A DNA stretch of 64,000 nt, taken from NCBI GenBank assembly GCA_963663545.1, contig OY760505.1, positions 160,001-224,000 of the forward strand. The letters run 5' to 3'. Positions 1 through 64,000 of this stretch are shown here, piece after piece (within the stretch, counting starts at the first letter, position 1; each line of letters begins with the position of its first letter). Below the pieces are notes generated by a model. It was given only the letters and a program-made list of their open reading frames with translations. It was not told the DNA's origin and made no database searches. The position numbers and the translations under genes are program-made. This DNA comes from Candidatus Delongbacteria bacterium (GTDB lineage: Bacteria > CAIWAD01).

Positions 1-2749
1 AGTCGATTTCACCGCTGCGCGTGCTATCTCCAAGCAAGGCAGCGGGTTGCAGCATGTAGAGCCGATGCACATCTTCGAGCGTGCTGGTTTCCTCGATCGT
101 CACACGTGTATCCGTCAGCAGATCTGGCACGGGCTCGGCGCGTATCACGGCATCTAGACTCACGCCTGCAACACGCGTCTGCCTGCCTGTGCTGGTGGTA
201 AGCGCGATGTAGTTGCCGTCGCTGTCGGGTACAAAAACCTCGGGATTGAAAGGATCCCGGCTATAATCGCCCTGCAGCGAATCGGTCTCGATGTACTGTG
301 TGATACGTTCTTGGACCAGCCGATTGTCTGCGCCGTAGGAAAGACTCCAGCTCACAAGATCACTACGCGAGCGCAACTCGAGCAGGGCCACATCGCGGAC
401 AGTATTGCTGCTGTCGGCATTCGTGTAGCGACGTACGCGATGACTCCAGTCGAGCTCACCCGAAATGGGGCCCGACACCTCCATGCGCAGACGGCTTTGG
501 TCGATGGTCACATCACGCGCCCATTCCCCTTCTTCCATCGCAAAACGACCGCGATGCGTATGTGATACATCGGCGTGCAGCCAGTTGAGCAGCTGACGAC
601 CTGCCGCAGCGCCGTATTGGGCAAAGCGTTCTCCACTCCGCAAACCGCTCGTATAATGAGTATCAAGACGTTCGGCCAGATAACTGGATTGTATCACGGC
701 GCGATGAAAATCCCATCCCAGCACAAGATCCTGTGTATGAAATCCCTGTTCCTGTGTACTGGAGCTGAGCTTGCGCCACGAACCCGTCGCCGTCATCCAC
801 GGCCCTAGCCCCGGACGTAGGCTCAACGAAGGTGCCAGGCGTCGACTTTTTGTATCACCGCGTTCAAGCTGCGTAAGGGCAAACTGCGCTTTCATACTAT
901 CTGAGCGCACTAGGCTTGTGCTCAAGTCTATGCGATCAAGCGCTTCACTACCCGATCGCGCCAACCCCCATTCCCGTTCGAACTCAACTTCGTCGGTGGC
1001 ACTCAGTGTGCGAAAATCGGCGGCTTCACGGGTCAGCCGGGCACGAGCGCCCGGGCGTCCCAGGTTGTGTTCGCCCAGTTCAAGCCGATTACCCTGCCAG
1101 CCGAAAGCGCTACGCAGGGCCACGCCCACGTTGTCTTCGTCCTCCAGTCCCGAGAGCAGGTTCAGGTCGCGATTGGAAACAGCCCCCTCTAGATCCAGGC
1201 TGAATTGCCCGAGATCAGCGTGATACACGGCATCGTACTGTTCCAACGCGGTGGGTGCTACAAGCTCGATGACCGGCGCCCAGACGCCCTGACCCTCACC
1301 CGCGAACTGGAACCAAGCATTTCCGCTGCTCGTGAAGTTGCGACTGTAGTCGCCGCGCATCAATCCCTGACTATCGTAGCCCAGTTCGGTGAAGCGCAGC
1401 TCGTAAATGAATTCTTCCGCCAAGCTATCGGGGACATCCTCGGCATATTCGTATTCACCCCATTGGCCGAGATCAGCGTTGATCAGGCGGTAATGCCCCT
1501 CACCCGGGTCAACTTCGCGCACACCGCTTCCGTAGGCCACATCGATAGAGTCGCCCACGCTTGCCAGAAGGGTGCGATCCTCGTCATCGAGAAAGCTGTC
1601 CAGCGGATCGTCCGGGTCGTCGCGCTCGCTGACCACCGCCAAGCGCAATTCCTGATTGGGTGTGGGCGTGAACCAGGCTTCTGCGCCCGTCAGCGTTCGA
1701 GCATAAATGCGCTCGCTGTACTGGTACTCCACCGCAATTCGGCTCTCTGCACTAATGGGGCGCCGCGCAGTAAAGGTCAGCTGTCCCAGCGAGTAATCCA
1801 TGATGTAGTCGCCGTTTTGTCCACGCGAAAGCGACTGACCGTCAAGCCAGACGCGCTCGCTGCCCGCCAGTACGACAATCAGATCGCTACCCTGCTCGCT
1901 CAGAAGCTGCCATGGGCCTTGAACGCCTTCGCTGCCGTTGAATTCCATGCGATGGTAACGACCGCGGGCTCCCGCCAGATGCACCCGAGCTCCGCCGTAG
2001 CGCGTACTGCGCCAGCCCGCCTGCACTCCATCGACGGTGCGCGCGTAGCGCAAATAGTCACCGCTGTTCAGGTCCAGGTCAAAATCGCCAAGAGTGGCCT
2101 CCCAGTGCGGACTGCGCAGCTTGATGTGAATGCGGTCGACCTCTTCGAGCGATTGACTGCGGCCCTCGGCCTGCACGGGCAGGTTACTGTCGCTCAGGAA
2201 GGCTTCCACGTCCACATCGCGGCCAACACAGCCCTCCACCTTCAAGCGCAATCCGGATTCCATTCCCACATCGCCACCACTGCCGATGCTGATGCCGCGC
2301 AGAAAGCTTCCGCTTGTGCGCAGACGACCGTATTCGCTATTGGTGGCAATAGCGCCTTGAACAGGAGCTTGTCGTGCGCTATCGCTGGCCAGAGTGTCGG
2401 CGCCGATCCAGGGCAGACGTGGGTATTGTTGATACTCGCCACGTAGATCCAGCCGTAGCTGACGCCAGCTAAGCTGCAATGGACTACCGAATAGTGTGGA
2501 CGTGTAGAGGCGCACGATCCCGTCAACCTCGTCCAGGCTATAATCGCGCCCCTCGATGAGTTGCCGCCCGCTTTCGCTCAGAATGAAACTGCCCGGCTCG
2601 ATGGGAACCGCCTCCACCCGCAATTCCGGTGCGCCCAACAGAATCAGCTGGTGTTCGTTGTTCAGGCTCAAAGAATCCAGCACGCTTTGCGCACAAAGGA
2701 AGGGCGCAAGGAGCACGAGCAAGAAAAGCGACAGCGCCGGCAATCTCAC
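1..2749 (-). CDS. Large exported/outer-membrane protein of a conserved FCB-type family (partial; 3' end lies beyond the window start)
   Basis: Manual minus-strand translation of the 5' part from GTG 2749, which overlaps the stop of the upstream gene (GTGA): signal peptide VRLPALSLFLLVLLAPFLCA, then LRTSGSFLRGISIG..GLRLKVEG..FLSDSNLPVQAEG..LGDF and FNGSEGVQGPWQL..VLAGSERVWLDG..DYIMDYSLGQLTF..IAVEYQYS. Its absence from the ORF track is consistent with no stop inside the window. Confidence 0.75.
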   Translation of the reverse strand, partial: MRLPALSLFLLVLLAPFLCAQSVLDSLSLNNEHQLILLGAPELRVEAVPIEPGSFILSESGRQLIEGRDYSLDEVDGIVRLYTSTLFGSPLQLSWRQLRLDLRGEYQQYPRLPWIGADTLASDSARQAPVQGAIATNSEYGRLRTSGSFLRGISIGSGGDVGMESGLRLKVEGCVGRDVDVEAFLSDSNLPVQAEGRSQSLEEVDRIHIKLRSPHWEATLGDFDLDLNSGDYLRYARTVDGVQAGWRSTRYGGARVHLAGARGRYHRMEFNGSEGVQGPWQLLSEQGSDLIVVLAGSERVWLDGQSLSRGQNGDYIMDYSLGQLTFTARRPISAESRIAVEYQYSERIYARTLTGAEAWFTPTPNQELRLAVVSERDDPDDPLDSFLDDEDRTLLASVGDSIDVAYGSGVREVDPGEGHYRLINADLGQWGEYEYAEDVPDSLAEEFIYELRFTELGYDSQGLMRGDYSRNFTSSGNAWFQFAGEGQGVWAPVIELVAPTALEQYDAVYHADLGQFSLDLEGAVSNRDLNLLSGLEDEDNVGVALRSAFGWQGNRLELGEHNLGRPGARARLTREAADFRTLSATDEVEFEREWGLARSGSEALDRIDLSTSLVRSDSMKAQFALTQLERGDTKSRRLAPSLSLRPGLGPWMTATGSWRKLSSSTQEQGFHTQDLVLGWDFHRAVIQSSYLAERLDTHYTSGLRSGERFAQYGAAAGRQLLNWLHADVSHTHRGRFAMEEGEWARDVTIDQSRLRMEVSGPISGELDWSHRVRRYTNADSSNTVRDVALLELRSRSDLVSWSLSYGADNRLVQERITQYIETDSLQGDYSRDPFNPEVFVPDSDGNYIALTTSTGRQTRVAGVSLDAVIRAEPVPDLLTDTRVTIEETSTLEDVHRLYMLQPAALLGDSTRSGEID

Positions 2750-3636
2750 GGGTGAACTTGCTCCTGGGAATCGGTGTGGGTTTTTGGACTGGGCACCAAT
2801 CGTGGCTCTTCTCCATGCAGCACCAGCAACAAACCGCCCGGCAAGAGCAGAAAATCGCGCACCTGCGCCTTCGGGGAGGGACACGTGTAGCACACGGGAA
2901 GCTCGCTACAAGTAACAGGCAAGCCATCGGCAAGCAGGGCACCCTCGAGCCGATGCAGGCGGAGGCTATCCGTAGACTGAACGGCGAACAGCAAACTGCG
3001 GTTATCCAGGCTGCGATGAACACTACTGAGGTAGGGCCAAGCGCGTGTTTGTCGTCGGGCGGCGTCGCAGCTCGTCAGGGCAAGTTCAGCATCCTGTCCC
3101 TTTCCGCGCACCAAAAGCACCGTCTCGCCCAGGCATTCCAGTGCCCTCAAGCGGCCCGCGAAATCGGCATCGCGACTATCCCAGAGTGGGCGCCACTGAT
3201 CGAGATTATCCAGTAACAACACACCCCCGCGGCGACGATCCGCCAACACCAGCAGTCGCGTATCCGAAAGTGCCAATAGATCCGCCCCTAGAAAGTCGGG
3301 GCTAAGGGATGCGGGCCAGCGTACTTCGCCCTGAAGTGTCAGATGTGCGTCCAACCGACAAACGCGGTCGTTGTCGCGGTCCGCCAGTAGTGTCGCTACG
3401 CCCAATCGTGCGTCGGCCTCGCTCGGACTGCGGTAGCCTTCGCGCGAGCCACTGCCTCCGCTGCGCGACAGGATCTTAGCCTCATAGGAAAGCACCAGGA
3501 TCTCATCGCTCTGGGCACTGATTGCCAGAATGCGATTGCCAGCAATTGCCTCAACGGAATAGAGTTCAGGCAGCTCAGCGCCACGCGCTGGCATCAAGCA
3601 GACAAGGAGTGCAAGAAACAAGTACAGAACGGGCAT
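2746..3636 (-). CDS. Exported hypothetical protein, possibly a degenerate NHL/beta-propeller
   Basis: ORF track 2746..3660; likely start MPVLYLFLALLVCL (signal peptide); LLADRDNDRV and LVLADRRRG propeller-like motifs; translationally coupled to the next gene. Confidence 0.6.
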   Translation of the reverse strand: MPVLYLFLALLVCLMPARGAELPELYSVEAIAGNRILAISAQSDEILVLSYEAKILSRSGGSGSREGYRSPSEADARLGVATLLADRDNDRVCRLDAHLTLQGEVRWPASLSPDFLGADLLALSDTRLLVLADRRRGGVLLLDNLDQWRPLWDSRDADFAGRLRALECLGETVLLVRGKGQDAELALTSCDAARRQTRAWPYLSSVHRSLDNRSLLFAVQSTDSLRLHRLEGALLADGLPVTCSELPVCYTCPSPKAQVRDFLLLPGGLLLVLHGEEPRLVPSPKTHTDSQEQVHP

Positions 3637-3797
3637 CGCGAGGTTCTCCTGGTGAACCAAAGTACCAGACTGGATTCAGCAGCGCCAGCGTAGTGTTACG
3701 CAGCAGGATAAAGCTGTAGAAAATACGACGGGAAATGCAGGAAGCCGGGACGAACCCTTGCGAATCATTCCTCATTCGCTAAATTCAGGGCTCTTGT

Positions 3798-3870
3798 GGG
3801 GCTGTAGCTCAGTTGGGAGAGCGAAGCGTTCGCAATGCTTAGGTCGGGAGTTCGAGCCTCCTCAGCTCCA
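3798..3870 (+). tRNA. tRNA-Ala(CGC)
   Basis: GGGGCTG..CAGCTCC-A acceptor stem, TAGCTCAGTTGGGAGAGC D arm, AAGCG-TTCGCAA-TGCTT anticodon arm, GTTCGAG T loop. Confidence 0.95.
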
Positions 3871-4000
3871 CTACAATGTCCGTTAGCGCGGACATTGTTG
3901 CTTTTTGCAGGCCCCGCCACGGGGAAACAGCTTTCTGATTCGATATCACCACGTTATATTCTGCATTCCTGACGAACCGCACTAACACCTGGAGTCGCGC

Positions 4001-6187
4001 ATGGATGCCTACGCCCTGCTCTGCGAAAATCGCCACCACGACCCATATGAGTTTCTTGGCCAGCACCCCCTGGACGAGGGATGGGTACTGCGCGTCTGGG
4101 CTCCCGAATGCCGTAGCGTCGCGCTGCTGCAAAAGGCGCGAGGTGGCAAGCTCAAAGCACTGGATCTCGCTGCCGACAAATCGCGTCCCGGTCTTTTTGA
4201 GATCCAGTTGGAGGCCCGTCTGGAGCCACGCGACGCGCACTTGCGCTACACGGCGCACACGGGCGACAGTTGGGAAGCCATTACGCCTTACATCTTCGAT
4301 CCGCTATTGGGCGACCTTGATCTGCATTTGATTGGCGAGGGCCGCCATCTGCGTCTCTGGGAAATCCTGGGTGCGCACCATGTATCGCATCAAGGAGTCG
4401 AAGGCGTGCGTTTTGCCGTTTGGGCGCCTACGGCCAATGGCGTGAGCGTGGTTGGTGAATTCAATCACTGGAACGGCCGCCGACATCCCATGCGCGCGCG
4501 CGGTGCCAGCGGCGTATGGGAGCTCTTCTATCCCGGCCTTTGCCCCGGCGATCTCTACCGTTTTGAGATTCATGGCGCCGACAGCCAGATTCACATCAAG
4601 AGCGATCCCATGGCGCGCTGTTCGGAGCTGCGTCCCAGCAACGCATCCCGCGTGGCTGCCAAACGCCAACACCAGTGGAAGGATGACGAATGGATCACTC
4701 GTCGACGCAGCAGTGATCCGCTGAATCGCCCCATCTCCATTTATGAAGTGCACATGGGAAGCTGGCGCCACCCCTGGGATGGCCGCAGCTTTCACAATTA
4801 CCGCGAGCTGGGCGGCATGCTGGTGGAGTATTTGCGCGAGATGAATTTCACCCATGTAGAGCTGATGCCGGTGATGGAACATCCGCTAGATGCCTCCTGG
4901 GGATATCAGGTCACGGGTTACTTCTGCCCCACTAGTCGCTACGGCAGCGCCGATGATCTGCGTGCTATGGTGGATGAGCTGCACCAGGCGGGATTTGGTG
5001 TGATCCTGGATTGGGTCCCCGCGCATTTTCCAAAGGACGCACATGGCCTGCGCCGCTTCGATGGTAGCCCGCTGTACGAGCACGCCGATCCGCGACAGGG
5101 CGAGCACCCGGACTGGGGTACGATGGTCTTCAACTTCGGCCGCAATGAGGTGCGCAATTTCCTCATCTCAAATGCCTTGTATTGGGTTGAGGAATTTCAC
5201 ATTGACGGTCTACGCGTCGACGCCGTTGCCTCCATGCTCTACCTCGACTACAGCCGCAAGGAGGGCGAGTGGGTGTCCAACCGCTTTGGCGGCCGCGAAA
5301 ACCTGGAAGCCATTGAGTTTCTGCGCGAATACAACAGCACGCTCTTTCGCGAACACCCGGGCATACTCTCCATCGCCGAAGAAAGCACCTCCTGGCCCGG
5401 TGTATCACGCCCCGTCCATCTGGGCGGCCTGGGCTTCAACTACAAGTGGAACATGGGCTGGATGAACGACACCCTGTCCTACATGCAGAAGGACCCGGTG
5501 CATCGTCGTTTTCACCACAATCTGCTGAGCTTCTCAATGGTCTACGCCTGGACGGAAAATTTCCATCTGGTTTTGAGCCACGACGAAGTGGTACACGGCA
5601 AGGGCAGCCTGCTGAGTAAAATGCCCGGCGACGAGTGGCAGCGATTCGCCAACCTGCGTCTGCTCTACGGCTGGATGTGGGCGCACCCGGGCCGGAAGCT
5701 GCTGTTCATGGGCGGCGAGCTGGCCCAGTGGCAGGAATGGCAGGACGAGGGTGAGCTGAACTGGAGCCTCCTGCAGAGTGAACCGCACGCGGGTGTGCAA
5801 AACCTGGTGCGGGATCTGAACCGTCTCATGCAGCAAGAGGCATCTCTGTGGCAATGCGACCTGAGTCCCGAAGGCTTCCGCTGGATCAATGTGCACGACG
5901 CAGAGAACAGCACCTTTGCCTTTGTGCGCATGGCCGGGGATCCGGCAGATCATCTGGTGGTGGTGGCCAACTTCACTCCTGTTCCTCGCACAACTCGCTA
6001 CATCGGCGTTCCCCACGAGGGCGCCTACGACGAGGTTTTGAACACCGACGCTGCAGTTTACGGTGGCAGCAATCTGGGCAACGGCGGACGGGTGTGGGCG
6101 GAGCGCACGGCCTGGGACGGTTTCCCCTGCAGGCTGTGTATCACACTTCCTCCGTTGGCGATGCTCATTTTTAAACCGGGACACTAG
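4001..6187 (+). CDS. glgB: 1,4-alpha-glucan branching enzyme
   Basis: FAVWAP, IYEVHMGSW, SWGYQ, DWVPAHF, GLRVDAVASM, AEEST and SHDEVVHGKGSL GH13 motifs; 728 aa. Confidence 0.97.
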   Translation: MDAYALLCENRHHDPYEFLGQHPLDEGWVLRVWAPECRSVALLQKARGGKLKALDLAADKSRPGLFEIQLEARLEPRDAHLRYTAHTGDSWEAITPYIFDPLLGDLDLHLIGEGRHLRLWEILGAHHVSHQGVEGVRFAVWAPTANGVSVVGEFNHWNGRRHPMRARGASGVWELFYPGLCPGDLYRFEIHGADSQIHIKSDPMARCSELRPSNASRVAAKRQHQWKDDEWITRRRSSDPLNRPISIYEVHMGSWRHPWDGRSFHNYRELGGMLVEYLREMNFTHVELMPVMEHPLDASWGYQVTGYFCPTSRYGSADDLRAMVDELHQAGFGVILDWVPAHFPKDAHGLRRFDGSPLYEHADPRQGEHPDWGTMVFNFGRNEVRNFLISNALYWVEEFHIDGLRVDAVASMLYLDYSRKEGEWVSNRFGGRENLEAIEFLREYNSTLFREHPGILSIAEESTSWPGVSRPVHLGGLGFNYKWNMGWMNDTLSYMQKDPVHRRFHHNLLSFSMVYAWTENFHLVLSHDEVVHGKGSLLSKMPGDEWQRFANLRLLYGWMWAHPGRKLLFMGGELAQWQEWQDEGELNWSLLQSEPHAGVQNLVRDLNRLMQQEASLWQCDLSPEGFRWINVHDAENSTFAFVRMAGDPADHLVVVANFTPVPRTTRYIGVPHEGAYDEVLNTDAAVYGGSNLGNGGRVWAERTAWDGFPCRLCITLPPLAMLIFKPGH

Positions 6188-6209
6188 TTTGCTGAAGTGG
6201 CGCAGAGAT

Positions 6210-9200
6210 GTGGCGCGCGTTCGCCCGCCCCTGCTGCCGGCGGTACTTTTCTGCTTGCTGGCACTGACAGGCGTACTGCGCGCCTCCACCGAAGCCGTGC
6301 TGGTGCTGCACTCCTATTATCCCGACTACGTCTGGACCCAACAGCTCAACAAGGGCATCAGTGACATCCTGAATGCGCGAGCCAATCTTGAGCTTTACTA
6401 CGAATACCTGGACTCGCGCCGTCGCTCTGATGACGAACTGAAGCGCGACTACTACAACCTGCTACAGCGCAAGTACAGCAACGTGCAGCTCAAAGCAATC
6501 ATTGCCTGTGATAACTCTGCACTGGCTTTTCTGAAACGCTACCCCGATCTCTTGCCCGGCGTGCCACTCGTTTTCTGTGGCATCAACAATTACAGAGCAG
6601 AACTACTGGCCGACGACCGCCCGAGTACAGGAACGGCAGAAGTGCTGAAGATCCGCGAAACGGTGGAGCTTGCCCTTTCCCTTCACACTGGATGCAAGCG
6701 TGTGATTCTGATCAGCGATCACCACGTACTGACGGCGCAGCTCACCGAAGAAGAGGCGCGCAAACAGCTCGCTCCGTTGGCGGATCGTATCACGCTGGAA
6801 CAGGTGCCCGATCTCCCCTTTCCTGCCATGTTGCGTTGGCTGCAGAAGCAGTCGACAGAGGATACCATTGCACTGATGCTGCTCTACAGCAAGGATAGTG
6901 ACGGACGTAACCTGCCCGTCATTTTTGCAATGGACCGTATCCGCGAGGCTTGCCCTGTGCCGATCTACGCGGTTTGGGATTTCTATCTGGGCCATGGACC
7001 GGTTGGCGGAGTGATGCTTAGCGGCTATGAAACGGGACGCGACGCTGGCCGGCGCACATTGAATCTGCTCCTCGGGCGTGATACATCCACCATGCCCATC
7101 GATACACTGGAGGCCAGCCATCTCTGTTTCGACTGGGAAACTCTGCAAGCCTTGAATATCCCACCCCATCTGCTGCCGCCACAGGCGCACATCGAAGGAC
7201 GCCCGCGCAGCCTGGCTGAGCGTTTGGGGATCTGGTATTACATCCTGCTTGGTGTGCTGGCCCTTGAGACCCTGCTGGTTACGGCTCTGATCAGCATGAC
7301 TCTGCAACGTAGACGCACCATGGCGGGATTGCAACTGAGGCAGTTCATCGTCGATCAGGCAGACTTCCCCATTCTGGTCGTCGATCGCTACGGGCGCATC
7401 CAGTTCATCAATCACAGCGCCTGCCAAGTTCTGGGCTATCTGCGCGATCAACTACTGGACAAGCACATCAGCCTTGTGTCGCCAGAAGTCGACTTCTCGC
7501 CGGAACGCTTCCCCACCACCTATGAAGAGACCGTCAGCCATAGTGAAGTGGGGCGCACCACCTTCCTGCGAAACCGCCAAGGGCGCGATCTGCGCTATCG
7601 CCTGAGAATGGCGCCCATCAAACGCGGTTCCGAAACCCTATGCTCCATAACCGCCATCGACCAGCGTGACCTGCAGCGTCAACTGGAAGTGCTGCAATAC
7701 GCGTTGAAGCACGCCGAGCTGGGCATCATGCTCTGTCACAAAGACGGCAGCATTTTCTACGCCAATGATATGCTCTGCACTCTCACCGGTCGCGATCGAG
7801 AAGAGCTTCTGCACCAACAAGTCAGCCAGCTGGATCCCCGCATCAGCGAAGGCTGGGTAGATCGCCAGTGGAAGCATCTGCGTCGCCAAGGCGTGTTACG
7901 CATGCAGATGAAGCGCAACGTGCCGCAACCCGGCAAGGGCCGCTGCGAATTGTGGCTCGAAATCACCATCAATTACGTGCAGATGGAAGAGTCGGAGTTT
8001 GCCTGTGTGTTCTTGCGCGACGAAAGCGCAAGCAAAGCGAGCGAACAAAGTCTGCGTTTACTGGCCGCCAAGAAAAGTCGTATTCAACGGGCTGCGCGCC
8101 TGGGTGATTTCACAATTGACATGGAAAAGCGCATGGCGACTCTTTCCGAGGTCGCCGCCGAGCTCTTCGGCTTTGAGGACAAGCCCGGAACTTACCCGCT
8201 GGAGGAATTGACACGGCGCGTCCATCCGGCAGACCTCGAAATGATCCAGCAATTCTTGTCGCTGCCACGCGAAGAGGGTGTACTGGAAATTCCGCCGCAC
8301 CGCGTGTTCAGCGCCACGCAAGGCGAGGTCTGGCTGCGAATGCGTGGACGTATCTGCCGCGACGCTGCAGGTAAAATAGTCTCTGTCGAGGGCAGCCTGC
8401 AGGACATCACGGCGCAGATTCTCACGGAACAGGATCTGCGCAGACAGCACGATTTCTGTGTTTCACTGGTCGAGACACTGCCTCTGGGGGTCAGCGTGAA
8501 GGACTTGCGCCGCGATCTGGCCTATACTGTTTGGAACGCGGAAATGGCGCGTATCACGGGCAGAAGCGCAGGCCAGGTACTGGGCCGCAAAGACGAGGAG
8601 CTGCATAGCGAGGTCCTGGCCCGACGTATGCGACGCGAGGATTTGCGGCTGCTGGAAGCGGGTAACGCAAAGACCGAACGTACTCTTGACCTGTCGACAG
8701 AGAAGGGAACCCGCATCGTTCATCGCACGCGCATTCCGCTGCTGGATGCGCAGGGTGTTCCCACGGCGCTGATCACGCTTCTACAGGATGTCAGCGAACA
8801 GGTGACACAGGAGCGGGCGGAACGTGGCAGCGAAAAGATGCGCGCCCTGGAACAGCTCGCCAGCGGTGTATCACGCAACGGTGGTGAGCAGTTCAAGGCC
8901 ATTCTTGGCTACGCCACGCTCCTGGAAGAGGAGCTGACGGAGCAGCGTATGCGCGATTACGCCAGTGCCATTGTTCATGCCTCGCAACAGGGTGCCGATT
9001 TCACGCGTCTATTACAGGCCTTTGCCCTGGATGCAAAACGCATGCAGGTTCACGTGGACATGCACCGACTCCTGCACGATACTCTGCGCACTTTTAGCGA
9101 GGAGTTGCGTCCCGGTATTGTGCTACAGCAGTTTCTCAAGGCCGAGGACGCACGCATTCTTGGAGATCCGGATCAGCTGCAGCTGGTATTGCAAAGCCTG

Positions 9201-9950
9201 CTGAGAAATGCCGTGGAAGCGCTTCCAGCCACCGGACGGGTCACGATGACGAGCGAGGTAGTGAGCATTAGCGCCAGCGACGCGCAGCGATTGTTCGGGG
9301 AAGAAATGAACCCGGGCCGCTACTTCAAACTTTGTATCACAGACACGGGTTCGGGAATCGAACAGGAGGTACGCGGCAGGATTTTTGAGCCCTTCTTCAG
9401 CACCCGTGACCCGCAACTCCATCTTGGCCTTGGCCTGGCCGCTGTGCGCGGCTGGGTCGGCGATCACGGCGGCTACATTCACGTCTACAGTGAAGTGGAT
9501 CACGGCAGCAGCTTCTCGCTCTACCTGCCGCTGGCAACCCAGACAAGCTTGATGCAGGGAACTCAGGTCACCCATCGCCCGGGACGCATTTTGCTAGTGG
9601 ACGACGAGGAGTTGGCGCGCACGACCTATAGCCGTATGCTGGAACGCCTCGGCTACGAAGTGGAAGCCTATGCGGACCCGCACAAGGCGCTGTTGCACTA
9701 CGAAAACTCGCCCGAGACCTTTGCGCTGGTGGTGCTCGATATGGTTATGCCGGGGCTTTCGGGCAAAGAGTGCTTCGACCGCATCAAAGCGCACAATGAA
9801 ACACAACCCATTCTTCTGATCTCCGGGTTTGCCCTTGACGGCGACATGCGCAAAATGCTGAGCCAAGGGCTGGATGGCTATTTGCAGAAACCCATTACCG
9901 GCGAGATTCTGTCCCGCAAAGTGGCTTCCATCCTGGGCAGCGACGAGTAA
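6210..9950 (+). CDS. Membrane hybrid sensor kinase-like protein (ABC-type periplasmic binding domain, multiple PAS, HATPase, receiver); phospho-acceptor His absent
   Basis: VLVLHSY periplasmic domain, TM helix, about four PAS domains, N/G1/F/G2 boxes (RNAVEA, DTGSGI, IFEPFFST, GLGLA), receiver VDDE..DMVMPG..KP. The H-box reads LASGVSRNGGE. Start chosen at GTG 6210. Confidence 0.88.
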   Translation: MARVRPPLLPAVLFCLLALTGVLRASTEAVLVLHSYYPDYVWTQQLNKGISDILNARANLELYYEYLDSRRRSDDELKRDYYNLLQRKYSNVQLKAIIACDNSALAFLKRYPDLLPGVPLVFCGINNYRAELLADDRPSTGTAEVLKIRETVELALSLHTGCKRVILISDHHVLTAQLTEEEARKQLAPLADRITLEQVPDLPFPAMLRWLQKQSTEDTIALMLLYSKDSDGRNLPVIFAMDRIREACPVPIYAVWDFYLGHGPVGGVMLSGYETGRDAGRRTLNLLLGRDTSTMPIDTLEASHLCFDWETLQALNIPPHLLPPQAHIEGRPRSLAERLGIWYYILLGVLALETLLVTALISMTLQRRRTMAGLQLRQFIVDQADFPILVVDRYGRIQFINHSACQVLGYLRDQLLDKHISLVSPEVDFSPERFPTTYEETVSHSEVGRTTFLRNRQGRDLRYRLRMAPIKRGSETLCSITAIDQRDLQRQLEVLQYALKHAELGIMLCHKDGSIFYANDMLCTLTGRDREELLHQQVSQLDPRISEGWVDRQWKHLRRQGVLRMQMKRNVPQPGKGRCELWLEITINYVQMEESEFACVFLRDESASKASEQSLRLLAAKKSRIQRAARLGDFTIDMEKRMATLSEVAAELFGFEDKPGTYPLEELTRRVHPADLEMIQQFLSLPREEGVLEIPPHRVFSATQGEVWLRMRGRICRDAAGKIVSVEGSLQDITAQILTEQDLRRQHDFCVSLVETLPLGVSVKDLRRDLAYTVWNAEMARITGRSAGQVLGRKDEELHSEVLARRMRREDLRLLEAGNAKTERTLDLSTEKGTRIVHRTRIPLLDAQGVPTALITLLQDVSEQVTQERAERGSEKMRALEQLASGVSRNGGEQFKAILGYATLLEEELTEQRMRDYASAIVHASQQGADFTRLLQAFALDAKRMQVHVDMHRLLHDTLRTFSEELRPGIVLQQFLKAEDARILGDPDQLQLVLQSLLRNAVEALPATGRVTMTSEVVSISASDAQRLFGEEMNPGRYFKLCITDTGSGIEQEVRGRIFEPFFSTRDPQLHLGLGLAAVRGWVGDHGGYIHVYSEVDHGSSFSLYLPLATQTSLMQGTQVTHRPGRILLVDDEELARTTYSRMLERLGYEVEAYADPHKALLHYENSPETFALVVLDMVMPGLSGKECFDRIKAHNETQPILLISGFALDGDMRKMLSQGLDGYLQKPITGEILSRKVASILGSDE

Positions 9951-10042
9951 AGCACAAAAAGTCGATCCGATTTCCTCCAAAGACTTGCAATCCCGCTTTA
10001 AGCCTCTATCTTTCTCGGCTTCTTTTTCAAACGGATGGACGA

Positions 10043-10612
10043 ATGGGAACTTTGCTTGACTCGCTGCCGGTGTGGGCACTGGCACTGACCATCTTCTCGC
10101 TGCGTGTGGTGGACATGTCCCTGGGAACCCTGCGAACCATCGCAGTGGTCAACGGGCGCATTCGCACTTCCTTCTTTTTGGGCATGATCGAGGTCACAGT
10201 CTGGATCGTGGCCATCTCAGGCGTGATCTCAAAACTGAGCACTCAGCCCATTCTCCCGCTCTTCTACGCCCTGGGTTTCGCCACCGGAAACGCGGTTGGC
10301 ATTCTGCTGGATCGCCGTCTGGCCTTTGGCAGCGTAGTCTTGCGTATCATCGCCAACGACCGCGGCGAAGAAATGGCTGACCGCATACGCGAGGCGGGTC
10401 AGAAGGTCACAACGTTTACTGGCCAGGGACGCGACGGCGAGCGCACCATGATTTACGTCATTTGCCTGCGTCGTGAATTACCCAGACTGCTCGATGTCGC
10501 CTCCACCGTGGATCCGCAGATGTTCTACGTGGTGGAACCCGCTTCTGCATCCAATGCCAGCCGCGACGTGATGCAGCCTTCCGGGTGGCGTGCTCGCTTC
10601 AAGAAGAAGTAA
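10043..10612 (+). CDS. UPF0316/DUF2179 family membrane protein
   Basis: RVVDMSLGTLRTI, FYALGFATGNAVG, T.FTGQGRDGER, DPQMFY motifs. Confidence 0.85.
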   Translation: MGTLLDSLPVWALALTIFSLRVVDMSLGTLRTIAVVNGRIRTSFFLGMIEVTVWIVAISGVISKLSTQPILPLFYALGFATGNAVGILLDRRLAFGSVVLRIIANDRGEEMADRIREAGQKVTTFTGQGRDGERTMIYVICLRRELPRLLDVASTVDPQMFYVVEPASASNASRDVMQPSGWRARFKKK

Positions 10613-10704
10613 TCTGATAGTCGCTGCGCACCGCCCTGTTACGAGCACAAACGCGCCCCGAGGCACGTTTTACATCTCTGATTTCTGCAATGGATGAAGT
10701 CTTG

Positions 10705-11589
10705 TCAGGGTTGTAGCTGCAGCAAACGACGCTCCGTGTCCACAAGAGCCGTGGCTCCCTGAAGCAGACTGAGGCGCGGTTCGGCGTGACCGAACGGCAG
10801 GCCTTGTATCACGGGAATTCCCAGCGGCAGGAAGTACTGTTCGAAGAGCTCGGCCAGGCTGAAGGTGGACTTCTCCGCGTCGGGTTCCACGCAGTTGTTG
10901 AAGTGGCCCAGAAGAATTGCCCGCGTCCGCGCCAGTACTCCCGAATTCCTCAGCTGCGCCAGATAGCGATCCATGCGAAATGGATACTCGCCGTGGTCCT
11001 CGAGAAAGAGCACCAGCTCTTCGTCCTGCGGAAACCAGGGGCTCCCCAGAAGCGAGGTCAGTACACTGAAGTTGCCGCCCAGGAGGCTTCCTCGCGCACA
11101 ACCACCCGCCAGCACTTGGCCTTCGCGCAGATCCAGGCTCATGGGGGTTCTTTCTCCGCGCAGCCAGGGGGCCAGTGACGCGGCGCTGAGAGGATCGAGC
11201 GCGCCCACCTCTGTGGCCACCATCGGTGCGTGCAGGCTATTCCAACTGAGCTGCGTCCATAAGGCGAGTTGCAGCGCCGTCAGGTCGCTGTAGCCGACAA
11301 GCATGGGCGCATGGGTCACAGTTTCCAGTCGCTGCCAGTCCAGCAGAGGCAGCAGGCGTGCACAGCCGAAACCACCGCGCGCAGCCCAGACCAGCTCGGC
11401 GCTCTCGTCGCAGAGGGCGTGCATCAAGTCGTCGGCTCGTTCCTGATCGCGTCCCGCCAGATGCCCCCACGTATCACGCAGGTGTTTGCCTTCGATCAGC
11501 TCGTGCCCTTGCGCGCGCAACCAGTTCATGCCGCGCACAAGGCGCGCTTCGTTTACCGGTCCCGCTGGAGCTACTACATGAATTCTCAT
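10705..11589 (-). CDS. ldcA: LD-carboxypeptidase (peptidase S66)
   Basis: VVAPAG, ARGGFG, GYSDLT, GGNFS, LFLEDHGE, PFGH catalytic motifs. Confidence 0.92.
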   Translation of the reverse strand: MRIHVVAPAGPVNEARLVRGMNWLRAQGHELIEGKHLRDTWGHLAGRDQERADDLMHALCDESAELVWAARGGFGCARLLPLLDWQRLETVTHAPMLVGYSDLTALQLALWTQLSWNSLHAPMVATEVGALDPLSAASLAPWLRGERTPMSLDLREGQVLAGGCARGSLLGGNFSVLTSLLGSPWFPQDEELVLFLEDHGEYPFRMDRYLAQLRNSGVLARTRAILLGHFNNCVEPDAEKSTFSLAELFEQYFLPLGIPVIQGLPFGHAEPRLSLLQGATALVDTERRLLQLQP

Positions 11590-11704
11590 CTGCCTGCCTG
11601 AATACGTGCATCAACATCGCGGCGCCTTGAAGCAGGGCTTCGAGGTGAAATGCTCGATACCGAACCCGACAACGATAGCGAAACCGAGCGGGCTGCGCGG
11701 AAAG

Positions 11705-13051
11705 CTATTGATTGTACGTGTCCACCTGACGGTATTCGCCGAAGCCGCGGGAATCGACAAAGAGGAACTCGCGGCCCGAGTCCTCATACACCCAGCGTTC
11801 CCACGGCGGAGTGTTGACGTCGCCGCCTGAACGCTCGACGTAATCGGGATCGCCGTAGATCATGTAAATGCGACCGCGGTCGCTGCGCCAGCCTGCAAAG
11901 CGTGCCCAACCGAAGCGAGCGTCGGCATAGGCCGCGCGGCGGTAGTACTCGCGCATCAACTCGTTGAGTTCGGTTTCGGGCGTGGGGTCGACCTTCTCCC
12001 AGAAGTCCCGGAACATGTCCTGCTTGAAGCCCTGCGGCGCATCACGCATGTTGCGGTAGTGGCGCCCGTGCATCACGTAATGAAGTTGCTCGACGGCCAG
12101 ATTCAGATCAAAGCCTTCTCCGGGCGTATGCTTCCAGTGCACGCGAAACTGCTCGTGGCGTTCTTCACTGCGCACCAATTTGCCGTGGTCGAATTCTTCA
12201 ACAAGCAATTCAAAAGTGTACTCGCCTGACCCCAACTCCCCACCGGGAATCCGCAGGAGATTGCGCGCCAATCCCGCCGGAAAATGGCGCTCGAGCTGAC
12301 GACTGTGACGCACACGCTTGTGATGGTCGAGGATGCGCGTGCTTAGGCGCAGGCTCAGACTGTCGCGGGAGTAGAGTTCATAGAAGACGGCGAAGTCACG
12401 GCTTTGCTCGTTCAAACTGCCAAAACGCACCGGACGCGCGGTCAATGGATCGGGTTGGGTTGTGTCTGCGTCCTGAATCAGCCACACACCCGCCAGATCC
12501 CAGGGATCGCGACTGGGCTCGCTGACCTTGCACTCACCGTGCAGCGTTTGACGATGACGGGAGTTCAGGTCGACGAATTCCACCCACCACTCGCAGGGAC
12601 CGGGGCTCAGTTCCACTTCGAAATGATGCCAGCGCAGACCATCCTTTGGCATCGTCTCATCAAAGATGGGCGTCTCGTGCTGAAAACGCTGGTAGCGCGA
12701 CGCGAGCAACTGCTTGCCTCGGCGCACTTCCAGGCTGATCTCGTACTGGGCGCGATAACCCAATAGACCAGCTGCTCGATCCCCCGACAGGCTATCGTCG
12801 GCGATCTGAGCCAGACGATCCCCCTGGCACGGCCAGTTCTCGATGTGATCCAAACTGCGTCGCCTGAATTGCAGATCCGCCACATCCAGCATGCACGTGA
12901 ACACCTGTACCGGCGGTTCGTCGGCACTGCGGTAATGCTCGTTGAACTGCACAGCAAAGTCGGGCTCCCAGGCCTCCATATCGCCCGGCCGGTCCTGCGC
13001 CAAAGCAACAGTTCCCATCAGCAACAGGAGCCATAAACAAAGGGGCTTCAT
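11705..13051 (-). CDS. GWxTD domain-containing exported protein
   Basis: Signal peptide; FWEKVDPTPETELNELMREYYRR..GWRSDRGRIYMIYGDPD..W.Y..FLFVD. Confidence 0.88.
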   Translation of the reverse strand: MKPLCLWLLLLMGTVALAQDRPGDMEAWEPDFAVQFNEHYRSADEPPVQVFTCMLDVADLQFRRRSLDHIENWPCQGDRLAQIADDSLSGDRAAGLLGYRAQYEISLEVRRGKQLLASRYQRFQHETPIFDETMPKDGLRWHHFEVELSPGPCEWWVEFVDLNSRHRQTLHGECKVSEPSRDPWDLAGVWLIQDADTTQPDPLTARPVRFGSLNEQSRDFAVFYELYSRDSLSLRLSTRILDHHKRVRHSRQLERHFPAGLARNLLRIPGGELGSGEYTFELLVEEFDHGKLVRSEERHEQFRVHWKHTPGEGFDLNLAVEQLHYVMHGRHYRNMRDAPQGFKQDMFRDFWEKVDPTPETELNELMREYYRRAAYADARFGWARFAGWRSDRGRIYMIYGDPDYVERSGGDVNTPPWERWVYEDSGREFLFVDSRGFGEYRQVDTYNQ

Positions 13052-14367
13052 GCTTCCTCCCGGGGCAGAGCGTGCGCAAAGAGATCGTAGTGCAGGGCGT
13101 CGGTGTACTCCACCTCGAGGAATTGCCCGACGGGATGCAGACCGGCTACTTCTACGCTATTGTCGATTTCAGGAGCGTCGCGCCAGCTGCGCGCCACGCT
13201 CGTCGCCGTGTCGAGGTCCTGCTCCTCCACCAGCACGCGCTCACGCACACCGATCAGCGCTTCGTTGGCAGCCAGGGCGTGCTCCGCCTGGCACTCCATC
13301 AGCAGGCCCATACGCTCCTCGGCAAGCTCCACGGGCACAGCGTCCGGCAGACGCAGCGCGGCGGTGTCCTCTTCCGGGCTGTAAACGAAGACGCCCAAGC
13401 GATCAAAATGCCCGGCTGCAACGAAATCGTAGAGTTCGCGAAACTCGGCATCGCCCTCGCCGGGAAAACCCACGATCAGCGAACTGCGCACGATCAGGCC
13501 GGGAACGCGCTCGCGCAGCATGGCAATTCGATCCGCCAGCGACTGTGCATTGTCACCCCGGCCCATCAGCTTGAGGATGCGGCCTGAAACATGCTCGACG
13601 GGGAAATCCAGATAGGGCAGCACCGAGCTGCAGGCAGCCATGGTGTCGGCGAAGGCTTCCTCCACCAGCGGCGGATGGCTGTAAAGCAGGCGCAGCCAGG
13701 GGAATTGCAACTGATCCAGCTCGCGAATCAGCTTGTCAATCATGGACTTTCCGTAAAGATCGAGTCCCCAGGACGAGATTTCCTGCGCGATCAGATTCAG
13801 CTCCAGAACGCCGCACTCGCGCAGCTTCTTCGCCTCGGCAAGCAATTCCTCCAGAGGACGGGAGCGAAAAGCACCACGCATCAGCGGAATGCTGCAGTAG
13901 GTGCAGCGATGGTCGCAACCGTCCGCAATACGCAAATAGGTGGAAAAGGGAGTGCTTTGCAGGCGACGCGCCAGATGCAGCGGCAAGGCTTCACGATCCG
14001 CGGGAATGGCATCGGCCACGCCCAGCGCCAACTCACCGATCATGCGTTTGTACTCGCCCACCCCGTAGACGCCGTCCAATTCGGGTAGCTCGGCGGCCAA
14101 TTCCTTGGGCCAGCGCTGACTTAGGCAACCCATGAGCACCACGCGATCCACGCGCCCCGCCTTCTTCAGCTCAAGCGCTTCCAGCACCGCGTCAATGCTC
14201 TCCTCGCGGGCGGCCTCAATGAAGCCGCAGCTGTTGACCACAACCAACTCTGCGCCTTCGGCCTCATCCAGGAAGCGCGTACAGACGGGCAACTGCCCCG
14301 CAAGAATCTCGCTGTCCACCTGGTTCTTGGCGCAACCCACGGTGTGAATGTAGACGCCCGTGCCCAT
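13048..14367 (-). CDS. rimO: Ribosomal protein S12 methylthiotransferase
   Basis: GCAKNQVDSE, NSCGFIEAAREESID, GCDHRCTYC radical-SAM motif, DAPEID TRAM domain. Confidence 0.95.
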   Translation of the reverse strand: MGTGVYIHTVGCAKNQVDSEILAGQLPVCTRFLDEAEGAELVVVNSCGFIEAAREESIDAVLEALELKKAGRVDRVVLMGCLSQRWPKELAAELPELDGVYGVGEYKRMIGELALGVADAIPADREALPLHLARRLQSTPFSTYLRIADGCDHRCTYCSIPLMRGAFRSRPLEELLAEAKKLRECGVLELNLIAQEISSWGLDLYGKSMIDKLIRELDQLQFPWLRLLYSHPPLVEEAFADTMAACSSVLPYLDFPVEHVSGRILKLMGRGDNAQSLADRIAMLRERVPGLIVRSSLIVGFPGEGDAEFRELYDFVAAGHFDRLGVFVYSPEEDTAALRLPDAVPVELAEERMGLLMECQAEHALAANEALIGVRERVLVEEQDLDTATSVARSWRDAPEIDNSVEVAGLHPVGQFLEVEYTDALHYDLFAHALPREEA

Positions 14368-15314
14368 CAAGCCTCCTCCGTGCTACCGCTCAGACCTTCA
14401 AAGAGCGCGCGCACGTAGGCGGAGGGATCGAACGCCTGCAAATCCTCAACAGCCTCGCCCACGCCGATCCAGCGCACGGGAATGCCCAACTCACGATGAA
14501 TGGCCAGCACGACTCCGCCGCGCGCCGTGCCGTCCAGCTTGGTCAGCACCAGGCCGGTCACGCCGGTGGCATCGGTGAATAAGCGAGCCTGCGAAAGCGC
14601 ATTCTGCCCCGTGGTGCCGTCCAGCACCAGCAACACTTCGTGCGGAGAATCCGGTAGCAGGCGCGCGAGTACGCGGCGAATCTTGTCCAGCTCTACCATC
14701 AGATTCTTCTTGTTGTGCAGGCGACCGGCGGTGTCCACCAGCAGGAGCTCGTGGCCCTTCTTCAATGCTGAGGAAAGAGCATCGTAGGCGACGGCGGCAG
14801 CATCGGCTCCCTGATGACTGCGCACCATGTCAGCTCCCGCGCGCTCGGCCCAGACCGCCAACTGCTCGATGGCGGCGGCACGGAAGGTGTCCGCGGCGGC
14901 GATCATTACTTTATGTCCAGCAGCTACGTGGCGTGCGGCCAGTTTGCCGATGGTCGTAGTCTTGCCTGCTCCGTTGACACCCACCACTAGCACCACGCGT
15001 GGCGCGCCGGGGCGTCCAACTTCCAGCTCCTCCTGCGGAGCTGGAACCTCAGCTTTATCCATCATGGATAACAGCTGCTGCTCGATCAAGGTATCCAGCT
15101 CGGTGTCGGCGTCGTGGCGGGCGGCCTCGCGCAGCCCTTCCAGCACGCGCTCGGTCATTTCCCACCCCAGGTCGGCGCCCAGCAGGATCTCCTCGAGCTC
15201 GTCCAGCATCTCGCGATCGAGCCGACGTCCCTTGCCGGCCAGTTCGCGAATGCGATCGCCCAGGTTTTCTCGCGTGCGTGTTACAGCCTGCTTCAAGCGG
15301 CGCAGCAGGTTCAT
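14367..15314 (-). CDS. ftsY: SRP receptor GTPase
   Basis: [37 protein letters not shown]; start at MNLL (ATGA overlap with nadK stop). Confidence 0.97.
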
Positions 15315-16192
15315 TCGTCCTCCACATTCCATTTCAATTTGCGGCGCAGCACGCCAATAAAGCCCGGAGGCGCCGTACGTAATAGACGCAGTCGTCGCGG
15401 GCTGCGCTCGACAATCAGGCGTTCGCCCTCGCTCAACGGCACGCTGACCTGGCCGTCCACCATGACCCTCAGCGGCCGCCGGTTGTCCAGGCTTTCGCTT
15501 TCCAGTCGAGACGTGGCGCTGGCCACAATGGGCCTGACGCTGATGGAGTGCGGCATGATGGGCGTCAACACAATGGCTTCCATGCGCGGATCCAGCACCG
15601 GGCCGCCTCCGCCCAGATTATAGGCCGTTGAGCCCGTGGGCGTGCAGTGGATCAGGCCGTCGCCGGCGACCTTGAAGAGATCCTCGCCGTCGATGCGAGT
15701 GCGCAGACGGATGATGTGGCCGGGGTCCTCGCCCGTGAGCACCACGTCGTTTAGCGCATCCATGATCAGCGGCTTTTTGCCGCGCGGAATGCGCAGCCGC
15801 AGCATCATGCGCGATTCTTCGTGCAGGCGACCTTCGGCCAGATCCAGCAGACACTGTTCGAGCTGTTCGGGAACGGCCGCGCTCAGGTAACCCATGGACC
15901 CCATGTGCACGCCCAGCAAAGGCAGATCGCGTTTCAGCTCGCGCGCGGCACCCAGGATGGAGCCGTCTCCGCCCAAGGCAACCACCACGTCGACGGCGTC
16001 ACTCAAGCTGGCTTCGGGTAGAATATCGGCGCGTGCTACGCAGCCCAGTTCGCCCGCGCTGAACCCGGAGCGTTCAAAGAGCTCACGACCGAAGCGCAGA
16101 CGCAGGCCCATTTCCTGCGCCAGACTGCAGAAGCGCGGCAGCACTTCACGCAGGCCTTGGCGATCTGCTCCGCCACGCAGTCCGAGAATCAC
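15311..16192 (-). CDS. nadK: NAD kinase
   Basis: LGGDGS, ALNDVV, GDGLIHCTPTGSTAYNLGGGGP. Confidence 0.95.
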   Translation of the reverse strand: MILGLRGGADRQGLREVLPRFCSLAQEMGLRLRFGRELFERSGFSAGELGCVARADILPEASLSDAVDVVVALGGDGSILGAARELKRDLPLLGVHMGSMGYLSAAVPEQLEQCLLDLAEGRLHEESRMMLRLRIPRGKKPLIMDALNDVVLTGEDPGHIIRLRTRIDGEDLFKVAGDGLIHCTPTGSTAYNLGGGGPVLDPRMEAIVLTPIMPHSISVRPIVASATSRLESESLDNRRPLRVMVDGQVSVPLSEGERLIVERSPRRLRLLRTAPPGFIGVLRRKLKWNVEDE

Positions 16193-16446
16193 GCTTCTCC
16201 CTCCGTGTCGAAGAAGAGGCCACCCACGGCGCCGCCGTCAAGATCGGGCTCGTCGTCTTCCTTCAGAACGCGCATCAGCTCCTGCTCCACCTTCGCCAGC
16301 TTCTCAGCACAATACTTGTGCAGGCCAATGCCTTCGCGATAGTGGGCCAGGCTGTCCTCCAGGCCGATTTCGCCTTCCTCTAGCTTCTCGACGATTTCCT
16401 CGAGCCGGGCCAAGGCCTGCTCAAAGCTGGGTTTCTTTTCCTTCAT
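16189..16446 (-). CDS. xseB: Exodeoxyribonuclease VII small subunit
   Basis: SFEQALARLEEIVEKLEEGEIGLEDSL..Y.EG..L...C...L. Confidence 0.95.
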   Translation of the reverse strand: MKEKKPSFEQALARLEEIVEKLEEGEIGLEDSLAHYREGIGLHKYCAEKLAKVEQELMRVLKEDDEPDLDGGAVGGLFFDTEGEA

Positions 16447-17899
16447 GATCTACCTCGCTAGTCAGCACGCGCACTTCGGCGCGTCCGTCGCTGAAGGTCA
16501 ATGATAGTGTTTGATTCGCTTCCAGTTCCGCCGCACTGCGCACGGGAATCCCACTGGCATCGGCGACGAGGGCGGCGCCCAGGGCGTGCAAACGCTTCAG
16601 CACTCCCTCGCTGCCCGCGCTACGCAGTCTGCGTTCCAGCTCGCTCAACCGCCGGGAACTCTGTGATACACGCTGATGCATGGAACGCCGCAAGCGTTGC
16701 GCCTGCACGTCCAACTCGCGTGCGTTCTGCTGTTGAAGCCGCAACAGCTGTACGCGCATTCTGCGCGGCAGGGCGTCGAGACGAGTGGCACTTGTAGTAC
16801 AAAGAGTGCGCAGCACCAGCCGTAGTCGCTGTTCAAGAGAAGGTAGTTGTTCCACTAGCCGTGACACACGCTGACTCAGGCTTTCGACAAGACGTTGCTG
16901 CAGCTCGTCACGCCGTTGCTGCTGCTCGCGCAGGCGCCGCAGGGGTTCGGCCAGTGCGCGATGCTCGATGAGCGAGCGCAGATGGCGCGCTTCGCGTGTG
17001 ACACGGTTTTGCACGGCCTGCTGCAGGCGATGCTTCAGGTGACCCAGGTGTTGCAGGAGTTCGGCGTCGTCGGGCACAACCAACTCGGCGGCCGCCGAAG
17101 GCGTAGGTGCGCGCAGGTCGGCCACCAGGTCGGAAAGCGGTGTATCAACTTCGTGTCCCACCGCGCTGACGATGGGCAAGGGACATTCATGAATAGCGCG
17201 CAGCAGCGCCTCGTCATTGAAGCAGAACAGGTCTTCGAAACTGCCTCCGCCGCGTCCCAGGATAATCAGATCGAGTCCCGGCTGGCGCCAGAAACGACGG
17301 AGACGACGGGCAAGCACCGGTCCGGCCAACGGTCCCTGTACGGGAGCGGGCATCAGAACAAGACGAATGGAAGGATGCCGTCGCCTGAGGATTTTTTCCA
17401 TGTCTGCCAGAGCAGCGCTTCCGGGCGCAGTCAGCAGTCCGATGCATTCGGGCATCTTCGGCAGGGCTTGCTTGTGAACCGCGTCAAAGAGGCCCTCGTC
17501 GTCCAGGCGCTGGCGCAGTTCCAGATACGCTTGCATCAGTTCGCCCAGACCAGCCGGGCGCATTCGCTGAATGTCGAGCTGCAGTCTGCCGCCGGGGCCG
17601 TAATACACGAGACGTACTAGGGCCTCCACCTGCAAGCCATCGCGCAGTGTGACACCCTGGCTTTCGGCCACTTGCGCACGCGCACGCCACATGACGGCGG
17701 AGAATTGCGCGCCGCCATCTTTGAGAGTCAGGTAGCGGTGGCCACTATGGTGGTGCTTGTATCCGGAGATTTCGCCGCGAACCCAGAGGGCGGGGAATTC
17801 TTCCTCCAAGCGCAGACTAAGTTCGCGAGCCAGCGCGGTAACCGTCCAGATACGACTGGCGGATTGCTCGCTGTTCGCTGTAGCCTCTGCGCCGGACAT
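16421..17899 (-). CDS. xseA: Exodeoxyribonuclease VII large subunit
   Basis: WVRGEISG..HHSGHRYLTLKD, GRGGGSFEDL, SAVGHEVD, DLRAPTPSAAAE; start MSGAE at 17899 behind GAGG. Confidence 0.95.
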   Translation of the reverse strand: MSGAEATANSEQSASRIWTVTALARELSLRLEEEFPALWVRGEISGYKHHHSGHRYLTLKDGGAQFSAVMWRARAQVAESQGVTLRDGLQVEALVRLVYYGPGGRLQLDIQRMRPAGLGELMQAYLELRQRLDDEGLFDAVHKQALPKMPECIGLLTAPGSAALADMEKILRRRHPSIRLVLMPAPVQGPLAGPVLARRLRRFWRQPGLDLIILGRGGGSFEDLFCFNDEALLRAIHECPLPIVSAVGHEVDTPLSDLVADLRAPTPSAAAELVVPDDAELLQHLGHLKHRLQQAVQNRVTREARHLRSLIEHRALAEPLRRLREQQQRRDELQQRLVESLSQRVSRLVEQLPSLEQRLRLVLRTLCTTSATRLDALPRRMRVQLLRLQQQNARELDVQAQRLRRSMHQRVSQSSRRLSELERRLRSAGSEGVLKRLHALGAALVADASGIPVRSAAELEANQTLSLTFSDGRAEVRVLTSEVDHEGKETQL

Positions 17900-18041
17900 G
17901 GTTCCTCGCTTTCTGGCTGGCTGTGCAGGGCACTCCCCAAGGGCGGAAAGGGCGCCGGCAGAAGGATTCCACCGGCGCCACATCCCTGAGAGTCCACTTG
18001 GCCAAAGCCAGCGCGGACTCCCGGCTGACCATCACAAGAAG

Positions 18042-18131
18042 TTATTTCTTCTTATGACGATTCTTGCGCAGTCTTTTTTTGCGCTTGTGCGTCGCAATTT
18101 TGTGACGCTTGCGCTTACGTCCACAAGGCAA
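18042..18131 (-). CDS. Small basic ribosomal protein bS22 (AURKAIP1/COX24-domain family), 29 aa
   Basis: Manual translation from TTG: MPCGRKRKRHKIATHKRKKRLRKNRHKKK*, preceded by an AAGGAGG RBS; closely resembles the Bacteroidota-type bS22 sequence; below the ORF-track size cutoff. Confidence 0.9.
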   Translation of the reverse strand: MPCGRKRKRHKIATHKRKKRLRKNRHKKK

Positions 18132-18149
18132 GGTTTGCCTCCTTCCAGT

Positions 18150-18437
18150 TTACCGGTATCTGGATTGTTCAATCCGTTGTTTCAACTCCGAAGCAGGGCG
18201 GAATACGGGGACCAGGCGATCCTCCAGCCAGACGGTCTCACCCGTTCGCGGATTGCGCGCCGGGCGGGCCTTGCGCTCTTCCACCTTGAAAGTACCAAAG
18301 CCACGCAACTCTACGCGACCACCACGCTCCAGCTCTTCGCTCATTGCGCTGAAGAGCTCGCGCACGACACCGCGTGCCTCGGGACGGCTAAGACCCAATT
18401 GGTCCATCAGATGCGTGACCAGTGTATCACGGTTCAT
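18150..18437 (-). CDS. HU/IHF family DNA-binding protein
   Basis: GGRVELRGFGTF..RKARPARNPRTGE..PVFRPA. Confidence 0.93.
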   Translation of the reverse strand: MNRDTLVTHLMDQLGLSRPEARGVVRELFSAMSEELERGGRVELRGFGTFKVEERKARPARNPRTGETVWLEDRLVPVFRPASELKQRIEQSRYR

Positions 18438-21091
18438 TCGGCCTTCTCCCGGATCACGAGCACTTGACCGGGTAGAAGCGCATCCTCTTCACCTAGCGAG
18501 TTTATTCGCTGAAGATCGGCAACGCTCACCTCATAAAGACGCGCGATATCCCACAACGTATCACCGCTGGAAACGCGATGCGTCAACCCTGCGCCAGCTG
18601 TTTTAACCAGCAGGCGTTGACCGGGTTGTATCACGTTGCCGCGTAGATGATTCAAGGAACGCAGTTCCTGCAGGCTGAGCCCGTGCCGTGAGGCGATGGC
18701 GCTCAGATTGTCGCCGCGCCGGACAGTGTAATATTCGGCATCGCCATTCGCCTGTGTCACAGGGGCGATTTCTTCAGCGTTGGAAGCGGCAAGCTGCAAA
18801 CGCTGACCGGGATAGATTTGATTTCCGCTCAGACCATTAAGGGCGCGCAACTCGCTTACACCTAACCCGTGACGGGCAGCGATGGTGCTCAAATTGTCGC
18901 CACGCTTGACGGTGTAATACGTGGGTTCGGCAGCAGGTGCGACAACCGTTTCGGCGGGCTGCTCAAGCATAACCGGCTGCAATACTTGCGGTTCAACCGT
19001 TGACGTTTCATGCCTATTCGCACGCACACGTAGACGCTGACCGGGTTGTATCACGTTGCTCTTTAAATCGTTCAGATCGCGCAACTCGGCAAGGTCCATT
19101 CCGTGCTTGGCCGCAATGGCACTTAGATTGTCGCCGCGCTGCACGGTGTACTCTTTGCTGCTGACCGGGGGCGATGTCGACTCCTGCTCAGAATCTTCTG
19201 CGCGCACCCAGAGATGTTGGCCCGGGTAGATACTATCGTTCAGATTCAAACCGTTCCACTCCAGCAGCGTACCCAGTTCCATACCGTGACGAGAAGCAAT
19301 GGCGCTGGGATTCTCGCCGCGCTGAACCGTATGCGTGCTTGCATCATCCGGGCGTGTCACAGGTTTGCGTGATACACTCGCCGTCTGCTCAGCCTTTTCC
19401 GGATCGGCCAGCATCAAGATCTGTCCGGGGTAGATGCGATTGGAATCCAGTTCATTCCAGCGTTTGAGGTTGCGTACGCTGAGCTTGTGCCGTTGGGCAA
19501 TGAGGGAAAGCGCATCGCCGCTTTGCACGGTGTAACACGGCACGCCGTCGGGGCGCACTTTGACCGGTCCCTGTGCTGCGCGCGGTGTGGCTCCAGGAGC
19601 CAGCGGAACCAGAATTTCCTGCCCCGGCCGAATCAGACTGCGGGTACTCAGTTTGTTGGCCGTCAGCACCGTACTCAGCGGAACGCGATAACGCGAAGCG
19701 ATGCCGCTAAGTGTATCACCGCGACGTACTTTGTGACGGACCCAGTCCTGATATTCGCTATCGGGAACCTCGGCCAGCTCGGCGTTGAAGGCCTCCAGCT
19801 TACTGTAAGGCATATAGAGATTGCCTCCCTCGGGAGGCGTGCAGAAGCGCATCAGTTGAGGATTCCAGGCTTTAAGCTCGCTTTCGCTCACCGCAAGCAT
19901 ACCTGCCAGTTTTTCCAGATTCAGCGCGCCCTTGACCCATGCCGCTCCCAACTCCTCCTGCGGAGCCTCTTCCATGTGCAGCTCAAAACCGTACTCATCC
20001 AGATGCTGGAAGACATAGCGGGCGGCCAGGTACGTGGGAATGTAGTTGCGCGTTTCGGCTGGCATGCGCGGCAGCGTCCAGTAATCCTTCTTGCCGCCTG
20101 CGCGACGAATTCCGCGATCAACGCGGCCCGGGCCCCAATTGTAGGCTGCCAGAGCCAGATACCAATCTTCGTAGCGCATGTACAGGCTGCGCAGATAGCG
20201 TGCGGCGGCGTAAGTGGCCAGCTCAAGATGGACTCGCTCGTCCACCCAGTAATCGACGCGCAAATCGAAGACGCGGGCGGTTCCGGCCATGAACTGCCAA
20301 GGACCGGTGGCGCGCACACGACTGCGGGCCTCAGTGCGGAAGCCGGACTCGATCATCGAGAGGAAGATCAGATCCTCGGGCAACCCCTGTTCGCGTAGCA
20401 CGCGGCGAATGGTGGGTGCCACCTGCGGGTAACGCTCCAGCCATACATTGTAATAGCGACGCCCTTTGCCCGTGGTGAAATAGTCGATCATCTGTGATAC
20501 ACGACGATGTTCGGCCTCGGGAATGCCTGGCAGCAGCGGATGTTCGGGGTCTTGCTCCGCCCGCAACTCCAACTCTTCCAGTTCCTGCAGCAGCGTGCTG
20601 TCGGCGAATTGCTCGTCCTGTTCCAGCAAAACGGACATCAGTGTATCACCGGCCAGACTGTCGGCAAACTGGGCGATGGTGAAATCGAGACTATGAATGC
20701 CGCCGGAGCTACTGTCTACGGGTGCATCGGGCAGCAGGCGGACAAGATCGACGGCCACTGCGCGACGCAGGCTGTCCAACTGTGGCAGCGCGTCCTCGCT
20801 GGTCAGACTGTCGGACAAATCGAGAAAGAGACTGCGCAACTCTTCCGAGGCCAGCGCGAGGCTGTCCTGAGCGATCCAGTCGCAGGCCTGCTGATGGCGC
20901 TGCGTGAAGCGGGCGAGTTGCAGACTGTCGGCGTTGAGTTCCTGCTCCATTGGCAGATCAAGCTCCACCGGGCGTGTGCGTGCGGCTGGATGCAGCACTC
21001 CACAGCCGACGGCGATGAAGGCGGTCAGCACAAGCAGAAAGCCAAGATGTCGGTAGACTGGACGCACTTTATTCCTCAACGAATCGGTCAT
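18434..21091 (-). CDS. MltD-like lytic transglycosylase lipoprotein with seven LysM domains
   Basis: Lipobox IAVGC; LSMIESGF, GPWQFM, LALAAYNWGPG, ETRNYIP; seven [HY].V..G[DE]..S.IA-type LysM repeats. Confidence 0.92.
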   Translation of the reverse strand: MTDSLRNKVRPVYRHLGFLLVLTAFIAVGCGVLHPAARTRPVELDLPMEQELNADSLQLARFTQRHQQACDWIAQDSLALASEELRSLFLDLSDSLTSEDALPQLDSLRRAVAVDLVRLLPDAPVDSSSGGIHSLDFTIAQFADSLAGDTLMSVLLEQDEQFADSTLLQELEELELRAEQDPEHPLLPGIPEAEHRRVSQMIDYFTTGKGRRYYNVWLERYPQVAPTIRRVLREQGLPEDLIFLSMIESGFRTEARSRVRATGPWQFMAGTARVFDLRVDYWVDERVHLELATYAAARYLRSLYMRYEDWYLALAAYNWGPGRVDRGIRRAGGKKDYWTLPRMPAETRNYIPTYLAARYVFQHLDEYGFELHMEEAPQEELGAAWVKGALNLEKLAGMLAVSESELKAWNPQLMRFCTPPEGGNLYMPYSKLEAFNAELAEVPDSEYQDWVRHKVRRGDTLSGIASRYRVPLSTVLTANKLSTRSLIRPGQEILVPLAPGATPRAAQGPVKVRPDGVPCYTVQSGDALSLIAQRHKLSVRNLKRWNELDSNRIYPGQILMLADPEKAEQTASVSRKPVTRPDDASTHTVQRGENPSAIASRHGMELGTLLEWNGLNLNDSIYPGQHLWVRAEDSEQESTSPPVSSKEYTVQRGDNLSAIAAKHGMDLAELRDLNDLKSNVIQPGQRLRVRANRHETSTVEPQVLQPVMLEQPAETVVAPAAEPTYYTVKRGDNLSTIAARHGLGVSELRALNGLSGNQIYPGQRLQLAASNAEEIAPVTQANGDAEYYTVRRGDNLSAIASRHGLSLQELRSLNHLRGNVIQPGQRLLVKTAGAGLTHRVSSGDTLWDIARLYEVSVADLQRINSLGEEDALLPGQVLVIREKAE

Positions 21092-21109
21092 AAAAAGAGC
21101 TTTAAGGTA

Positions 21110-21835
21110 TTATGAAAGCACGTGTTTTTCCAGTTCGCAACCCTCTTGCTGCCGAGGATCTTGCTGTCTAAGGCCGAATTCGAACTGACCCTGGTCCGGA
21201 GTCCAAGCCAAAGCAGCAAAGCCCGCTACTCGCCAACCTCCGGCTGTAAGCAGCATCGCCAGATACTGAAAGGTGGCCCCGGTTGTAACAACGTCGTCCA
21301 CCAGCATCACTCTCTGCCCCTTGCCGGGCTTGCGTAGTCGATACTGGCCGACCAGATTGCGCAAGCGCGCCGCCCGGTCGAGCGACTTTTGCTGACAGCC
21401 ATCGCCACGTCGCTGCAGAACCTGAGCCACAGGCAACCGCCACTCGCGTCCCAGACAACGTGCCAGGAGTAGAGCCGGGTTTCCGCCGCGTTCCCGCTTG
21501 CGCACAGGATGCGCGGGAACCGGAACCAGCACCTCGGCGGGCCAGGCGGGACGCGACCAGTGACGACAAAGCCGCCGGCACAACGCAGCCTGCCCGCCAT
21601 ACTTCACCTGGCTCAAGACCTGACGCCCCACATCCGCATAGGCAAAACGGGCACATCCAGGCAGGGACTCCGTGCCGCAGCAGCTGCTGCCCGTGGCCAG
21701 CAGCTCCTCAAGGCAGGAGTCGCACAAAAAGGCCGCCCACGGCTCTAGCTCGCCCGCGCATTGCAGACACCGGGCAGGAAGCAACAGATCCTGCATTCCA
21801 GCCAGCAGAGAGCTGCAAGCTTGAAGTACCGACAT
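21110..21835 (-). CDS. comF: ComF family phosphoribosyltransferase-like competence protein
   Basis: N-terminal CxxC..CxxC zinc motif, LVPVPAH..R.RERG, RLRNL, LVDDVVTTGAT. Confidence 0.88.
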   Translation of the reverse strand: MSVLQACSSLLAGMQDLLLPARCLQCAGELEPWAAFLCDSCLEELLATGSSCCGTESLPGCARFAYADVGRQVLSQVKYGGQAALCRRLCRHWSRPAWPAEVLVPVPAHPVRKRERGGNPALLLARCLGREWRLPVAQVLQRRGDGCQQKSLDRAARLRNLVGQYRLRKPGKGQRVMLVDDVVTTGATFQYLAMLLTAGGWRVAGFAALAWTPDQGQFEFGLRQQDPRQQEGCELEKHVLS

Positions 21836-21849
21836 GGACTCCTCCTGCG

Positions 21850-22188
21850 TGACACCTCCTGAATCATGGCAAGAAAAGAGTACTTCGGGTAAACCTGCAA
21901 GGAAAGGGCACCTCGCTGCGGCGGTTGTGTTTTCAATGGAAAGCTACGTGGACGGAATCGATGCTGCAGCCTTGTTCAGGCCCGGGATCGCTTGGGGCAC
22001 AGTTCGCAATAGGGAAACAGCAGCTTGCTTTGAGTGCATCCCAGGCAGCGCAACTCCTCAAGAGAATAGTGGTGACCTTCGGCAGCCAAACGTTTTTGCG
22101 CTGCAAGCAGCGCCTGTGTGTCACCGCTTTGCGTGGCCAGATAAATGGGACAGCGGCTGCAATCAAAGCCGCAGGGTGATCGTTCCAT
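21850..22188 (-). pseudogene. Truncated DUF3795-like cysteine-rich protein
   Basis: SPCGFDCSRCPIYLAT...CLGC...FPYCELCPKR, then an early TGA at 21976; an FPC motif typical of the family C-terminus appears further downstream in another frame. Confidence 0.5.
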
Positions 22189-22206
22189 GCACATTCTGGA
22201 TGCGGC

Positions 22207-23196
22207 TTACTCCGACACCGACCACTCGTTCATGCGGCGAATGGCTTCGTGACTCACGGGAACAGCGCCCAGCTCGCTGCAGGCAACGGCCGCGCATAGT
22301 CCGGCGAACTGCGCCGCCGTAAACAGGTGCTGCCCTTGAATGCGTGCCAGCACCAGTGCGGCGATCACCGTATCACCGGCGCCAGAAACATCGACGATGG
22401 CGTGGCGCAAAGCGGGAAAGCTACGCAGTTCACCATCGCGAGCGAAACAGGCCATGCCCTTGGATCCGCGTGTTACAACCAACTCGCGGCAGCCGGTGCG
22501 AGCGATGAACGCCCGACCGATGCGCTCCAGGTCGTCTTCGCGCTTCAGACTTTCGCCCATCGCCTCGAGGATCTCCTTCTGGTTGGGCTTGAACAGATTC
22601 ACCGGACCGTAGGCGCTGAAGTTCTCGAATTTGGGATCAACAGCAGTGTACACGCCGTGCTTCTCGGCTAGCTGGCGAATCTGGGCGATCAGATCGGCGG
22701 TGAGCACGCCCTTGTTGTAGTCCTGAAAGATGAGCGCGTCCAGGGTGGGCAGCCACTCTTCCAGCTGGCCAAGCAGGTTTGCACGCACCTGACCGCGTAC
22801 CGCGTGGGTCTTCTCCTCGTCCACGCGAACAACGTGCTGTTCGTGAGCGATGATGCGCGTTTTGAGAGTCGTGGGCCGCTCGTCGTCGGCAATCAGGCCA
22901 TTGGTCTCGATGCCGGCTTCGCGCAGCAGATTGGCCACCACATCGGCCTCGCTGTCTACGCCAACCACACCCAGTGGAAGCGCAACCGCGCCCAGTCCGG
23001 CCAAGTTGTTGACCACATTCGCACTTCCGCCCAGGCTGTGGCTGCGCCGCTCGACGCTGACTACGGGAACGGGCGCTTCGGGACTGATACGATTGACCTT
23101 GCCCCAGATGTAGCGGTCCAGCATGATATCGCCAACGACGGCTACGCGACGACCACGGCAACCCTCGAGTACGTTTTCAAGATCTTGCAGATACAT
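22207..23196 (-). CDS. rfaE1: D-glycero-beta-D-manno-heptose-7-phosphate kinase (HldE kinase domain)
   Basis: VVGDIMLDRYIWGKVNRISPEAPVPVV, GGSANV, QDYNKGVL, DVSGAGDTV. Confidence 0.93.
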   Translation of the reverse strand: MYLQDLENVLEGCRGRRVAVVGDIMLDRYIWGKVNRISPEAPVPVVSVERRSHSLGGSANVVNNLAGLGAVALPLGVVGVDSEADVVANLLREAGIETNGLIADDERPTTLKTRIIAHEQHVVRVDEEKTHAVRGQVRANLLGQLEEWLPTLDALIFQDYNKGVLTADLIAQIRQLAEKHGVYTAVDPKFENFSAYGPVNLFKPNQKEILEAMGESLKREDDLERIGRAFIARTGCRELVVTRGSKGMACFARDGELRSFPALRHAIVDVSGAGDTVIAALVLARIQGQHLFTAAQFAGLCAAVACSELGAVPVSHEAIRRMNEWSVSE

Positions 23197-23262
23197 GGTG
23201 TATTATCCTCGTCAGCAGGATGCCGGTTGACATCACTCGTTTGTACGATAACCGATGATCGT

Positions 23263-24660
23263 TTATCGAACTTTTTCCATCAGCGCAACGCATTCCACAT
23301 GCGCCGTGTGCGGGAACATGTCCACGGGCCGCAGCCGCTTCAACTCATAACCGCCTTCGATCAATAGAGCAGCATCACGGGCCTGTGTCACGGGATTGCA
23401 GGAAACGTAGACAAGACGTGGCGCAGCGATCTCCAGCAGCTGCTGTACGACACGCGGATGCAAACCGGCGCGTGGCGGGTCTACGATAACCACCGTCGGA
23501 TTCTGGTCCAGACCACCGGCTAAAAGGTCTTTCACGTCGCCTGAACTGAAGCGCATTTGCGAAAGGCCGTTGAGTTCCGCATTGCGACGAGCGGCCACGA
23601 CGGCCTCCTCCACAAGCTCGAAGCCGGTTAGGTCGACGCCCTCCTTGGCCAGACAAATGCCAATGGACCCCGTGCCGCAGTACAGGTCCAGCAAACGATC
23701 ACCCCCGTGAAGGTTGGCGAACTCTGCCGTCAGCGCGTAAAGTCGCTCCGCTTGCTCGGTGTTGGTCTGAAAGAAGCTGCCCGGTGATACAACAAAACGT
23801 CGGCCACAGACAACTTCCTCGAGCTCGCCGCTGCCGTGATGCACGCATGCCAGATCGCCGACCGCCGTCTGCCCGCTACCCGAGTTAACTGAACTGACGA
23901 TGCTGCTGAACTCACCTGGAAAGGCGTCAAGGAGCTCCTTGGCAAGTTGCGCTGCCCGTGGATCACCGGGATGACTGACGACGATATTCAACAGCCGCTG
24001 ACCTGTGCCGCGCGCTTCGCGTATCACAAGAAAGCGCCAGTAGCCGGTGTGCTGAAAACTGTGCCAGACCGACTCTGCTCCCCCACCTCGCTCCAGCACG
24101 AACTGACGGATGTACGCAAGCATGGGTGCTACCAGCGTGGATTGCAGCACGCACTCTTCGAGATTGAAGACCTTACTGAAGACACCACGTGGATGCTGGC
24201 CCAGACCGAACTCGGCTTTGTCGGCGTCCTTGCCGTCGGGATGCCAGGCCATGTCGCTGAAGCCGAATTCCATTTTGTTGCGATAGTAGGTCTGCGCTTC
24301 ACAGGGCAGAATAGCTTCGACCGCAGGTGTTCCGACACCGCCGATGCGCTTCCAGGCTTCCTCAACAAAGGACTGCTTGGCCTTGAGCTGTTCGGCATAG
24401 GCCAGCATCTGCAAGGGGCATCCGCCGCAGTAGGCGGCGTGTTTGCAGAGCGGGTCGATACGATCGACCGAGGGGGTGATCAAGCTCAGCAGGCTGGCTT
24501 CCATGTGGCGCTTGCGCTTGCGTGTGATACGCGCCTCGACGACATCGCCGGGCAAGCCGCCATTCACAAAGACCACAGCACCGCCAGGATGACGCGCAAC
24601 GCCGCGACCGCCGATGGCGAGGGCTTCGATGTTCAGCTGCAGGATCTCGGTTTTTTTCAT
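23263..24660 (-). CDS. rlmD: 23S rRNA m5U1939 methyltransferase
   Basis: TRAM domain, CKH..CGGC, YRNKMEF, SFFQTN, DLYCGTG, DPPRAGL, YVSCNP, DMFPHTAHVE. Confidence 0.93.
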   Translation of the reverse strand: MKKTEILQLNIEALAIGGRGVARHPGGAVVFVNGGLPGDVVEARITRKRKRHMEASLLSLITPSVDRIDPLCKHAAYCGGCPLQMLAYAEQLKAKQSFVEEAWKRIGGVGTPAVEAILPCEAQTYYRNKMEFGFSDMAWHPDGKDADKAEFGLGQHPRGVFSKVFNLEECVLQSTLVAPMLAYIRQFVLERGGGAESVWHSFQHTGYWRFLVIREARGTGQRLLNIVVSHPGDPRAAQLAKELLDAFPGEFSSIVSSVNSGSGQTAVGDLACVHHGSGELEEVVCGRRFVVSPGSFFQTNTEQAERLYALTAEFANLHGGDRLLDLYCGTGSIGICLAKEGVDLTGFELVEEAVVAARRNAELNGLSQMRFSSGDVKDLLAGGLDQNPTVVIVDPPRAGLHPRVVQQLLEIAAPRLVYVSCNPVTQARDAALLIEGGYELKRLRPVDMFPHTAHVECVALMEKVR

Positions 24661-24795
24661 GGGGAAAAGGTAGCAAGCTTTCCGCAAACCCTTTGTGCAC
24701 TTGGGCGCTACCCGATGCGTACAGCGAAAAATCGTGTATCACATCGGTAGCAGCTTGTGGCGCAATGACATTTTGATCCCTATATTGGGCGCTTT

Positions 24796-24868
24796 GCCAC
24801 CCTAGCTCAGCTGGTAGAGCAACTGATTTGTAATCAGTAGGTCGTCGGTTCGATCCCGGTGGGTGGCT
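24796..24868 (+). tRNA. tRNA-Thr(TGT)
   Basis: GCCACCC..GGGTGGC-T acceptor stem, TAGCTCAGCTGGTAGAGC D arm, ACTGA-TTTGTAA-TCAGT anticodon arm, GTTCGAT T loop. Confidence 0.95.
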
Positions 24869-24878
24869 TTAAGAAATC

Positions 24879-24909
24879 AAGGGTTTACGAGAGATCGTGA
24901 ACCCTTTTT
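24879..24909 (+). terminator. Rho-independent terminator after tRNA-Thr
   Basis: AAGGGTTTACGA-GAGA-TCGTGAACCCTT hairpin followed by a T-tract. Confidence 0.7.
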
Positions 24910-25250
24910 CGTTTTCGGTGCTACGCTGGTGCTATTTTACAGTGGGGGAAACAGGTTGGGGAATCGCACTGGTGAGTTCCGGCATCCGTGCAACCTTCCA
25001 GCCATTGATCCGCTGTGTGATACATCTTCTCTACTGCGTTGTGTTAGGTGTGCCGGGTAATGATGGTGCGCTGGAGTCCGGGTTGCTGTCAGTCATCACT
25101 CCTTGGACTCGGCACGGTCAAGGATGTGTCACCGGCTCCCGGATGCTGGCTGCGATCAATGTATCACGAGGGTGCTGTCGGAGTGCGTAGGACAAGGCAA
25201 GGGGGTAGGGGTACAATTGTGTTCTTCAAGCTGATCCCTTTCATCGATGT

Positions 25251-25390
25251 GCCTAACGCCTCGGTTGTGAAGCCCTAAAAACGCCCTGACCGGGAGTGAC
25301 AAGCCAGACAAACCACCAATACCTTAATAGCGGGCAATTATGCTAAAATTGCGCCGCGTTTTTAGGGTCGTTACCAACCGTTTGTTAGCG
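25251..25390 (-). repeat. attC site of cassette 4 (140 bp)
   Basis: + strand GCCTAAC..CGGTTG..CCCTAAAAACGC / GCGTTTTTAGGG..CAACCG..GTTAGCG; GTTAGCGCTTCT is complementary to the cassette's 5' boundary AGAAGCGCTAAC (26673-26684). Confidence 0.88.
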
Positions 25391-25442
25391 CTTCTCCTGA
25401 TATGATCGTCTATCATCATGACGAATCTTCACGGCATTATCC

Positions 25443-26474
25443 CTAATTAAGATAGATTGAAATCTCCTCCCGTAACCTGTCAGCACCATCAGAGGTATTG
25501 CCCAAAATGGTGACAACCCTGTCGTCTTCTACGGTATAGGTTGATGAAAACGAGACGCCTGGATCTCCCCCCACGAGATAGTAGGCTGAAACCTGTCCTT
25601 CGGGGTTGTGTTGAATCCAAAACCCAAGTCCATAATGAAGATTCTTACACCAATCTCCCGTGACCGTGGCTTGAATACTTAAGACTTCAGCTAACAACTC
25701 GTCACATAAAAAGTTCCCAGAGAGCAGACCATGCCACATTTTTGCCATATCATCGGCCGTGGTAAAGAGGCCGCCATCAGCGGTGCAGACGATCGGAATC
25801 TCAAAGATATTGGAGTACCATGCACCGTTGTCGTCTTGTATGTACCCGTAGGCACAGTTTTTGGGGAGTTGGTTTGATTTATAGCACCCTGTTCTGGTGA
25901 GACCAAGCGGTTCACACACGTCTTGTTGAATGTAGTCAGCATACTCCATTCCTGACACAACTTCTATCAGCAGACCTAAGATCACAAACCCTGAATTGCA
26001 GTAGGTAAATTTCTCACCGGGCTGAAAATAGGCGTCTCCGTCAACAAGTAATGGCAACATATCGGTGATGCTGAGTATCTTATGCATGGGTAGCTTCTCA
26101 AAGACTGGTCCAAAATCGTCAATCAGGCGTTCATTGAAATAGTCATAGATGCCTGATGTATTACTTAATAAGTGTCGAACCGTGATGCGTGTATCCATAT
26201 TGGGAAACGCATACGGAAGTATGTCAAAGACGCGATCCTCCAGTGACAGTTTTCCCTGATCCACCAGCCGTAAAATACCTAAGGCGGTAAATCCTTTTGT
26301 CCCAGAGGCAATACCAAAGGCCGTATCAAGGGTATTGGGTAATTCATCGTCTCGTTTTGCGTATCCGGCGGCAACATTCAAGGATATTGTCCCGTGTTCG
26401 ATAATTTGGATCACCCCTGAGAAATACGTGGCGTTTTTGACGACCTCTGTGATCTTGTGTACGTCCATAATCAT
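25443..26474 (-). CDS. Cassette 4: serine hydrolase of the beta-lactamase/PBP family
   Basis: F.IASGTK (SxxK), ITVRHLLSNTSG, PGEKFTYCN (YxN), ADGGLFTTADDMAK, YGLG; no signal peptide; start chosen behind AAGGGA. Confidence 0.88.
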   Translation of the reverse strand: MIMDVHKITEVVKNATYFSGVIQIIEHGTISLNVAAGYAKRDDELPNTLDTAFGIASGTKGFTALGILRLVDQGKLSLEDRVFDILPYAFPNMDTRITVRHLLSNTSGIYDYFNERLIDDFGPVFEKLPMHKILSITDMLPLLVDGDAYFQPGEKFTYCNSGFVILGLLIEVVSGMEYADYIQQDVCEPLGLTRTGCYKSNQLPKNCAYGYIQDDNGAWYSNIFEIPIVCTADGGLFTTADDMAKMWHGLLSGNFLCDELLAEVLSIQATVTGDWCKNLHYGLGFWIQHNPEGQVSAYYLVGGDPGVSFSSTYTVEDDRVVTILGNTSDGADRLREEISIYLN

Positions 26475-26677
26475 TAGTTCCCTTCTGATTGTATCATCCA
26501 TTATCATCAATCACTGTACAGCTGATGGTACAACGTCACATGGCTCTATCGCGCTGTTCAGATATCGGCATATGTCTCATACTGAGCGATGGTATCGTGG
26601 TCGGGTTTGTCAAGACAAAAAAGAGGGATGATCGTAAAACTCCTCGGCACGATCTCATTGCTCTACACTCGCAGAAG

Positions 26678-26853
26678 CGCTAACGGTCAAGTTTCTATGG
26701 TCCGGGAGCGTGGCGCGGCGCTTGCGCCGAGCCACTTAGCTGTTTGTGAAGCAAACGGCTCTGAAGCGCCCAATGCGCAGCATTGTGGCGCTGGCAGCGG
26801 TGCCTTGCAAGCGACGTGACACGCCGCGGATCCATTGCAAACTTTTGTTATAC
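26678..26853 (-). repeat. attC site of cassette 3 (176 bp)
   Basis: + strand CGCTAAC..AAGTTT..ATGGTCCG..GCGTGGCGCGGCGCTTGC / GCAAGCGACGTGACACGC..CGGATCCAT..AAACTT..GTTATAC; directly abuts the ORF stop codon. Confidence 0.85.
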
Positions 26854-26854
26854 G

Positions 26855-27979
26855 TTAACCTCGTATTGCGCCAATCACCTGATTTGTCGTGTATGAACGG
26901 CCATCAGGAACCAGACTATCTTGATCCCTGGCTACTTCCAACGATGCACCTGCTTCCATTCTAGAGCTGAGGCAGTTCTTCAAATTTTCATTGAGACTAT
27001 CCCACCACTCAATAGATATTGCGATATTTTCGAACGTCTCAAAGCAAAACTGAATTAGTAAAGATCCTTTAACGTTGTCATCCGTATCTATAAATGATTG
27101 AATGAACTTATCGGCCGAAGTGTTCTCTCCTACCCATTGAAATACAGCCAATCCTCCGCTCTCCGTTCCACACATTGTAAAAGTTAAGGCATCTAATCTT
27201 GTTCCATGATTTGCATATTCCTCAATTCCCTGAAGCACTTTTCCGCCAAAATCATTTTCTAATTGAGTAGATCCACTGCACATTAGCTCCGGAGTTTTAC
27301 TTAGCTCAACAGCAAAGAAGTGAGAATCCTCAAACGAGTTGCTTAGAAGCACATCATCATATCTTTTTTTGCTGTCATCAATATCCTCTAATCCCGCAAT
27401 TACACCGCCGGAATAGAGTTTAAATTCCTGTTGATGAGCAACCTGCTGAATCACATCTAGACCACGATCTAGTGTCTTTCCAAATTTAAGCATATCCGTT
27501 TGTCTACGTTTAGCAAACAGCTCACGGCAGACCGCTCTATAGCCAAGTAGAAAGCAAGTCTCCTTCGTCACCTCCAGTGGCCTGTCCTCAATAGGCAGAA
27601 AGACAAGCTTGTCATGATGTGAGCAGAATCCCGTGAATGTGGTAGCTTTTCCTATTCCGGTTTTCAAAAGACCCAATGCACCATCACGCTTGACGAACCC
27701 GGTAGTCGATACGTCAATCGTATACACATGAGAATCAACAGCAATCTGCTTCAGACCATTTCCATTTCTCTGGATTGAGTGGGCACGAACAATATTCCCC
27801 CCGCAGACACCCTTCGCAGCTCTTGGATGAAGGCAGTACTTCTTATCTGCCCGCTTCTGCTCTGCAATCACTTCAGCGAGATCAACTCTCTTCTCCTCTG
27901 CCCGACGCAGATGGCAGTGTTTGAACTTCTTGCCTGATCCACACCAGCAGGGACAATTCCTCAATGCTCCAATGCTCAT
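26855..27979 (-). CDS. Cassette 3: SEC-C metal-binding-motif protein of unknown function
   Basis: N-terminal RNCPCWCGSGKKFKHCH; further C..C, AHSIQ and TFTGFCSHHD motifs; 374 aa. Confidence 0.85.
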   Translation of the reverse strand: MSIGALRNCPCWCGSGKKFKHCHLRRAEEKRVDLAEVIAEQKRADKKYCLHPRAAKGVCGGNIVRAHSIQRNGNGLKQIAVDSHVYTIDVSTTGFVKRDGALGLLKTGIGKATTFTGFCSHHDKLVFLPIEDRPLEVTKETCFLLGYRAVCRELFAKRRQTDMLKFGKTLDRGLDVIQQVAHQQEFKLYSGGVIAGLEDIDDSKKRYDDVLLSNSFEDSHFFAVELSKTPELMCSGSTQLENDFGGKVLQGIEEYANHGTRLDALTFTMCGTESGGLAVFQWVGENTSADKFIQSFIDTDDNVKGSLLIQFCFETFENIAISIEWWDSLNENLKNCLSSRMEAGASLEVARDQDSLVPDGRSYTTNQVIGAIRG

Positions 27980-27994
27980 TGTCTATCCTTGTAC

Positions 27995-28123
27995 GTATAA
28001 CATCTGTGTTTCAACAGCGGCGTCCTGGCGCGCCTTTTGCCCAAACGAGTGTTACATCTAGCTTAATCCTGTATCACGCAAAAGGCGTGACAGGCGACCG
28101 GCTGTTGGAAACACTCGTTAGGT
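27995..28123 (-). repeat. attC site of cassette 2 (129 bp)
   Basis: + strand GTATAAC..GTGTTTCAACAGC..CGCCTTTTGC / GCAAAAGGCG..GCTGTTGGAAACAC..GTTAGGT; GTTAGGTGCATAAAT mirrors ATTTATGCACCTAAC (29204-29218). Confidence 0.9.
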
Positions 28124-28167
28124 GCATAAATGGATTAATGCGAATGCAGCTAATGCTTGTCTAAGTG

Positions 28168-29181
28168 TTAATTCGCCGAAAGGGCAATACGGAAGCCAAC
28201 CCAAGAGTAGCCGGAAGCTGGATTTCCGAAATTACGATTTGCCACACGACTGTAGTGCGCAGCGTGCCCAATTGCACCTCCGTGCCCAGTTTTAAGAGAT
28301 CCTGCTTCTGGGCCATGAGGGTTATCCACAGGACTTACGTCGAAATAATCGGCATCATACCAATCCCAGCACCATTCCCAGAGATTGCCATTCATGTTGT
28401 AAATGCCCAACTGATTAGGGAGCTTTGTTCCAATCTCGCCCGGTCCACCATTGCTGCCATACCATGCATATTCACCTAAGCTGCTTTCTTCGTGACAGCC
28501 ACTATATCTGAGATTATCCTCGTTATGTATTCCGCCCCTCGCAGCATATTCCCATTCGGCTTCTGTGGGCAATCTATACCCGTTAGTGTTCCAGCTTACA
28601 TCTGGTGTAAAACTTGCAGGCCACAGAAGAGGATTAGATTCACCATCAACGGTGTAACACGGCGTACGGTTCTCTGCAATGCTTTTCAGATTACAGAATT
28701 TGATCGTATTGTACCAATTGACGTTTGCTTGTGGGTAGTTGGTCCCAGATCCACCATTCATTATGAGATTGTACTCATCATTTGAAACTTCAGTTTCACA
28801 AATGTAGTAGCTACTCAAATTGACAGTATGAACTGGCTGCTCATCATCGCCACCTTCTTGCTGTTCCCAGAAATGATCACCCATCTCAAAGGATCCACCT
28901 TCAACGAAAACCATATTTTCGGGGATATCAACAATACTGTCAATTGCTGTAACATGGAAGAACTGATACCCACTTACAGTTGCTAGTAGCTCAGCAGGGC
29001 TATCTAACGATGTTCTACCATAGATATTGTACCCATCTGCACCTGCAACCGGTTGCCACTGCAAAAGGACACCAATTGAGTCTCCGTTAACTGTTGCCTG
29101 AATCTGGACTTGGGGCGGATCAACCGCAAATGAGTTTCCAACAATGAAGAAAATGAATAACAGCGAATAAATTGTCCTCAT
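28168..29181 (-). CDS. Cassette 2: exported FGE-sulfatase (SUMF1/EgtB/PvdO-like) domain protein
   Basis: Signal peptide MRTIYSLLFIFFIVGNSFA; MVFVEGGSFEMG, ETEVS, YRLPTEAEWEYAARGG, PNQLGIYNMNGNLWEWCWDWY, GFRIA; GGAGGG RBS. Confidence 0.9.
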   Translation of the reverse strand: MRTIYSLLFIFFIVGNSFAVDPPQVQIQATVNGDSIGVLLQWQPVAGADGYNIYGRTSLDSPAELLATVSGYQFFHVTAIDSIVDIPENMVFVEGGSFEMGDHFWEQQEGGDDEQPVHTVNLSSYYICETEVSNDEYNLIMNGGSGTNYPQANVNWYNTIKFCNLKSIAENRTPCYTVDGESNPLLWPASFTPDVSWNTNGYRLPTEAEWEYAARGGIHNEDNLRYSGCHEESSLGEYAWYGSNGGPGEIGTKLPNQLGIYNMNGNLWEWCWDWYDADYFDVSPVDNPHGPEAGSLKTGHGGAIGHAAHYSRVANRNFGNPASGYSWVGFRIALSAN

Positions 29182-29211
29182 AACACCCTCCAAATAATTG
29201 TGAATTTATGC

Positions 29212-29285
29212 ACCTAACACGTGGCTAAGCCGCCATGCCCGCCGCTTTTGGGCGGGTATGGTCGGTCTTTAGCCTTTTGTTAACC
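29212..29285 (-). repeat. attC site of cassette 1 (74 bp)
   Basis: + strand ACCTAAC..GGCTAAG.CG.CATGCCCGCC / GGCGGGTATGGTCGG..TTAGCC..GTTAACC; its GGTTAAC box (minus strand) complements the GTTAACC at attI. Confidence 0.9.
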
Positions 29286-29286
29286 T

Positions 29287-29445
29287 TTATGGTCTCCAAG
29301 TTTCAACTGTGCCATCCTTACGAATGGTAACAACTGTTCTTTTTCCACATTTTGGACATCCTATCCTTTGCTCTCCTGGGACAAAAGTAATCTCACCGAT
29401 TTTTTCACCACAATGCGTACATCGAACAATTATTGTGTCTGCCAT
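29287..29445 (-). CDS. Cassette 1, gene 2: 52-aa zinc-ribbon protein (Mu Com-like spacing)
   Basis: Manual translation [62 protein letters not shown]; the stop sits immediately before attC. Confidence 0.85.
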
Positions 29446-29455
29446 TTTCTCTCCT

Positions 29456-29848
29456 TTACCATGTTGGTTTCTTTAAATCTTTTGATGATAAAGCACTAAA
29501 CTTCCTGTTTTCAAATGAAGGGAAATTTAGTGAGTTTGCGGAAAACCTTGGAATCAGAGAGCTTGCTATATAGATCCCCGATTTAGTTTTCTCAACTTGA
29601 AAAGAATGATTATTAAACTGAATTATTTTATCAAATGCAGCTTCAGTTAAACCACTAGAGATAACATCAACTCCAAACACGGAAAGATCTGAACAATCAT
29701 TAACGGTTTCTATTGTATTTGATATATCTGAAACAGCGTCAATGACTGAATAAATTTCATAAGCAGCTGCAATAGATTTAATAATGCCGCCAAAAACTGC
29801 TTTTTTGAATATTGCTGAGGCAATTTTGAGAAGTAGAGATTCAATCAT
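29456..29848 (-). CDS. Cassette 1, gene 1: 130-aa hypothetical protein with hydrophobic/amphipathic N-terminus
   Basis: ORF begins 7 nt after the attI core; very AT-rich; no recognisable family. Confidence 0.75.
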
Positions 29849-29855
29849 TTTTTTA

Positions 29856-29885
29856 GGTTAACATCTTATTCTACGGACCGTGTTA
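29856..29885 (-). other. Putative attI recombination site (core GTTAACC at 29862-29856)
   Basis: GTT core immediately upstream of the first cassette ORF, between the array and the divergent intI, with no attC-like hairpin. Confidence 0.75.
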
Positions 29886-30069
29886 TCCCGCACTTCCGCA
29901 CTTCTCTGGGTCCTGTTAAGTCCGCTCTTCGCATTTCTGTAGTCCTGTGTATCCAGCCCAGCGCGACCCCAAGGTCGCAAATCCTGCATAGATACAGCAA
30001 GGAAAAACACAGTGTTGTCAAGAAAGGTCTACACTCGATTTCACCCCTCCCAGCAGAACGCATAACTCC

Positions 30070-30098
30070 TTGAACTGCCCTTGTTAATCTCTTATCCT
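30070..30098 (+). promoter_or_regulatory. Candidate sigma70 promoter for intI
   Basis: TTGAAC-N17-TATCCT about 35 bp upstream of the GTG start, which has a GGAG RBS. Confidence 0.4.
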
Positions 30099-30133
30099 GA
30101 CAGCAGCTACGTACTTAACAGGGTGGAGTTAAC

Positions 30134-31094
30134 GTGACAGGGCAAAGATTGCGAGACCTGTTCCATGCATCATGCCGTAAGCGACATCTTAGCGAAAGCA
30201 CCGAGCGTGTCTATTGGCACTGGATCCTCAGTTTCTTGAGATTTCATGAATTGCAGCATCCACTTAGTCTGGGATCAAATGAGGTTGAACACTTCCTTTC
30301 ACACCTTGCCGTCCAGCAAAGTGTGGCCCCTTCGACTCAGACCCAGGCCCTGTGCTCCATTGTTTTCCTATACCGAAGTGTTCTACACCACGACATTGGC
30401 GATTTTTCGAGCTTCACCAGGGCCAAACCATCGAAGCACCTCCCGGTAGTGCTTTCGCGACAGGAAGTTCGGTCGCTGCTGGACAACCTAGAAGGTGTCT
30501 TCCGTCTGCAGGCCTCGCTACTCTATGGTGCCGGATTGCGCCTGACTGAATGCATGACTTTGCGAGTCAAAGACATCGACTTCGACAGGAATACCCTGTT
30601 CGTGCGGCAAGGCAAGGGCGCCAAGGACCGCAGTGCAGTGCTTCCCGATGCCATCAAGACTTCGCTGCATCAGCACGTGCTAGACCTCAGCGAGAGACAC
30701 AAACGCGATGTTGCACATGGCGTACATGTGCCTCTTCCTGGCGCTCTGGCACGCAAGTATCCCAATGCGAATCGGTCCTTAGCCTGGTATTGGTTGTTCC
30801 CATCTGCTGAAGTTCATCGATCAGAACAGGGTGGCGAACGCTGGCACCAGTCGCCAGCAACTCTGCAAAGGGCTGTTTCTACTGCCATTAAAAAAAGCGG
30901 GAATCTTGAAGCATGCGGGATGCCACACTCTGCGCCATAGCTTCGCTACACACTTGCTGGAATCCGGCACTGACTTGCGCACAATTCAGACGCTGTTGGG
31001 CCACGCCGACATTCGCACTACTATGATCTACACCCACGTTCTCGAAATGCACTCGTCTGGAGTTCGCAGTCCGCTGGAATTCGCACTTCGCTGA
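30134..31094 (+). pseudogene. intI: Integron integrase, frameshifted at an A7 run (30890-30896)
   Basis: FLSHLAVQQSVAPSTQTQAL, LPVVLS, LLYGAGLRLTEC..LRVKDIDF, GKGAKDR, and the IntI-specific insertion V.LPGALARKYPNA..W.WLFPS. The catalytic [23 protein letters not shown] lies in the +1 frame. Confidence 0.92.
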
Positions 31095-31291
31095 TCGCGT
31101 ATCGGACAATCAGACGTGCTCGGCTTGGACAAATCCTTTGGCTCGGGAAAGGATGACTGCAACAGTGTCTGACCTTCAGCCCTTCCTTGCTAGCCTTTTG
31201 AGCGCCATCCCCCAGCTGCATCCCAGGCTGGCATTCCAACAAGACAAGCTCAACAACCAGCGTATCAATTCATAACAGCTGCATCCACAAA

Positions 31292-31647
31292 CACATGGCA
31301 ACAGCCAGGCCCGGCCAGGTGTGATGCCCGCTTCGCGTCCATCACCTCGACGAAGCCCCGCATCTCATTCGACTGTATCCGCAACTCCGCTTAACTGCGG
31401 GTCTTCGTCCACAGGCATTCAGGGCTTTCTGTCGAAGATGAGAGGTAGAATCGGCTCCGCCGAATCTACACGCATTCCGGCCACTGTATCCCACAGCTTG
31501 TCTATCACACGAAACTAACCAAGTCCATTGATCCACGGCATCAGGAAATGTCGCACGTGAAAGCCGAGTTGACTCCGGGCTTTGTCCCGGCGTCAACTCG
31601 GGTTGAACAAGTTGGCGTATCACATGGCAACAGCCAGGCCCGGCCAG
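31292..31647 (+). repeat. Perfect 27-bp direct repeat pair (31292-31318, 31621-31647) flanking a hairpin-rich 302-bp spacer
   Basis: CACATGGCAACAGCCAGGCCCGGCCAG occurs twice. Confidence 0.9.
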
Positions 31648-31890
31648 CGGAAGCTGACGAGTCGTCAGCTGACTCTGGACGGGCGAGCGTTTTCTTTGCG
31701 CCGGTTTCTTTGACGCGACAAAGAAAGCGGCATCTTTGGGCTTAGCGCAAGCGTACGCCCCGCGCCAGCGGCAAAGAGCACAAACAGCAACATGCTACTA
31801 CAGCTGAATAGCGGCACTTCGACCCCAACTGAAGAAAAGAGCCCCGCGCGGGCATGGCGCTCGGCGAAGCCAAATCCTACATTGATTGCC

Positions 31891-32550
31891 ATGAAAGGCT
31901 TCATCGGCATCGCAGGCAACATCGGCGTTGGCAAAACCACACTCACCGACTGGCTGGCCACCCACCTGAACTGGGACCCCTACTACGAGAGCGTGGCGGA
32001 CAATCCCTTCCTGGCCGACTTCTACGGCAACATGGACCGCTGGGCCTTTCACCTGCAGATCTACTTCCTGCAAAGCCGCTACAGCAGCCATCTTGAGATG
32101 TGCGAAGGCGAGCGCGGCGTCATTCAGGACCGCACCATCTGGGAAGACGTGGAAATCTTCGCGCGCAACCTCACCGAAACCGGACGCATGAGCCAGCGCG
32201 AATGGCACACCTACCGCCACCTCTTCTACAACATGTGCCAGTTCCTGCGCCAACCGGATCTGATCCTCTACCTGCGCGCCTCCGTCGACACACTGAAGGA
32301 GCGCATCCGCAAGCGTGGCCGCGAGTACGAACAGAGTATCGATCCGCTGTATCTGGAGCAGCTGAATTCGCTGTACGAGCGCTGGATCGCCGGTCTGCGC
32401 GATCAACCCGTGCTGGTCATCGACGCCGACAAGCTGGATATTCTGCAGGACGACCGCAAAATGAAGCGTCTGCTGGAGGCCGTCGAGCGCGAACTCAGCC
32501 GCCACCAGCTCACCCTAAGCCTCGGGCACTCGCCCGCTCCGGCAGAATAG
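31891..32550 (+). CDS. Deoxynucleoside kinase (dCK/dGK family)
   Basis: IAGNIGVGKTT P-loop, YESVADNPFL.DFY, IQDRTIWED, PDLILYL, RIRKRGREYE. Confidence 0.93.
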   Translation: MKGFIGIAGNIGVGKTTLTDWLATHLNWDPYYESVADNPFLADFYGNMDRWAFHLQIYFLQSRYSSHLEMCEGERGVIQDRTIWEDVEIFARNLTETGRMSQREWHTYRHLFYNMCQFLRQPDLILYLRASVDTLKERIRKRGREYEQSIDPLYLEQLNSLYERWIAGLRDQPVLVIDADKLDILQDDRKMKRLLEAVERELSRHQLTLSLGHSPAPAE

Positions 32551-32799
32551 ACGTACCACAGCCCAATCCATGTTTCTGCCACACTCGCCCTTTGGAAGGC
32601 GGCGTTTGCTGCACACCCGCATTCGCTTTTGCCGGCTTGGCCTCGTATCACGCCCGCGCCTCGCGGGTGCGCGGGCGTTGGGTGCTCTCCCTTGCTATCG
32701 CCACGATCCCGGCTGCGATGTAGCACAAAGAGAACTCCCGCCTCCAAGTGCTTCGTAAAGCCCTCAAAGGCGGGAGCGTGATTCACGCAGCAAAGCAGA

Positions 32800-34389
32800 T
32801 CATTCGTCCGGCAGAATAGTGATCAAACGATAGAAGCCTTGTCCGCCCCGGTGCGGCTCTACATAGAAGGTGTCGGCGGTTTCCGTTAGCGTGGACCACG
32901 GTCCGTCGAAGCTGGAGGCCTGCTCCAGACGATAACTCAGCGCCAGACTGTCGGCCAGCCAATTGAACTCCAGGCGATATTCATTCGCATTGAAATGCAG
33001 GCGCAGCGGACCCATCGGCTCACTGTGCTGGCCCCAGATGGCAATGGCATGAGCCGCATTTGACAGGTTCAATCGCCCACCACTCACAGTGCAAGTAGCC
33101 AGCGTCGGTAAAATGTCCACATTGTCCAGGATCAACTGCTTCAGCACCAGCGCCATGCCAGCTGGATCGGCAGCAAAGGCCTCGCAGAATTCCAAACTCG
33201 CTACCGTATGCATGAAGGCGATGCTGCCGGTGACGTGAGGCGAACTCATGCTGGTTCCGCTCAGGTTCTGGGTTCCCGTTGGCGGATACAGCGAAAGGAT
33301 CGTGGTGCCCGGTGCTCCCAGGTCGATCGTTGTCAGGCCGTAGGCGGCGCCTGAACTCAATGCATCCACGCTGGTTGTATTCGTGCAGCTGATCATCCAG
33401 TCGCTGCTGCAGGAAGTGGGCACGTCGCCCAAAACATCCACGTTGGCTGAAATATTCATAGTACTGGCCACAGACAGAATGCCCACCTGCCCCAGCGTGT
33501 CGAACATGTCATTCCAGGCGGTAAAGTTCTCACTGGTGCAATCGCCGTAGTTGTAGCCGAAACTGGAATTGATGGCAACCACATTTGCGCCTTCGCTACC
33601 CTCGGTGTCCAGCCAGCGCTGCTTCATGGTCAGCGCGTAGGTATAGGCGGCGACTGCAGTCGAAGTCAGGGTAGAACTGCCCGCGATGGGCAAGAGCGGC
33701 ACGTTCCAGCACACGCCAGCAATCTGGTTGTCGTTGTCGCCGCGTGCCACGGCGATGCCCGCGACATGAGTACCGTGTCCGCCACTGGGCAACACGCCAT
33801 CGCCGCCGTAGATATCCCAGCCGCACACATCGTCGATGTAGCCGTTCTCATCGTCGTCAATGCCGTTACCGGCGATCTCCGCCTCGTTGTGCCACAGGTT
33901 CGGCGCCAGATCCGGATGTTCGACCGCAAAGCCGTTGTCCACGACGCACGCCACAATTTGCTGCCCAAGGGCGTTCAGGCTGTCGGTGCCCAGCTCCCAG
34001 GCCTCCGGAGCATCGATATCCGAGTCAATGATGCCCTCGTTCTCGGTGGTGTTGTGCAATGCCCACTGATTGTAAAACATGGGATCGTCGGGTAACACAA
34101 TACGCTCACTCAGAATGTGATCCGGCTGCGCCCAGCGAATAAGGCTATCCTGGCGTAGGAGGGCGCAGGCCTCCTCCACGCTCAGATCCACAGGCAAGGC
34201 CACCTGCCAGATTTCGAGCTGCGGACACAGTAGTTTCTGCGCCTCCATGTCCAGCGCTTTCAGAACCAGCTCCTGTTCCACTCGCTCGCCGCCGGGCTGC
34301 CAGCGCAGCAATACTCGCTGTGGCACATAGGACGCGGCCAGGGCAACATGGGCAGCGCAAAGGAAAAACAGTAGGTATGTTCTCATCAT
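32800..34389 (-). CDS. Secreted S8 (subtilisin-like) serine peptidase
   Basis: Signal peptide; VVDNG, HGTHVAG, GTSMSSPHVTG catalytic triad; small C-terminal beta domain. Confidence 0.92.
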   Translation of the reverse strand: MMRTYLLFFLCAAHVALAASYVPQRVLLRWQPGGERVEQELVLKALDMEAQKLLCPQLEIWQVALPVDLSVEEACALLRQDSLIRWAQPDHILSERIVLPDDPMFYNQWALHNTTENEGIIDSDIDAPEAWELGTDSLNALGQQIVACVVDNGFAVEHPDLAPNLWHNEAEIAGNGIDDDENGYIDDVCGWDIYGGDGVLPSGGHGTHVAGIAVARGDNDNQIAGVCWNVPLLPIAGSSTLTSTAVAAYTYALTMKQRWLDTEGSEGANVVAINSSFGYNYGDCTSENFTAWNDMFDTLGQVGILSVASTMNISANVDVLGDVPTSCSSDWMISCTNTTSVDALSSGAAYGLTTIDLGAPGTTILSLYPPTGTQNLSGTSMSSPHVTGSIAFMHTVASLEFCEAFAADPAGMALVLKQLILDNVDILPTLATCTVSGGRLNLSNAAHAIAIWGQHSEPMGPLRLHFNANEYRLEFNWLADSLALSYRLEQASSFDGPWSTLTETADTFYVEPHRGGQGFYRLITILPDE

Positions 34390-34483
34390 TTTCTCCCATC
34401 CAGCATTGCAGCATAATCTAGCAGCCAAAAGCGGAAGGCCAAGCCTTTTCTTGAGTGAAGGCAAAATCGCTGCCGTGTATCAC

Positions 34484-34514
34484 AAAAAAGCCCGCCTCTT
34501 GCCGAAGCGGGCTT
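34484..34514 (-). terminator. Rho-independent terminator ending the TonB-receptor/PorV operon
   Basis: AAGCCCGC..GCGGGCTT stem with a T-tract on the minus strand. Confidence 0.7.
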
Positions 34515-34536
34515 CTGGGTTCCTCTCAGGTCGAAC

Positions 34537-36021
34537 TCACTGCGTTGGCAGATCGTCTGACGAAATGGAAAGCTGGAACAGGTAAATGGTGCTGCCCAGG
34601 CTGTCTTGATCGGCGACGAAAACCGTCTCGTCGTAGGTTGAAGTGCGATCGCTACGGTTACCAAACACCGCTACAGATTGGGGGCTGATCAGCTGATCGT
34701 ACTCCCAGCTCTTGATGAAGCGGGTTTGCGCCGCAAGAATCAGCGTGCTATCCACAAGGGCGCCGTCTATGGTGTAGACCGTATCCAGCACCGCCACTGT
34801 TGTATCATAGCTGATTCCATCGATCACCAGAGTAGTATCGGTCAACACGCCCCGGTTGGTATAGAGCTCCGGTTCAAGAATACGCGAAGCGCCGCAGGGA
34901 TAGAGGTAGTCGCCGCTGGTGTTGAACACTTTGATACAGCGCGCGCCCTCATCCGCCACCAGAATCTTGTCATTGGTGTAGGTTACATCCAGGGGCTTGC
35001 TGAAAAAGCCCAGAGCGGAGATTTCACCTTCATAGAGATTGGCATCGTAGGACCAGTTCTCGTTGCCGTAATACTCCCACTCCAAGCGCTGAACAGGGAT
35101 GAGACTCCCCGTTGAATTGACAAGGTAGATATCGCCATAGGGATCAACCTCAAGAGCCCGAGGCTCCCAGACGCTGCCTGCGCCGGTTCCCGGATAGCCG
35201 ATCTGGTCCTCTTCGCCCTCTTCGTACAAATAGACCAGCGGCACATCGGGATCGCTGGTAAAGAGCACAGCATAAGGCACCAAGAAAAGATGCGAGATCT
35301 CGTCGCCGGCGGGTTTGCTAACGCCGTAGAACAACTCTCGATGACCCGAACGGCCACCCGACACAGCGTCAATAGAATAGGTGCTTCCACCTTCGTAAAG
35401 CACCTGCAGTCCCGCCAGCGGCACCCACTCCGTAGGAGCCATTTCGGTACCGCCAACCAGGGTCAGATCTCCCAGTCGCTGATACTGCACCAGGTCCACC
35501 AGGAACTCACCCGTCAGGCCGTAGCCTTCAACGACACGGGCAAACTCCTCAATGCTCAGATCGAACTCGCCCGTTTCGTCGCTGCTGAAGCGCAAGTCAC
35601 GATAGGCGGCGACAACGGGTAGACGATTGGCCTGCAGATTAAAACTGTAGATGCGCGCACTGCCGTCGGCCAGAAACAGAAGCTGCTCCGGCCCAACCGC
35701 CAGACTGCGCACACCCGGCAAGCGCAGCGTATCCTGAAAGGTCTCCATCGTGATATCATTCAAGGCCTGGTCCCAGACACGGACGATGCCCAGAGCCGAA
35801 TCCGCCGCGTAGATATGGCCATCATCATCGATGAACACATCGCGAACGGCGCTGCCCAGCGGCAACTCGATGTTTGTGGTCAGCTTCAGCCAAGTGGTGT
35901 CCGCGCCCAACGTAGTATCGCCGGAATGCTCCACTTGCGGTAAGGACATGGTGTCGGGATCGCAAGCCGCCAATAGCCAAACAAGCAGGACCGGAAGTAA
36001 AATGCTGGCAAGCTTTTTCAT
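34537..36021 (-). CDS. Lipoprotein with NHL/beta-propeller-like repeats
   Basis: Lipobox LLAAC; GHIYAADS, LFLADG, ILVADEGARCIKVFNTSG, VFVAD. Confidence 0.8.
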   Translation of the reverse strand: MKKLASILLPVLLVWLLAACDPDTMSLPQVEHSGDTTLGADTTWLKLTTNIELPLGSAVRDVFIDDDGHIYAADSALGIVRVWDQALNDITMETFQDTLRLPGVRSLAVGPEQLLFLADGSARIYSFNLQANRLPVVAAYRDLRFSSDETGEFDLSIEEFARVVEGYGLTGEFLVDLVQYQRLGDLTLVGGTEMAPTEWVPLAGLQVLYEGGSTYSIDAVSGGRSGHRELFYGVSKPAGDEISHLFLVPYAVLFTSDPDVPLVYLYEEGEEDQIGYPGTGAGSVWEPRALEVDPYGDIYLVNSTGSLIPVQRLEWEYYGNENWSYDANLYEGEISALGFFSKPLDVTYTNDKILVADEGARCIKVFNTSGDYLYPCGASRILEPELYTNRGVLTDTTLVIDGISYDTTVAVLDTVYTIDGALVDSTLILAAQTRFIKSWEYDQLISPQSVAVFGNRSDRTSTYDETVFVADQDSLGSTIYLFQLSISSDDLPTQ

Positions 36022-37034
36022 CGTCCTGCCCCCTTGTTGATCCAGTCAAACTCGGCCGACATGCGGCGGCTGTTGTCCAGCAGACCAAAGTCGCTGTAGC
36101 TGAAATCCAGTCGCAGATTCATTTTTCCCAAACCGTACTTCATGCCCGCACCCAGCGACCAGCTCTCTTCATCGCTGTTGAGCTTCCAACCTGCGCGCAG
36201 AAAGGCCCATTTCATGAAGCCGTACTCTGCACCGAAGGAGTAGCTTTCGCGTGCGTCCACTGGATGATTCACCTGGGTTGCCAGCAGCAGCTGATGAATG
36301 TTGGCTGTATCACGCCAGACGGTCATTGCGCCCCCCAGACGGAACACCGTGGGCGGGCTGAATTCGTCGTACTCTTTGTCGTTGTCGTTGTTCTCGTAAG
36401 GGGGCGTATAGGACTCATTGGGGCTGATTACGCCGCCCATATTGACCAGAGCCACGGCCACGGTCAGATCGCGCCAGCCGGTCTGATAGAAGGTCCCCAG
36501 ATCAACCAGGTAGCTGCTCATCTTGACTTCGGCAATGTCTTCGCGCACGTACTTCACGCTAAGGCCAGCGGAAAACTGATTTGTCATGCGCGCCGACGCG
36601 GTTAGCTGTAGCAGCTGGTCCGTGAAGTAGAAGGTGCGACCATCCCCGTCCGGGTGGGTCTCGGTGGTAACGGCCATCGCATCGGTAGCCAATTGCGCGT
36701 ACGCCAGACCAAAAGCCAAGCGCTGGTTCAGGCGATGGGTCACGCCAATGTAATCGTAATCAATGTCTGCGGGCCAATCGAGATGAGTGAAGTAGACACT
36801 GCTGCCTTCCATCATACCCAATCCTGCGGGATTCCAATACAGAGCCGTGGCATCATCGGCCACACCCACAAAAGCCTGCGCCATTCCCTCGGCTCTCGCG
36901 CCCACGCCAATTTTCAGGAACTGCAGCGAGGTTGTACCCGCGCGCTCCTCACCAAAATTGCTGATCAGATCCTGACCGTTGACAACGGTGGCGGTCAGGA
37001 GCAGAAGCAGCGCTGCGTTCAGTTTCCTATTCAT
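36018..37034 (-). CDS. PorV/PorQ family outer-membrane barrel
   Basis: AGTTSLQFLKIGVGARAEGMAQAFVGVADDATALYWNPAGL; LRLDFSYSDFGLL. Confidence 0.88.
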   Translation of the reverse strand: MNRKLNAALLLLLTATVVNGQDLISNFGEERAGTTSLQFLKIGVGARAEGMAQAFVGVADDATALYWNPAGLGMMEGSSVYFTHLDWPADIDYDYIGVTHRLNQRLAFGLAYAQLATDAMAVTTETHPDGDGRTFYFTDQLLQLTASARMTNQFSAGLSVKYVREDIAEVKMSSYLVDLGTFYQTGWRDLTVAVALVNMGGVISPNESYTPPYENNDNDKEYDEFSPPTVFRLGGAMTVWRDTANIHQLLLATQVNHPVDARESYSFGAEYGFMKWAFLRAGWKLNSDEESWSLGAGMKYGLGKMNLRLDFSYSDFGLLDNSRRMSAEFDWINKGAGR

Positions 37035-37049
37035 TCTGCTTTCTCCTGA

Positions 37050-39854
37050 CTAGAACCTGATGGAAATGCCAAAGACCACCTGTCGCGGCTCCTTGTAGCG
37101 TGCGGGCGATCCAGGCGGGCGTACGCCCTCGCGCTGGAGCTCTTCCGTCCACTCGTAGTACACGCTGTTGTTTGCAATAAAGGGATCTCCGTCCTCCCAG
37201 GCGCTGCCCGTCAAGGGATTGATCCAATAGGACGATGACACCGTTTTCCAGTTGAAGAGATTCTGAATTTCCACAAAGACGCGCATGTCCGTGCTGCGGC
37301 CCAGGTCCATGTCTTTGTAGAATTTCAGATCGATGCTCTTGACGGGGTCCGAAAGTTCCGTGTAGGATTTGTGGCTATCTACGCGCTTGGCCTGATCGTC
37401 GTCGGGGTTTTCCTCGTTGCCGATGTCGATGTATTGCGGCGAGTATCGCTTGCCATTCTCCCATTCGAAGCGAAGGTTGAAGCCCCAATCGGTGGGCAGA
37501 CGATGTCCATAGAGACTCAAGGGCTGATGTTCGGGCACGTAGAATACCAGGTTCGCACTGGTCACAAAGGGCTTATCCCAGCTCAAGTAGCTCTCGCCCA
37601 GCTCCTGCTGCTCGCCAACGGTGGCTTCGTGCAGCAGGTTCTCTGCGGGGGAAGAGCTCTTGCCGGTCAGCACGCTGGCCGTGGCGTTCCAGTTGAAGCT
37701 CCAGTACTTCTCAAAGCGCTGCCGCCACGAGAGTTCTACACCGCGGCTACGAGCGTAATCGATGTTCCAATACTGTGTATAACTGACCGTTGCATAGCGC
37801 GGGTTGTAGCGATCGATGCTTAACGCGGTGACGTAGTTGTACATATCCTTGTAGAAGGCGGTCACCTGCAGCACACTGTTGGCATTGAAGCGATGCTTCA
37901 ACCCCACCTCGTAGGCCACCGTGGTGGTGGGGTTGAGGTTGGGGTTGCCGATCAGCGAATAGGTGCTATTGTTGTTGCTCTCCAGGTTCGCGTAGACATA
38001 GCTGTACTTGGGGCGTTGGCTGAAATGGCCGTAGCTGAAAAAGAGCATGTCGTTGTCGGTAACGGGATGGCTGATGCCCAGACGTGGCGAGAGCTGCGCT
38101 TTCCAGCGTCCGCCCAAGAAGCCGAAGGTCTCGTCGTAGAACAGGTCACGGGCAGCCTCGGTAACCAGCGTGCCTTTCGCATCGTTGGCGCGATCGACAA
38201 TATCCTCCAGGTAGGCGCCTGGCCGCCAGAAGTCAAAGCGCAGACCGAGGTTCACGTTCATGCCCTGGTAGCTGATCTTGTCCTGAAAGAAGAAGGCGCC
38301 CGCAGTGGTGGTAGCATTGTAGGCATCGTAACTGCGGCCCAGGCTGTAATCGGTTGCCAGCCAGGGGCTGTTGATCTGCACCAGCTGCAACTCGGTGAAG
38401 TCAAGCTGGAAGCCAGATTTCAGCTCGTGGTTATCGCCACGGCTGGCGTTCCACTCGGCCTTCAATGTGTTGGTAATGCTGTAGTGATCGTGCCAGAAAT
38501 CGGTGTCACCGTACTCGTAAAAGCCATCGCCCTGATAAATGGTGATCGATCCATCGGGATTCATCAAGTACCAGGTAGGATCGATGTCCAGATGGCGGTT
38601 GTATTCTTCCCAGTTCTTGTTCTGCGCCGAACTGTGCTGGTTGATGTAGAACCAGCCGTAGTTGAACTCCAGCCAGGTGCGCTGGCTCAGGGTTTCCACC
38701 CAGTTCAATCCCAGTTGACGGCTTTCCTGAGTGAAGGTGTTGTAGTGATCCAGGTTCTGCTCGTACTCGTAGGGGTAGAAGCGCTTGTCCTCCACCAGGG
38801 GCACGAAGTAGCCCTGGTTGATCTGCACGCTCTGGCCGTAATTCAAGGCAATCTTGCGCAGGGGCGTTGGCCGCCAGGCAATCTTGGCCATGGCGCTCAG
38901 GTTGTTCTCTTCGCGCAGGCCCAACGCGTCCATCCAGTCTTTCTGCGGCGCAAGTTCACGGGCGTGCGGTAGATAGGTATCACTGAAACTGCCGTAGGCG
39001 TTGATGAAGTAGGTGGCGGTGCCGGGCAGGCCGAAGGTGGACATCGGGCCGCCCATACTGGTCTCAACGACATCCTCGTTCTGGTTGTCCTTGGGAAAAC
39101 TGGCGGTCAGGTTATCGCGCTTCCAGCTGAAGTTGCCAAAGAATTTCTCGGCGCCCTCGCGTGTTTTCACGTCAATAACGCCCGACATGGCCTCGCCGTA
39201 CTCTGCGTTGAAGCCACCGGTAATCACCTCGATTTCCTTGATCGCCTCTGCGGAGAGGAACACGCCTGTACCCTGACCGCTGACGGGATCCTTGACCGAA
39301 AGGCCGTCGATGATATAGAGGTTCTCGTCGGCACGGCCGCCGCGAATGTGAATCTCGTTATCGCTCTCGGTCACGCCCACCTGCTGCTCCACCACGTCGG
39401 TGATGTCTTCCACCACTTGCACCTGGATTTCCTCCAGATCAAGACGCGTCGAAGAGCTGGTGTTGTCCACTTCATACAAGGGCTTCTTGCCAACGATAAC
39501 CACATCTTCGCCCGCCAGCAGGGCCGGTTCCATTTTCAGATCCTGCTCGGTGATCTGGCTTTCCAGCACGGGAATGGCTGTGACCAGCATGGTGCGATAG
39601 CCCAGACAGGTCAGCTCAAGATCCACCGTACCCTGAGGAACATCCATGATTGTATAGCGACCGTCCAGGTCGGTGGCGGCGCCGCGGTAGGAGCCTTTTA
39701 CCACCACGTTGACCCCGATCAGGGGCTCACCTGAATCCTTGTCGCTAACGATACCGGTGATCCGGCCACCGGCCAGCGCGGGCAGTGCCCAGGCCAGCAG
39801 GAGGAAAAGACAAAGCGCTCGGCGCAGTAGAAAGTGAGTGTTCATGCTTTTCAT
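37050..39854 (-). CDS. TonB-dependent receptor
   Basis: Signal peptide; CarboxypepD_reg-like GRITGIVSD..GEPLIGVNV..GAATDLDGRY; plug IHIRGGR..IDG..TGGFNAEYG.AMSGVI; SPRLGISHP; GNPNL.P; C-terminal F. The ORF-track upstream extension overlaps the next gene and was trimmed. Confidence 0.92.
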   Translation of the reverse strand: MKSMNTHFLLRRALCLFLLLAWALPALAGGRITGIVSDKDSGEPLIGVNVVVKGSYRGAATDLDGRYTIMDVPQGTVDLELTCLGYRTMLVTAIPVLESQITEQDLKMEPALLAGEDVVIVGKKPLYEVDNTSSSTRLDLEEIQVQVVEDITDVVEQQVGVTESDNEIHIRGGRADENLYIIDGLSVKDPVSGQGTGVFLSAEAIKEIEVITGGFNAEYGEAMSGVIDVKTREGAEKFFGNFSWKRDNLTASFPKDNQNEDVVETSMGGPMSTFGLPGTATYFINAYGSFSDTYLPHARELAPQKDWMDALGLREENNLSAMAKIAWRPTPLRKIALNYGQSVQINQGYFVPLVEDKRFYPYEYEQNLDHYNTFTQESRQLGLNWVETLSQRTWLEFNYGWFYINQHSSAQNKNWEEYNRHLDIDPTWYLMNPDGSITIYQGDGFYEYGDTDFWHDHYSITNTLKAEWNASRGDNHELKSGFQLDFTELQLVQINSPWLATDYSLGRSYDAYNATTTAGAFFFQDKISYQGMNVNLGLRFDFWRPGAYLEDIVDRANDAKGTLVTEAARDLFYDETFGFLGGRWKAQLSPRLGISHPVTDNDMLFFSYGHFSQRPKYSYVYANLESNNNSTYSLIGNPNLNPTTTVAYEVGLKHRFNANSVLQVTAFYKDMYNYVTALSIDRYNPRYATVSYTQYWNIDYARSRGVELSWRQRFEKYWSFNWNATASVLTGKSSSPAENLLHEATVGEQQELGESYLSWDKPFVTSANLVFYVPEHQPLSLYGHRLPTDWGFNLRFEWENGKRYSPQYIDIGNEENPDDDQAKRVDSHKSYTELSDPVKSIDLKFYKDMDLGRSTDMRVFVEIQNLFNWKTVSSSYWINPLTGSAWEDGDPFIANNSVYYEWTEELQREGVRPPGSPARYKEPRQVVFGISIRF

Positions 39855-39859
39855 CCAAA

Positions 39860-41368
39860 TCACCAGTTGAAATCGTTGGCCAGCAGATACTGCAGGAGTT
39901 CGTCCAGGTTCTCGACGTAGAAGAGGGGGAACTCTACGTAGACTTCGGAGGCGTGGCCGGCAATGCCGTCTGCTGCCGCCTGACGAGCGCCGAGCGTCGC
40001 CATGGGGAGGTCGCTGCCGGACCCGGCCGGCACGTAGTACAGCGGAACCACCGCCACCGTGTCTGCGCCCACAACGCCCACCGTATCCGGAACCACGCCA
40101 AACCAAAGGTCGCCGTCCGCCAGACCACGGCAGCTTACGCGAGTGGTCATGTGCAAGGTTGGGAATTCAGCGTAGTCCGACAGGATGTCATCGCTGCTAC
40201 CGATGTACTTGCGATCGCCGGTTACGTCCATCAGTGGCAAACAGACCGTATCGAAGAGATAGGGATAGTAGTGGCCTTCGCTGCTGCTGACACGTCCGAT
40301 GTCCGAAGTCGAGATCAGTAGTTTTCCCTCCTGGGCGAGGTAGCGATCCAGAACCGGGCAAGCGAGCTCGGTGTTGTCATTCTTCCACGCCGACCAGACA
40401 ACCATGTGAAACTGATTGAGGATGGTGAAGAAGTCGGTCTCGTCGTAGGGAATCCACTTGTAGCCTTCCCAGAAGGTGTAGTCCTGATTTTCCACCTTGC
40501 CCATGGCGCTAAACGCAGAGCGGAAGGCCTCGATATTATCCGTGGCCTCAGTCAGCTCATCCAGGATCACCAGAATGTCTCCGTACAGATCACGCACCAT
40601 CCAGGTTTGCGGCTCGCCTGTGGCCAGCGTGTCCTCGATGCGCGGATACTGTAGGGTTTCGCTCCAGGCTTCGGCGATGTCCTGCGCTTTCAGGAACATG
40701 CGATGCGGCCCCGGAGCCAGGTTTTCAGGCGTGAAGCTAATCATGCCCAGGCTGGGGTCAGCCGTGTTCCACTCGGTGGTATCATCCAGAGCCCACAAGA
40801 CATCGGTCACCGTCTCCAGGCCGTCCAGATCCCAGACGTTGAAATGGAAGGTGACATAAGGGAACGTCCAGCTCGTATCCCCCTCGAAGAAACTGCTGAG
40901 GAGCTCCTGACTGTTGGCCACCCAGGCCACATTGGGCATGGTGTTGTACACGGGAAGACTGACCGCTGCCGGACTTGGATCTACCGCACCCTTGTCATCA
41001 AAGGCGCGTACTTCAAAGCGGAAGGTGTCCTGCTGAGTGGTCAGCAGCACGATGAAGCTGTCGCTTTCAAATGTCGTCTCGGTCCAGAGATCCTGACCAA
41101 GGCTGTCCACGTCGTAGTTCCACCGGTACTCGTAGTGATCGATGGTGCCATCGGCGTCTTCTCCCCACCAGGACAATTCCACCACCGCGTTGCTCAAAGA
41201 CAAAGTGTCGATCGAGCTGCTGTCGGTGCGGAAATAGCCCATGGACAGGTGGGTTTGCGGCGGCAGATTTGCATCGGGCGTGTTGTCTCCCTCCCGCGGA
41301 TCGCAGGCATTTAGGGCCAACAGACACAGAAATCCCGCCAAAGGGATCAGCATTGTGCGTCGCTTCAT
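39860..41368 (-). CDS. Acidic lipoprotein with Ig/Fn3-like domains
   Basis: MKRR..LLALNAC lipobox; NLPPQTHL, W.GEDADG....YEY, FEVRAFDDKGAVDPSPA. Confidence 0.82.
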   Translation of the reverse strand: MKRRTMLIPLAGFLCLLALNACDPREGDNTPDANLPPQTHLSMGYFRTDSSSIDTLSLSNAVVELSWWGEDADGTIDHYEYRWNYDVDSLGQDLWTETTFESDSFIVLLTTQQDTFRFEVRAFDDKGAVDPSPAAVSLPVYNTMPNVAWVANSQELLSSFFEGDTSWTFPYVTFHFNVWDLDGLETVTDVLWALDDTTEWNTADPSLGMISFTPENLAPGPHRMFLKAQDIAEAWSETLQYPRIEDTLATGEPQTWMVRDLYGDILVILDELTEATDNIEAFRSAFSAMGKVENQDYTFWEGYKWIPYDETDFFTILNQFHMVVWSAWKNDNTELACPVLDRYLAQEGKLLISTSDIGRVSSSEGHYYPYLFDTVCLPLMDVTGDRKYIGSSDDILSDYAEFPTLHMTTRVSCRGLADGDLWFGVVPDTVGVVGADTVAVVPLYYVPAGSGSDLPMATLGARQAAADGIAGHASEVYVEFPLFYVENLDELLQYLLANDFNW

Positions 41369-41380
41369 CGCTCTTCCAGG

Positions 41381-41413
41381 AAAAGGGCGGGGCCCGTACA
41401 AGACGGACCCCGC
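41381..41413 (-). terminator. Intra-operon hairpin / leaky terminator
   Basis: GCGGGGTCCGT..ACGGGCCCCGC stem followed by CCTTTT on the minus strand. Confidence 0.55.
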
Positions 41414-41424
41414 GTATGACAAGC

Positions 41425-43398
41425 TTACTTGATCAGCAGCATTTTCTGATCGGCTGTCGCACCAAAGGCGCTCAGGCGTGCGAAGTACACACCACTAGCC
41501 AAGGCGGAAGCGTTCCAGTTCAGCTGATGCTCGCCGGCGTTCAGCGTACCCTGCTGCAGCACGGCTACCTGCTCACCCAGCACGTTGTAGACCACCAGGC
41601 TTACCTCACCGGCACGGGTCAGGCTGAAGCTCAGGGTCGTGGTGGGATTGAAGGGGTTCGGATAGTTGGCGTGCAACTCGAACTTGGCAGGCTGCACCTG
41701 CGGGGCCAGATCCGTGAAGTTGTCGAAGTCGTCGTTGGTACGCGGCTCGATCTTCCAGGCACCGTAGTTGTAGGTGATCACACCAGTAAGGTGGTCGGCG
41801 TGGGCGCCCACGGCAATTTCCTGCTCCCAGATACCCGAATTGTCGACGACGATGGTGTTGCCGCTGGCGTCGGTGGCGCGCCACTCGCCGTAGCCCACAT
41901 CCTCGGTCCAGGTGACATCACTCAAACGCACCAGCACGCTCTCGTAGGGCTCTTCGTCTCCCGCAAAGTCGGCCAGGCTCAGATCGACGCTCGGCGTGGC
42001 GTTACCGGTGGAGTTCACCGTCATGGCGCTGATATAGCTCAGCTCGGTGATGTTGTTGTACTCGGTGACCTCACCCGTTATGGTGATGTTGTCACCGCTC
42101 TGCACACCTTCCATCCAGACATCGTGGCTCTGGTTGTTGTAGATCAGGATGCCCGAATACTCACCGGCCGCATCAGCAAAGTAGTAGCTCAGCGAAGTGC
42201 GAGTACTGTCGTAACCGAAGTCATCGTAGCCCATGGTGATTACACCGGTAAGGGTAGCCTCGTGGCAATTGTAATAGGTGGAACCGTCACTGTAATGGTT
42301 CTCCTGAATGGTTGCCACATCGGTAACGGAAACGCCACTAACGAAGAACTGCGGAAACTCTGCGGAGTTGACGCCATCGGCGGGCGAGTAGCTGGTCTCG
42401 CCATCGTCGTCCACGGCCTCGATGTAGTACTCAAGCAGACTGCCCTCGGCCTGGGCCGGAATCTCGGTGGTGAAGAGAATGGGGTTCTCTGCGTCACGCT
42501 GCAGGTCGTACTGGCTCCAGTTTCCGCCATTGACGCGGAAGTAGACGAAAGCCTCATCAACAGCGGTATTGTCGCTGATGTTGGTGCTTACAGTCAGCAG
42601 GTCAGCGGGAGTCGCGCCACAGGGGCCGATTTCGCCGCCACTGATGATGGGAGGGCCAACGGCAATCACGAGATCGTCGATGTAGCGGGGCATTACGTTG
42701 TACTGGCCGTAGACCTGATAAACGACGCCGCGAATCATCTCGTAGGTGGCTCCCAGGGGCGGACGCCCCACATCGTTGAAGTCGGTGGCGGCTGTACGAA
42801 TCACCGTTTCGTCGCCCTCATCGTTGGCGACGGTGAACTGACGATAGCTGGAAGGCGCGCTGATATCCACAACGTAGGCACCCAAAATCTGCACCAGACG
42901 AGCCTCGAGGTGTTCAGCCACGTGAGTATCGTGACGAACAGGATCCAGCTCCCACATGTCGGCCTCAACCGGGTCCGGCATGGGATTCTCGTAGTTGATT
43001 ACCACCAGATCGTTGCCGGGATCGCTCACCACGATTTCCGTCATCTCACTGGTATTACCCAGATCGCCAGTGGTGTGATACTCGCTGATCGTACCTGTGA
43101 CACGCACACTGTCGCCTACCAGCACGTCGAAAGCCTCGCCCGTGGTACCGAACACGAGAATGGCACCCCAGTCGCTTCCCTCCGCGTCGGTCATGTAGAA
43201 GGTACTGTGACTGCCGGCGTAGAACTGGCCTTCGCTGGAAAGGGCGAGACCCTCCAAGATCACGGTCTGTCCGCACATGGCAGAACTGTCAGGGCCGAAC
43301 GCGCCCACGTACTGGGTTTCGGCAATGGTGTGGGTCGCTTCCTGGGCCAATGCCATTCCGGCAACACCCAACACAAGCAACAGAGCCATTTTGCGCAT
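41425..43398 (-). CDS. Secreted protein with repeated OB-fold-like domains and a T9SS type-A sorting domain
   Basis: Signal peptide; two units of G.TV...G..FY..DA.G...GI.V..GD.V.VTG.V.EY...TE..E..E..LV..PR..DD; C-terminal NYPNPFNPTTTLSF..YNVLGEQV..ASGVYF..KMLLIK. Confidence 0.85.
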   Translation of the reverse strand: MRKMALLLVLGVAGMALAQEATHTIAETQYVGAFGPDSSAMCGQTVILEGLALSSEGQFYAGSHSTFYMTDAEGSDWGAILVFGTTGEAFDVLVGDSVRVTGTISEYHTTGDLGNTSEMTEIVVSDPGNDLVVINYENPMPDPVEADMWELDPVRHDTHVAEHLEARLVQILGAYVVDISAPSSYRQFTVANDEGDETVIRTAATDFNDVGRPPLGATYEMIRGVVYQVYGQYNVMPRYIDDLVIAVGPPIISGGEIGPCGATPADLLTVSTNISDNTAVDEAFVYFRVNGGNWSQYDLQRDAENPILFTTEIPAQAEGSLLEYYIEAVDDDGETSYSPADGVNSAEFPQFFVSGVSVTDVATIQENHYSDGSTYYNCHEATLTGVITMGYDDFGYDSTRTSLSYYFADAAGEYSGILIYNNQSHDVWMEGVQSGDNITITGEVTEYNNITELSYISAMTVNSTGNATPSVDLSLADFAGDEEPYESVLVRLSDVTWTEDVGYGEWRATDASGNTIVVDNSGIWEQEIAVGAHADHLTGVITYNYGAWKIEPRTNDDFDNFTDLAPQVQPAKFELHANYPNPFNPTTTLSFSLTRAGEVSLVVYNVLGEQVAVLQQGTLNAGEHQLNWNASALASGVYFARLSAFGATADQKMLLIK

Positions 43399-43411
43399 GT
43401 TTCTGTCCTTC

Positions 43412-45604
43412 CTATTTGATTACTGCAAACTTGCCGATTTCTACTTCGCCCGTGGCCTTGTCCTCTACCGCGAAGAGATAGAGGCCGGTGGCGATGGCCT
43501 GATCGTCACGGGTGACAAGATCCCAGGCGTGTTCGCCGCCCGAGAAAACAAAATCCGCGCTTTGCGAATCGGTATTGGCTGTATCGTAGGCTTCACGAAT
43601 TTGCAACACGTCCTGTCCCTGGTAGGTGGCGGCGTCGTGCTCGAGTACGTCCACCAGATCACCCGCAAGGGTGAAAATACTGATGGTGCAACGAGCTGGC
43701 AGATGGGTAAACCAGATCACGCGATCGTAGGGGCCGGAGCCATCCCAGTTGGCGTTGCCGCGATAGGGGTTGGGATACACACCGGGTTTGGGGTCTTGTC
43801 CATCAACTGCCGTGTCGGGCAGGTTGCCGGGATAAATGAAAACCCAGTTTTCGCGAACGTTGGATTCCAGACTGGGCAACTCATTCTCAGGCATACCCTG
43901 GTCGTAGGCGGAAACCGCCAGCCAGTTGCCGTTTGGACGACCGTTGGGCAGGTTGGTCAGGTGAAATGCGTAGTGATAGTAGACGCCGTCAACCAGCACC
44001 GAGTCCGCATCGATTCCCAGCACATGGCGCACCTTGATTTCCTCAAGCCCCAGATTGGGCCAGATGTCATTCTCAAGATCGAACTGCGCCAGCAGCGTAT
44101 TATCGTCGCCCTCGGCTTCGGTGATATTGCTGGAGTAAATGCGGTAGCCCTCAAAATCGGCCCAGCCCAGAATGGGATCCACAAAATCCTCGGGGGCGCG
44201 CGTCCAGTACAGGGTTGCCTCGTGGTTGCCCACTTCGACGTGCAATTTTGGGCTGGGCGGCGGCATGGGGAGCAGGTAGCGATCAAGAATGTCGTCGCCG
44301 TCCTGGTCTTCACCCGGGTCCAGCACACCATTGCGGTTCTTGTCTTCTCCGTCCCAGGCGATGCGCGCCCAGTTGGTTGAGACCACCAGATTGTGCGCCA
44401 ACATCTGCAGGTACTCTTCGCCCGTGTTGGGGACATCGCTGGGCGAGATGAATTCCCACTCGGCGCAGCCGATGGCAAACACGGCGTTCAGGCTTTCGCC
44501 CGGCTCCAGACGGCCGAAATTATCTGCCGCGGTCAGCACCATCCAGGACTGCGCGTCCACCTCTCCATAGGGGAAAGCCGCGTCATCCAGCGAAGGCGTA
44601 GTGGCCATGGCGAAGAAGCGCTCCTCGTCGTTGGCAGGCATGATCAGGTCAGGGAAATCGCTGTTGTAGGTCGAGGTCCAGACCCAAACGCGCGAATTAG
44701 GAACGAGCGCCGTGGGATCGCTCAAATGCGGTGCACTGCCGCCGATGAACCGACAACCCACCATCGACTCGGCATAGCCCAGGTCACCGTCGGCGTCATA
44801 GCCGATGCCCATGTTGATGGTATCGCCTTCGGCGGTGGTATTGCCATCCGTGCGCACGATGCCTGCCAGGTTGTCCCGCCAGTCCCATTCGCCGGGCGTG
44901 TAGTAGTCGGTGTAGTTGAAATTGCCAACCGACTCATCCAGCCAGTAACCCACACGAACGCTGTCGATGGTCCAGCCGACGCTGTCCGGATCGTATTGCT
45001 GGCTGATATTGGTGATGGTCGCATCCAGGATAACGAAGCCTTCGGCGTAGGAGTAGTTCCAGGCCAGGCTGGTCAGATCCACCTTCAACCCCATGGGCGT
45101 GTGGTTCAGGATTTCAGTGGTCTCGCCCGGCACGACCGTAGCCGTGTCCGTGTAGCTGGTGTAGAAATCCTGATGGCTGATGGCGGTTGTGTCGTAGTGG
45201 GAGCTGCTGCGCAAACCGCTTCGCTCAATGATAGAGTAAGCGGGATTCGTGGCAATCTCCTCTTGACCGGCATTGTTCCACTCCCAACCGGGGCGCGAGG
45301 ACGGTGATCCATCAACGCAACCGGTACTGACGCGGTGCACGCCTTCAACAATGCCGCCGACCCAAATGCCGCCGTAGCTGAAGTGCTCCACCTGCTCAAA
45401 ATCCAACTCGGAGTACTGCTTGTACAAACAGGAGGGCTGGCCTTCAATGTTGTAGCCGTGTCCGATGAGCCCGAAGTTGGTCACCGTCATCCCGATCTGC
45501 CCCACCGAAGTGTAGTGGTTGTAATCGTCGGCGGCACGCAAACAAGGTGAAAGAAAGCCTGACGCCGCCAGGGCGCACAGGACCAGCAGTCGCTGAAGAT
45601 TCAT
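43412..45604 (-). CDS. Conserved exported protein with Fn3-like region and PNPY-type C-terminal domain
   Basis: Signal peptide; GMTVTNFGLIG, PPPSPKL, DFEGYRIY, VSAYDQG..LPSLES, VYPNPY..FTHLP..CTISIFTLAGDLV..WDLVT..IATGLYLF..GKFAVIK. Confidence 0.82.
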   Translation of the reverse strand: MNLQRLLVLCALAASGFLSPCLRAADDYNHYTSVGQIGMTVTNFGLIGHGYNIEGQPSCLYKQYSELDFEQVEHFSYGGIWVGGIVEGVHRVSTGCVDGSPSSRPGWEWNNAGQEEIATNPAYSIIERSGLRSSSHYDTTAISHQDFYTSYTDTATVVPGETTEILNHTPMGLKVDLTSLAWNYSYAEGFVILDATITNISQQYDPDSVGWTIDSVRVGYWLDESVGNFNYTDYYTPGEWDWRDNLAGIVRTDGNTTAEGDTINMGIGYDADGDLGYAESMVGCRFIGGSAPHLSDPTALVPNSRVWVWTSTYNSDFPDLIMPANDEERFFAMATTPSLDDAAFPYGEVDAQSWMVLTAADNFGRLEPGESLNAVFAIGCAEWEFISPSDVPNTGEEYLQMLAHNLVVSTNWARIAWDGEDKNRNGVLDPGEDQDGDDILDRYLLPMPPPSPKLHVEVGNHEATLYWTRAPEDFVDPILGWADFEGYRIYSSNITEAEGDDNTLLAQFDLENDIWPNLGLEEIKVRHVLGIDADSVLVDGVYYHYAFHLTNLPNGRPNGNWLAVSAYDQGMPENELPSLESNVRENWVFIYPGNLPDTAVDGQDPKPGVYPNPYRGNANWDGSGPYDRVIWFTHLPARCTISIFTLAGDLVDVLEHDAATYQGQDVLQIREAYDTANTDSQSADFVFSGGEHAWDLVTRDDQAIATGLYLFAVEDKATGEVEIGKFAVIK

Positions 45605-45789
45605 GTAAGTACCTGAAAGGATCTTTGTACTGGCTGCCTTGCCTGGAACGTCCAATTCCCGTTCGGAACTGCCCGCTACAACACCGGGACTTCACGCCCC
45701 GGCAAGTGACACTCCGGCAGAATAAGGCGTGTAAGTTAATGTAATGTGAGGCAATCTGGACAGACCTTTGACGCGGTCAAGAAAGGGCC

Positions 45790-46794
45790 TCACTCGCTGG
45801 CCAATGCCAGCATGCGTGTCATCAACGCGGCAAAGTCGACGCCGACTGCGGCAGCGGCCTTGGGCACGAGACTAGTGGCGGTCATGCCAGGAGTTGTATT
45901 CAACTCAAGACAGAAAGCTTGCTCGTCCAGATCCAACCTGAAATCGGTGCGCGTGACACCACGGCAACCCAACATGCGGTTCAGATCACAGGTCCAAGTA
46001 GCCAAGCGCTGTGCCAGCTCGGGACGAATCTCCGCCGGGCATTGGTACTCGGTTCCGCCCAAGTACTTGTGCCGATAGTCGTACCATCCCTCGCGCGGCT
46101 TGATTTCCACCACTGGCAGGCTTTCACCCCCCAGCCAGGAAACGGTGAGCTCGCGCCCGGGAATGTACTCCTCCACCAGAACGTCGTCGCCCAGCTCGCG
46201 CACGCGCTCGATGGCGCCTTCGATCTGGTCCTCGCGCTCGCACAGGCTGATGCCCACGCTACTGCCCATGGTGTTCGGCTTCACAATCAGCGGCAGGCCC
46301 AGGCGTGTTACAAGACTCGCCGGAGCCGGGTCGGAGTCGGTGGCAACAAGGGGCAGCAGCAGCCAATCGGGAGTCGAAATCCCCAACGCGGTCATCATGG
46401 CCTTGCTGCGATGCTTGTCCATGGCCAGCTGCATCGCCAGCGAAGGACCGGAACTGTGGCGCAACCCCAGCAACTCCAGCAGCACCGCCAGCTTGCCATT
46501 TTCGCCCATGCCGCCGTGCAGACAGTTGAAGACCAGCTCAGGCTGTTGGGCTGCCAGCGTGTTCATCAGGAGCTGAATCTGGGCTGCATCCAGAGAGCTC
46601 AGGTGTTCTTCGCGCTCGCTTAGCCCCTCACCGAAGGGAAACTCCGCCAGCGGCAGAACCCGCTCGGGCTCCAGCGGATCGAGCAGCAAGAGCTCGTGCC
46701 CCAACCCGGCCAAGGCCGACGCGCAAGCGCGACCACTAACCAGCGAAACATCACGTTCGCCCGATTCACCACCGAGCAACAGCAAGATCTTCAT
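45790..46794 (-). CDS. ddl: D-alanine--D-alanine ligase
   Basis: GGESGERDVSL, LHGGMGENG, VKP..GSSVG, YDYRHKY, LELNTTPGMT..SLVP. Confidence 0.95.
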   Translation of the reverse strand: MKILLLLGGESGERDVSLVSGRACASALAGLGHELLLLDPLEPERVLPLAEFPFGEGLSEREEHLSSLDAAQIQLLMNTLAAQQPELVFNCLHGGMGENGKLAVLLELLGLRHSSGPSLAMQLAMDKHRSKAMMTALGISTPDWLLLPLVATDSDPAPASLVTRLGLPLIVKPNTMGSSVGISLCEREDQIEGAIERVRELGDDVLVEEYIPGRELTVSWLGGESLPVVEIKPREGWYDYRHKYLGGTEYQCPAEIRPELAQRLATWTCDLNRMLGCRGVTRTDFRLDLDEQAFCLELNTTPGMTATSLVPKAAAAVGVDFAALMTRMLALASE

Positions 46795-46805
46795 CGTGAT
46801 CCTCC

Positions 46806-47702
46806 TCAGGCCTTCAGCCTGCGCTGAGCGGAAAACAGCGTATTACGCAACAACACAGCAATGGTCATCGGTCCCACGCCTCCCGGCACGGGTGTAATGG
46901 CCCGGCAGCGGGGAGCAACGGCCTCGTAGTCGACGTCGCCGACAATGCGATAGCCCTTTTTAGCGCTGGCGTCCTCAACGCGATTAATGCCCACGTCGAT
47001 GACAACGGCTCCCGGCTTGACCATGTCCGCGCCAATGTAATGGGGGCGACCGATGGCGGCAATCAGAAGATCGGCCTGGCGGGTAATGCTGGCGATGTCA
47101 CGGGTACGGCTGTGACACACGGTGACGGTGCAGTCAGCGTGCTTGCCCTTCTGCACCAGCAGGCTGGCCATGGGCTTACCCACAATGTTGCTGCGGCCAA
47201 CGACAACAGCGTGCATGCCCGCAGTCTCGATGCCGCTGCGAATCAGTAGCTCGATAATACCGGCAGGCGTCGCGGGTGCGAAAGCATCGGGCAAACCAAT
47301 GAGCACCTTGCCCGTGGAGACCGGATGGAAACCATCTACATCCTTGGCGGGATCAATACGCTCAATGACCTCCTGCTCATCCAAATGGGCGGGCAGAGGC
47401 AGTTGCACTAGAATGCCGTCGATGGCCGGGTCCTGATTCAACCTGTCCACCAGTGCTAGCAATGTATCACGACTTGTATCCACAGGAAGACGCTCTGTAA
47501 CACTGTGAAAACCAGCCTGCAGACAGGCTTTTCCTTTGCTGCTGACATAGACTTTGCTGGCCGGATCATCACCCACCAGCACCGCGGCCAATCCCGGCGG
47601 GCGGCCATGACGTTCACACAATTCTGCCGCTTCGCGTGCGACTTCTCCGCGCAGCTCTTCAGCAATGCGCTTGCCGTCAATAATCAGTGGAGTTTGTGTC
47701 AC
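46806..47702 (-). CDS. folD: Methylene-THF dehydrogenase/cyclohydrolase
   Basis: IIDGK, LVGDDPAS, GILVQLPLP, KDVDGFHP, GRSNIVGKP, TPVPGGVGPMT; GTG start overlapping the upstream stop. Confidence 0.96.
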   Translation of the reverse strand: MTQTPLIIDGKRIAEELRGEVAREAAELCERHGRPPGLAAVLVGDDPASKVYVSSKGKACLQAGFHSVTERLPVDTSRDTLLALVDRLNQDPAIDGILVQLPLPAHLDEQEVIERIDPAKDVDGFHPVSTGKVLIGLPDAFAPATPAGIIELLIRSGIETAGMHAVVVGRSNIVGKPMASLLVQKGKHADCTVTVCHSRTRDIASITRQADLLIAAIGRPHYIGADMVKPGAVVIDVGINRVEDASAKKGYRIVGDVDYEAVAPRCRAITPVPGGVGPMTIAVLLRNTLFSAQRRLKA

Positions 47703-48709
47703 GATGTTTCCTTTCGCTTGGCATCCTGCCATCTTGCGTAGGCGCCCGCGTAGTGCAGATACACAATCAGATCGTAGAGGCGGTCCGGAAAGAGGAAGCC
47801 GTTTGTCAGCTCTTCCATCCGGCAGAGCGCACGCTCCGCACCAAGGGCAGATAAAAGGCGCAGCGGGCTACTGAACTGCGCAGAGGAAGGATCCAGTCGG
47901 CCCAATTGCAGTCTATCGTACAGTTGGGGATGTGCTTCGAGCAGCAGAGGTATCACGCGCTCACCAAAGGTTACCAGGTTGCGACAGTGGGCGGTGAAGC
48001 TGCGTTCCTGCGCGTGCAGGCCAACGGCGCGTTTGCGATGTAATTGACGTCCGCCTGCCGCTTCAAGCCTCAGCCCCATGTCAATGTCTTCCCCGCCCCA
48101 GACGCGCAGCCGCTCGTCAAAACCGCCCGTACTCAAGAAAAGCTCGCGGTGAACCATGCTGTTGCAGGTGTAGAAGTACCGCGCAGGCACGCTGGCTCCA
48201 TCGGGAAGCTTGGCTGGCCCCCTGCCCTGCAGGTAGCGCTGATAGCTCTTGAGACATCCGCCCTCCTGGCTCTCGTAGAGCATACTTCCAATGCCGATCT
48301 CATGAGGAGATGTAATACCCGCACTTAGTTGTATCACCCAGTCGGCGCTAACCCGCAAGTCGGCGTCAAGAAAGAGCAGCCACTCACCCTTCGCCTGTGA
48401 TACAGCAGCGTTACGAGCTGCACTGCGCCCCCGGTTCTGTTCAAGATCGACAGGAATCAGTGGCAATGTGGCCCATTGTCCCGGTGATACACTTGCAGCC
48501 AACAGCCTTTGTCTGCTTGCCTCGGGCACACTGGCCTGTGAATCACGCGCCAACGCCAACAGCTCGCGCGTATCGTCGGTTGAGCCATCGATGGCGATGA
48601 CGATTTCCAGCTCTCCTGCACACTGGGGAAGCTGCTCCAGCGAGCGCAGGCAGCGCAACAGCAGCGTACCATCATTGTAGGTTGGAACGATGACGCTGTA
48701 GCGGATCAT
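47699..48709 (-). CDS. Glycosyltransferase family 2
   Basis: SVIVPTYN, DGSTD, NRGRSAARN, FLDAD, GGFDE..WGGED. Confidence 0.9.
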   Translation of the reverse strand: MIRYSVIVPTYNDGTLLLRCLRSLEQLPQCAGELEIVIAIDGSTDDTRELLALARDSQASVPEASRQRLLAASVSPGQWATLPLIPVDLEQNRGRSAARNAAVSQAKGEWLLFLDADLRVSADWVIQLSAGITSPHEIGIGSMLYESQEGGCLKSYQRYLQGRGPAKLPDGASVPARYFYTCNSMVHRELFLSTGGFDERLRVWGGEDIDMGLRLEAAGGRQLHRKRAVGLHAQERSFTAHCRNLVTFGERVIPLLLEAHPQLYDRLQLGRLDPSSAQFSSPLRLLSALGAERALCRMEELTNGFLFPDRLYDLIVYLHYAGAYARWQDAKRKETS

Positions 48710-49842
48710 GACCTAAAACACTCCAGCAATCGTGATTCCTCTTCTTCCCAGCACAAGTCCAGTGCGGCTCTGGCAAAGGCTTCTTCGCGTGCTACACGCC
48801 ACGCAGGATCTAACAGCTGTGTCACAGCGGAGGCCAAGGCACTCTCATCCTGTGGTGATACACAACGTCCCAGGTCGCGCTGCTCGATGATGGCCTGCAA
48901 CTCCGGCAAGGGGCTCGCAAGGAGTGGAAGTCCGGCCTGCAGATACTCGAAGAGTTTGTTGGGCAGAATGTAGCGATAACTCAGGCCGAGATCGGGAATG
49001 GGGATCAAGCCCAGATCAGCTCCGCGCGTCAACTCTGGAAGAAGATCGCTGCGCACCTTACCCGGTATATGCACGCGCTCTTTCCAGGGCAGTGTATCAC
49101 GCAATTCGCGCAAAGCTGCCGCACCAGGTCCATCGCCCAGCAGCACCAACTGCGACCGTGCCGCATTTCCGGCCAGTTTACCCAGCATGCGCAGAAGCGG
49201 CGCAAAGTCATATCCGGGCCAGAAGCCACCCTGATAGAGCAGTACCGGCCCATCGCCCAACTCCGGTAGCAACTGCTGCAATCTCCGGCGATCGTGCACA
49301 CTATCGCGGTTATAGCTGTAGCCGGGCATGTTTCGTACAACGCCCACATTGCGCACGCCGTAGAGACGCTCCAACTCACGGGCAATGGAGCTACACACGC
49401 TGAAGGCGCTGTCACTGCGTCGGATGCCGTAGCCCTCGATGCAGCGCCAGATTCCTCGTATCACCGGACGGCTTCGAACCGTGGGCAATTCGATGTAATA
49501 CTCGCGACTGTCGTAAATGAGCCGGTAGCCCAGACGTGCCTTCGCCAGTGCGGCCGGCCCCAATGCTGGAGGATCAATCGCCAGTACAGCCTGCGGCCTT
49601 TCTTCGTGCAACAGGCGATACCACTGCCGCATGAAGCGAGCGAAATAGCTCTTTCTTCGACCGGCACGCGCATTGGGCAGACGGATCAATTCCGCCTTCG
49701 GCCAGGCTGACGAGGGTGGATGTGTGCCGTTGTCGACCCACGTGACACGCAGTTCGTGCCCCGCCCGGCGCAGGCTCTCCGCCATGCGCTCAAGACGGCG
49801 CTCGTGACTCAGCTCCGAAAGGATGCCGATCAGTATGCGCAC
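48706..49842 (-). CDS. Glycosyltransferase family 4 (GT-B)
   Basis: YDSREYY, LYQGG, ADLGL, LPNKLFEYLQAGLP. Confidence 0.88.
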   Translation of the reverse strand: MRILIGILSELSHERRLERMAESLRRAGHELRVTWVDNGTHPPSSAWPKAELIRLPNARAGRRKSYFARFMRQWYRLLHEERPQAVLAIDPPALGPAALAKARLGYRLIYDSREYYIELPTVRSRPVIRGIWRCIEGYGIRRSDSAFSVCSSIARELERLYGVRNVGVVRNMPGYSYNRDSVHDRRRLQQLLPELGDGPVLLYQGGFWPGYDFAPLLRMLGKLAGNAARSQLVLLGDGPGAAALRELRDTLPWKERVHIPGKVRSDLLPELTRGADLGLIPIPDLGLSYRYILPNKLFEYLQAGLPLLASPLPELQAIIEQRDLGRCVSPQDESALASAVTQLLDPAWRVAREEAFARAALDLCWEEEESRLLECFRS

Positions 49843-49849
49843 GATTTCC

Positions 49850-51400
49850 TCAGGTCAATTGCCGACCACCGCGGCGGTAGCGTTCACGTCGTTTCCAGTG
49901 TTCGCCCACGGTGCCAAGACCGGCCACCCAGGCGTTGCCCTCGGCGATTTGCTGCAGCAGATGCTGGTAGTGGTCGCGTCGATCCGGAAAATCCTCGCGG
50001 CAAAGCACGTGCGGATGCCAGTTGATGGTGAGCAGGCTTCCCGTACGCCGCGTCAGATCCAGTAGGCGATGGCTGCTTTCAAGCGCCTCGTGGGCCTCGA
50101 GTTTCATCTCGTCGTAGAGCTGGCTGTCCATCAGCACCAGCGGAATCTCAAGCAGCTCGTGGGCGCGGCGCGAAGTCAGATTCCAAGGGTAAAAAGGCAG
50201 ACCGGTCCCCGCGCGATAACCGGGCGAATCATTCCACCCCAGACTGCTGTCGACCGTCAGGCCCGACAGTTCCTGATCCTGCCAGGTCTGCTCCCTGTCA
50301 CAGCGTAGCCAGTGCTGGCGAACTACGGTGATACGATCGCCGCTCAGTCGCTCGATGAGTGCCCGTTCGTCCTGCAGGCGAGCGCGATCCCCCATGGTGT
50401 ACCAACCGGCGTGCAGGGCCACTTCACGTCCGCGTTCCTTCAGTCGTGTCAGTAATTCGTTGACCTGAGTGCGTGATACATGGTAGCGATAAGTCTGATG
50501 ATCATGGCTTTCCGCCAGAAAAAGGAAACTGGACATCAAGCCCCAATGCTCCTCCAGATCCGCCATTTCCTCGACGAGAAACCAGGGATCACGACCACCG
50601 CGCAGGCAGTGTATCACTTCGCGCCACTCGGTGGCCAGCCTGCGCCAGCGCGTGGACATGGCGTAGAGAGGCGTACGTAAAAGCAGATGTAACACGCTGC
50701 GAGCGCGCCATTTGTAGAGCATGTCAACGTCGTGGCTCAAACATACTGCCCAACGATGATTCTTCGGCCAGCGCGGCATACACACGGGCGCACCAGCGGC
50801 ATCGCTGCGCAGATCAAGCAGGTTCTGCAAAAATTGCAGCAGGCGGTCAATCCAGGGATAATCGACAACTTTGTGCGCCGCCATCCAGGAGCCTGCCGAG
50901 GAAGCAGCACGCGCCGCCTCGCGAAACTCGGGACGGGTTTCCTCTACCCGCGCCAACCAGCGGAACACCGGACCCAACGGATCGAAACCAAGCTCGATCA
51001 AGGTGGTGGCACCCTCCTGCCGCACCTGAAAAGGACTGTGGCTTTCGTGGTCGCGATAGCGCCAGGGAACACCATCGTGCCTGGCCCAGCCGCGGTATTC
51101 GCCAAACACGGGCAGCGGTCCAGGCTCGATCCAGGCTTTCTGCCGTGATGCATTTCGGTCATCGAACTGATAGGGAATCAGCAGCACAAGGTGCAGATCA
51201 GCAGGAAGACTCAGCCCTTCGGGCGCACCCACCACAATCAGGCGCTTCAGGCCGGTGCAAGGTTCAGTGGCGCGTAACACACGCAGATTGACACCCAGCG
51301 CGGAAGCGATGAAATCCATCGCGTACTGCAACTCGGAGCGACGATGTTCAGGGCAGGCCAGAATAAGGCCCAGGCTTTCGATGGCAGCTTTCACTGCCAC
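49850..51400 (-). CDS. Polysaccharide deacetylase-like protein
   Basis: LSHDVD, EVALH, RQHWLR, DSSLG..GYRAGT..P, EIPLVLMD, WHPH. Confidence 0.8.
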   Translation of the reverse strand: MAVKAAIESLGLILACPEHRRSELQYAMDFIASALGVNLRVLRATEPCTGLKRLIVVGAPEGLSLPADLHLVLLIPYQFDDRNASRQKAWIEPGPLPVFGEYRGWARHDGVPWRYRDHESHSPFQVRQEGATTLIELGFDPLGPVFRWLARVEETRPEFREAARAASSAGSWMAAHKVVDYPWIDRLLQFLQNLLDLRSDAAGAPVCMPRWPKNHRWAVCLSHDVDMLYKWRARSVLHLLLRTPLYAMSTRWRRLATEWREVIHCLRGGRDPWFLVEEMADLEEHWGLMSSFLFLAESHDHQTYRYHVSRTQVNELLTRLKERGREVALHAGWYTMGDRARLQDERALIERLSGDRITVVRQHWLRCDREQTWQDQELSGLTVDSSLGWNDSPGYRAGTGLPFYPWNLTSRRAHELLEIPLVLMDSQLYDEMKLEAHEALESSHRLLDLTRRTGSLLTINWHPHVLCREDFPDRRDHYQHLLQQIAEGNAWVAGLGTVGEHWKRRERYRRGGRQLT

Positions 51401-51542
51401 AAGATAGCACCGGCGGAGCGTTCCCTGCTCCCTGTATCACGAATAACATCGGTATCACAGAATTTGTTAACGCTAAGCTCAATTCCAGGCTTCCGGCTGA
51501 CGATAGTCCTGCCTGACGTTTCCTGCTAGCTATGAGGATGAT

Positions 51543-52883
51543 ATGCTTACCACCCTGCTCTTTTCCCTTGGTCTGCCCTTGAGTGCATTTGCCGGCTATG
51601 CCCTCTCCAAAAAATTCTCTGCCCGTTCCACGTGCGACAACGAAAGTGATACACAGGTCCAGGAGACCCTGAACAACGTACAATCGCCCATGATGGCCAT
51701 TGATCGCGACTTCAACATAGTCCGTATCAACACCGCAGGTGCCTCACTCGGTGGACGACGCCCGGAAGAGCTGGTGGGTACGAAGTGTTATGAACTCTTT
51801 CGCACCGGCCACTGCAGAACAGAGAAATGCGCCCTGGCTCGAGCGATGAAAGAGGGAAAGGTGATCACCGCGCGCACCTCGGCGAAGCCAGGTGATAACG
51901 AGTTCCCCATTCTCTACAGCGGCTCACCTACATATGACAACGAGGGCCGTATCACGGGCGCCATCGAATACGTGCAGGACATCCGCGCACTGGTAGATGC
52001 CCAGAACCGCACCCTTTCCTGTGCATCACGCCTCAGTGGATCCGTTGACGAGCTGAGTGAAGTGTCGTCCAATATGAAGCAACGCACTCTGGAAATGAGC
52101 GCGGGCTCCGAGCAGGTCGCGGGTGCAGCGGTTCAGGTCCGTGGTAACTTCACCACAGTGACCGCCGCCGTGGAAGAGTCGCGCGCCATCTTCCACAACA
52201 TTGCCTACTCGACACAGGAGCTTTCCTCCTCGATCAACGAGATTTCCCAAAGCACTCAGGAGGCAGCCACCCTTACTCGCGAAGGCGTAGATGTGGCCAA
52301 CCGGCTGGCAAAGCGCATTGAAGAGCTGGACAAGGCCTCGCGCGAAATCGGCGGCATTATCCAGGCCATCGTGGCCATCAGCGAGCAGACCAAACTGCTT
52401 GCGCTGAATGCGACCATTGAAGCGGCCCGTGCAGGCAACTACGGCAAGGGTTTTGCCGTTGTCGCCAACGAAGTCAAGGAACTTAGTCAGCAAACCAACG
52501 ATGCCATTGTGGATATTCAGGCCAAGGTGGGTATGATCACCGACTCCAGCCGCCTGACATCCAACGACATCAGCGTGATGAACGAATACATGCAGAGCAT
52601 CTTCGGCACGGTTGAGAGCATCGCCGGCGCACTGGAAGAGCAGAGCGCGACGACATCAGAAATCAGTTTCAGCGTCAGCGAAGCCGTAACTGGCATGGAT
52701 GAAGTAACACGCAACATGGCCGAAGCGAATCAGGCTGTGGGCGACATCGCCGATCAAACCGTGGAAATCAGTCAGCATTTGCGTGGCCTCAACGAAGCCA
52801 GCCTGACCGTTTCCGGCAATTCGAGCCTGCTTGTGGACTTGAGTATGGAGCTGGCCGTGGCCGCCGAGGACCTGACCAACTAG
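51543..52883 (+). CDS. Methyl-accepting chemotaxis protein with PAS domain
   Basis: PAS domain (GTKCYELF...C); [35 protein letters not shown]. Confidence 0.93.
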
Positions 52884-52909
52884 ACATGACTACCGCTTCG
52901 TGGGGAAGC

Positions 52910-52938
52910 AAAACCCCGGACGCGAGTCCGGGGTTTTT
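52910..52938. terminator. Bidirectional Rho-independent terminator
   Basis: AAAACCCCGGAC-GCGA-GTCCGGGGTTTTT between convergent genes. Confidence 0.85.
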
Positions 52939-52959
52939 GTGTACCCATCATCGTGTCCG

Positions 52960-53697
52960 TCAGCGTTGTTCCAGAAAAGCAGCGATTTGTCGTGATACGG
53001 CCAACGGAGCTTCCATGGCGGCCAGATGGCCCACATTGCCGGGAATCACACTCCAGCGCCCGTGAGGAATCAAGTCCGCCAGCTCGCGCATCATGGCAGG
53101 TGGAGTCAACTGATCCTGGGCACCTCCCAGACATAAAACGGGTTTCTGCCAGGCACTGAGCGCATCGCGCGTATCACGACGATCCAACATCATGCGATGC
53201 TGCCGGGCCATCAGTGTAGGTCCCAGACGCTGGCACATGGCGCGGACACGCGGAAACAGCTTGTCATCCTCCAGGCTCTGCTGGCTGAGGATCTTGGGCA
53301 AAAAGCCATCCAGTACACTCTGAAAGCGCCCGGCTTCGAGAGTGGCAATGACGGTTTCGCGTGTATCACGCGCTTCCAGAGTATCAGCGGCAGCGCGCGT
53401 ATCCATGAGGATCATGCGATTCACCAGTGCGGGGTATCGCAGTGCCACTTCCTGGGCGATGTAGCCGCCCATGGAGGTTCCGGCAATATCGATGCGACGA
53501 AGAGCCCGTTTCTTCAACAGGTCAACAAGCTCGTCCGCTGCAGAGGGAATGGATTCCTCACCATCGCTGCGTATCACCAGCACACGTCGGCGACGCCCAA
53601 GTTCCTCGACCTGGTGGTGATACATTTCGCTGTCGCAAAGAAGCGCGGGGATCAGGACGAGTGTGTCGCCCTGTCCCCGCTCAAGTTCAATTCGCAT
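52960..53697 (-). CDS. Alpha/beta hydrolase
   Basis: GTSMGG nucleophile elbow, GAQDQLTP, GHLAAMEAP. Confidence 0.9.
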   Translation of the reverse strand: MRIELERGQGDTLVLIPALLCDSEMYHHQVEELGRRRRVLVIRSDGEESIPSAADELVDLLKKRALRRIDIAGTSMGGYIAQEVALRYPALVNRMILMDTRAAADTLEARDTRETVIATLEAGRFQSVLDGFLPKILSQQSLEDDKLFPRVRAMCQRLGPTLMARQHRMMLDRRDTRDALSAWQKPVLCLGGAQDQLTPPAMMRELADLIPHGRWSVIPGNVGHLAAMEAPLAVSRQIAAFLEQR

Positions 53698-53702
53698 GTC
53701 CT

Positions 53703-56150
53703 CTACCAGCTCTGGCTAAGACGGAAGAGCACCAGCAGATAGCTTTCGTCGCTGCGGTCGCCGCCGTAACTGCGGTAATCCAGATTGGCGGTCAGCTGCA
53801 TGTTCTTCAGCAGCTTGTAACGCGCGCCCAGGACCACATCGAAACGCGAGTAGTCATTCTTCTCCGCGTTGGCCACCTCGGCTTCGCTACTCACCGATTG
53901 CATTTGCAGACGCAGGCTTCCTTGCAGCGTGTCGTCAAAGAAATCCTGCACCACACCGGCGCGCAGGTTGAAGGAATTGTAATCCATCATCGCGTCTTCG
54001 TCGTAGGCTACGTTGTAGATGCCAGCACCAAGGGTCGTGCGCGTAGCACGCAGAAGCTGGGTGCGCAGTCCGGCATCGAGTTGCAGCGTTGACGAAGACT
54101 GATCCTGACGCAAATCTTCAAGTACAAAACCGTCGTTGTCGGTCACGAAGAGATGGCCGATATCGTCGCTCTTCTGCTGCAAGCTGAAGTTCAACGAATA
54201 GCGATGGTCCAGATCCAGCAGCTTGGCTCCGCCGGCAACGCCAATCTGCACCTGCATGAGGGTGGCCTCGATCTGCTGTTGCTGCAGGTTCTGAATCTCA
54301 TCTGCACTTGCGGCAGCCATGTCAGAAGCCAACAGGTCGTCGGCGCGATCACCGGCCTCGTTGCTTTCAGAGCTGACATCCACACCCAGGTTGAGCTGCA
54401 GGTCCATCTGCCGCGGGAACCAGCCGACACCGATGTGCATCTGGTTCTGGCTCAGGGTACCCACCGAAGCGTCGTACTGCTTGTCGAGGTTGTTGGTGGT
54501 CAGGCTGTAAAAAGCATCTACGTAACACTGATTCCGACCGAAGCGATAGCGCTCGCCCAGCTTGAACTGCTGACGGTCGGGAGCCAGGAAGCTGTTGCCC
54601 AGGCTGTAGTAGTTGGGGCCAACTCGATGCACATTCAAATAGATGTCGTGCCCGCCGTAGGTCAATCCCCAGTCGCTGAGCCAGGCCAGATTGCTGAGAT
54701 AGTCACCATCGGCCAGGTCCAGCGGAGCGAAATACTCGTTCAGGACGATGAAGTCTTCGAAGTCAGCAGGACTGGGTAGGTCGCCCAGATCGAGGCTGTC
54801 CATCTCGGCATCGGTGAAGGGACCACCTGAGATGTCGCTGTTGTAGAAACTGAAACCCGCCTGGTTGAGGAAACGCAGGCGTCCCTGCATGGCGCGATAG
54901 TTCAGTCGCAGACCCAGGACGGCGTTGTCCACGGGGCGACTGGTGCTCAGGGTATCGACGGCGTCGGTGACGAAGTCGACCATGCTGTCCACGTCGTCCT
55001 TGGCCTTGAACACGCTGAGGCCGGCCTCAAAACCACCGGTCAGTTTGCCAAAGCGCATATCCAGGGCCATGACATCGCGGTCATAGGTGCCAGCGTACTC
55101 CAATTCCAGCTCGTCGTCATCGTTCAGCCCCGTGATGGGGTCACGGGCTTCGCGGCTCTGGCCGATGGTGAACCCCAGGCCAAATCGACGCGCCTGCCAA
55201 TCCAGCTCGAAACCGCGTACGCGAGTGCCTGAAAGAACAGCGCGCCCGTAACTGGGACGGCGATCGCCAATGCCCAAGGTCAGTCCGCCGCGTGATACTT
55301 CGGCCTCGAAACGCGACTGAGGCTGCAGGATGTCGGATTCCCAATCCTGCGCGGCGAGCAGCACACGCCCCTTGTAGGTCCAGGGCTTGCTGGGATTTGC
55401 CGTGCTACCGCGGAAACTGAATTGCGCAGCGTGAAAGCGCTCCCACTCCTGTTCACGGCCTTCAACGCGCTCCATGTTGAATTCTTCCCAGGCGTCGGCG
55501 TGAAACTCTCCGGCGTAGCGCTTGGGCTGACGCGCACTCAGCGTGATACGCTGTGCGGGCAGGCTGCGACCCTGTGTATCACGCACCAGTACTTCCAGCA
55601 CATGTTCACCGGCGCTCAGTTTCCCGCTCCAGGTTACCAGCCAGGGATCACTCTCAACTCCCGCCAGCGGACGGCCGTCCAGGCGCAATTCGACCTGGGC
55701 GGGATCCATCTCGCCCAACAAGGGAGACAGGGCGATAAAGGCTTCTTCTTCGGAGCTGAAGGACTCTTCGGAAAGCAGCTGATAATACTCGGCCACTGCC
55801 TCAGGAGCTAGGCTGATGCGGTAGTTGCCCGAGGCGGGCAAACGGTAGCGTTCACCTGCCTGGGTGAACTCTAGCGCGTACTCCAGCGAGGTCGTGCGTG
55901 TAATCGTGCCGGGCACGATAAACAGAATCTCGCCCGGACTTTGCTCGACAGGATCGAGCTCGTGGATCATGCCACCTTCTACCATGACGCGCAAGAGCGC
56001 GTCCTCGACCGCAGGTGAAGCCGGATCACGGAAGACCAGCTCCAGATCGCTTCCGCTGGTCGCCGTCGCCGGAACTTGATGCTGCCAGGCGGCAGACGCC
56101 GGCAGCACAGCCAGCAAAAGGCCGATCACCAACAAAACGCCATGCTTCAT
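53703..56150 (-). CDS. Exported protein, probable outer-membrane beta-barrel with N-terminal Ig-like domains
   Basis: Signal peptide MKHGVLL..ASA; GDRRPSY...LSGTRVRG, RVGPNYYSLGN; alternating beta-strand pattern; C-terminal W. Confidence 0.75.
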   Translation of the reverse strand: MKHGVLLVIGLLLAVLPASAAWQHQVPATATSGSDLELVFRDPASPAVEDALLRVMVEGGMIHELDPVEQSPGEILFIVPGTITRTTSLEYALEFTQAGERYRLPASGNYRISLAPEAVAEYYQLLSEESFSSEEEAFIALSPLLGEMDPAQVELRLDGRPLAGVESDPWLVTWSGKLSAGEHVLEVLVRDTQGRSLPAQRITLSARQPKRYAGEFHADAWEEFNMERVEGREQEWERFHAAQFSFRGSTANPSKPWTYKGRVLLAAQDWESDILQPQSRFEAEVSRGGLTLGIGDRRPSYGRAVLSGTRVRGFELDWQARRFGLGFTIGQSREARDPITGLNDDDELELEYAGTYDRDVMALDMRFGKLTGGFEAGLSVFKAKDDVDSMVDFVTDAVDTLSTSRPVDNAVLGLRLNYRAMQGRLRFLNQAGFSFYNSDISGGPFTDAEMDSLDLGDLPSPADFEDFIVLNEYFAPLDLADGDYLSNLAWLSDWGLTYGGHDIYLNVHRVGPNYYSLGNSFLAPDRQQFKLGERYRFGRNQCYVDAFYSLTTNNLDKQYDASVGTLSQNQMHIGVGWFPRQMDLQLNLGVDVSSESNEAGDRADDLLASDMAAASADEIQNLQQQQIEATLMQVQIGVAGGAKLLDLDHRYSLNFSLQQKSDDIGHLFVTDNDGFVLEDLRQDQSSSTLQLDAGLRTQLLRATRTTLGAGIYNVAYDEDAMMDYNSFNLRAGVVQDFFDDTLQGSLRLQMQSVSSEAEVANAEKNDYSRFDVVLGARYKLLKNMQLTANLDYRSYGGDRSDESYLLVLFRLSQSW

Positions 56151-56250
56151 GGATTCTCTCCTTCGCGACCACCGCAAAAGGCAAGGCCACACGGACCTGG
56201 GTCCGCGTGGCTCTGCGAGGGGAATGATCGCTAGATTGGTCTTCCCACTA

Positions 56251-56919
56251 CTATTCGTAGTACTCGATAATTAACACTCGCTCTTCGCCGCCATCGCTGA
56301 CAGGAATGCGAATGGTCTTCAGCTGTCCGCGCTCCAGATCGCCCGTGTCGGCGCCCGTTGTCTCACGCAGATTTACATCGCCGCCTTGTGATACACCGGT
56401 GAAGCCCATCACCACATCGCGGGATTCATTGCTGCGCAGGTTGCGCAGGTTCACGATTCCCTCTTCGGTAATGACCGTGGTTTCGCCAGCACCGCCAACA
56501 CGCGTCCACCAGGCGGTTCCCTTCACCGAGGCCACAGAGGTGGGGGTGGCAACGCGGAAACCGCCGCCCTCGCCCGTCACCTGCGTCCACAGGGTGCCCA
56601 GGTCCATCTCGACTTCTTTGCGAACGCCATCTCCGGCGCGATCGACGTGCAGTGTCAACTCCGTCTGCGGCTGCAGCTTGAGCTGGCTGCGATCGTCGGT
56701 AAAGACCAAGACCGCGCGTCCGTCTTCTCCGGTACGTACACGATCTCCGTCCGCCAGACGCATGCCCTGCTGCAGTGCGCTATCGCTTTCGCCCTCGCGC
56801 AGCAAGGTCACCTGCCCGGAGGATTTCACTACCACCGCCACACTCTGAGCCGCTGCATAAGCGCCCATACAAAGGACCAGCAAGGCCAAGAGGCCGGTCC
56901 GGATTTTCACATTCAACAT
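56251..56919 (-). CDS. Exported FecR-domain protein
   Basis: G..L.DGDRVRTG.DG.A...F.D.S, G.LW..V, FRVATPTSVASVKGT, EG.V. Confidence 0.85.
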   Translation of the reverse strand: MLNVKIRTGLLALLVLCMGAYAAAQSVAVVVKSSGQVTLLREGESDSALQQGMRLADGDRVRTGEDGRAVLVFTDDRSQLKLQPQTELTLHVDRAGDGVRKEVEMDLGTLWTQVTGEGGGFRVATPTSVASVKGTAWWTRVGGAGETTVITEEGIVNLRNLRSNESRDVVMGFTGVSQGGDVNLRETTGADTGDLERGQLKTIRIPVSDGGEERVLIIEYYE

Positions 56920-56943
56920 ACCCTAACTCCTGTCTTGCCTTGC

Positions 56944-57993
56944 CTACTCTACCCTGATACCGGCCACGTGAAGCTCTCCGCTGGCCAGGCGCTGCACGAT
57001 GTCCTGCAATTCCTGCGGACTGATGAGCTGGCCGTCAACCGTTATGGCCCCACTCAGGCTCAGCTGCTGCAGAAGATCGCCCAGACCGGCGAGCTGGCTG
57101 GGGGTAAGGCCGCCCAGCAAGTCTTCCAAGGGCTGGTTGCCTTCGCCACTGCGATAGTGGAAAACGCGTACTTCACTGGGGAATTCCTGCTCACCGGAAG
57201 TGGTACTCAGCACCGTGTAGACGATCCACGCATAGTCGCCGCCGTTAACAAGCGGACTGCGCTGATTGCCTTCCAGGCCGTACACGGCGCTGGGCTGCTC
57301 TACCATGGCTTCCCAGACAGGCATGTCTTCTATGGCCTCCTGCGGACTGCTGTGGCGCTCCGTGTTGTACTCGCAAACGCGAATGCGATAGTGCGGGGCA
57401 CGGCCGCTCCAGGCGAAGGCGGGCTGCTCGGTACCGATGACCGCGTCTTCCCAGGGCAACTGCAGCGTCAGATTGCGCTGATCGTTGACTGTAAAGGAAG
57501 TGCTGATCTGGTTGGAGCCCGTCGACCCGTCCATGTTGGTGTACGCAAACTGCACCAGCACCGTGTAGGTACCCGAAGGCAAGAGGTTGCCGCTGATGTT
57601 CTCCAGGAAATCCGCATTATATTCGCCGTTGGAATCGTGGGCGCTGTAGCTGACGCTTCCGGGAGCCGAGACACCGTTGCGGAAATCGGCAATGGAGTAG
57701 CTAGTGTCCCAGGAGCCGTAAATATCCTCAGCCGTGAACCAGCCGCTGGCAAGCTCCATGCCTGCATAGGTCAGGCTAAGATCGATGCGCAGGTTGCGGT
57801 AATGAAAATCCTGCGGCAGCATCAGATTCACTTCGACGCCGTCGGTAAGATCTCCTGTTCCTGCGGGATCCAGATCGCCGATGTAGTACAATTCATAAGG
57901 GGTTTCGATGGTGGCGGTGGGCTGAGCTTGCGCCCAGGCGAGGGTCGACATCAAGAGTAGTGCCGAGACCTGAAGAACTTGACGAACGCACAT
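56944..57993 (-). CDS. Exported hypothetical protein (Ig/Fn3-like)
   Basis: Signal peptide, AAGGAG RBS; LPSGTY, P.FAWS..Y.I.V.E, L..G..YAW.V, SEV..F.Y. Confidence 0.75.
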   Translation of the reverse strand: MCVRQVLQVSALLLMSTLAWAQAQPTATIETPYELYYIGDLDPAGTGDLTDGVEVNLMLPQDFHYRNLRIDLSLTYAGMELASGWFTAEDIYGSWDTSYSIADFRNGVSAPGSVSYSAHDSNGEYNADFLENISGNLLPSGTYTVLVQFAYTNMDGSTGSNQISTSFTVNDQRNLTLQLPWEDAVIGTEQPAFAWSGRAPHYRIRVCEYNTERHSSPQEAIEDMPVWEAMVEQPSAVYGLEGNQRSPLVNGGDYAWIVYTVLSTTSGEQEFPSEVRVFHYRSGEGNQPLEDLLGGLTPSQLAGLGDLLQQLSLSGAITVDGQLISPQELQDIVQRLASGELHVAGIRVE

Positions 57994-58210
57994 GGTCCTC
58001 TCCTTTCGTGACCTGTTTTGGCAGCTTCGGCGGAAAGTTGCGTGCCGCGGATCAACCAAGGTGTGACCGGGCGCAATGCACCGCTGTACGCAGCATCACC
58101 GGACAAGATACCGAAAATGACAGAACATCGAAGCAATGAAAGAGCCGCAAGAATGCGGCGTTTTTCCCTTCAATGTTATCGGAAAGGGACTGGCACAAGT
58201 TTGCCACCGG

Positions 58211-58714
58211 CTACTGGCGAATGAAGTCCTGAAAGAGGACGCGATCGACAGCGCCTGCATTCAAGAAGCCGTTAATGACTACGGTGACAGAGTCGCGTAT
58301 CGCCTCGCGCTGGCTGATGTCCGAGAGTTGAGTCTCGGGCAGGGAGCTCAAATAGGAGATTAGTTTGTCACGAATGAAGGGCATGCGAGTGCCAAGCTCG
58401 CCCTGCAGGTCAGTGTTCTCAGGATCGCACTCCACCGCCAGGGTGATCTTGAAAATGCGGCGCCCGGAAGCATCGGAAGGATTGATAACCAGATCGTCCA
58501 CGGGAATGATGGTGCCGAATTCGTACTCCTTCTCCGCATCGCCCTCGCCGTCCTTGCCCTTGTCCTTGGTCTTGCCCGGTTGCCCATCTTCCACGAGCTC
58601 GGTGCTGTCCTGATTGCGATAGTGATTGAAGAACCAGTCCATCACGAAGTAGGAGAGGACGATCTGCGCGATCAGGGCCACCAGAATTGCCAGAATGATG
58701 AAGTAGAGTTTCAT
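58211..58714 (-). CDS. fliL: Flagellar basal body-associated FliL family protein
   Basis: N-terminal TM; LVINP....RR, PFIRD.LI..LSS, IN.FL..G.V..VLF.DF..Q. Confidence 0.85.
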   Translation of the reverse strand: MKLYFIILAILVALIAQIVLSYFVMDWFFNHYRNQDSTELVEDGQPGKTKDKGKDGEGDAEKEYEFGTIIPVDDLVINPSDASGRRIFKITLAVECDPENTDLQGELGTRMPFIRDKLISYLSSLPETQLSDISQREAIRDSVTVVINGFLNAGAVDRVLFQDFIRQ

Positions 58715-58964
58715 TGCGTCTCCGGGCTATTGCCACCTGTTTGATCGCTCGCAAACCCCGCTCGTGCAGAGAGGCTGTAGTATTGTCGGCACAAATGCAA
58801 AAAACTACAGCGTCGGGGTCCGGTACAGCAGAAGCACACCCAGACTGCTGCCTCTAAAATGTAAGTTGTACGACGCTTCCCGTCCAATACTGCGGCCAAG
58901 ATCCGCATGTATCACGCGCCCCTGCCCGGGCGGGAAACGAAACAACAGAGAACGAGGAGAACTC

Positions 58965-60650
58965 ATGTCCTATCTAGCCGCCGATTTTGCAGCCGGCGAC
59001 CCCGCCGCTATTCGACTGTGCTACGAAGAACTGCTTGGCCGTACTGTTCAGACAGAGGCGGAGCTGGTGCAGCTGATTCTGGATGCTAATGAGTTGGGCC
59101 GCGCCCTCGAGGAGGATTCGGCCTGGCGCTACAATCACATGAGCTGTGATACAACCAGCGCCGAGTACCGCGAAGCCTGGAACTTCTTCCTGCGCGAAAT
59201 CGACCCCTTGTGTAAACCCTACGAGTTCAAACTGGCGGAACGCATTCGCAAGCATCCGGCTTTTGAAAATCTGGATCGTGAACGCTACGGCGTCTATGCA
59301 CGCATTCTAGGCCGTGAGGCAGAGCTGTTTCGCGAAGAGAACGTGGCGCTCGAGGCGGAGATCGAAGAGGCCGCCAGTCGCTATGGCGAAATCAGCGCTG
59401 CCATGACCGTTCATCTGGACGGGCAGGAGCTGACCCTACAACGCGCCTCGCTGAAATTGCAGGAAAAGGACCGCGCTACCCGCGAAGAAGCCTGGCGCGC
59501 CGTGGCCGACCGGCGGCTGGCCGACGGCGTCAGGCTGGATGAATTGATGGACGAGCTGCTGGAAATGCGTCACCGCGTGGCGAAAAACGCGGGTTTCAAC
59601 AACTTCCGCGATTACCAGCACGCCAAGCTCAAGCGCTTCGACTACACCCCCGACGACTGCATTGTCTTTCACCGTTCCATTGAACACGAAGTACTGCCGC
59701 ACATCAAAGTCTGGCAGGAAGATCGTCGCCAGCGCTTGGGCGTGGACACTCTGCGCCCCTGGGATATGTCCGTGGACGTCTACGGTGATACGCCGCTACG
59801 CCCCTTTGCCGACAGCGACGACTTGATCGACGGGACCATTCGCGTGCTCAATCAGCTGCGCGAAGGGCTGGGCAAGACCATCGTAGAGATGCGACGCCTG
59901 GGTCACCTGGATCTGGCTTCCCGCAAGGGCAAAGCGCCGGGCGGCTACAACAATCCACTCTACGTCAGTGGCTATCCTTTCATCTTCATGAATGCAGTAG
60001 GCAGCCACAGCGATCTGACGACCATGGTCCATGAATCGGGACACGCCATTCACGCCGTGCTGACCCACGAAGAGCCGCTGTGCGCCTACAAGGATGTACC
60101 CAGCGAGGCGGCTGAGCTGGCTTCGATGTCCATGGAGCTGCTTTCCATGGCGCATTGGGATGTCTTCTACCCCGACCAGCAGGATCTGCGTCGTGCGCGC
60201 AGGCAACAGCTTGAACGCACGCTGACGGTGCTTCCCTGGGTGGCAACCATCGACGCTTTCCAGCACTGGCTCTACACGCACCCCGGCCACAGTCACGAAG
60301 AACGTCACGAGGCCTGGCTGCGTATCGCCGGACGTTTTGAAACGGGCATGCAGAGCTGGGAGGGACTGGAATCGTACGCCGCCTTGCAGTACCAGCGGCA
60401 GCTGCACATCTACGAAGTTCCCTTCTACTACGTGGAGTACGCCATCAGCCAGCTCGGGGCCTTGCAGGTATGGGCCAACAGTCTGCGCGACAAGGAAAAG
60501 GCCCTGGACGCCTACCTCGCAGGCTTGAGTTTGGGCTACAGCAAACCGCTACCCGAAATCTATGCGCGTTGCGGAATTCGTTTTGATTTTGGTGAGCAAA
60601 CAGTGGCAGCACTGAGCGCCGAGGTAGCCAAAGCCTGGCAAGAGCTCTAG
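58965..60650 (+). CDS. M3 family oligoendopeptidase
   Basis: LRPWD, DLASRKGKAPGGY, HESGH, AELASMSMEL, HIYEVPFYYVEY; AGGAG RBS. Confidence 0.92.
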   Translation: MSYLAADFAAGDPAAIRLCYEELLGRTVQTEAELVQLILDANELGRALEEDSAWRYNHMSCDTTSAEYREAWNFFLREIDPLCKPYEFKLAERIRKHPAFENLDRERYGVYARILGREAELFREENVALEAEIEEAASRYGEISAAMTVHLDGQELTLQRASLKLQEKDRATREEAWRAVADRRLADGVRLDELMDELLEMRHRVAKNAGFNNFRDYQHAKLKRFDYTPDDCIVFHRSIEHEVLPHIKVWQEDRRQRLGVDTLRPWDMSVDVYGDTPLRPFADSDDLIDGTIRVLNQLREGLGKTIVEMRRLGHLDLASRKGKAPGGYNNPLYVSGYPFIFMNAVGSHSDLTTMVHESGHAIHAVLTHEEPLCAYKDVPSEAAELASMSMELLSMAHWDVFYPDQQDLRRARRQQLERTLTVLPWVATIDAFQHWLYTHPGHSHEERHEAWLRIAGRFETGMQSWEGLESYAALQYQRQLHIYEVPFYYVEYAISQLGALQVWANSLRDKEKALDAYLAGLSLGYSKPLPEIYARCGIRFDFGEQTVAALSAEVAKAWQEL

Positions 60651-60697
60651 GCATTGAGCAAATCAGCTATGCATTGTGCACCCGTGATTCCCTGGGA

Positions 60698-63208
60698 TCA
60701 CGGGTGTTCCTCTTCGGTCAGTAGGTCGTCTCCATCAAGCGCCAACTTGATCGCCTCCTGTAGATCCTGTGGTTGCCAGGGCTTTGTCAATAGCGGCCCC
60801 GGAATGAACATCGAGTACTCGTCTTCCAGGATCTCCCGCGTATACCCGCTGCAGAAAAGAAGAGGAAGATCTGGGTTCCTCTCGCGAATCACCTCCGCCA
60901 CATCCAGACCGCTCAAACTAGGCAGTACTACATCCAGAATTACCAGATCCAGCTCGTCGATGTAGTGTTCAAACAGTTCCAATGCACGAAAACCGTCTTC
61001 GGCATTGATGGTGCGCCACCCCATCTGCTCCAACTGGCGGACCGCCGTGCGCCGTACAGCGTCGTCGTCTTCGACAAGCAGCAATTGGCGCTGACGTGGC
61101 AGGAGGCTTGTGCTTCCAGGCTCTAAAACAGGCTGTTCTGCAGGCGTGCTCTCTTTTTCCTCGACGTGATGCAACGGAAGATAGACAACGAAACACGCGC
61201 CCTGGCCCTGAAGGGGGCCTAATTCAATACGACCGCCGTGTCGTTGCAAAATGGCGTAGGCCGTGGCCAAGCCGAGACCGGCACCCTGTCCGCTCTCCTT
61301 CGTGCTAAAAAAGGGCTCGAAGATGCGCGTGCGCAATTCGCTTGGAACTCCCGGTCCATCATCGCTGATCATCAGACATGCGTACTCGCCAGGCTCCAAC
61401 TCACGCGCCCGGCACCACTCGCCTGCGCAAAGTTGCCGACTGGAAGTCAGTGTGATACGTCCTCCCTGCGGCATTGCATCACGCGCATTCAAGCAGAGGT
61501 TGAGCATGACCTGCTCTAGCAGGACACGATCCACGTACACCTGCAGTGGTTTGCGACATAAAGCCGGCTCAACGCGAACTCTTGCCTCCAAAAGGCGGTG
61601 CAGCATACCAATGGCCGAGTAGACGATTTCGTTCAGGTCCACGCTTTCCAGCCGGAGTTCCTGCCTTCGGCTAAAACTCAGTAGCTGCCTCACCAATCGC
61701 TGTGCGCGGTCCGTTGTATCACGAATTTCCTTCAGCAGCGGCTGTCCTGTATCACGCAAATATGGACGCAGCAGTTCGCTGGTGCCCGCGATCACCTGAA
61801 GCAAATTATTGAAGTCGTGGGCGATACCTCCCGCCAAGCGGCCAACGGCTTCCATTTTCTGCGACTGGCGCAACTCCTCCTCCATGCGCACACGTTCTCC
61901 GATGTCAACGAGGAACAGAATACCGCGGGGTTCACCCTCCATCTCGAGTACACTGAGACTCAGCTCCAGCACCGGTCCTTCTTTGCTCTGCTGCACAAGT
62001 CGGCTGATACGTGTAACACTTTCACCCTGTGCGGCTTCCTCCCAAATGGCCCTCCAATCAAGAGGCGGATTCGTGGGCAAAACGTCGGATAACTCACGTC
62101 CTAGCAGCTTGTGCATTGGTGTATTGCACAAACGACAGGCCATCTGATTGGTGTAGCGCAGCCTGAGTTCGGGATCAAGTCGTATCACAGAGATTGGAGC
62201 GTTTTCCATTGTCTCACGTGCCAGCTGCAGGCCACGTTCAGCCTGTCTTAGCTGAGTGATATCGATGGACGTACCCTGAAAACTGTGCACACGCTCGCCT
62301 TCATAGCGTGGACGAGCTCGCAGCAGCAACACACGTTTCTCGCCCGTATCACGCCGTTGAACTCGTACCTCTGTAGTAAACCCTGTGCCGTTTTCCAGGC
62401 AGTGCATGAGTTCGTGTTCCAACCGTTCCCGCTCTCCGTCAACCAACAAGGCAAGGATGGATTCCATGTCAGGGTCGTTCTCTTCGCCGGACAGTCCGAG
62501 AATAGCCTTGCCCTGGGCGTTGATGAAGTTTTCCCAGCCACCACCGGGGAGGCGGCGTCGCTCCCAGTAACCGATACCTGCAATCAGCACCGCCTCTTCC
62601 AGGCGAATGCGCATTTGCTCCAGCTCACGAACCTCTTCAAGCTGCCGGTCGATATCGCGGTTTGAGGTCACCACTTCGACATGATCGCCGTAGAAGAGCA
62701 GACGCATGGTACTCTCCAGCGTGATCCAGCGTCCATCGGCGTGTCTCACACGACCACGTACTACGAGCTTCTCATCAGAGGCACCATTTGCTTCCACCAC
62801 CCTTTTCAAGCGTTGGAGATCGTCGGGATGCATCAACTCAATGGTGGTGTACTTGAGTGCCTCGGCGACTGTGTAGCCAAGCACTGATTTTACACTTGGT
62901 GACACATACAAGATGCGGCCGTCCGGTGCGAAGCGGCAGATGAAGTCGCCGGCTACCTCCAGCGAGACTTCGTATTCACGTATCACCCGGCTCAGATCAT
63001 CAATCCGTGCAGCATCCTTTGCAGAACTTGCCCGTGTACGCAACATGGATTGTAGAGCGAGAAGCGCAAACAGCGGAAGAGTGGCCGCTGGCAAGCGCAG
63101 CCAGGGGGGCAGATTGGCTAAGAACAGCAATAACAAAGAGGCGCTCACGGCCAGCAGCCATGCCGCAAGGACGGGAGGATTGAGGTTTCCAGCACCTCGA
63201 GAAGCCAT
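60698..63208 (-). CDS. Hybrid PAS sensor histidine kinase/response regulator (CckA-like architecture)
   Basis: Two TM helices, three PAS domains, intact QKMEAVGRLAGGIAHDFNNLL H-box, NARDAMP, DDGPG, FEPFFSTK..GLGL, receiver. Confidence 0.92.
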   Translation of the reverse strand: MASRGAGNLNPPVLAAWLLAVSASLLLLFLANLPPWLRLPAATLPLFALLALQSMLRTRASSAKDAARIDDLSRVIREYEVSLEVAGDFICRFAPDGRILYVSPSVKSVLGYTVAEALKYTTIELMHPDDLQRLKRVVEANGASDEKLVVRGRVRHADGRWITLESTMRLLFYGDHVEVVTSNRDIDRQLEEVRELEQMRIRLEEAVLIAGIGYWERRRLPGGGWENFINAQGKAILGLSGEENDPDMESILALLVDGERERLEHELMHCLENGTGFTTEVRVQRRDTGEKRVLLLRARPRYEGERVHSFQGTSIDITQLRQAERGLQLARETMENAPISVIRLDPELRLRYTNQMACRLCNTPMHKLLGRELSDVLPTNPPLDWRAIWEEAAQGESVTRISRLVQQSKEGPVLELSLSVLEMEGEPRGILFLVDIGERVRMEEELRQSQKMEAVGRLAGGIAHDFNNLLQVIAGTSELLRPYLRDTGQPLLKEIRDTTDRAQRLVRQLLSFSRRQELRLESVDLNEIVYSAIGMLHRLLEARVRVEPALCRKPLQVYVDRVLLEQVMLNLCLNARDAMPQGGRITLTSSRQLCAGEWCRARELEPGEYACLMISDDGPGVPSELRTRIFEPFFSTKESGQGAGLGLATAYAILQRHGGRIELGPLQGQGACFVVYLPLHHVEEKESTPAEQPVLEPGSTSLLPRQRQLLLVEDDDAVRRTAVRQLEQMGWRTINAEDGFRALELFEHYIDELDLVILDVVLPSLSGLDVAEVIRERNPDLPLLFCSGYTREILEDEYSMFIPGPLLTKPWQPQDLQEAIKLALDGDDLLTEEEHP

Positions 63209-63262
63209 CACTCCCCCAAGGATCAAAGTGGGGCGACGCCGAAGCGCCGCCCCGCATTCGTA

Positions 63263-64000
63263 TTACAGTTCCTTGACATCCATTTCAGGCAGCTTCGCCT
63301 GTGCGATTGCCTGGGCGGAAGCAACCACACAACGACTGGCCCGTTCCGGCCTCATCACAAAGGCGGCAGCACGTCGAATATCGTCAACGCTGACATCGAT
63401 CACTGCACGACGTCGCTGCAAACGCAACTCCTGGGTGCGTCCCAGCAGCTTAGCGTGATAATCGCTGGTGGCATCGGAAACTTCCGATAGCGGGCCATCC
63501 AGCGTGCGTAACACGGCCAGCTTGGCGTTTTCCAGTAAATCATCGCTGATGCGACTCGCGGCTACCCACTCGGCGGCCCGAGCGAAGTCGTCTAATGTCG
63601 CCTCGATGCGTGGATCACGATATGACCAGCAGATCAGGTTGCCGAAGTGCAGGCGCAGCCCCACTCCATAGGCACCTCCCTCCTCGCGCACCTGGCGATG
63701 AAGCAGACCCTGCTCCAGAAGCTGGCACAGCACCATCAGCGCCGGCGTGAGCTCGTGCTCCGAAGGCGGCGCAGGCCAAGACATGAAATTGTAGGCAATC
63801 GCTGTCGCTCCGCTTAGAGCAACCTGCTGCAGTTGATGCTCGCTCGGCTTCCGGGAGAAGGAGGCTTCGCCTTCTGCGGCAAAGCCATTCACGGCTTCCG
63901 CCAGCTGACGCTTCAGCTCCTCTGCCCGGTCCTCCTCGGCGGCCAGAAAGATCCGCAGCTTTTGCTGTAACACGGCTTTCATCAGTCGCTTGAAATCATC
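63263..64000 (-). CDS. M16C (insulinase/presequence protease-like) peptidase, C-terminal part
   Basis: LHRQVREEGGAYG, WSYRDPRI..TL..F; the 5' part probably lies beyond the window end. Confidence 0.8.
   Translation of the reverse strand, partial: DDFKRLMKAVLQQKLRIFLAAEEDRAEELKRQLAEAVNGFAAEGEASFSRKPSEHQLQQVALSGATAIAYNFMSWPAPPSEHELTPALMVLCQLLEQGLLHRQVREEGGAYGVGLRLHFGNLICWSYRDPRIEATLDDFARAAEWVAASRISDDLLENAKLAVLRTLDGPLSEVSDATSDYHAKLLGRTQELRLQRRRAVIDVSVDDIRRAAAFVMRPERASRCVVASAQAIAQAKLPEMDVKEL

Follow-up and report, generated by a model that had tools for sequence, protein, structure and literature searches.

The seven-base word GTATCAC occurs far more often in a 64-kb stretch of one genome than codon usage or peptide content can explain. 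This stretch, hereafter the window, is our sample, and every count of the word refers to it unless control loci are named. With a preferred base on either side the word reads YGTATCACV, and it may be of the DUS, USS and HIP1 type, recognized in double-stranded form and built up by a drive linked to transformation. We put the probability of this reading at roughly 35%.

GTATCAC is strongly over-represented in the window

Exactly 71 GTATCAC/GTGATAC sites lie between positions 142 and 62986, which corresponds to 1.11 per kb, or about one every 0.9 kb. The 46 copies on the plus strand (142..62986; order-1 expectation for that strand 2.32) start at 142, 691, 852, 5402, 6138, 6787, 8551, 8868, 9334, 10806, 11471, 18424, 18558, 18628, 19048, 19713, 20643, 22370, 24021, 24736, 25161, 28071, 31617, 32645, 34477, 36307, 38977, 47464, 47950, 48331, 49094, 49458, 50611, 51434, 51452, 51949, 53171, 53363, 53571, 55576, 58909, 61716, 61749, 62182, 62346 and 62980. 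The 25 copies on the minus strand, which appear as GTGATAC on the plus strand (300..61458; order-1 expectation 1.76), start at 300, 562, 1220, 7078, 16663, 19369, 20494, 23784, 24524, 25017, 43075, 48397, 48484, 48855, 50328, 50473, 51646, 52992, 53617, 55292, 55543, 56388, 59146, 59785 and 61452. The original prediction had estimated about 71 exact 7-mers, and the exact count is the same. Dinucleotide shuffles (n = 100) contained 3.89 sites on average and 9 at most, and none of the 100 reached 71. The word is enriched 17.5-fold over the order-1 expectation and 8-fold over order 3, and its family ranks first among the over-represented 6- to 10-mers of the window.

The excess also withstands null models that hold the coding content fixed. 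Synonymous shuffles that kept the proteins and all dipeptides (n = 200) yielded 17.4 ± 2.5 sites with a maximum of 24, a figure that includes the nine intergenic copies left unshuffled, and codon permutation yielded 13.9 ± 1.9. A codon- and dipeptide-aware null had been set beforehand as the refuting test, and the 71 observed sites stand well above it. Gene by gene, a protein-preserving null predicted 7.7 copies against 63 observed (8.2-fold), the total of 63 arising because one copy falls where two genes overlap and is counted for each. Flanking sequence is shared by a single pair of copies (18628 and 19048), both of them within LysM repeats. The excess of GTATCAC in the window is thus confirmed as real.

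The signal spans nine positions

The signal comprises nine positions, Y-GTATCAC-V, and carries about 15.6 bits, with an exact 7-bp core and preferences at −1 and +1 only. The base at −1 is T in 43 copies, C in 23, A in 2 and G in 3, so a pyrimidine precedes 66 of the 71, just as had been estimated; this preference is present in every frame class and in eight of the nine intergenic copies. The base at +1 is G in 34 copies, A in 19, C in 15 and T in 3. The extended form TGTATCAC occurs 43 times against 1.0 expected, close to the earlier estimate of about 44 copies against about one. Within 30 bases on either side of the copies we found neither a longer motif nor AT-rich flanks. A palindromic word of the HIP1 type was rejected: GTATCAC differs from its own reverse complement, and the flanks of the copies add no symmetry and no palindromic extension.

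Single-mismatch variants had also been described as common. GTAACAC (17 against 3.5 expected, 4.9-fold) and GTGTCAC (20 against 8.8) are indeed enriched, as is GTATTAC (10 against 1.6, 6.3-fold), but the enrichment of the variants falls far below that of the core.

The word is written into DNA at the expense of coding

Within genes, the word is found in every frame that is free of stop codons. Sense copies read GTA TCA C in 14 cases, xGT ATC ACx in 11 and xxG TAT CAC in 3, antisense copies read GTG ATA C in 13 cases and xGT GAT ACx in 21, and nine copies are intergenic; the sixth frame, which would contain TGA, is empty. The original prediction, that occurrence on both strands and in various frames speaks against a peptide effect, holds for these five frames and for intergenic DNA, and the codon nulls are exceeded as well. 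Hence, GTATCAC is a real DNA-level signal, neither a peptide nor a codon effect.

Several codons that the word imposes are minor within their own families (GTA 12%, TCA 8%, ATA 6%), as anticipated, and copies of the word contain 29% of all ATA, 15% of all TCA and 10% of all GTA codons. The corresponding tripeptides are inflated, with RDT found 13 times against 4.5 expected, RIT 10 times against 3.0 and [RCSG]DT 26 times against 13.7, while the reversed control tripeptides are flat (TDR 1, TIR 4). Rare-codon use and inflated tripeptides together indicate a cost to coding, as with uptake sequences.

Both orientations are enriched

The two orientations are enriched 20-fold (46 against 2.32) and 14-fold (25 against 1.76). 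Their 46:25 split, or 65%, departs from 50:50 (p = 0.017) but not from the 57:43 that strand-specific composition predicts (p = 0.19), and we therefore dropped strand bias as evidence. The favoured orientation lies on the C-rich plus strand and so places GTGATAC on the G-rich, gene-rich strand; the direction of replication is inferred solely from GC skew and gene strand. Ratios of sense to antisense copies do not differ between plus- and minus-strand genes (Fisher p = 0.12). Orientation relative to GC skew had been proposed as the check that would separate Chi or KOPS from other signals. Because both orientations are enriched and the bias is no greater than composition predicts, the result leans away from a polar Chi/KOPS signal and towards a reader that is blind to orientation. 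A KOPS or architecture-imparting sequence was rejected as a candidate, with 65% of the copies in one orientation.

Local density follows codon opportunity

Copies are not depleted in genes, as 62 of the 71 lie in open reading frames and about 89% of the sequence is coding. Their spacing is clumped (gap CV 1.29; Kolmogorov–Smirnov test against an exponential, p = 0.016), and much of the clumping tracks the GC3 of the genes. Genes with GC3 of at least 0.70 carry 0.41 copies per kb and all others 1.86, with enrichment over the null alike in the two classes (6.0-fold and 9.1-fold). The densest block (47464..56394; GC3 of its genes 0.61–0.72) contains 25 of the 71 copies in 8.9 kb and encodes glycosyltransferases, a VimE-like deacetylase, a chemotaxis receptor (MCP), an alpha/beta hydrolase, an unknown 829-aa protein and a FecR-domain protein; the alpha/beta hydrolase gene (52960-53697) alone has five copies in 738 bp. 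One motif-rich gene was compared with relatives 80% and 51% identical to it, over five sites; in the 80%-identical relative (at the protein level), three of the five were compatible with the motif, about the chance expectation. At the other extreme, a minus-strand block of conserved housekeeping genes for a GWxTD protein, RimO, FtsY, NAD kinase and XseB (11705..16446; GC3 0.71–0.76) has no copy in 4.7 kb, and the synonymous-shuffle expectation is likewise 0.00 for each of these genes. FtsY proteins 87% and about 70% identical to the one encoded here occur in related metagenome-assembled genomes.

A low-GC integron block (25443..30940; GC about 0.49), with an integrase and four divergent cassette-like reading frames, served as an internal control for foreign DNA. 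The integrase gene (30134-30940, plus strand) scores 267.7 bits with the integron integrase model TIGR02249, whose cut-off is 265. No copy lies inside the five reading frames (4.4 kb), for which the probability of zero copies is 0.005 by raw density and 0.19 by opportunity; the absence of the word from cassette-like frames is thus a weak signal once opportunity is counted. The sole copy in the block, at 28071, sits in an inter-cassette spacer and adjoins a 17-nt inverted repeat. A strict regular expression for the attC core gave no match, and a repeat scan gave partial attC-like features only.

Between 24 and 36 kb, none of seven intergenic copies falls within the six terminator-like hairpins found there. 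The remaining two intergenic copies, at 51434 and 51452, are direct rather than inverted and occur 18 bp from each other within a divergent promoter region; by simple arithmetic, about 1.4 pairs this close are expected by chance at the observed density. No intergenic dyad pairs of the word were seen in the window.

Among the genes that might bear on a function, a putative ComF-family (ComFC-like) gene lies on the minus strand at 21110..21835 (NCBIfam TIGR00201 comF, E = 4.5e-19; its 69 bits fall short of the 233-bit cut-off). Its predicted product has sub-threshold Pfam matches to a double zinc ribbon and a phosphoribosyltransferase, and a PDB search by sequence returned no relative. ComF-like genes are widespread, and this one is at most circumstantial support for a link to transformation. 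A gene at 18150-18437 has a profile match to the HU/IHF family. The window contains no DNA methyltransferase gene and no recBCD or addAB genes; RlmD acts on RNA and RimO on protein. The host is an uncultured FCB-group lineage with type IX secretion (T9SS) genes.

Alternative explanations

An excess without function could reflect nothing more than the codon, dipeptide or oligonucleotide make-up of the sequence, local repeats or errors in the assembly. GTA-containing words do generally exceed the dinucleotide expectation in the window (for example, GAGTAC occurs 48 times against 14.8), and order-1 enrichments of 5- to 10-fold are common for codon-driven 7-mers in control loci. Yet the 8.2-fold excess persists under the protein-preserving codon shuffle, whereas the strongest 7-mers in 11 unrelated loci drop to 1.5- to 4.6-fold over the codon null, against 7.4-fold for GTATCAC, and are mostly confined to one or two frames. 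Nor does GTATCAC itself exceed expectation elsewhere: 80 unrelated loci that match the RimO gene (13048-14370; all at most 43% identical), used as negative controls, contain 85 copies in 1.31 Mb, where 76.1 are expected. The spread over five frames, both strands and intergenic DNA and the single pair with common flanks point the same way, and long intact reading frames speak against systematic base-calling error. The window data largely refute this account, which we regard as very improbable. A Chi-like signal is rather unlikely. On this account, RecBCD or AddAB would recognize 5'-GTGATACR in single-stranded form on the presumed leading strand and would there switch from degradation to RecA loading. 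The length of the word fits the 5–8 nt of the Chi sites tabulated in PMC5959072 (Table 3: GCTGGTGG, GCGCGTG, GAAGCGG and AGCGG among them), Chi sites are over-represented in genomes, and the favoured orientation (46 of 71) places GTGATAC on the G-rich, gene-rich strand. The 65% share nevertheless does not differ from the 57% predicted by composition and is lower, at the margin of significance (p = 0.055), than the 75% of Chi in E. coli, and a polar signal needs no 14-fold enrichment in its disfavoured orientation. E. coli Chi is also enriched only 4- to 8-fold and occurs once per 4.5 kb, as given in PMC5959072, against 17.5-fold and once per 0.9 kb for GTATCAC. Because skew is not universal among Chi sites according to the same source, the orientation test is not decisive against Chi.

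Two further accounts invoke other DNA-binding activities. A methyltransferase or sequence-specific repair system might target the word, through very-short-patch-type biased mismatch correction or in an epigenetic role. Non-palindromic words of 7 to 9 bp, such as this one, resemble the specificities of Type IIG or Type III enzymes. Known effects of biased repair amount to a factor of about two, far less than the enrichment observed. Conversion of neighbours to the word would leave the neighbours low, and GTATCTC (0 against 3.9 expected) and GTATGAC (1 against 4.1) are low, but neither is significant among the 21 neighbours examined and others are raised, GTATTAC and GTAACAC among them; we rejected the pair as a biased-repair signature. 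HIP1, with its two methylase sites, is a precedent, although the conservation of HIP1 sites, as presented by Xu et al. 2018, argues against continual replenishment through biased repair. With no DNA methyltransferase gene in the window either, we consider a methylation or repair target unlikely. Less probable again is that the word provides dispersed binding sites for an abundant protein of the nucleoid or of chromosome organisation, perhaps ParB/Noc-like or another sequence-specific factor. The window does encode an HU/IHF-family protein, the direct copies at 51434 and 51452 lie in a divergent promoter region, and GTATCAC is one base from the parS half-site, a resemblance that the original prediction had raised. 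It does not extend further: the window has no match to the 16-bp palindromic parS consensus within 3 mismatches, and the copies are single and dispersed, where parS is found in a few copies. Chance can account for pairs 18 bp apart. No nucleoid protein is known to have exact 15-bit sites by the thousand within genes. In favour of such a role, one in chromosome structure has been inferred for HIP1 from its periodicity (Xu et al. 2018).

A proposed uptake-type word

The reading we favour is that YGTATCACV is a lineage-specific, hyper-abundant word recognized in double-stranded DNA in either orientation. Copies would arise in situ by point mutation wherever coding constraints permit, and a genome-wide bias for word-bearing DNA would keep or spread them. 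The likeliest source of such a bias would be natural transformation, in which word-bearing DNA of the same species would be preferentially taken up or recombined, presumably through a receptor for the word. This would be molecular drive, which has been described in DUS and USS and has lately been suggested for HIP1 of cyanobacteria as well.

It is possible, though we advance it tentatively, that this is the first uptake-sequence-type self word outside the Proteobacteria and Cyanobacteria, with about 4,000 copies per 3.7-Mb genome and with tagged DNA favoured in transformation. Literature searches for the word itself in connection with over-representation or methylation gave nothing relevant, and a search from 2015 onwards for new uptake sequences or hyper-abundant k-mers gave none outside the known families. 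If the proposal is true, the 7-bp core would be the shortest such word known, with a distinct genomic habit: inside genes, outside terminators and at the expense of rare codons.

Sequence-specific DNA uptake is established in two proteobacterial families only, with HIP1 a recent third candidate, and whether word-filled genomes reflect drive, selection, repair or chromosome structure is debated. A further, independent example from a distant, uncultured group would offer a fresh test, as an asymmetric, AT-rich word in a GC-rich genome that distorts codon and tripeptide usage. The word would be a handle for finding its reader protein; in practice, it could also serve as a marker in binning and in the recognition of foreign DNA, and perhaps make the lineage genetically accessible. 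Should it instead be Chi-like or linked to methylation, it would define such a system in a group where none is known.

Comparison with known systems

GTATCAC resembles Chi in being asymmetric, over-represented, of the 5- to 8-nt class and slightly more frequent on what is presumed to be the leading strand. It differs in its much higher enrichment and density, in the strong enrichment of both orientations, in a skew within compositional prediction and in being AT-rich where Chi is G-rich.

With cyanobacterial HIP1 (GCGATCGC), whose function was long unknown and which is now linked to transformation, the word shares hyper-abundance within and between genes, and its over-representation falls in the 15- to 300-fold range given for HIP1 by Xu et al. 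2018. Unlike the palindromic HIP1, which contains two methylase sites, GTATCAC is asymmetric and has no known methylase. Words of the HIP1 type are further marked by sites conserved across genomes and by periodicity at 10–90 kb.

As the original prediction stated, the word is distinct from the published sequences of HIP1, of the USS of Pasteurellaceae (AAGTGCGGT, ACAAGCGGT) and of the DUS of Neisseriaceae (GCCGTCTGAA; Findlay & Redfield 2009). It is shorter than DUS and USS, with a 7-bp core and nine informative positions (about 15.6 bits) against cores of 9–10 nt. Uptake sequences number hundreds to thousands of copies, at about 0.3–0.9 per kb, and competent cells, which have a dedicated receptor, prefer DNA that bears them. 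In published descriptions, USS and DUS occur in similar numbers in both orientations, are scarce in coding DNA, form dyad pairs at terminators and are spaced more evenly than random; GTATCAC is not scarce in coding DNA, lies outside terminator dyads and is clumped. Its host is an uncultured FCB-group lineage and no proteobacterium, and an uptake role here is a proposal by analogy. The likenesses begin with an exact, short, non-palindromic word that occupies either strand and several frames at about one copy per kb, and the suggestion that its density is that of uptake sequences agrees with 1.11 per kb beside 0.34–0.87 per kb in Table 1 of Findlay & Redfield 2009. Tripeptides encoded by uptake sequences are about doubled in that account, and RDT and RIT are inflated here. 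The same authors describe genes without homologs in related genomes as lacking uptake sequences, which accumulate after transfer; GTATCAC is missing from the reading frames of one foreign-looking block, a statistically weak likeness (P(0) = 0.19). Finally, single-mismatch relatives of the word are mildly enriched, in keeping with the graded drive described by Bakkali 2007.

Results

GTATCAC is iterated across the window

A search of both strands of the whole window found exactly 71 copies of GTATCAC (GTGATAC on the opposite strand), 46 on the plus and 25 on the minus strand, spanning 142-62986. The original prediction had put the number at about 71; 100 dinucleotide-preserving shuffles gave a mean of 3.89 and a maximum of 9. 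The word and its extensions rank top among all 6- to 10-base words of the window. Alignment of the 71 sites confirmed the predicted pyrimidine before 66 of them (T 43, C 23), followed after the word by G 34, A 19, C 15 and T 3. Of the extended word TGTATCAC there are 43 copies where 1.0 would be expected, close to the roughly 44 proposed, and of GTATCACG there are 34 where 1.2 would be. Within +/-30 bases, extra information outside the core is limited to positions -1 and +1, and the fuller form, Y-GTATCAC-V, carries ~15.6 bits in total. No AT-rich or palindromic flanks surround the copies over that range, indicating that the word is not a fragment of a longer repeat. A single pair (18628 and 19048, within LysM repeats) has flanking sequence in common. 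A suggested link to a parS half-site, the site of ParB, was rejected: the copies lack palindromic flanks, and the window holds no match to the 16-bp palindromic parS consensus with 3 or fewer mismatches.

Single-base variants at the three central positions are mildly enriched (GTAACAC 4.9x, GTATTAC 6.3x, GTGTCAC 2.3x), which bears out, in mild form, the expectation that one-mismatch forms are common. Variants at positions 1, 6 and 7 lie at or near chance (0x to 2.0x), and the low neighbours GTATCTC (0 vs 3.9) and GTATGAC (1 vs 4.1) are not significant among 21 tested. This graded enrichment resembles that of words under molecular drive, for which Bakkali 2007 describes such a pattern. Across the whole window, other words containing GTA or TAC run 3-7x over dinucleotide expectation (GAGTAC 48 vs 14.8, CGTAGA 49 vs 17.2, TGTAGTA 12 vs 1.6), so TA in this genome tends toward a GTA/TAC context.

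The signal lies at the DNA level

Gene calls were ORF-based and checked against Pfam and NCBIfam. Sixty-two copies fall in ORFs and 9 between genes, near the coding share of roughly 89%. All five stop-free frames are occupied (14, 11 and 3 copies in sense f0-f2; 13 and 21 in antisense f0-f1), and the -1 pyrimidine preference is present in every frame class and at 8 of 9 intergenic copies. Synonymous-codon shuffling within each gene, which preserves protein sequences and hence all dipeptides, yielded 17.4 +/- 2.5 copies (n = 200, maximum 24, including the 9 untouched intergenic copies) against 71 observed, so the enrichment persists under the codon- and dipeptide-aware null that had been proposed. 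Since the motif's own codons are included in the shuffled pools, this null errs on the conservative side. Whole-codon permutation gave 13.9 copies, and a per-gene tally, which counts a gene-overlap copy twice, gave 63 against 7.7 expected (8.2x).

The word uses GTA, TCA and ATA, which are disfavoured as predicted (12%, 8% and 6% of their codon families); 10%, 15% and 29% of these codons, respectively, lie inside its copies. The encoded tripeptides RDT (13 vs 4.5 expected) and RIT (10 vs 3.0) are in excess, and the reversed controls TDR (1) and TIR (4) are flat: the proteome is visibly bent by the word. Thus, as predicted from its spread over strands and frames, the enrichment is a DNA-level signal, neither a codon nor a peptide effect.

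Eighty unrelated bacterial loci, none holding a relative closer than 43% identity, carry GTATCAC at chance level (85 vs 76.1 expected, 1.31 Mb). When 67 sequences (the 63 loci that span 10 kb or more plus the four window quarters) were ranked by their strongest 7-mer, one quarter came first and two others third and sixth. Order-1 (dinucleotide) enrichments of 5-10x are common among the strongest 7-mers of these loci. The top words of 11 of them reached 1.5-4.6x over the synonymous-shuffle null, mostly in one or two frames, versus 7.4x in five frames for GTATCAC under identical automatic gene calls; the codon-aware test separates the two. In one control locus of 11 kb, ACTCCAC occurs 26 times. 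Only 6 of these occurrences fall in called ORFs, so the genome in question may carry an array of non-coding repeats.

Copies follow coding opportunity

Spacing is clumped (gap CV 1.29; KS vs exponential p = 0.016). Among 37 genes outside a low-GC block, density falls with GC at third codon positions (GC3; Spearman -0.69, p = 2.7e-6), being 0.41 per kb at GC3 >= 0.70 against 1.86 per kb below that value. Measured against its own null, each class is enriched to a similar degree (6.0x and 9.1x), indicating that the word accumulates roughly as coding sequence allows. A housekeeping block at 11705-16446 (GWxTD protein, RimO, FtsY, NAD kinase, XseB) has no copies, and a 738-bp hydrolase gene (52960-53697) has five. 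The hydrolase was aligned with relatives of 80% and 51% identity. Of the tripeptides encoded at its five sites, three (RDT, RDT, VSR) are shared with the 80% relative, and the other two differ (MYH against MYR, VIR against VLQ); some copies therefore coincide with amino-acid differences. At 51434-51458, the divergent intergenic region that separates the gene for a VimE-like deacetylase from that for a PAS-domain chemoreceptor holds two direct copies 18 bp apart; chance alone would give ~1.4 pairs with so short a spacing at window density.

The low-GC block (25.4-30.9 kb, GC ~0.49) falls within a probable chromosomal integron (24796-30940) next to tRNA-Thr. Its integrase (30134-30940, plus strand) scores 267.7 bits with TIGR02249, whose curated cut-off is 265. 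The match covers profile positions 6-254 of 315 only, so the protein may lack part of its C terminus. It is accompanied by four divergent, low-GC, cassette-like ORFs (beta-lactamase-fold, SEC-C-motif, FGE-sulfatase-domain and one unknown). The attC-like core words GTTAGGT / ACCTAAC stand on either side of ORF 28168-29193, and there is a 17-nt inverted repeat at 28024-28094; no match was obtained with a strict regular expression for attC. The integrase and cassette-like ORFs, five in all, contain no GTATCAC (P(0) = 0.005 by raw density, 0.19 with codon opportunity counted), a weak indication of foreign DNA that does not yet bear the word. The integrase gene is closely followed by an exact direct repeat of 27 nt (31292-31318 and 31621-31647, 329 bp apart), whose second copy starts inside the GTATCAC copy at 31617. 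Inverted repeats resembling hairpins occupy 31561-31604 and 31638-31684.

The host lineage

Among the products encoded in the window are components of type IX secretion (T9SS), a GWxTD protein, FliL and a chemoreceptor. One MAG protein shares 87% identity with the window's FtsY, and the rest share at most 71%; the named ones among the latter carry the labels Candidatus Delongbacteria, Calditrichaeota and Candidatus Cloacimonetes, which places the source in an uncultured FCB-group lineage. A motif-poor T9SS-linked block (32800-46794, minus strand, 3 copies in 14 kb) encodes a subtilase, an NHL-repeat protein, a PorV/PorQ-family protein, a 1018-aa TonB-dependent-receptor-like protein, a 747-aa protein without family match, and a protein that bears a T9SS sorting tail and resembles the ExeM/NucH extracellular nucleases weakly (61 bits vs a cut-off of 300). 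Elsewhere, glgB (4001-6187) and a 1295-aa PAS histidine-kinase ORF (6063-9950) overlap by 125 bases as called, and the kinase start codon probably lies further downstream.

The sole competence-related gene seen in the window is a ComF-like (ComFC-like) ORF (21110-21835, minus strand), whose matches to the ComF family, to a double zinc ribbon and to a phosphoribosyltransferase domain all fall below curated cut-offs; its product has no PDB relative by sequence.

Discussion

The plus strand is C-rich (13 of 16 four-kb bins show negative GC skew) and the minus strand holds 80% of coding bases, so the minus strand is probably leading. Of the two forms, GTGATAC predominates there (65%), with the same direction of bias in plus genes (8:4), minus genes (30:20) and between genes (8:1). 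The observed 46:25 is not significantly different from the 57:43 expected from strand-specific dinucleotides (2.32 vs 1.76; p = 0.19). Both orientations are massively enriched (20x and 14x), which points to a putative reader of duplex DNA that is blind to orientation, not to a polar single-strand signal.

We consider transformation-linked drive the likeliest explanation, at a probability of roughly 0.35. A Chi-like site for RecBCD/AddAB seems unlikely. The orientation share is marginally below the 75% given for E. coli Chi in PMC5959072 (p = 0.055) and within what composition predicts, and both orientations are enriched; by the same paper, not all Chi sites are skewed. A methylation- or repair-linked word seems rather improbable, and an array of protein-binding sites would be a long shot. 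The excess is real, strong and not explained by codons; that it is a by-product with no function is very improbable. Something not yet described takes the remainder.

Transformation-linked drive is favoured since the closest match is to words of naturally transformable bacteria: GTATCAC is an exact, asymmetric ~15-bit word at ~1 per kb in both orientations, its in-gene copies carry a rare-codon and tripeptide cost, it scales with opportunity and it is absent from the cassette-like ORFs. For DNA uptake sequences (DUS/USS), Findlay & Redfield 2009 give 0.34-0.87 copies per kb, roughly doubled encoded tripeptides and a sense share of 37-63% for in-gene copies, and report that genes with no counterpart in related genomes lack these sequences. 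DUS/USS are further described as depleted in genes, often in terminator dyads and evenly spaced. GTATCAC, unlike these, is not depleted in genes and is clumped, and terminator-like hairpins hold 0 of 7 intergenic copies in 24-36 kb; the fit is imperfect. HIP1, the cyanobacterial iterated palindrome, is over-represented 15-300x and was long unexplained, according to Xu et al. 2018, and is now proposed as an uptake or transformation signal. The literature searched held no mention of GTATCAC as a genomic signal. Known from 64 kb, this signal would be notable for students of competence and genome evolution, as a candidate word of the DUS/USS/HIP1 type in a new lineage.

Follow-up and report, generated by a model that had tools for sequence, protein, structure and literature searches.

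A probable small chromosomal integron with four cassettes and a frameshifted integrase gene in an FCB-like bacterium

The element considered here occupies 5,844 bp (positions 25251-31094) of a stretch of bacterial DNA of 64,000 nucleotides, called the window below. It consists of a gene for a putative integron integrase, intI, on the plus strand (30134-31094), an attI site, and cassettes on the minus strand, from which intI is divergent. Counted from attI, the cassettes have lengths of 644 bp (cassette 1, 29218-29861, G+C 0.37), 1217 bp (cassette 2, 28001-29217), 1317 bp (cassette 3, 26684-28000) and 1427 bp (cassette 4, 25257-26683). The original prediction was that this is an integron, and the parts it named are all present, that is, an integrase of the IntI family with its specific insert, an attI, and four co-oriented cassettes bounded by attC sites. 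The attI core GTTAACC and the attC sites of 74, 129, 176 and 140 bp lie exactly where they had been placed.

The N-terminal frame of intI (30134-30895) encodes the SAM-like domain, the start of the catalytic domain and the IntI-specific insert, and it scores 267.7 bits with TIGR02249, the NCBIfam model for integron integrases (cut-off 265), over profile positions 6-254 of 315. The C-terminal frame (30897-31094, with LLGH and MIYTHV) scores 114.6 bits over positions 251-313 of the same profile, and it matches positions 118-170 of the 172 in PF00589. With the Xer models the corresponding values for the two frames are 63.3 and 77.2 bits (XerC) and 62.6 and 81.5 bits (XerD), where the cut-offs are ca 330. 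The N-terminal frame also matches residues 14-259 of chain A of PDB 2a3v (IntI4) with an E-value of 3.6e-50. This alignment is unbroken across intI residues 15-256, including the IntI-specific segment (ALARKYPNA...WYWLFPS), which is kept in seven aligned IntI homologues, whereas the alignments to Xer-like PDB chains stop at about residue 181. The alternative of a XerC/D protein without the insert is thus contradicted by both the TIGR02249 score and the insert itself, and from its sequence the intI product is assigned to the IntI family. The protein is at most 52% identical to anything found among the 5.8 billion proteins searched; the identity to IntI1 is 43.0%, and that to the best plasmid-borne IntI is 43.7%. 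At the DNA level, the C-terminal part of intI is the only portion of the element with similarity to any of 72,556 plasmid records, namely to other integron integrases at 70-75%, and the similarity to IntI3 is limited to 125 bp with ca 73% identity.

No single intact ORF was found for intI. The gene is read in two overlapping frames, 30134-30940 and 30831-31094, and according to the ORF map and the homologue alignment the shift takes place at a run of seven A residues (A7, 30890-30896), where the two pieces meet at adjacent columns of full-length IntI homologues. The conserved tyrosine-recombinase motifs, including MIYTHV, are all encoded and align with the homologues, divided between the two frames; we take them to be the catalytic residues of these enzymes. 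The protein collection entry for the 3.72-Mb source contig is a truncated intI product of 268 aa. The integron had been called complete and, with intI frameshifted as assembled, this holds for the inventory of parts but not for the integrase gene. As far as can be judged from the reading frames, the frameshift bears on present activity, which appears doubtful, and not on the identity of the element as an integron.

The attI core (29862-29856, minus strand), identified by reading, has its crossover between G (29862) and TT, and it is 271 bp from the start of intI. The intergenic region between them (29863-30133), assigned as the attI arm by position only, contains a tandem of two AAGTGCGG units on the minus strand (29903-29888, by reading), and no integrase-binding repeats were recognised in attI. 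A sigma-70 promoter scan gave no enrichment (12 sites against 9.1 expected) and identified no cassette promoter (Pc), with a consensus that does not cover FCB-type promoters. One weak minus-strand match to this non-FCB consensus (9 of 12 positions) lies within the 5' end of intI, at 30213-30186.

All four attC sites are on the minus strand and have an R'' core that ends in AAC and an R' core that begins with GTT. These cores are GGTTAAC and GTTAGGT in attC1 (29285-29212, 74 bp), ACCTAAC and GTTATAC in attC2 (28123-27995, 129 bp), GTATAAC and GTTAGCG in attC3 (26853-26678, 176 bp), and CGCTAAC and GTTAGGC in attC4 (25390-25251, 140 bp), which is the last site of the array, with no fifth attC found between it and tRNA-Thr. 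As noted originally, several cores deviate from GTTRRRY, namely those of attI, attC2 and attC3. The expected complementarity between the 5' end of each cassette and the R'' side of its own attC was also borne out, with lengths of 8, 15, 9 and 12 nt for cassettes 1-4. The first of these, between the attI junction with the cassette 1 start (GTTAACCT) and the R'' side of attC1, was obtained by reading, and two of the four were recovered independently by a repeat search (I2 and I14). The internal sequences of the sites are indeed mutually unrelated, all six pairs being within the range of shuffled sequences.

For a check with a covariance model, we used one of our own (R2), which is not that of IntegronFinder; its training set consisted solely of 12 known attC sites from resistance cassettes on plasmids. 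A search of both strands of the entire window, with filters off and E-values up to 10 admitted, gave exactly three matches. They are on the minus strand and cover attC1, attC4 and attC2 from one end to the other, with 28.2, 20.4 and 18.8 bits and E-values of 1.9e-4, 0.016 and 0.041, respectively, these being rough because of a shortened calibration. In the controls, 85.5 kb searched with filters off gave no score above 11.6 bits, and 1.16 Mb searched with default filters gave no match. The check thus succeeded for these three sites but not for attC3, which reaches only 4.5 bits with a 142-nt insert and is not significant window-wide. A narrower model, R1, gives 14-15 bits to the true attC sites of dfrA14 and dfrA1 and 15.0 bits to attC1 of the window, and the sensitivity published for the attC model of IntegronFinder is 61-88% (Cury et al. 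2016, PMC4889954).

The folding energies of the bottom strand (the plus strand of the window) are −21.5 kcal/mol for attC1 (z −4.7), −34.5 kcal/mol for attC2 (z −6.5) and −54.4 kcal/mol for attC3 (z −5.85; −44.8 for the top strand). For attC4, z is only −2.0, with 3 of 200 shuffles folding equally well. In no case does the top strand fold better than the bottom strand, and in all four the arm scores are higher in the cassette orientation than in the opposite one (14.25 vs 9.0 for attC1, 16.25 vs 12.75 for attC2, 13.25 vs 10.25 for attC3 and 15.25 vs 11.75 for attC4). Extra bases were found on the R'' arm in each of the four sites, as in nine of nine known ones. A scan of the entire window for this bulge asymmetry ranks the four attC sites highest. 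It gave five matches with a score of at least 13, which are the four sites and one match that lies inside attC2. No such match appeared in 20 dinucleotide shuffles, and six occurred in 1.16 Mb of unrelated loci. Although attC3 scores weakly with the covariance model, it forms the hairpin, shows the bulge asymmetry and is complementary at the junction, and it is counted as the fourth site.

The four cassettes carry five ORFs, all on the minus strand, with stops 1-52 nt ahead of R''. Cassette 1 has two (29848-29456, 130 aa, and 29445-29287, 52 aa, the latter with a zinc-ribbon-like CxxC...CxxC pattern); profile searches gave no family at cut-off for either of them, and look-alikes in the Atlas score low, at ca 0.83. 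The ORF of cassette 2 ends at 28168 and is 341 aa long from a TTG at 29193, the next ATG being at 29181. It encodes a hydrophobic N-terminus followed by an FGE-sulfatase domain (PF03781, 143.9 bits); the GldK and EgtB models are far under their cut-offs. In cassette 3, the 374-aa product (27979-26855) has an N-terminal SEC-C motif (PF02810, 31.9 bits), the rest being without assignment, and SEC-C proteins 370-409 aa long form Atlas clusters that score 0.96-0.97, with Pseudomonadota as their commonest taxon. The ORF of cassette 4 follows a leader of ca 209 nt and ends at 25443, with 343 aa from an ATG at 26474. Its product is a serine hydrolase of the beta-lactamase family (PF00144, 162.6 bits). 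Every model for a named beta-lactamase is far under its cut-off, the nearest relatives (83% and 78% identical) are without a name, and the named ones, at 53-55%, are called "serine hydrolase" and come from Eubacteriales and Vallitaleaceae. The family-model search recognised no resistance gene in any of the four cassettes. Recruitment of the cassettes from different donors is plausible, although weakly indicated.

The proposed FCB-type chromosome agrees with the genes of the window, which include a PorV/PorQ protein, a GWxTD protein and a SusC-like receptor. RlmD has its closest relatives, only 32-43% identical, in MAGs of Ignavibacteriota, Chlorobi and Bacteroidota, and the host chromosome appears FCB-like, of a sparsely sampled lineage. 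A tRNA-Thr gene (TGT, 24796-24868, plus strand, found with ARAGORN and Rfam) is a host gene outside the integron, 382 bp beyond attC4. The G+C content is 0.37-0.46 in the cassettes, ca 0.50-0.55 in intI and ca 0.57-0.62 in the flanks. The heptamer GTATCAC, over-represented in the host, occurs once in the element against 7.0 expected (Poisson P 0.007, in this one window). The lower G+C and the near-absence of this heptamer suggest import of the element as a whole into a host of the FCB group. Host heptamers return within 90 bp past attC4 and ca 520 bp past intI, so the foreign look is confined to the integron. The original prediction regarded the element as sedentary on the ground that no transposase flanks it. 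Its observation stands, as the scan of ORFs of at least 120 aa (42 of 43) gave no transposase family, but the composition points to import instead of sedentary status. The criteria given for sedentary integrons by Cury et al. 2016 (PMC4889954) are presence in 100% of the genomes of a species or more than 19 attC sites, and the four sites here fall short of that number.

Two other accounts of the locus as a whole have to be weighed. One is that there is no integron, only a Xer-like or phage-type tyrosine recombinase beside unrelated genes that are split by terminator-like hairpins. A crude initial hairpin scan did see hairpins of similar energy elsewhere in the G+C-rich window, and the covariance model misses attC3. 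However, the integrase reaches the integron-integrase cut-off with the Xer models far under theirs, and a model trained independently matches three of the four sites and nothing else in 64 kb. Terminators, moreover, do not show complementarity of up to 15 nt at junctions with exact G/TT boundaries, and the terminator scan of 24600-31900 gave only two sites, both after the tRNA, which makes this account hardly credible. The other is that of a mobile integron on a larger integrative island that entered beside tRNA-Thr, and not of a resident platform. The short distance to the tRNA would fit this, as would the foreign composition of the entire stretch including intI, with its single host heptamer. 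The lack of any IntI with more than 52% identity would fit as well; it implies that intI was not seen in one sampled relative with an 87% GlgB. On the other hand, family searches of the window ORFs found no second integrase, conjugation or transposition genes, and the repeat search no tRNA-derived direct repeat at the far end of the element. The flanks, where host heptamers resume just outside, do not look foreign, and besides the conserved end of intI there was no match in the plasmid records, so we consider the island unlikely.

The reading we prefer, with a probability of roughly 0.88, is that of a small chromosomal integron of no numbered class, with a divergent intI facing attI and four cassettes inserted singly, which was imported and has a frameshifted intI. 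By analogy with established integron biology, a circular cassette would present the folded bottom strand of its attC, IntI would read the hairpin via the bases bulged from one arm and recombine the core, between G and TT, with attI, and the promoterless cassette gene would come to lie downstream of a promoter that is within intI or close to it. The first bases of a cassette and its own R'' side are inverted complements, and this would be the scar of the circular intermediate. At present the array is probably frozen, because the assembled intI is broken by the A7 frameshift; exceptions would be a homopolymer sequencing error, a reversion, or another integrase acting in trans. The first of these amounts to a fully active integron, in which an error in homopolymer length in sequencing or assembly hides a true gene of one frame and ca 320 codons. 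The break sits exactly in the A7 run. Apart from it neither frame is decayed, both run collinear with full-length IntI proteins, and all the conserved motifs are there. Against this, the source contig is represented in the protein collection by the truncated 268-aa product, and inactivated intI genes near arrays are documented (a pseudogene by 15 of 279 CALIN elements; Cury et al. 2016, PMC4889954). An active integron is a serious possibility but the less probable one. A long shot, finally, is that the A7 tract acts as a slippage-prone switch, where one A gained or lost in DNA or transcript toggles the integrase of a phase-variable integron; the imported integron would then shuffle its cassettes only in a subpopulation of its FCB-lineage host.

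The element is genuine but ordinary, of a known kind, and it leaves the understanding of integrons unchanged. It adds one more well-documented integron for an FCB-group lineage that is sparsely sampled and has few known integrons, with an IntI only ca 50% identical to any other sequence found, and it bears on the question of how widely integrons spread among phyla. In its attC sites the bulged bases stay in place while the lengths of spacer and helix differ, and it is a useful test case for attC models whose training data come mostly from Proteobacteria.

The implied rarity of integrons outside Proteobacteria has, for this group, already been addressed by published integrons of the Bacteroidetes/Chlorobi group. 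The IntegronFinder 2.0 paper (PMC9024848) reports complete integrons in chromosomes of Chlorobi, Ignavibacteriae and Salinibacter ruber M1. In layout these resemble the present element, with intI and a small attC array in an FCB-group chromosome, but for the IntI here no protein with more than 52% identity was found, and its gene is frameshifted. Class 1 integrons share the divergent intI and cassettes, the AAC end of R'' and the GTT start of R', and extra R''-arm bases ca 8-10 nt from R'' and again 5-6 pairs on, and an attC model of class 1 type from plasmids detects three of the four sites. They differ in their Tn402 and 3' conserved-segment context, absent here, and in the unpaired spacer and the first helix after it, which here have 2-4 nt and 6-7 bp and in the known sites 5+3 or 3+5. 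The sites here are also longer, up to 176 bp, and no resistance gene was recognised. With 43.0% identity to IntI1 and no transposition genes found, the element stands outside the mobile classes 1-5. The best relative of solved structure, VchIntIA (2a3v), is from the Vibrio cholerae superintegron, which is likewise chromosomal but has a long array of near-identical repeats in contrast to the four cassettes with unrelated attC sites here. The latter fit the observation of Cury et al. 2016 (PMC4889954) that arrays with heterogeneous sites are nearly always small. With the CALIN elements near an intI pseudogene described in the same paper, the present element shares an array beside a non-intact integrase gene, but here intI is broken at one point and otherwise conserved, and attI is in place.

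On the minus strand, the region starts at a GTTAACC core (29862-29856, the attI core), which is followed by four blocks of 644, 1217, 1317 and 1427 bp, called cassettes 1-4. As read from the sequence, every block has TT as its first bases, right after a G, and at its other end a long imperfect palindrome bordered by a 7-mer ending in AAC (R'') and a 7-mer beginning with GTT (R'). These palindromes, attC1-attC4, are located at 29285-29212, 28123-27995, 26853-26678 and 25390-25251 (all minus strand), and their lengths of 74, 129, 176 and 140 bp are exactly those given in the original prediction. The five cassette ORFs all lie on the minus strand, with their stops 1-52 nt ahead of the AAC word, and a tyrosine-recombinase gene, intI, is found at 30134-31094 on the opposite strand. 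Its start is 271 bp from the attI core, which confirms that intI is divergent from attI and the cassettes. By every structural membership test that was run the element is an integron; it fails the test of an intact integrase.

No fifth attC was found between attC4 and the tRNA-Thr gene (24796..24868, plus strand), which lies 382 bp beyond it. The R''-like word ACCTAAC at 25049-25043 was considered as such a site and rejected, as it forms no hairpin (z +0.5 to +0.9). An Rfam search of the integron gave no matches except two sub-threshold snoRNA chance matches.

A trace of the recombination is seen at the cassette junctions. The G and the first bases of each cassette form a perfect complement of the R'' side of that cassette's attC, over 8 nt for cassette 1 (by reading) and 15, 9 and 12 nt for cassettes 2-4 (computed). 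Two of these pairs were also found independently in the repeat search, as inverted repeats I2 and I14, and the bases of the adjacent cassette show no such match. The complementarity of each 5' end to its own inverse core, as originally predicted, is thus reproduced for all four cassettes. Such a pattern is expected if circularised cassettes are inserted at G/TT, and it would be the scar left by their circular form. Past the cores, no sequence is shared among the attC sites (six of six pairs within the shuffle range), in agreement with the claim that their internal sequences are unrelated.

To score the sites, we built our own Infernal covariance models, trained on known attC sites only. A MAFFT alignment of nine known attC sites was not used for this, since the 3' arms were misaligned; five class 1 attC sites, all of them short, served instead as the start of the bootstrap (model R1). 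Run on seven plasmid loci, R1 found twelve true attC sites with E up to 0.5 and missed the qnrVC1 site. Five of the twelve were outside the training set (those of dfrA12, blaBIM-1, dfrA14 and dfrA1, together with the terminal part of the aadA11 site). The twelve recovered sites gave model R2, with which all 64 kb were searched on both strands with filters off and E up to 10. Exactly three matches were obtained, all on the minus strand and each spanning its site end to end: attC1 (28.2 bits, E 1.9e-4), attC4 (20.4 bits, E 0.016) and attC2 (18.8 bits, E 0.041), where the E-values are rough because the calibration was shortened. The remaining site, attC3, can be aligned end to end, with a 142-nt insertion and only 4.5 bits. 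In the controls, R2 gave no match in 1.16 Mb with default filters, and, with filters off, three matches in 85.5 kb, none of them above 11.6 bits. Recognition of the repeats by an attC covariance model, here our own, therefore holds for three sites and is weak for attC3. Cury et al. 2016 (PMC4889954) put the sensitivity of IntegronFinder's own attC model at 61-88%, so that a single weak site among four is nothing unusual.

Folded as single-stranded DNA, the plus strand of the window (the bottom strand as seen from the cassette genes) gives -21.5, -34.5, -54.4 and -22.1 kcal/mol for attC1-attC4 (z-scores of -4.7, -6.5, -5.85 and -2.0), and the opposite strand -19.6, -31.0, -44.8 and -22.1 kcal/mol. 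When the R''-side arm is aligned with the reverse complement of the R'-side arm, unpaired extra bases appear on the R'' arm in all four sites, the first 8-10 nt from R'' and the next ca 5-6 pairs further. The same one-sided bulge pattern is present in nine known attC sites cut from plasmid resistance cassettes (aadA1, aadA2, cmlA1, aac(6')-Ib, dfrA14, dfrA12, dfrA1, blaBIM-1 and qnrVC1), and the asymmetry score favours the cassette orientation in 9/9 known and 4/4 window sites. While the bulge positions are conserved, the window sites have spacers of 2-4 nt and first helices of 6-7 bp, compared to 5+3 or 3+5 in the known sites.

A scan of the whole window for this asymmetry gave ten matches scoring at least 9, and the five that reach at least 13 are the four attC sites and one match nested inside attC2. 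Twenty dinucleotide shuffles gave on average 3.9 matches of at least 9 and none of at least 13, and 1.16 Mb of unrelated loci contained six of at least 13. A cruder scan (AAC...GTT combined with a minimum-free-energy fold) was discarded as unspecific; it missed attC2 and chose G+C-rich hairpins elsewhere. The R'' of attC3 is immediately preceded by a second AAC word, GGTTAAC at 26854-26860 (minus strand), which has the same sequence as the R'' of attC1 and as the complement of the attI core and gives rise to a second scanner match of lower score at 26860-26678.

Turning to the integrase, the frame starting at 30134 (268 aa) scores 267.7 bits with TIGR02249 (profile positions 6-254 of 315) and by itself passes NCBIfam's curated integron-integrase cut-off of 265. 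A second frame at 30831-31091 covers positions 251-313 with 114.6 bits. The assignment as IntI or Xer was decided by family cut-offs, and the XerC and XerD models give only ca 63-81 bits against cut-offs of ca 330. Among solved structures, the integron integrase of Vibrio, 2a3v, matches best (E 3.6e-50), with an alignment spanning the segment that Xer proteins lack; the alignments of Xer-like chains end at about residue 181. The gene is hence not a XerC/D homologue without the IntI insertion. Among 7,524 matches from 8,000 scored candidates, the nearest other protein reaches 51-52% identity, and the identity to IntI1 is 43%. When the two frames are aligned with seven named integron integrases, they meet at adjacent columns, and the conserved motifs before and after the break are present. 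The frameshift sits in a run of seven A at 30890-30896, and since the protein collection entry for the 3,721,866-bp source contig is the 268-aa product, it belongs to the assembly and not to our reading. The description of the element as a complete integron is therefore correct for the inventory (integrase, attI core and four attC sites) and incorrect for the intactness of intI.

Upstream of the attI core, by 26 nt, the minus strand carries a tandem AAGTGCGG x2 at 29888-29903, followed by GATAAC; as read from the sequence, these could be candidate integrase-binding repeats of attI. A sigma-70 promoter scan was not enriched (12 sites, 9.1 expected). One weak match at 30213-30186 (minus strand; TAGACA, 16 nt, TAAGAT; 9/12) falls within the 5' end of intI, facing the cassettes, at the position where class 1 integrons keep Pc.

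As to the cassette contents, cassette 1 holds a 130-aa ORF without a family, for which Atlas look-alikes (scores of ca 0.83, low recognition) were uninformative, and a 52-aa CxxC...CxxC ORF. The product of cassette 2 has an FGE-sulfatase domain (PF03781, 143.9 bits) and a hydrophobic N-terminus. That of cassette 3 (374 aa) has a SEC-C motif at the N-terminus and falls in clusters commonest in Pseudomonadota; with a defence-system library, the sole match was that of the motif to E2 models (ca 19 bits), too weak as evidence. The product of cassette 4 is a serine hydrolase of the beta-lactamase family (PF00144, 162.6 bits) which scores far under every named beta-lactamase model. Its closest relatives, at 83% and 78% identity, are unnamed, and the named ones are clostridial "serine hydrolases" at 53-55%; we would not call it a resistance gene. 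The leader of this cassette is unusually long, with ca 209 nt before the ATG (26474-26683) compared to 13-36 nt in cassettes 1-3, and a promoter scan found no promoter-like site in it on the minus strand.

The window further encodes a PorV/PorQ-family protein (36018-37034), a GWxTD-domain protein (11705-13051), a SusC-like receptor and chemotaxis genes, among them one for a methyl-accepting chemotaxis protein (51543-52883), and FliL (58211-58714). PorV/PorQ and GWxTD together with the chemotaxis protein and FliL point to a flagellated FCB-group organism. For the flanking RlmD, the nearest relatives in GTDB (one genome per species) come from MAGs of Ignavibacteriota, Chlorobi, Bacteroidota and Kapaibacterium and share only 32-43% identity with it; GlgB has a single relative at 87%, the next best being at 68%. 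Judging from these genes and relatives, the predicted FCB-type chromosome is therefore reasonable and the lineage is thinly sampled. Seven large ORFs (304-829 aa) have no family in NCBIfam or Pfam.

The host DNA is also marked by the heptamer GTATCAC, which is massively over-represented with 71 copies in 64 kb (46 on the plus and 25 on the minus strand, e.g. at 24736, 25017, 25161 and 31617), or 1.2/kb compared to 0.07/kb in eighty unrelated loci. The preceding base is mostly T (43 times) or C (23 times), and the 8-mer TGTATCAC is found 43 times where dinucleotide shuffles give an expectation of 0.9; conservation does not extend into the flanks. Relative to the genes, the copies are found in either orientation and in several frames, with 15 of them between genes, so that GTATCAC is a DNA-level motif. 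In this lineage it could be a genome-wide word, either uptake-signal-like or of another type; a literature search found no paper pairing it with "uptake sequence". A ComF-family gene is located at 21110-21835.

Within the element, GTATCAC occurs once in 5,844 bp, where 7.0 copies would be expected (P 0.007). The G+C content is 0.37-0.46 in the cassettes, ca 0.50-0.55 in intI and ca 0.57-0.62 in the flanks. Neither a transposase nor a second integrase was found in 42 of the 43 window ORFs of at least 120 aa, in line with the claim that no transposase flanks the element, and the repeat scan gave no direct repeat derived from tRNA-Thr (an island att repeat). A comparison with 72,556 plasmids gave no similarity except at the conserved 3' end of intI. 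We infer that the integron was probably imported as a unit and then became immobile. An exact 27-nt direct repeat (31292-31318 and 31621-31647, copies 329 bp apart) is present in the ca 700 bp that separate intI from the deoxynucleoside kinase gene, with only these two copies in the window and 0 expected. Hairpins are found nearby at 31561-31604 and 31638-31684, and the second copy starts within a GTATCAC heptamer. The repeat might be the right-hand edge of the imported DNA.

Finally, the element can be compared with known integrons. Its four attC sites are fewer than the more than 19 by which Cury et al. 2016 (PMC4889954) define sedentary integrons by size. In the same paper, small arrays with heterogeneous attC sites are the rule, and intI pseudogenes beside cassette arrays are documented. 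Points that may interest specialists are the divergent IntI, the conserved bulge positions in spite of short spacers and long first helices, and the single-point frameshift in a homopolymer. Complete integrons have already been reported in Chlorobi, Ignavibacteriae and Salinibacter ruber, according to the IntegronFinder 2.0 paper (PMC9024848). The element is a further integron of a kind already known, and the tables of the IntegronFinder papers may include it.
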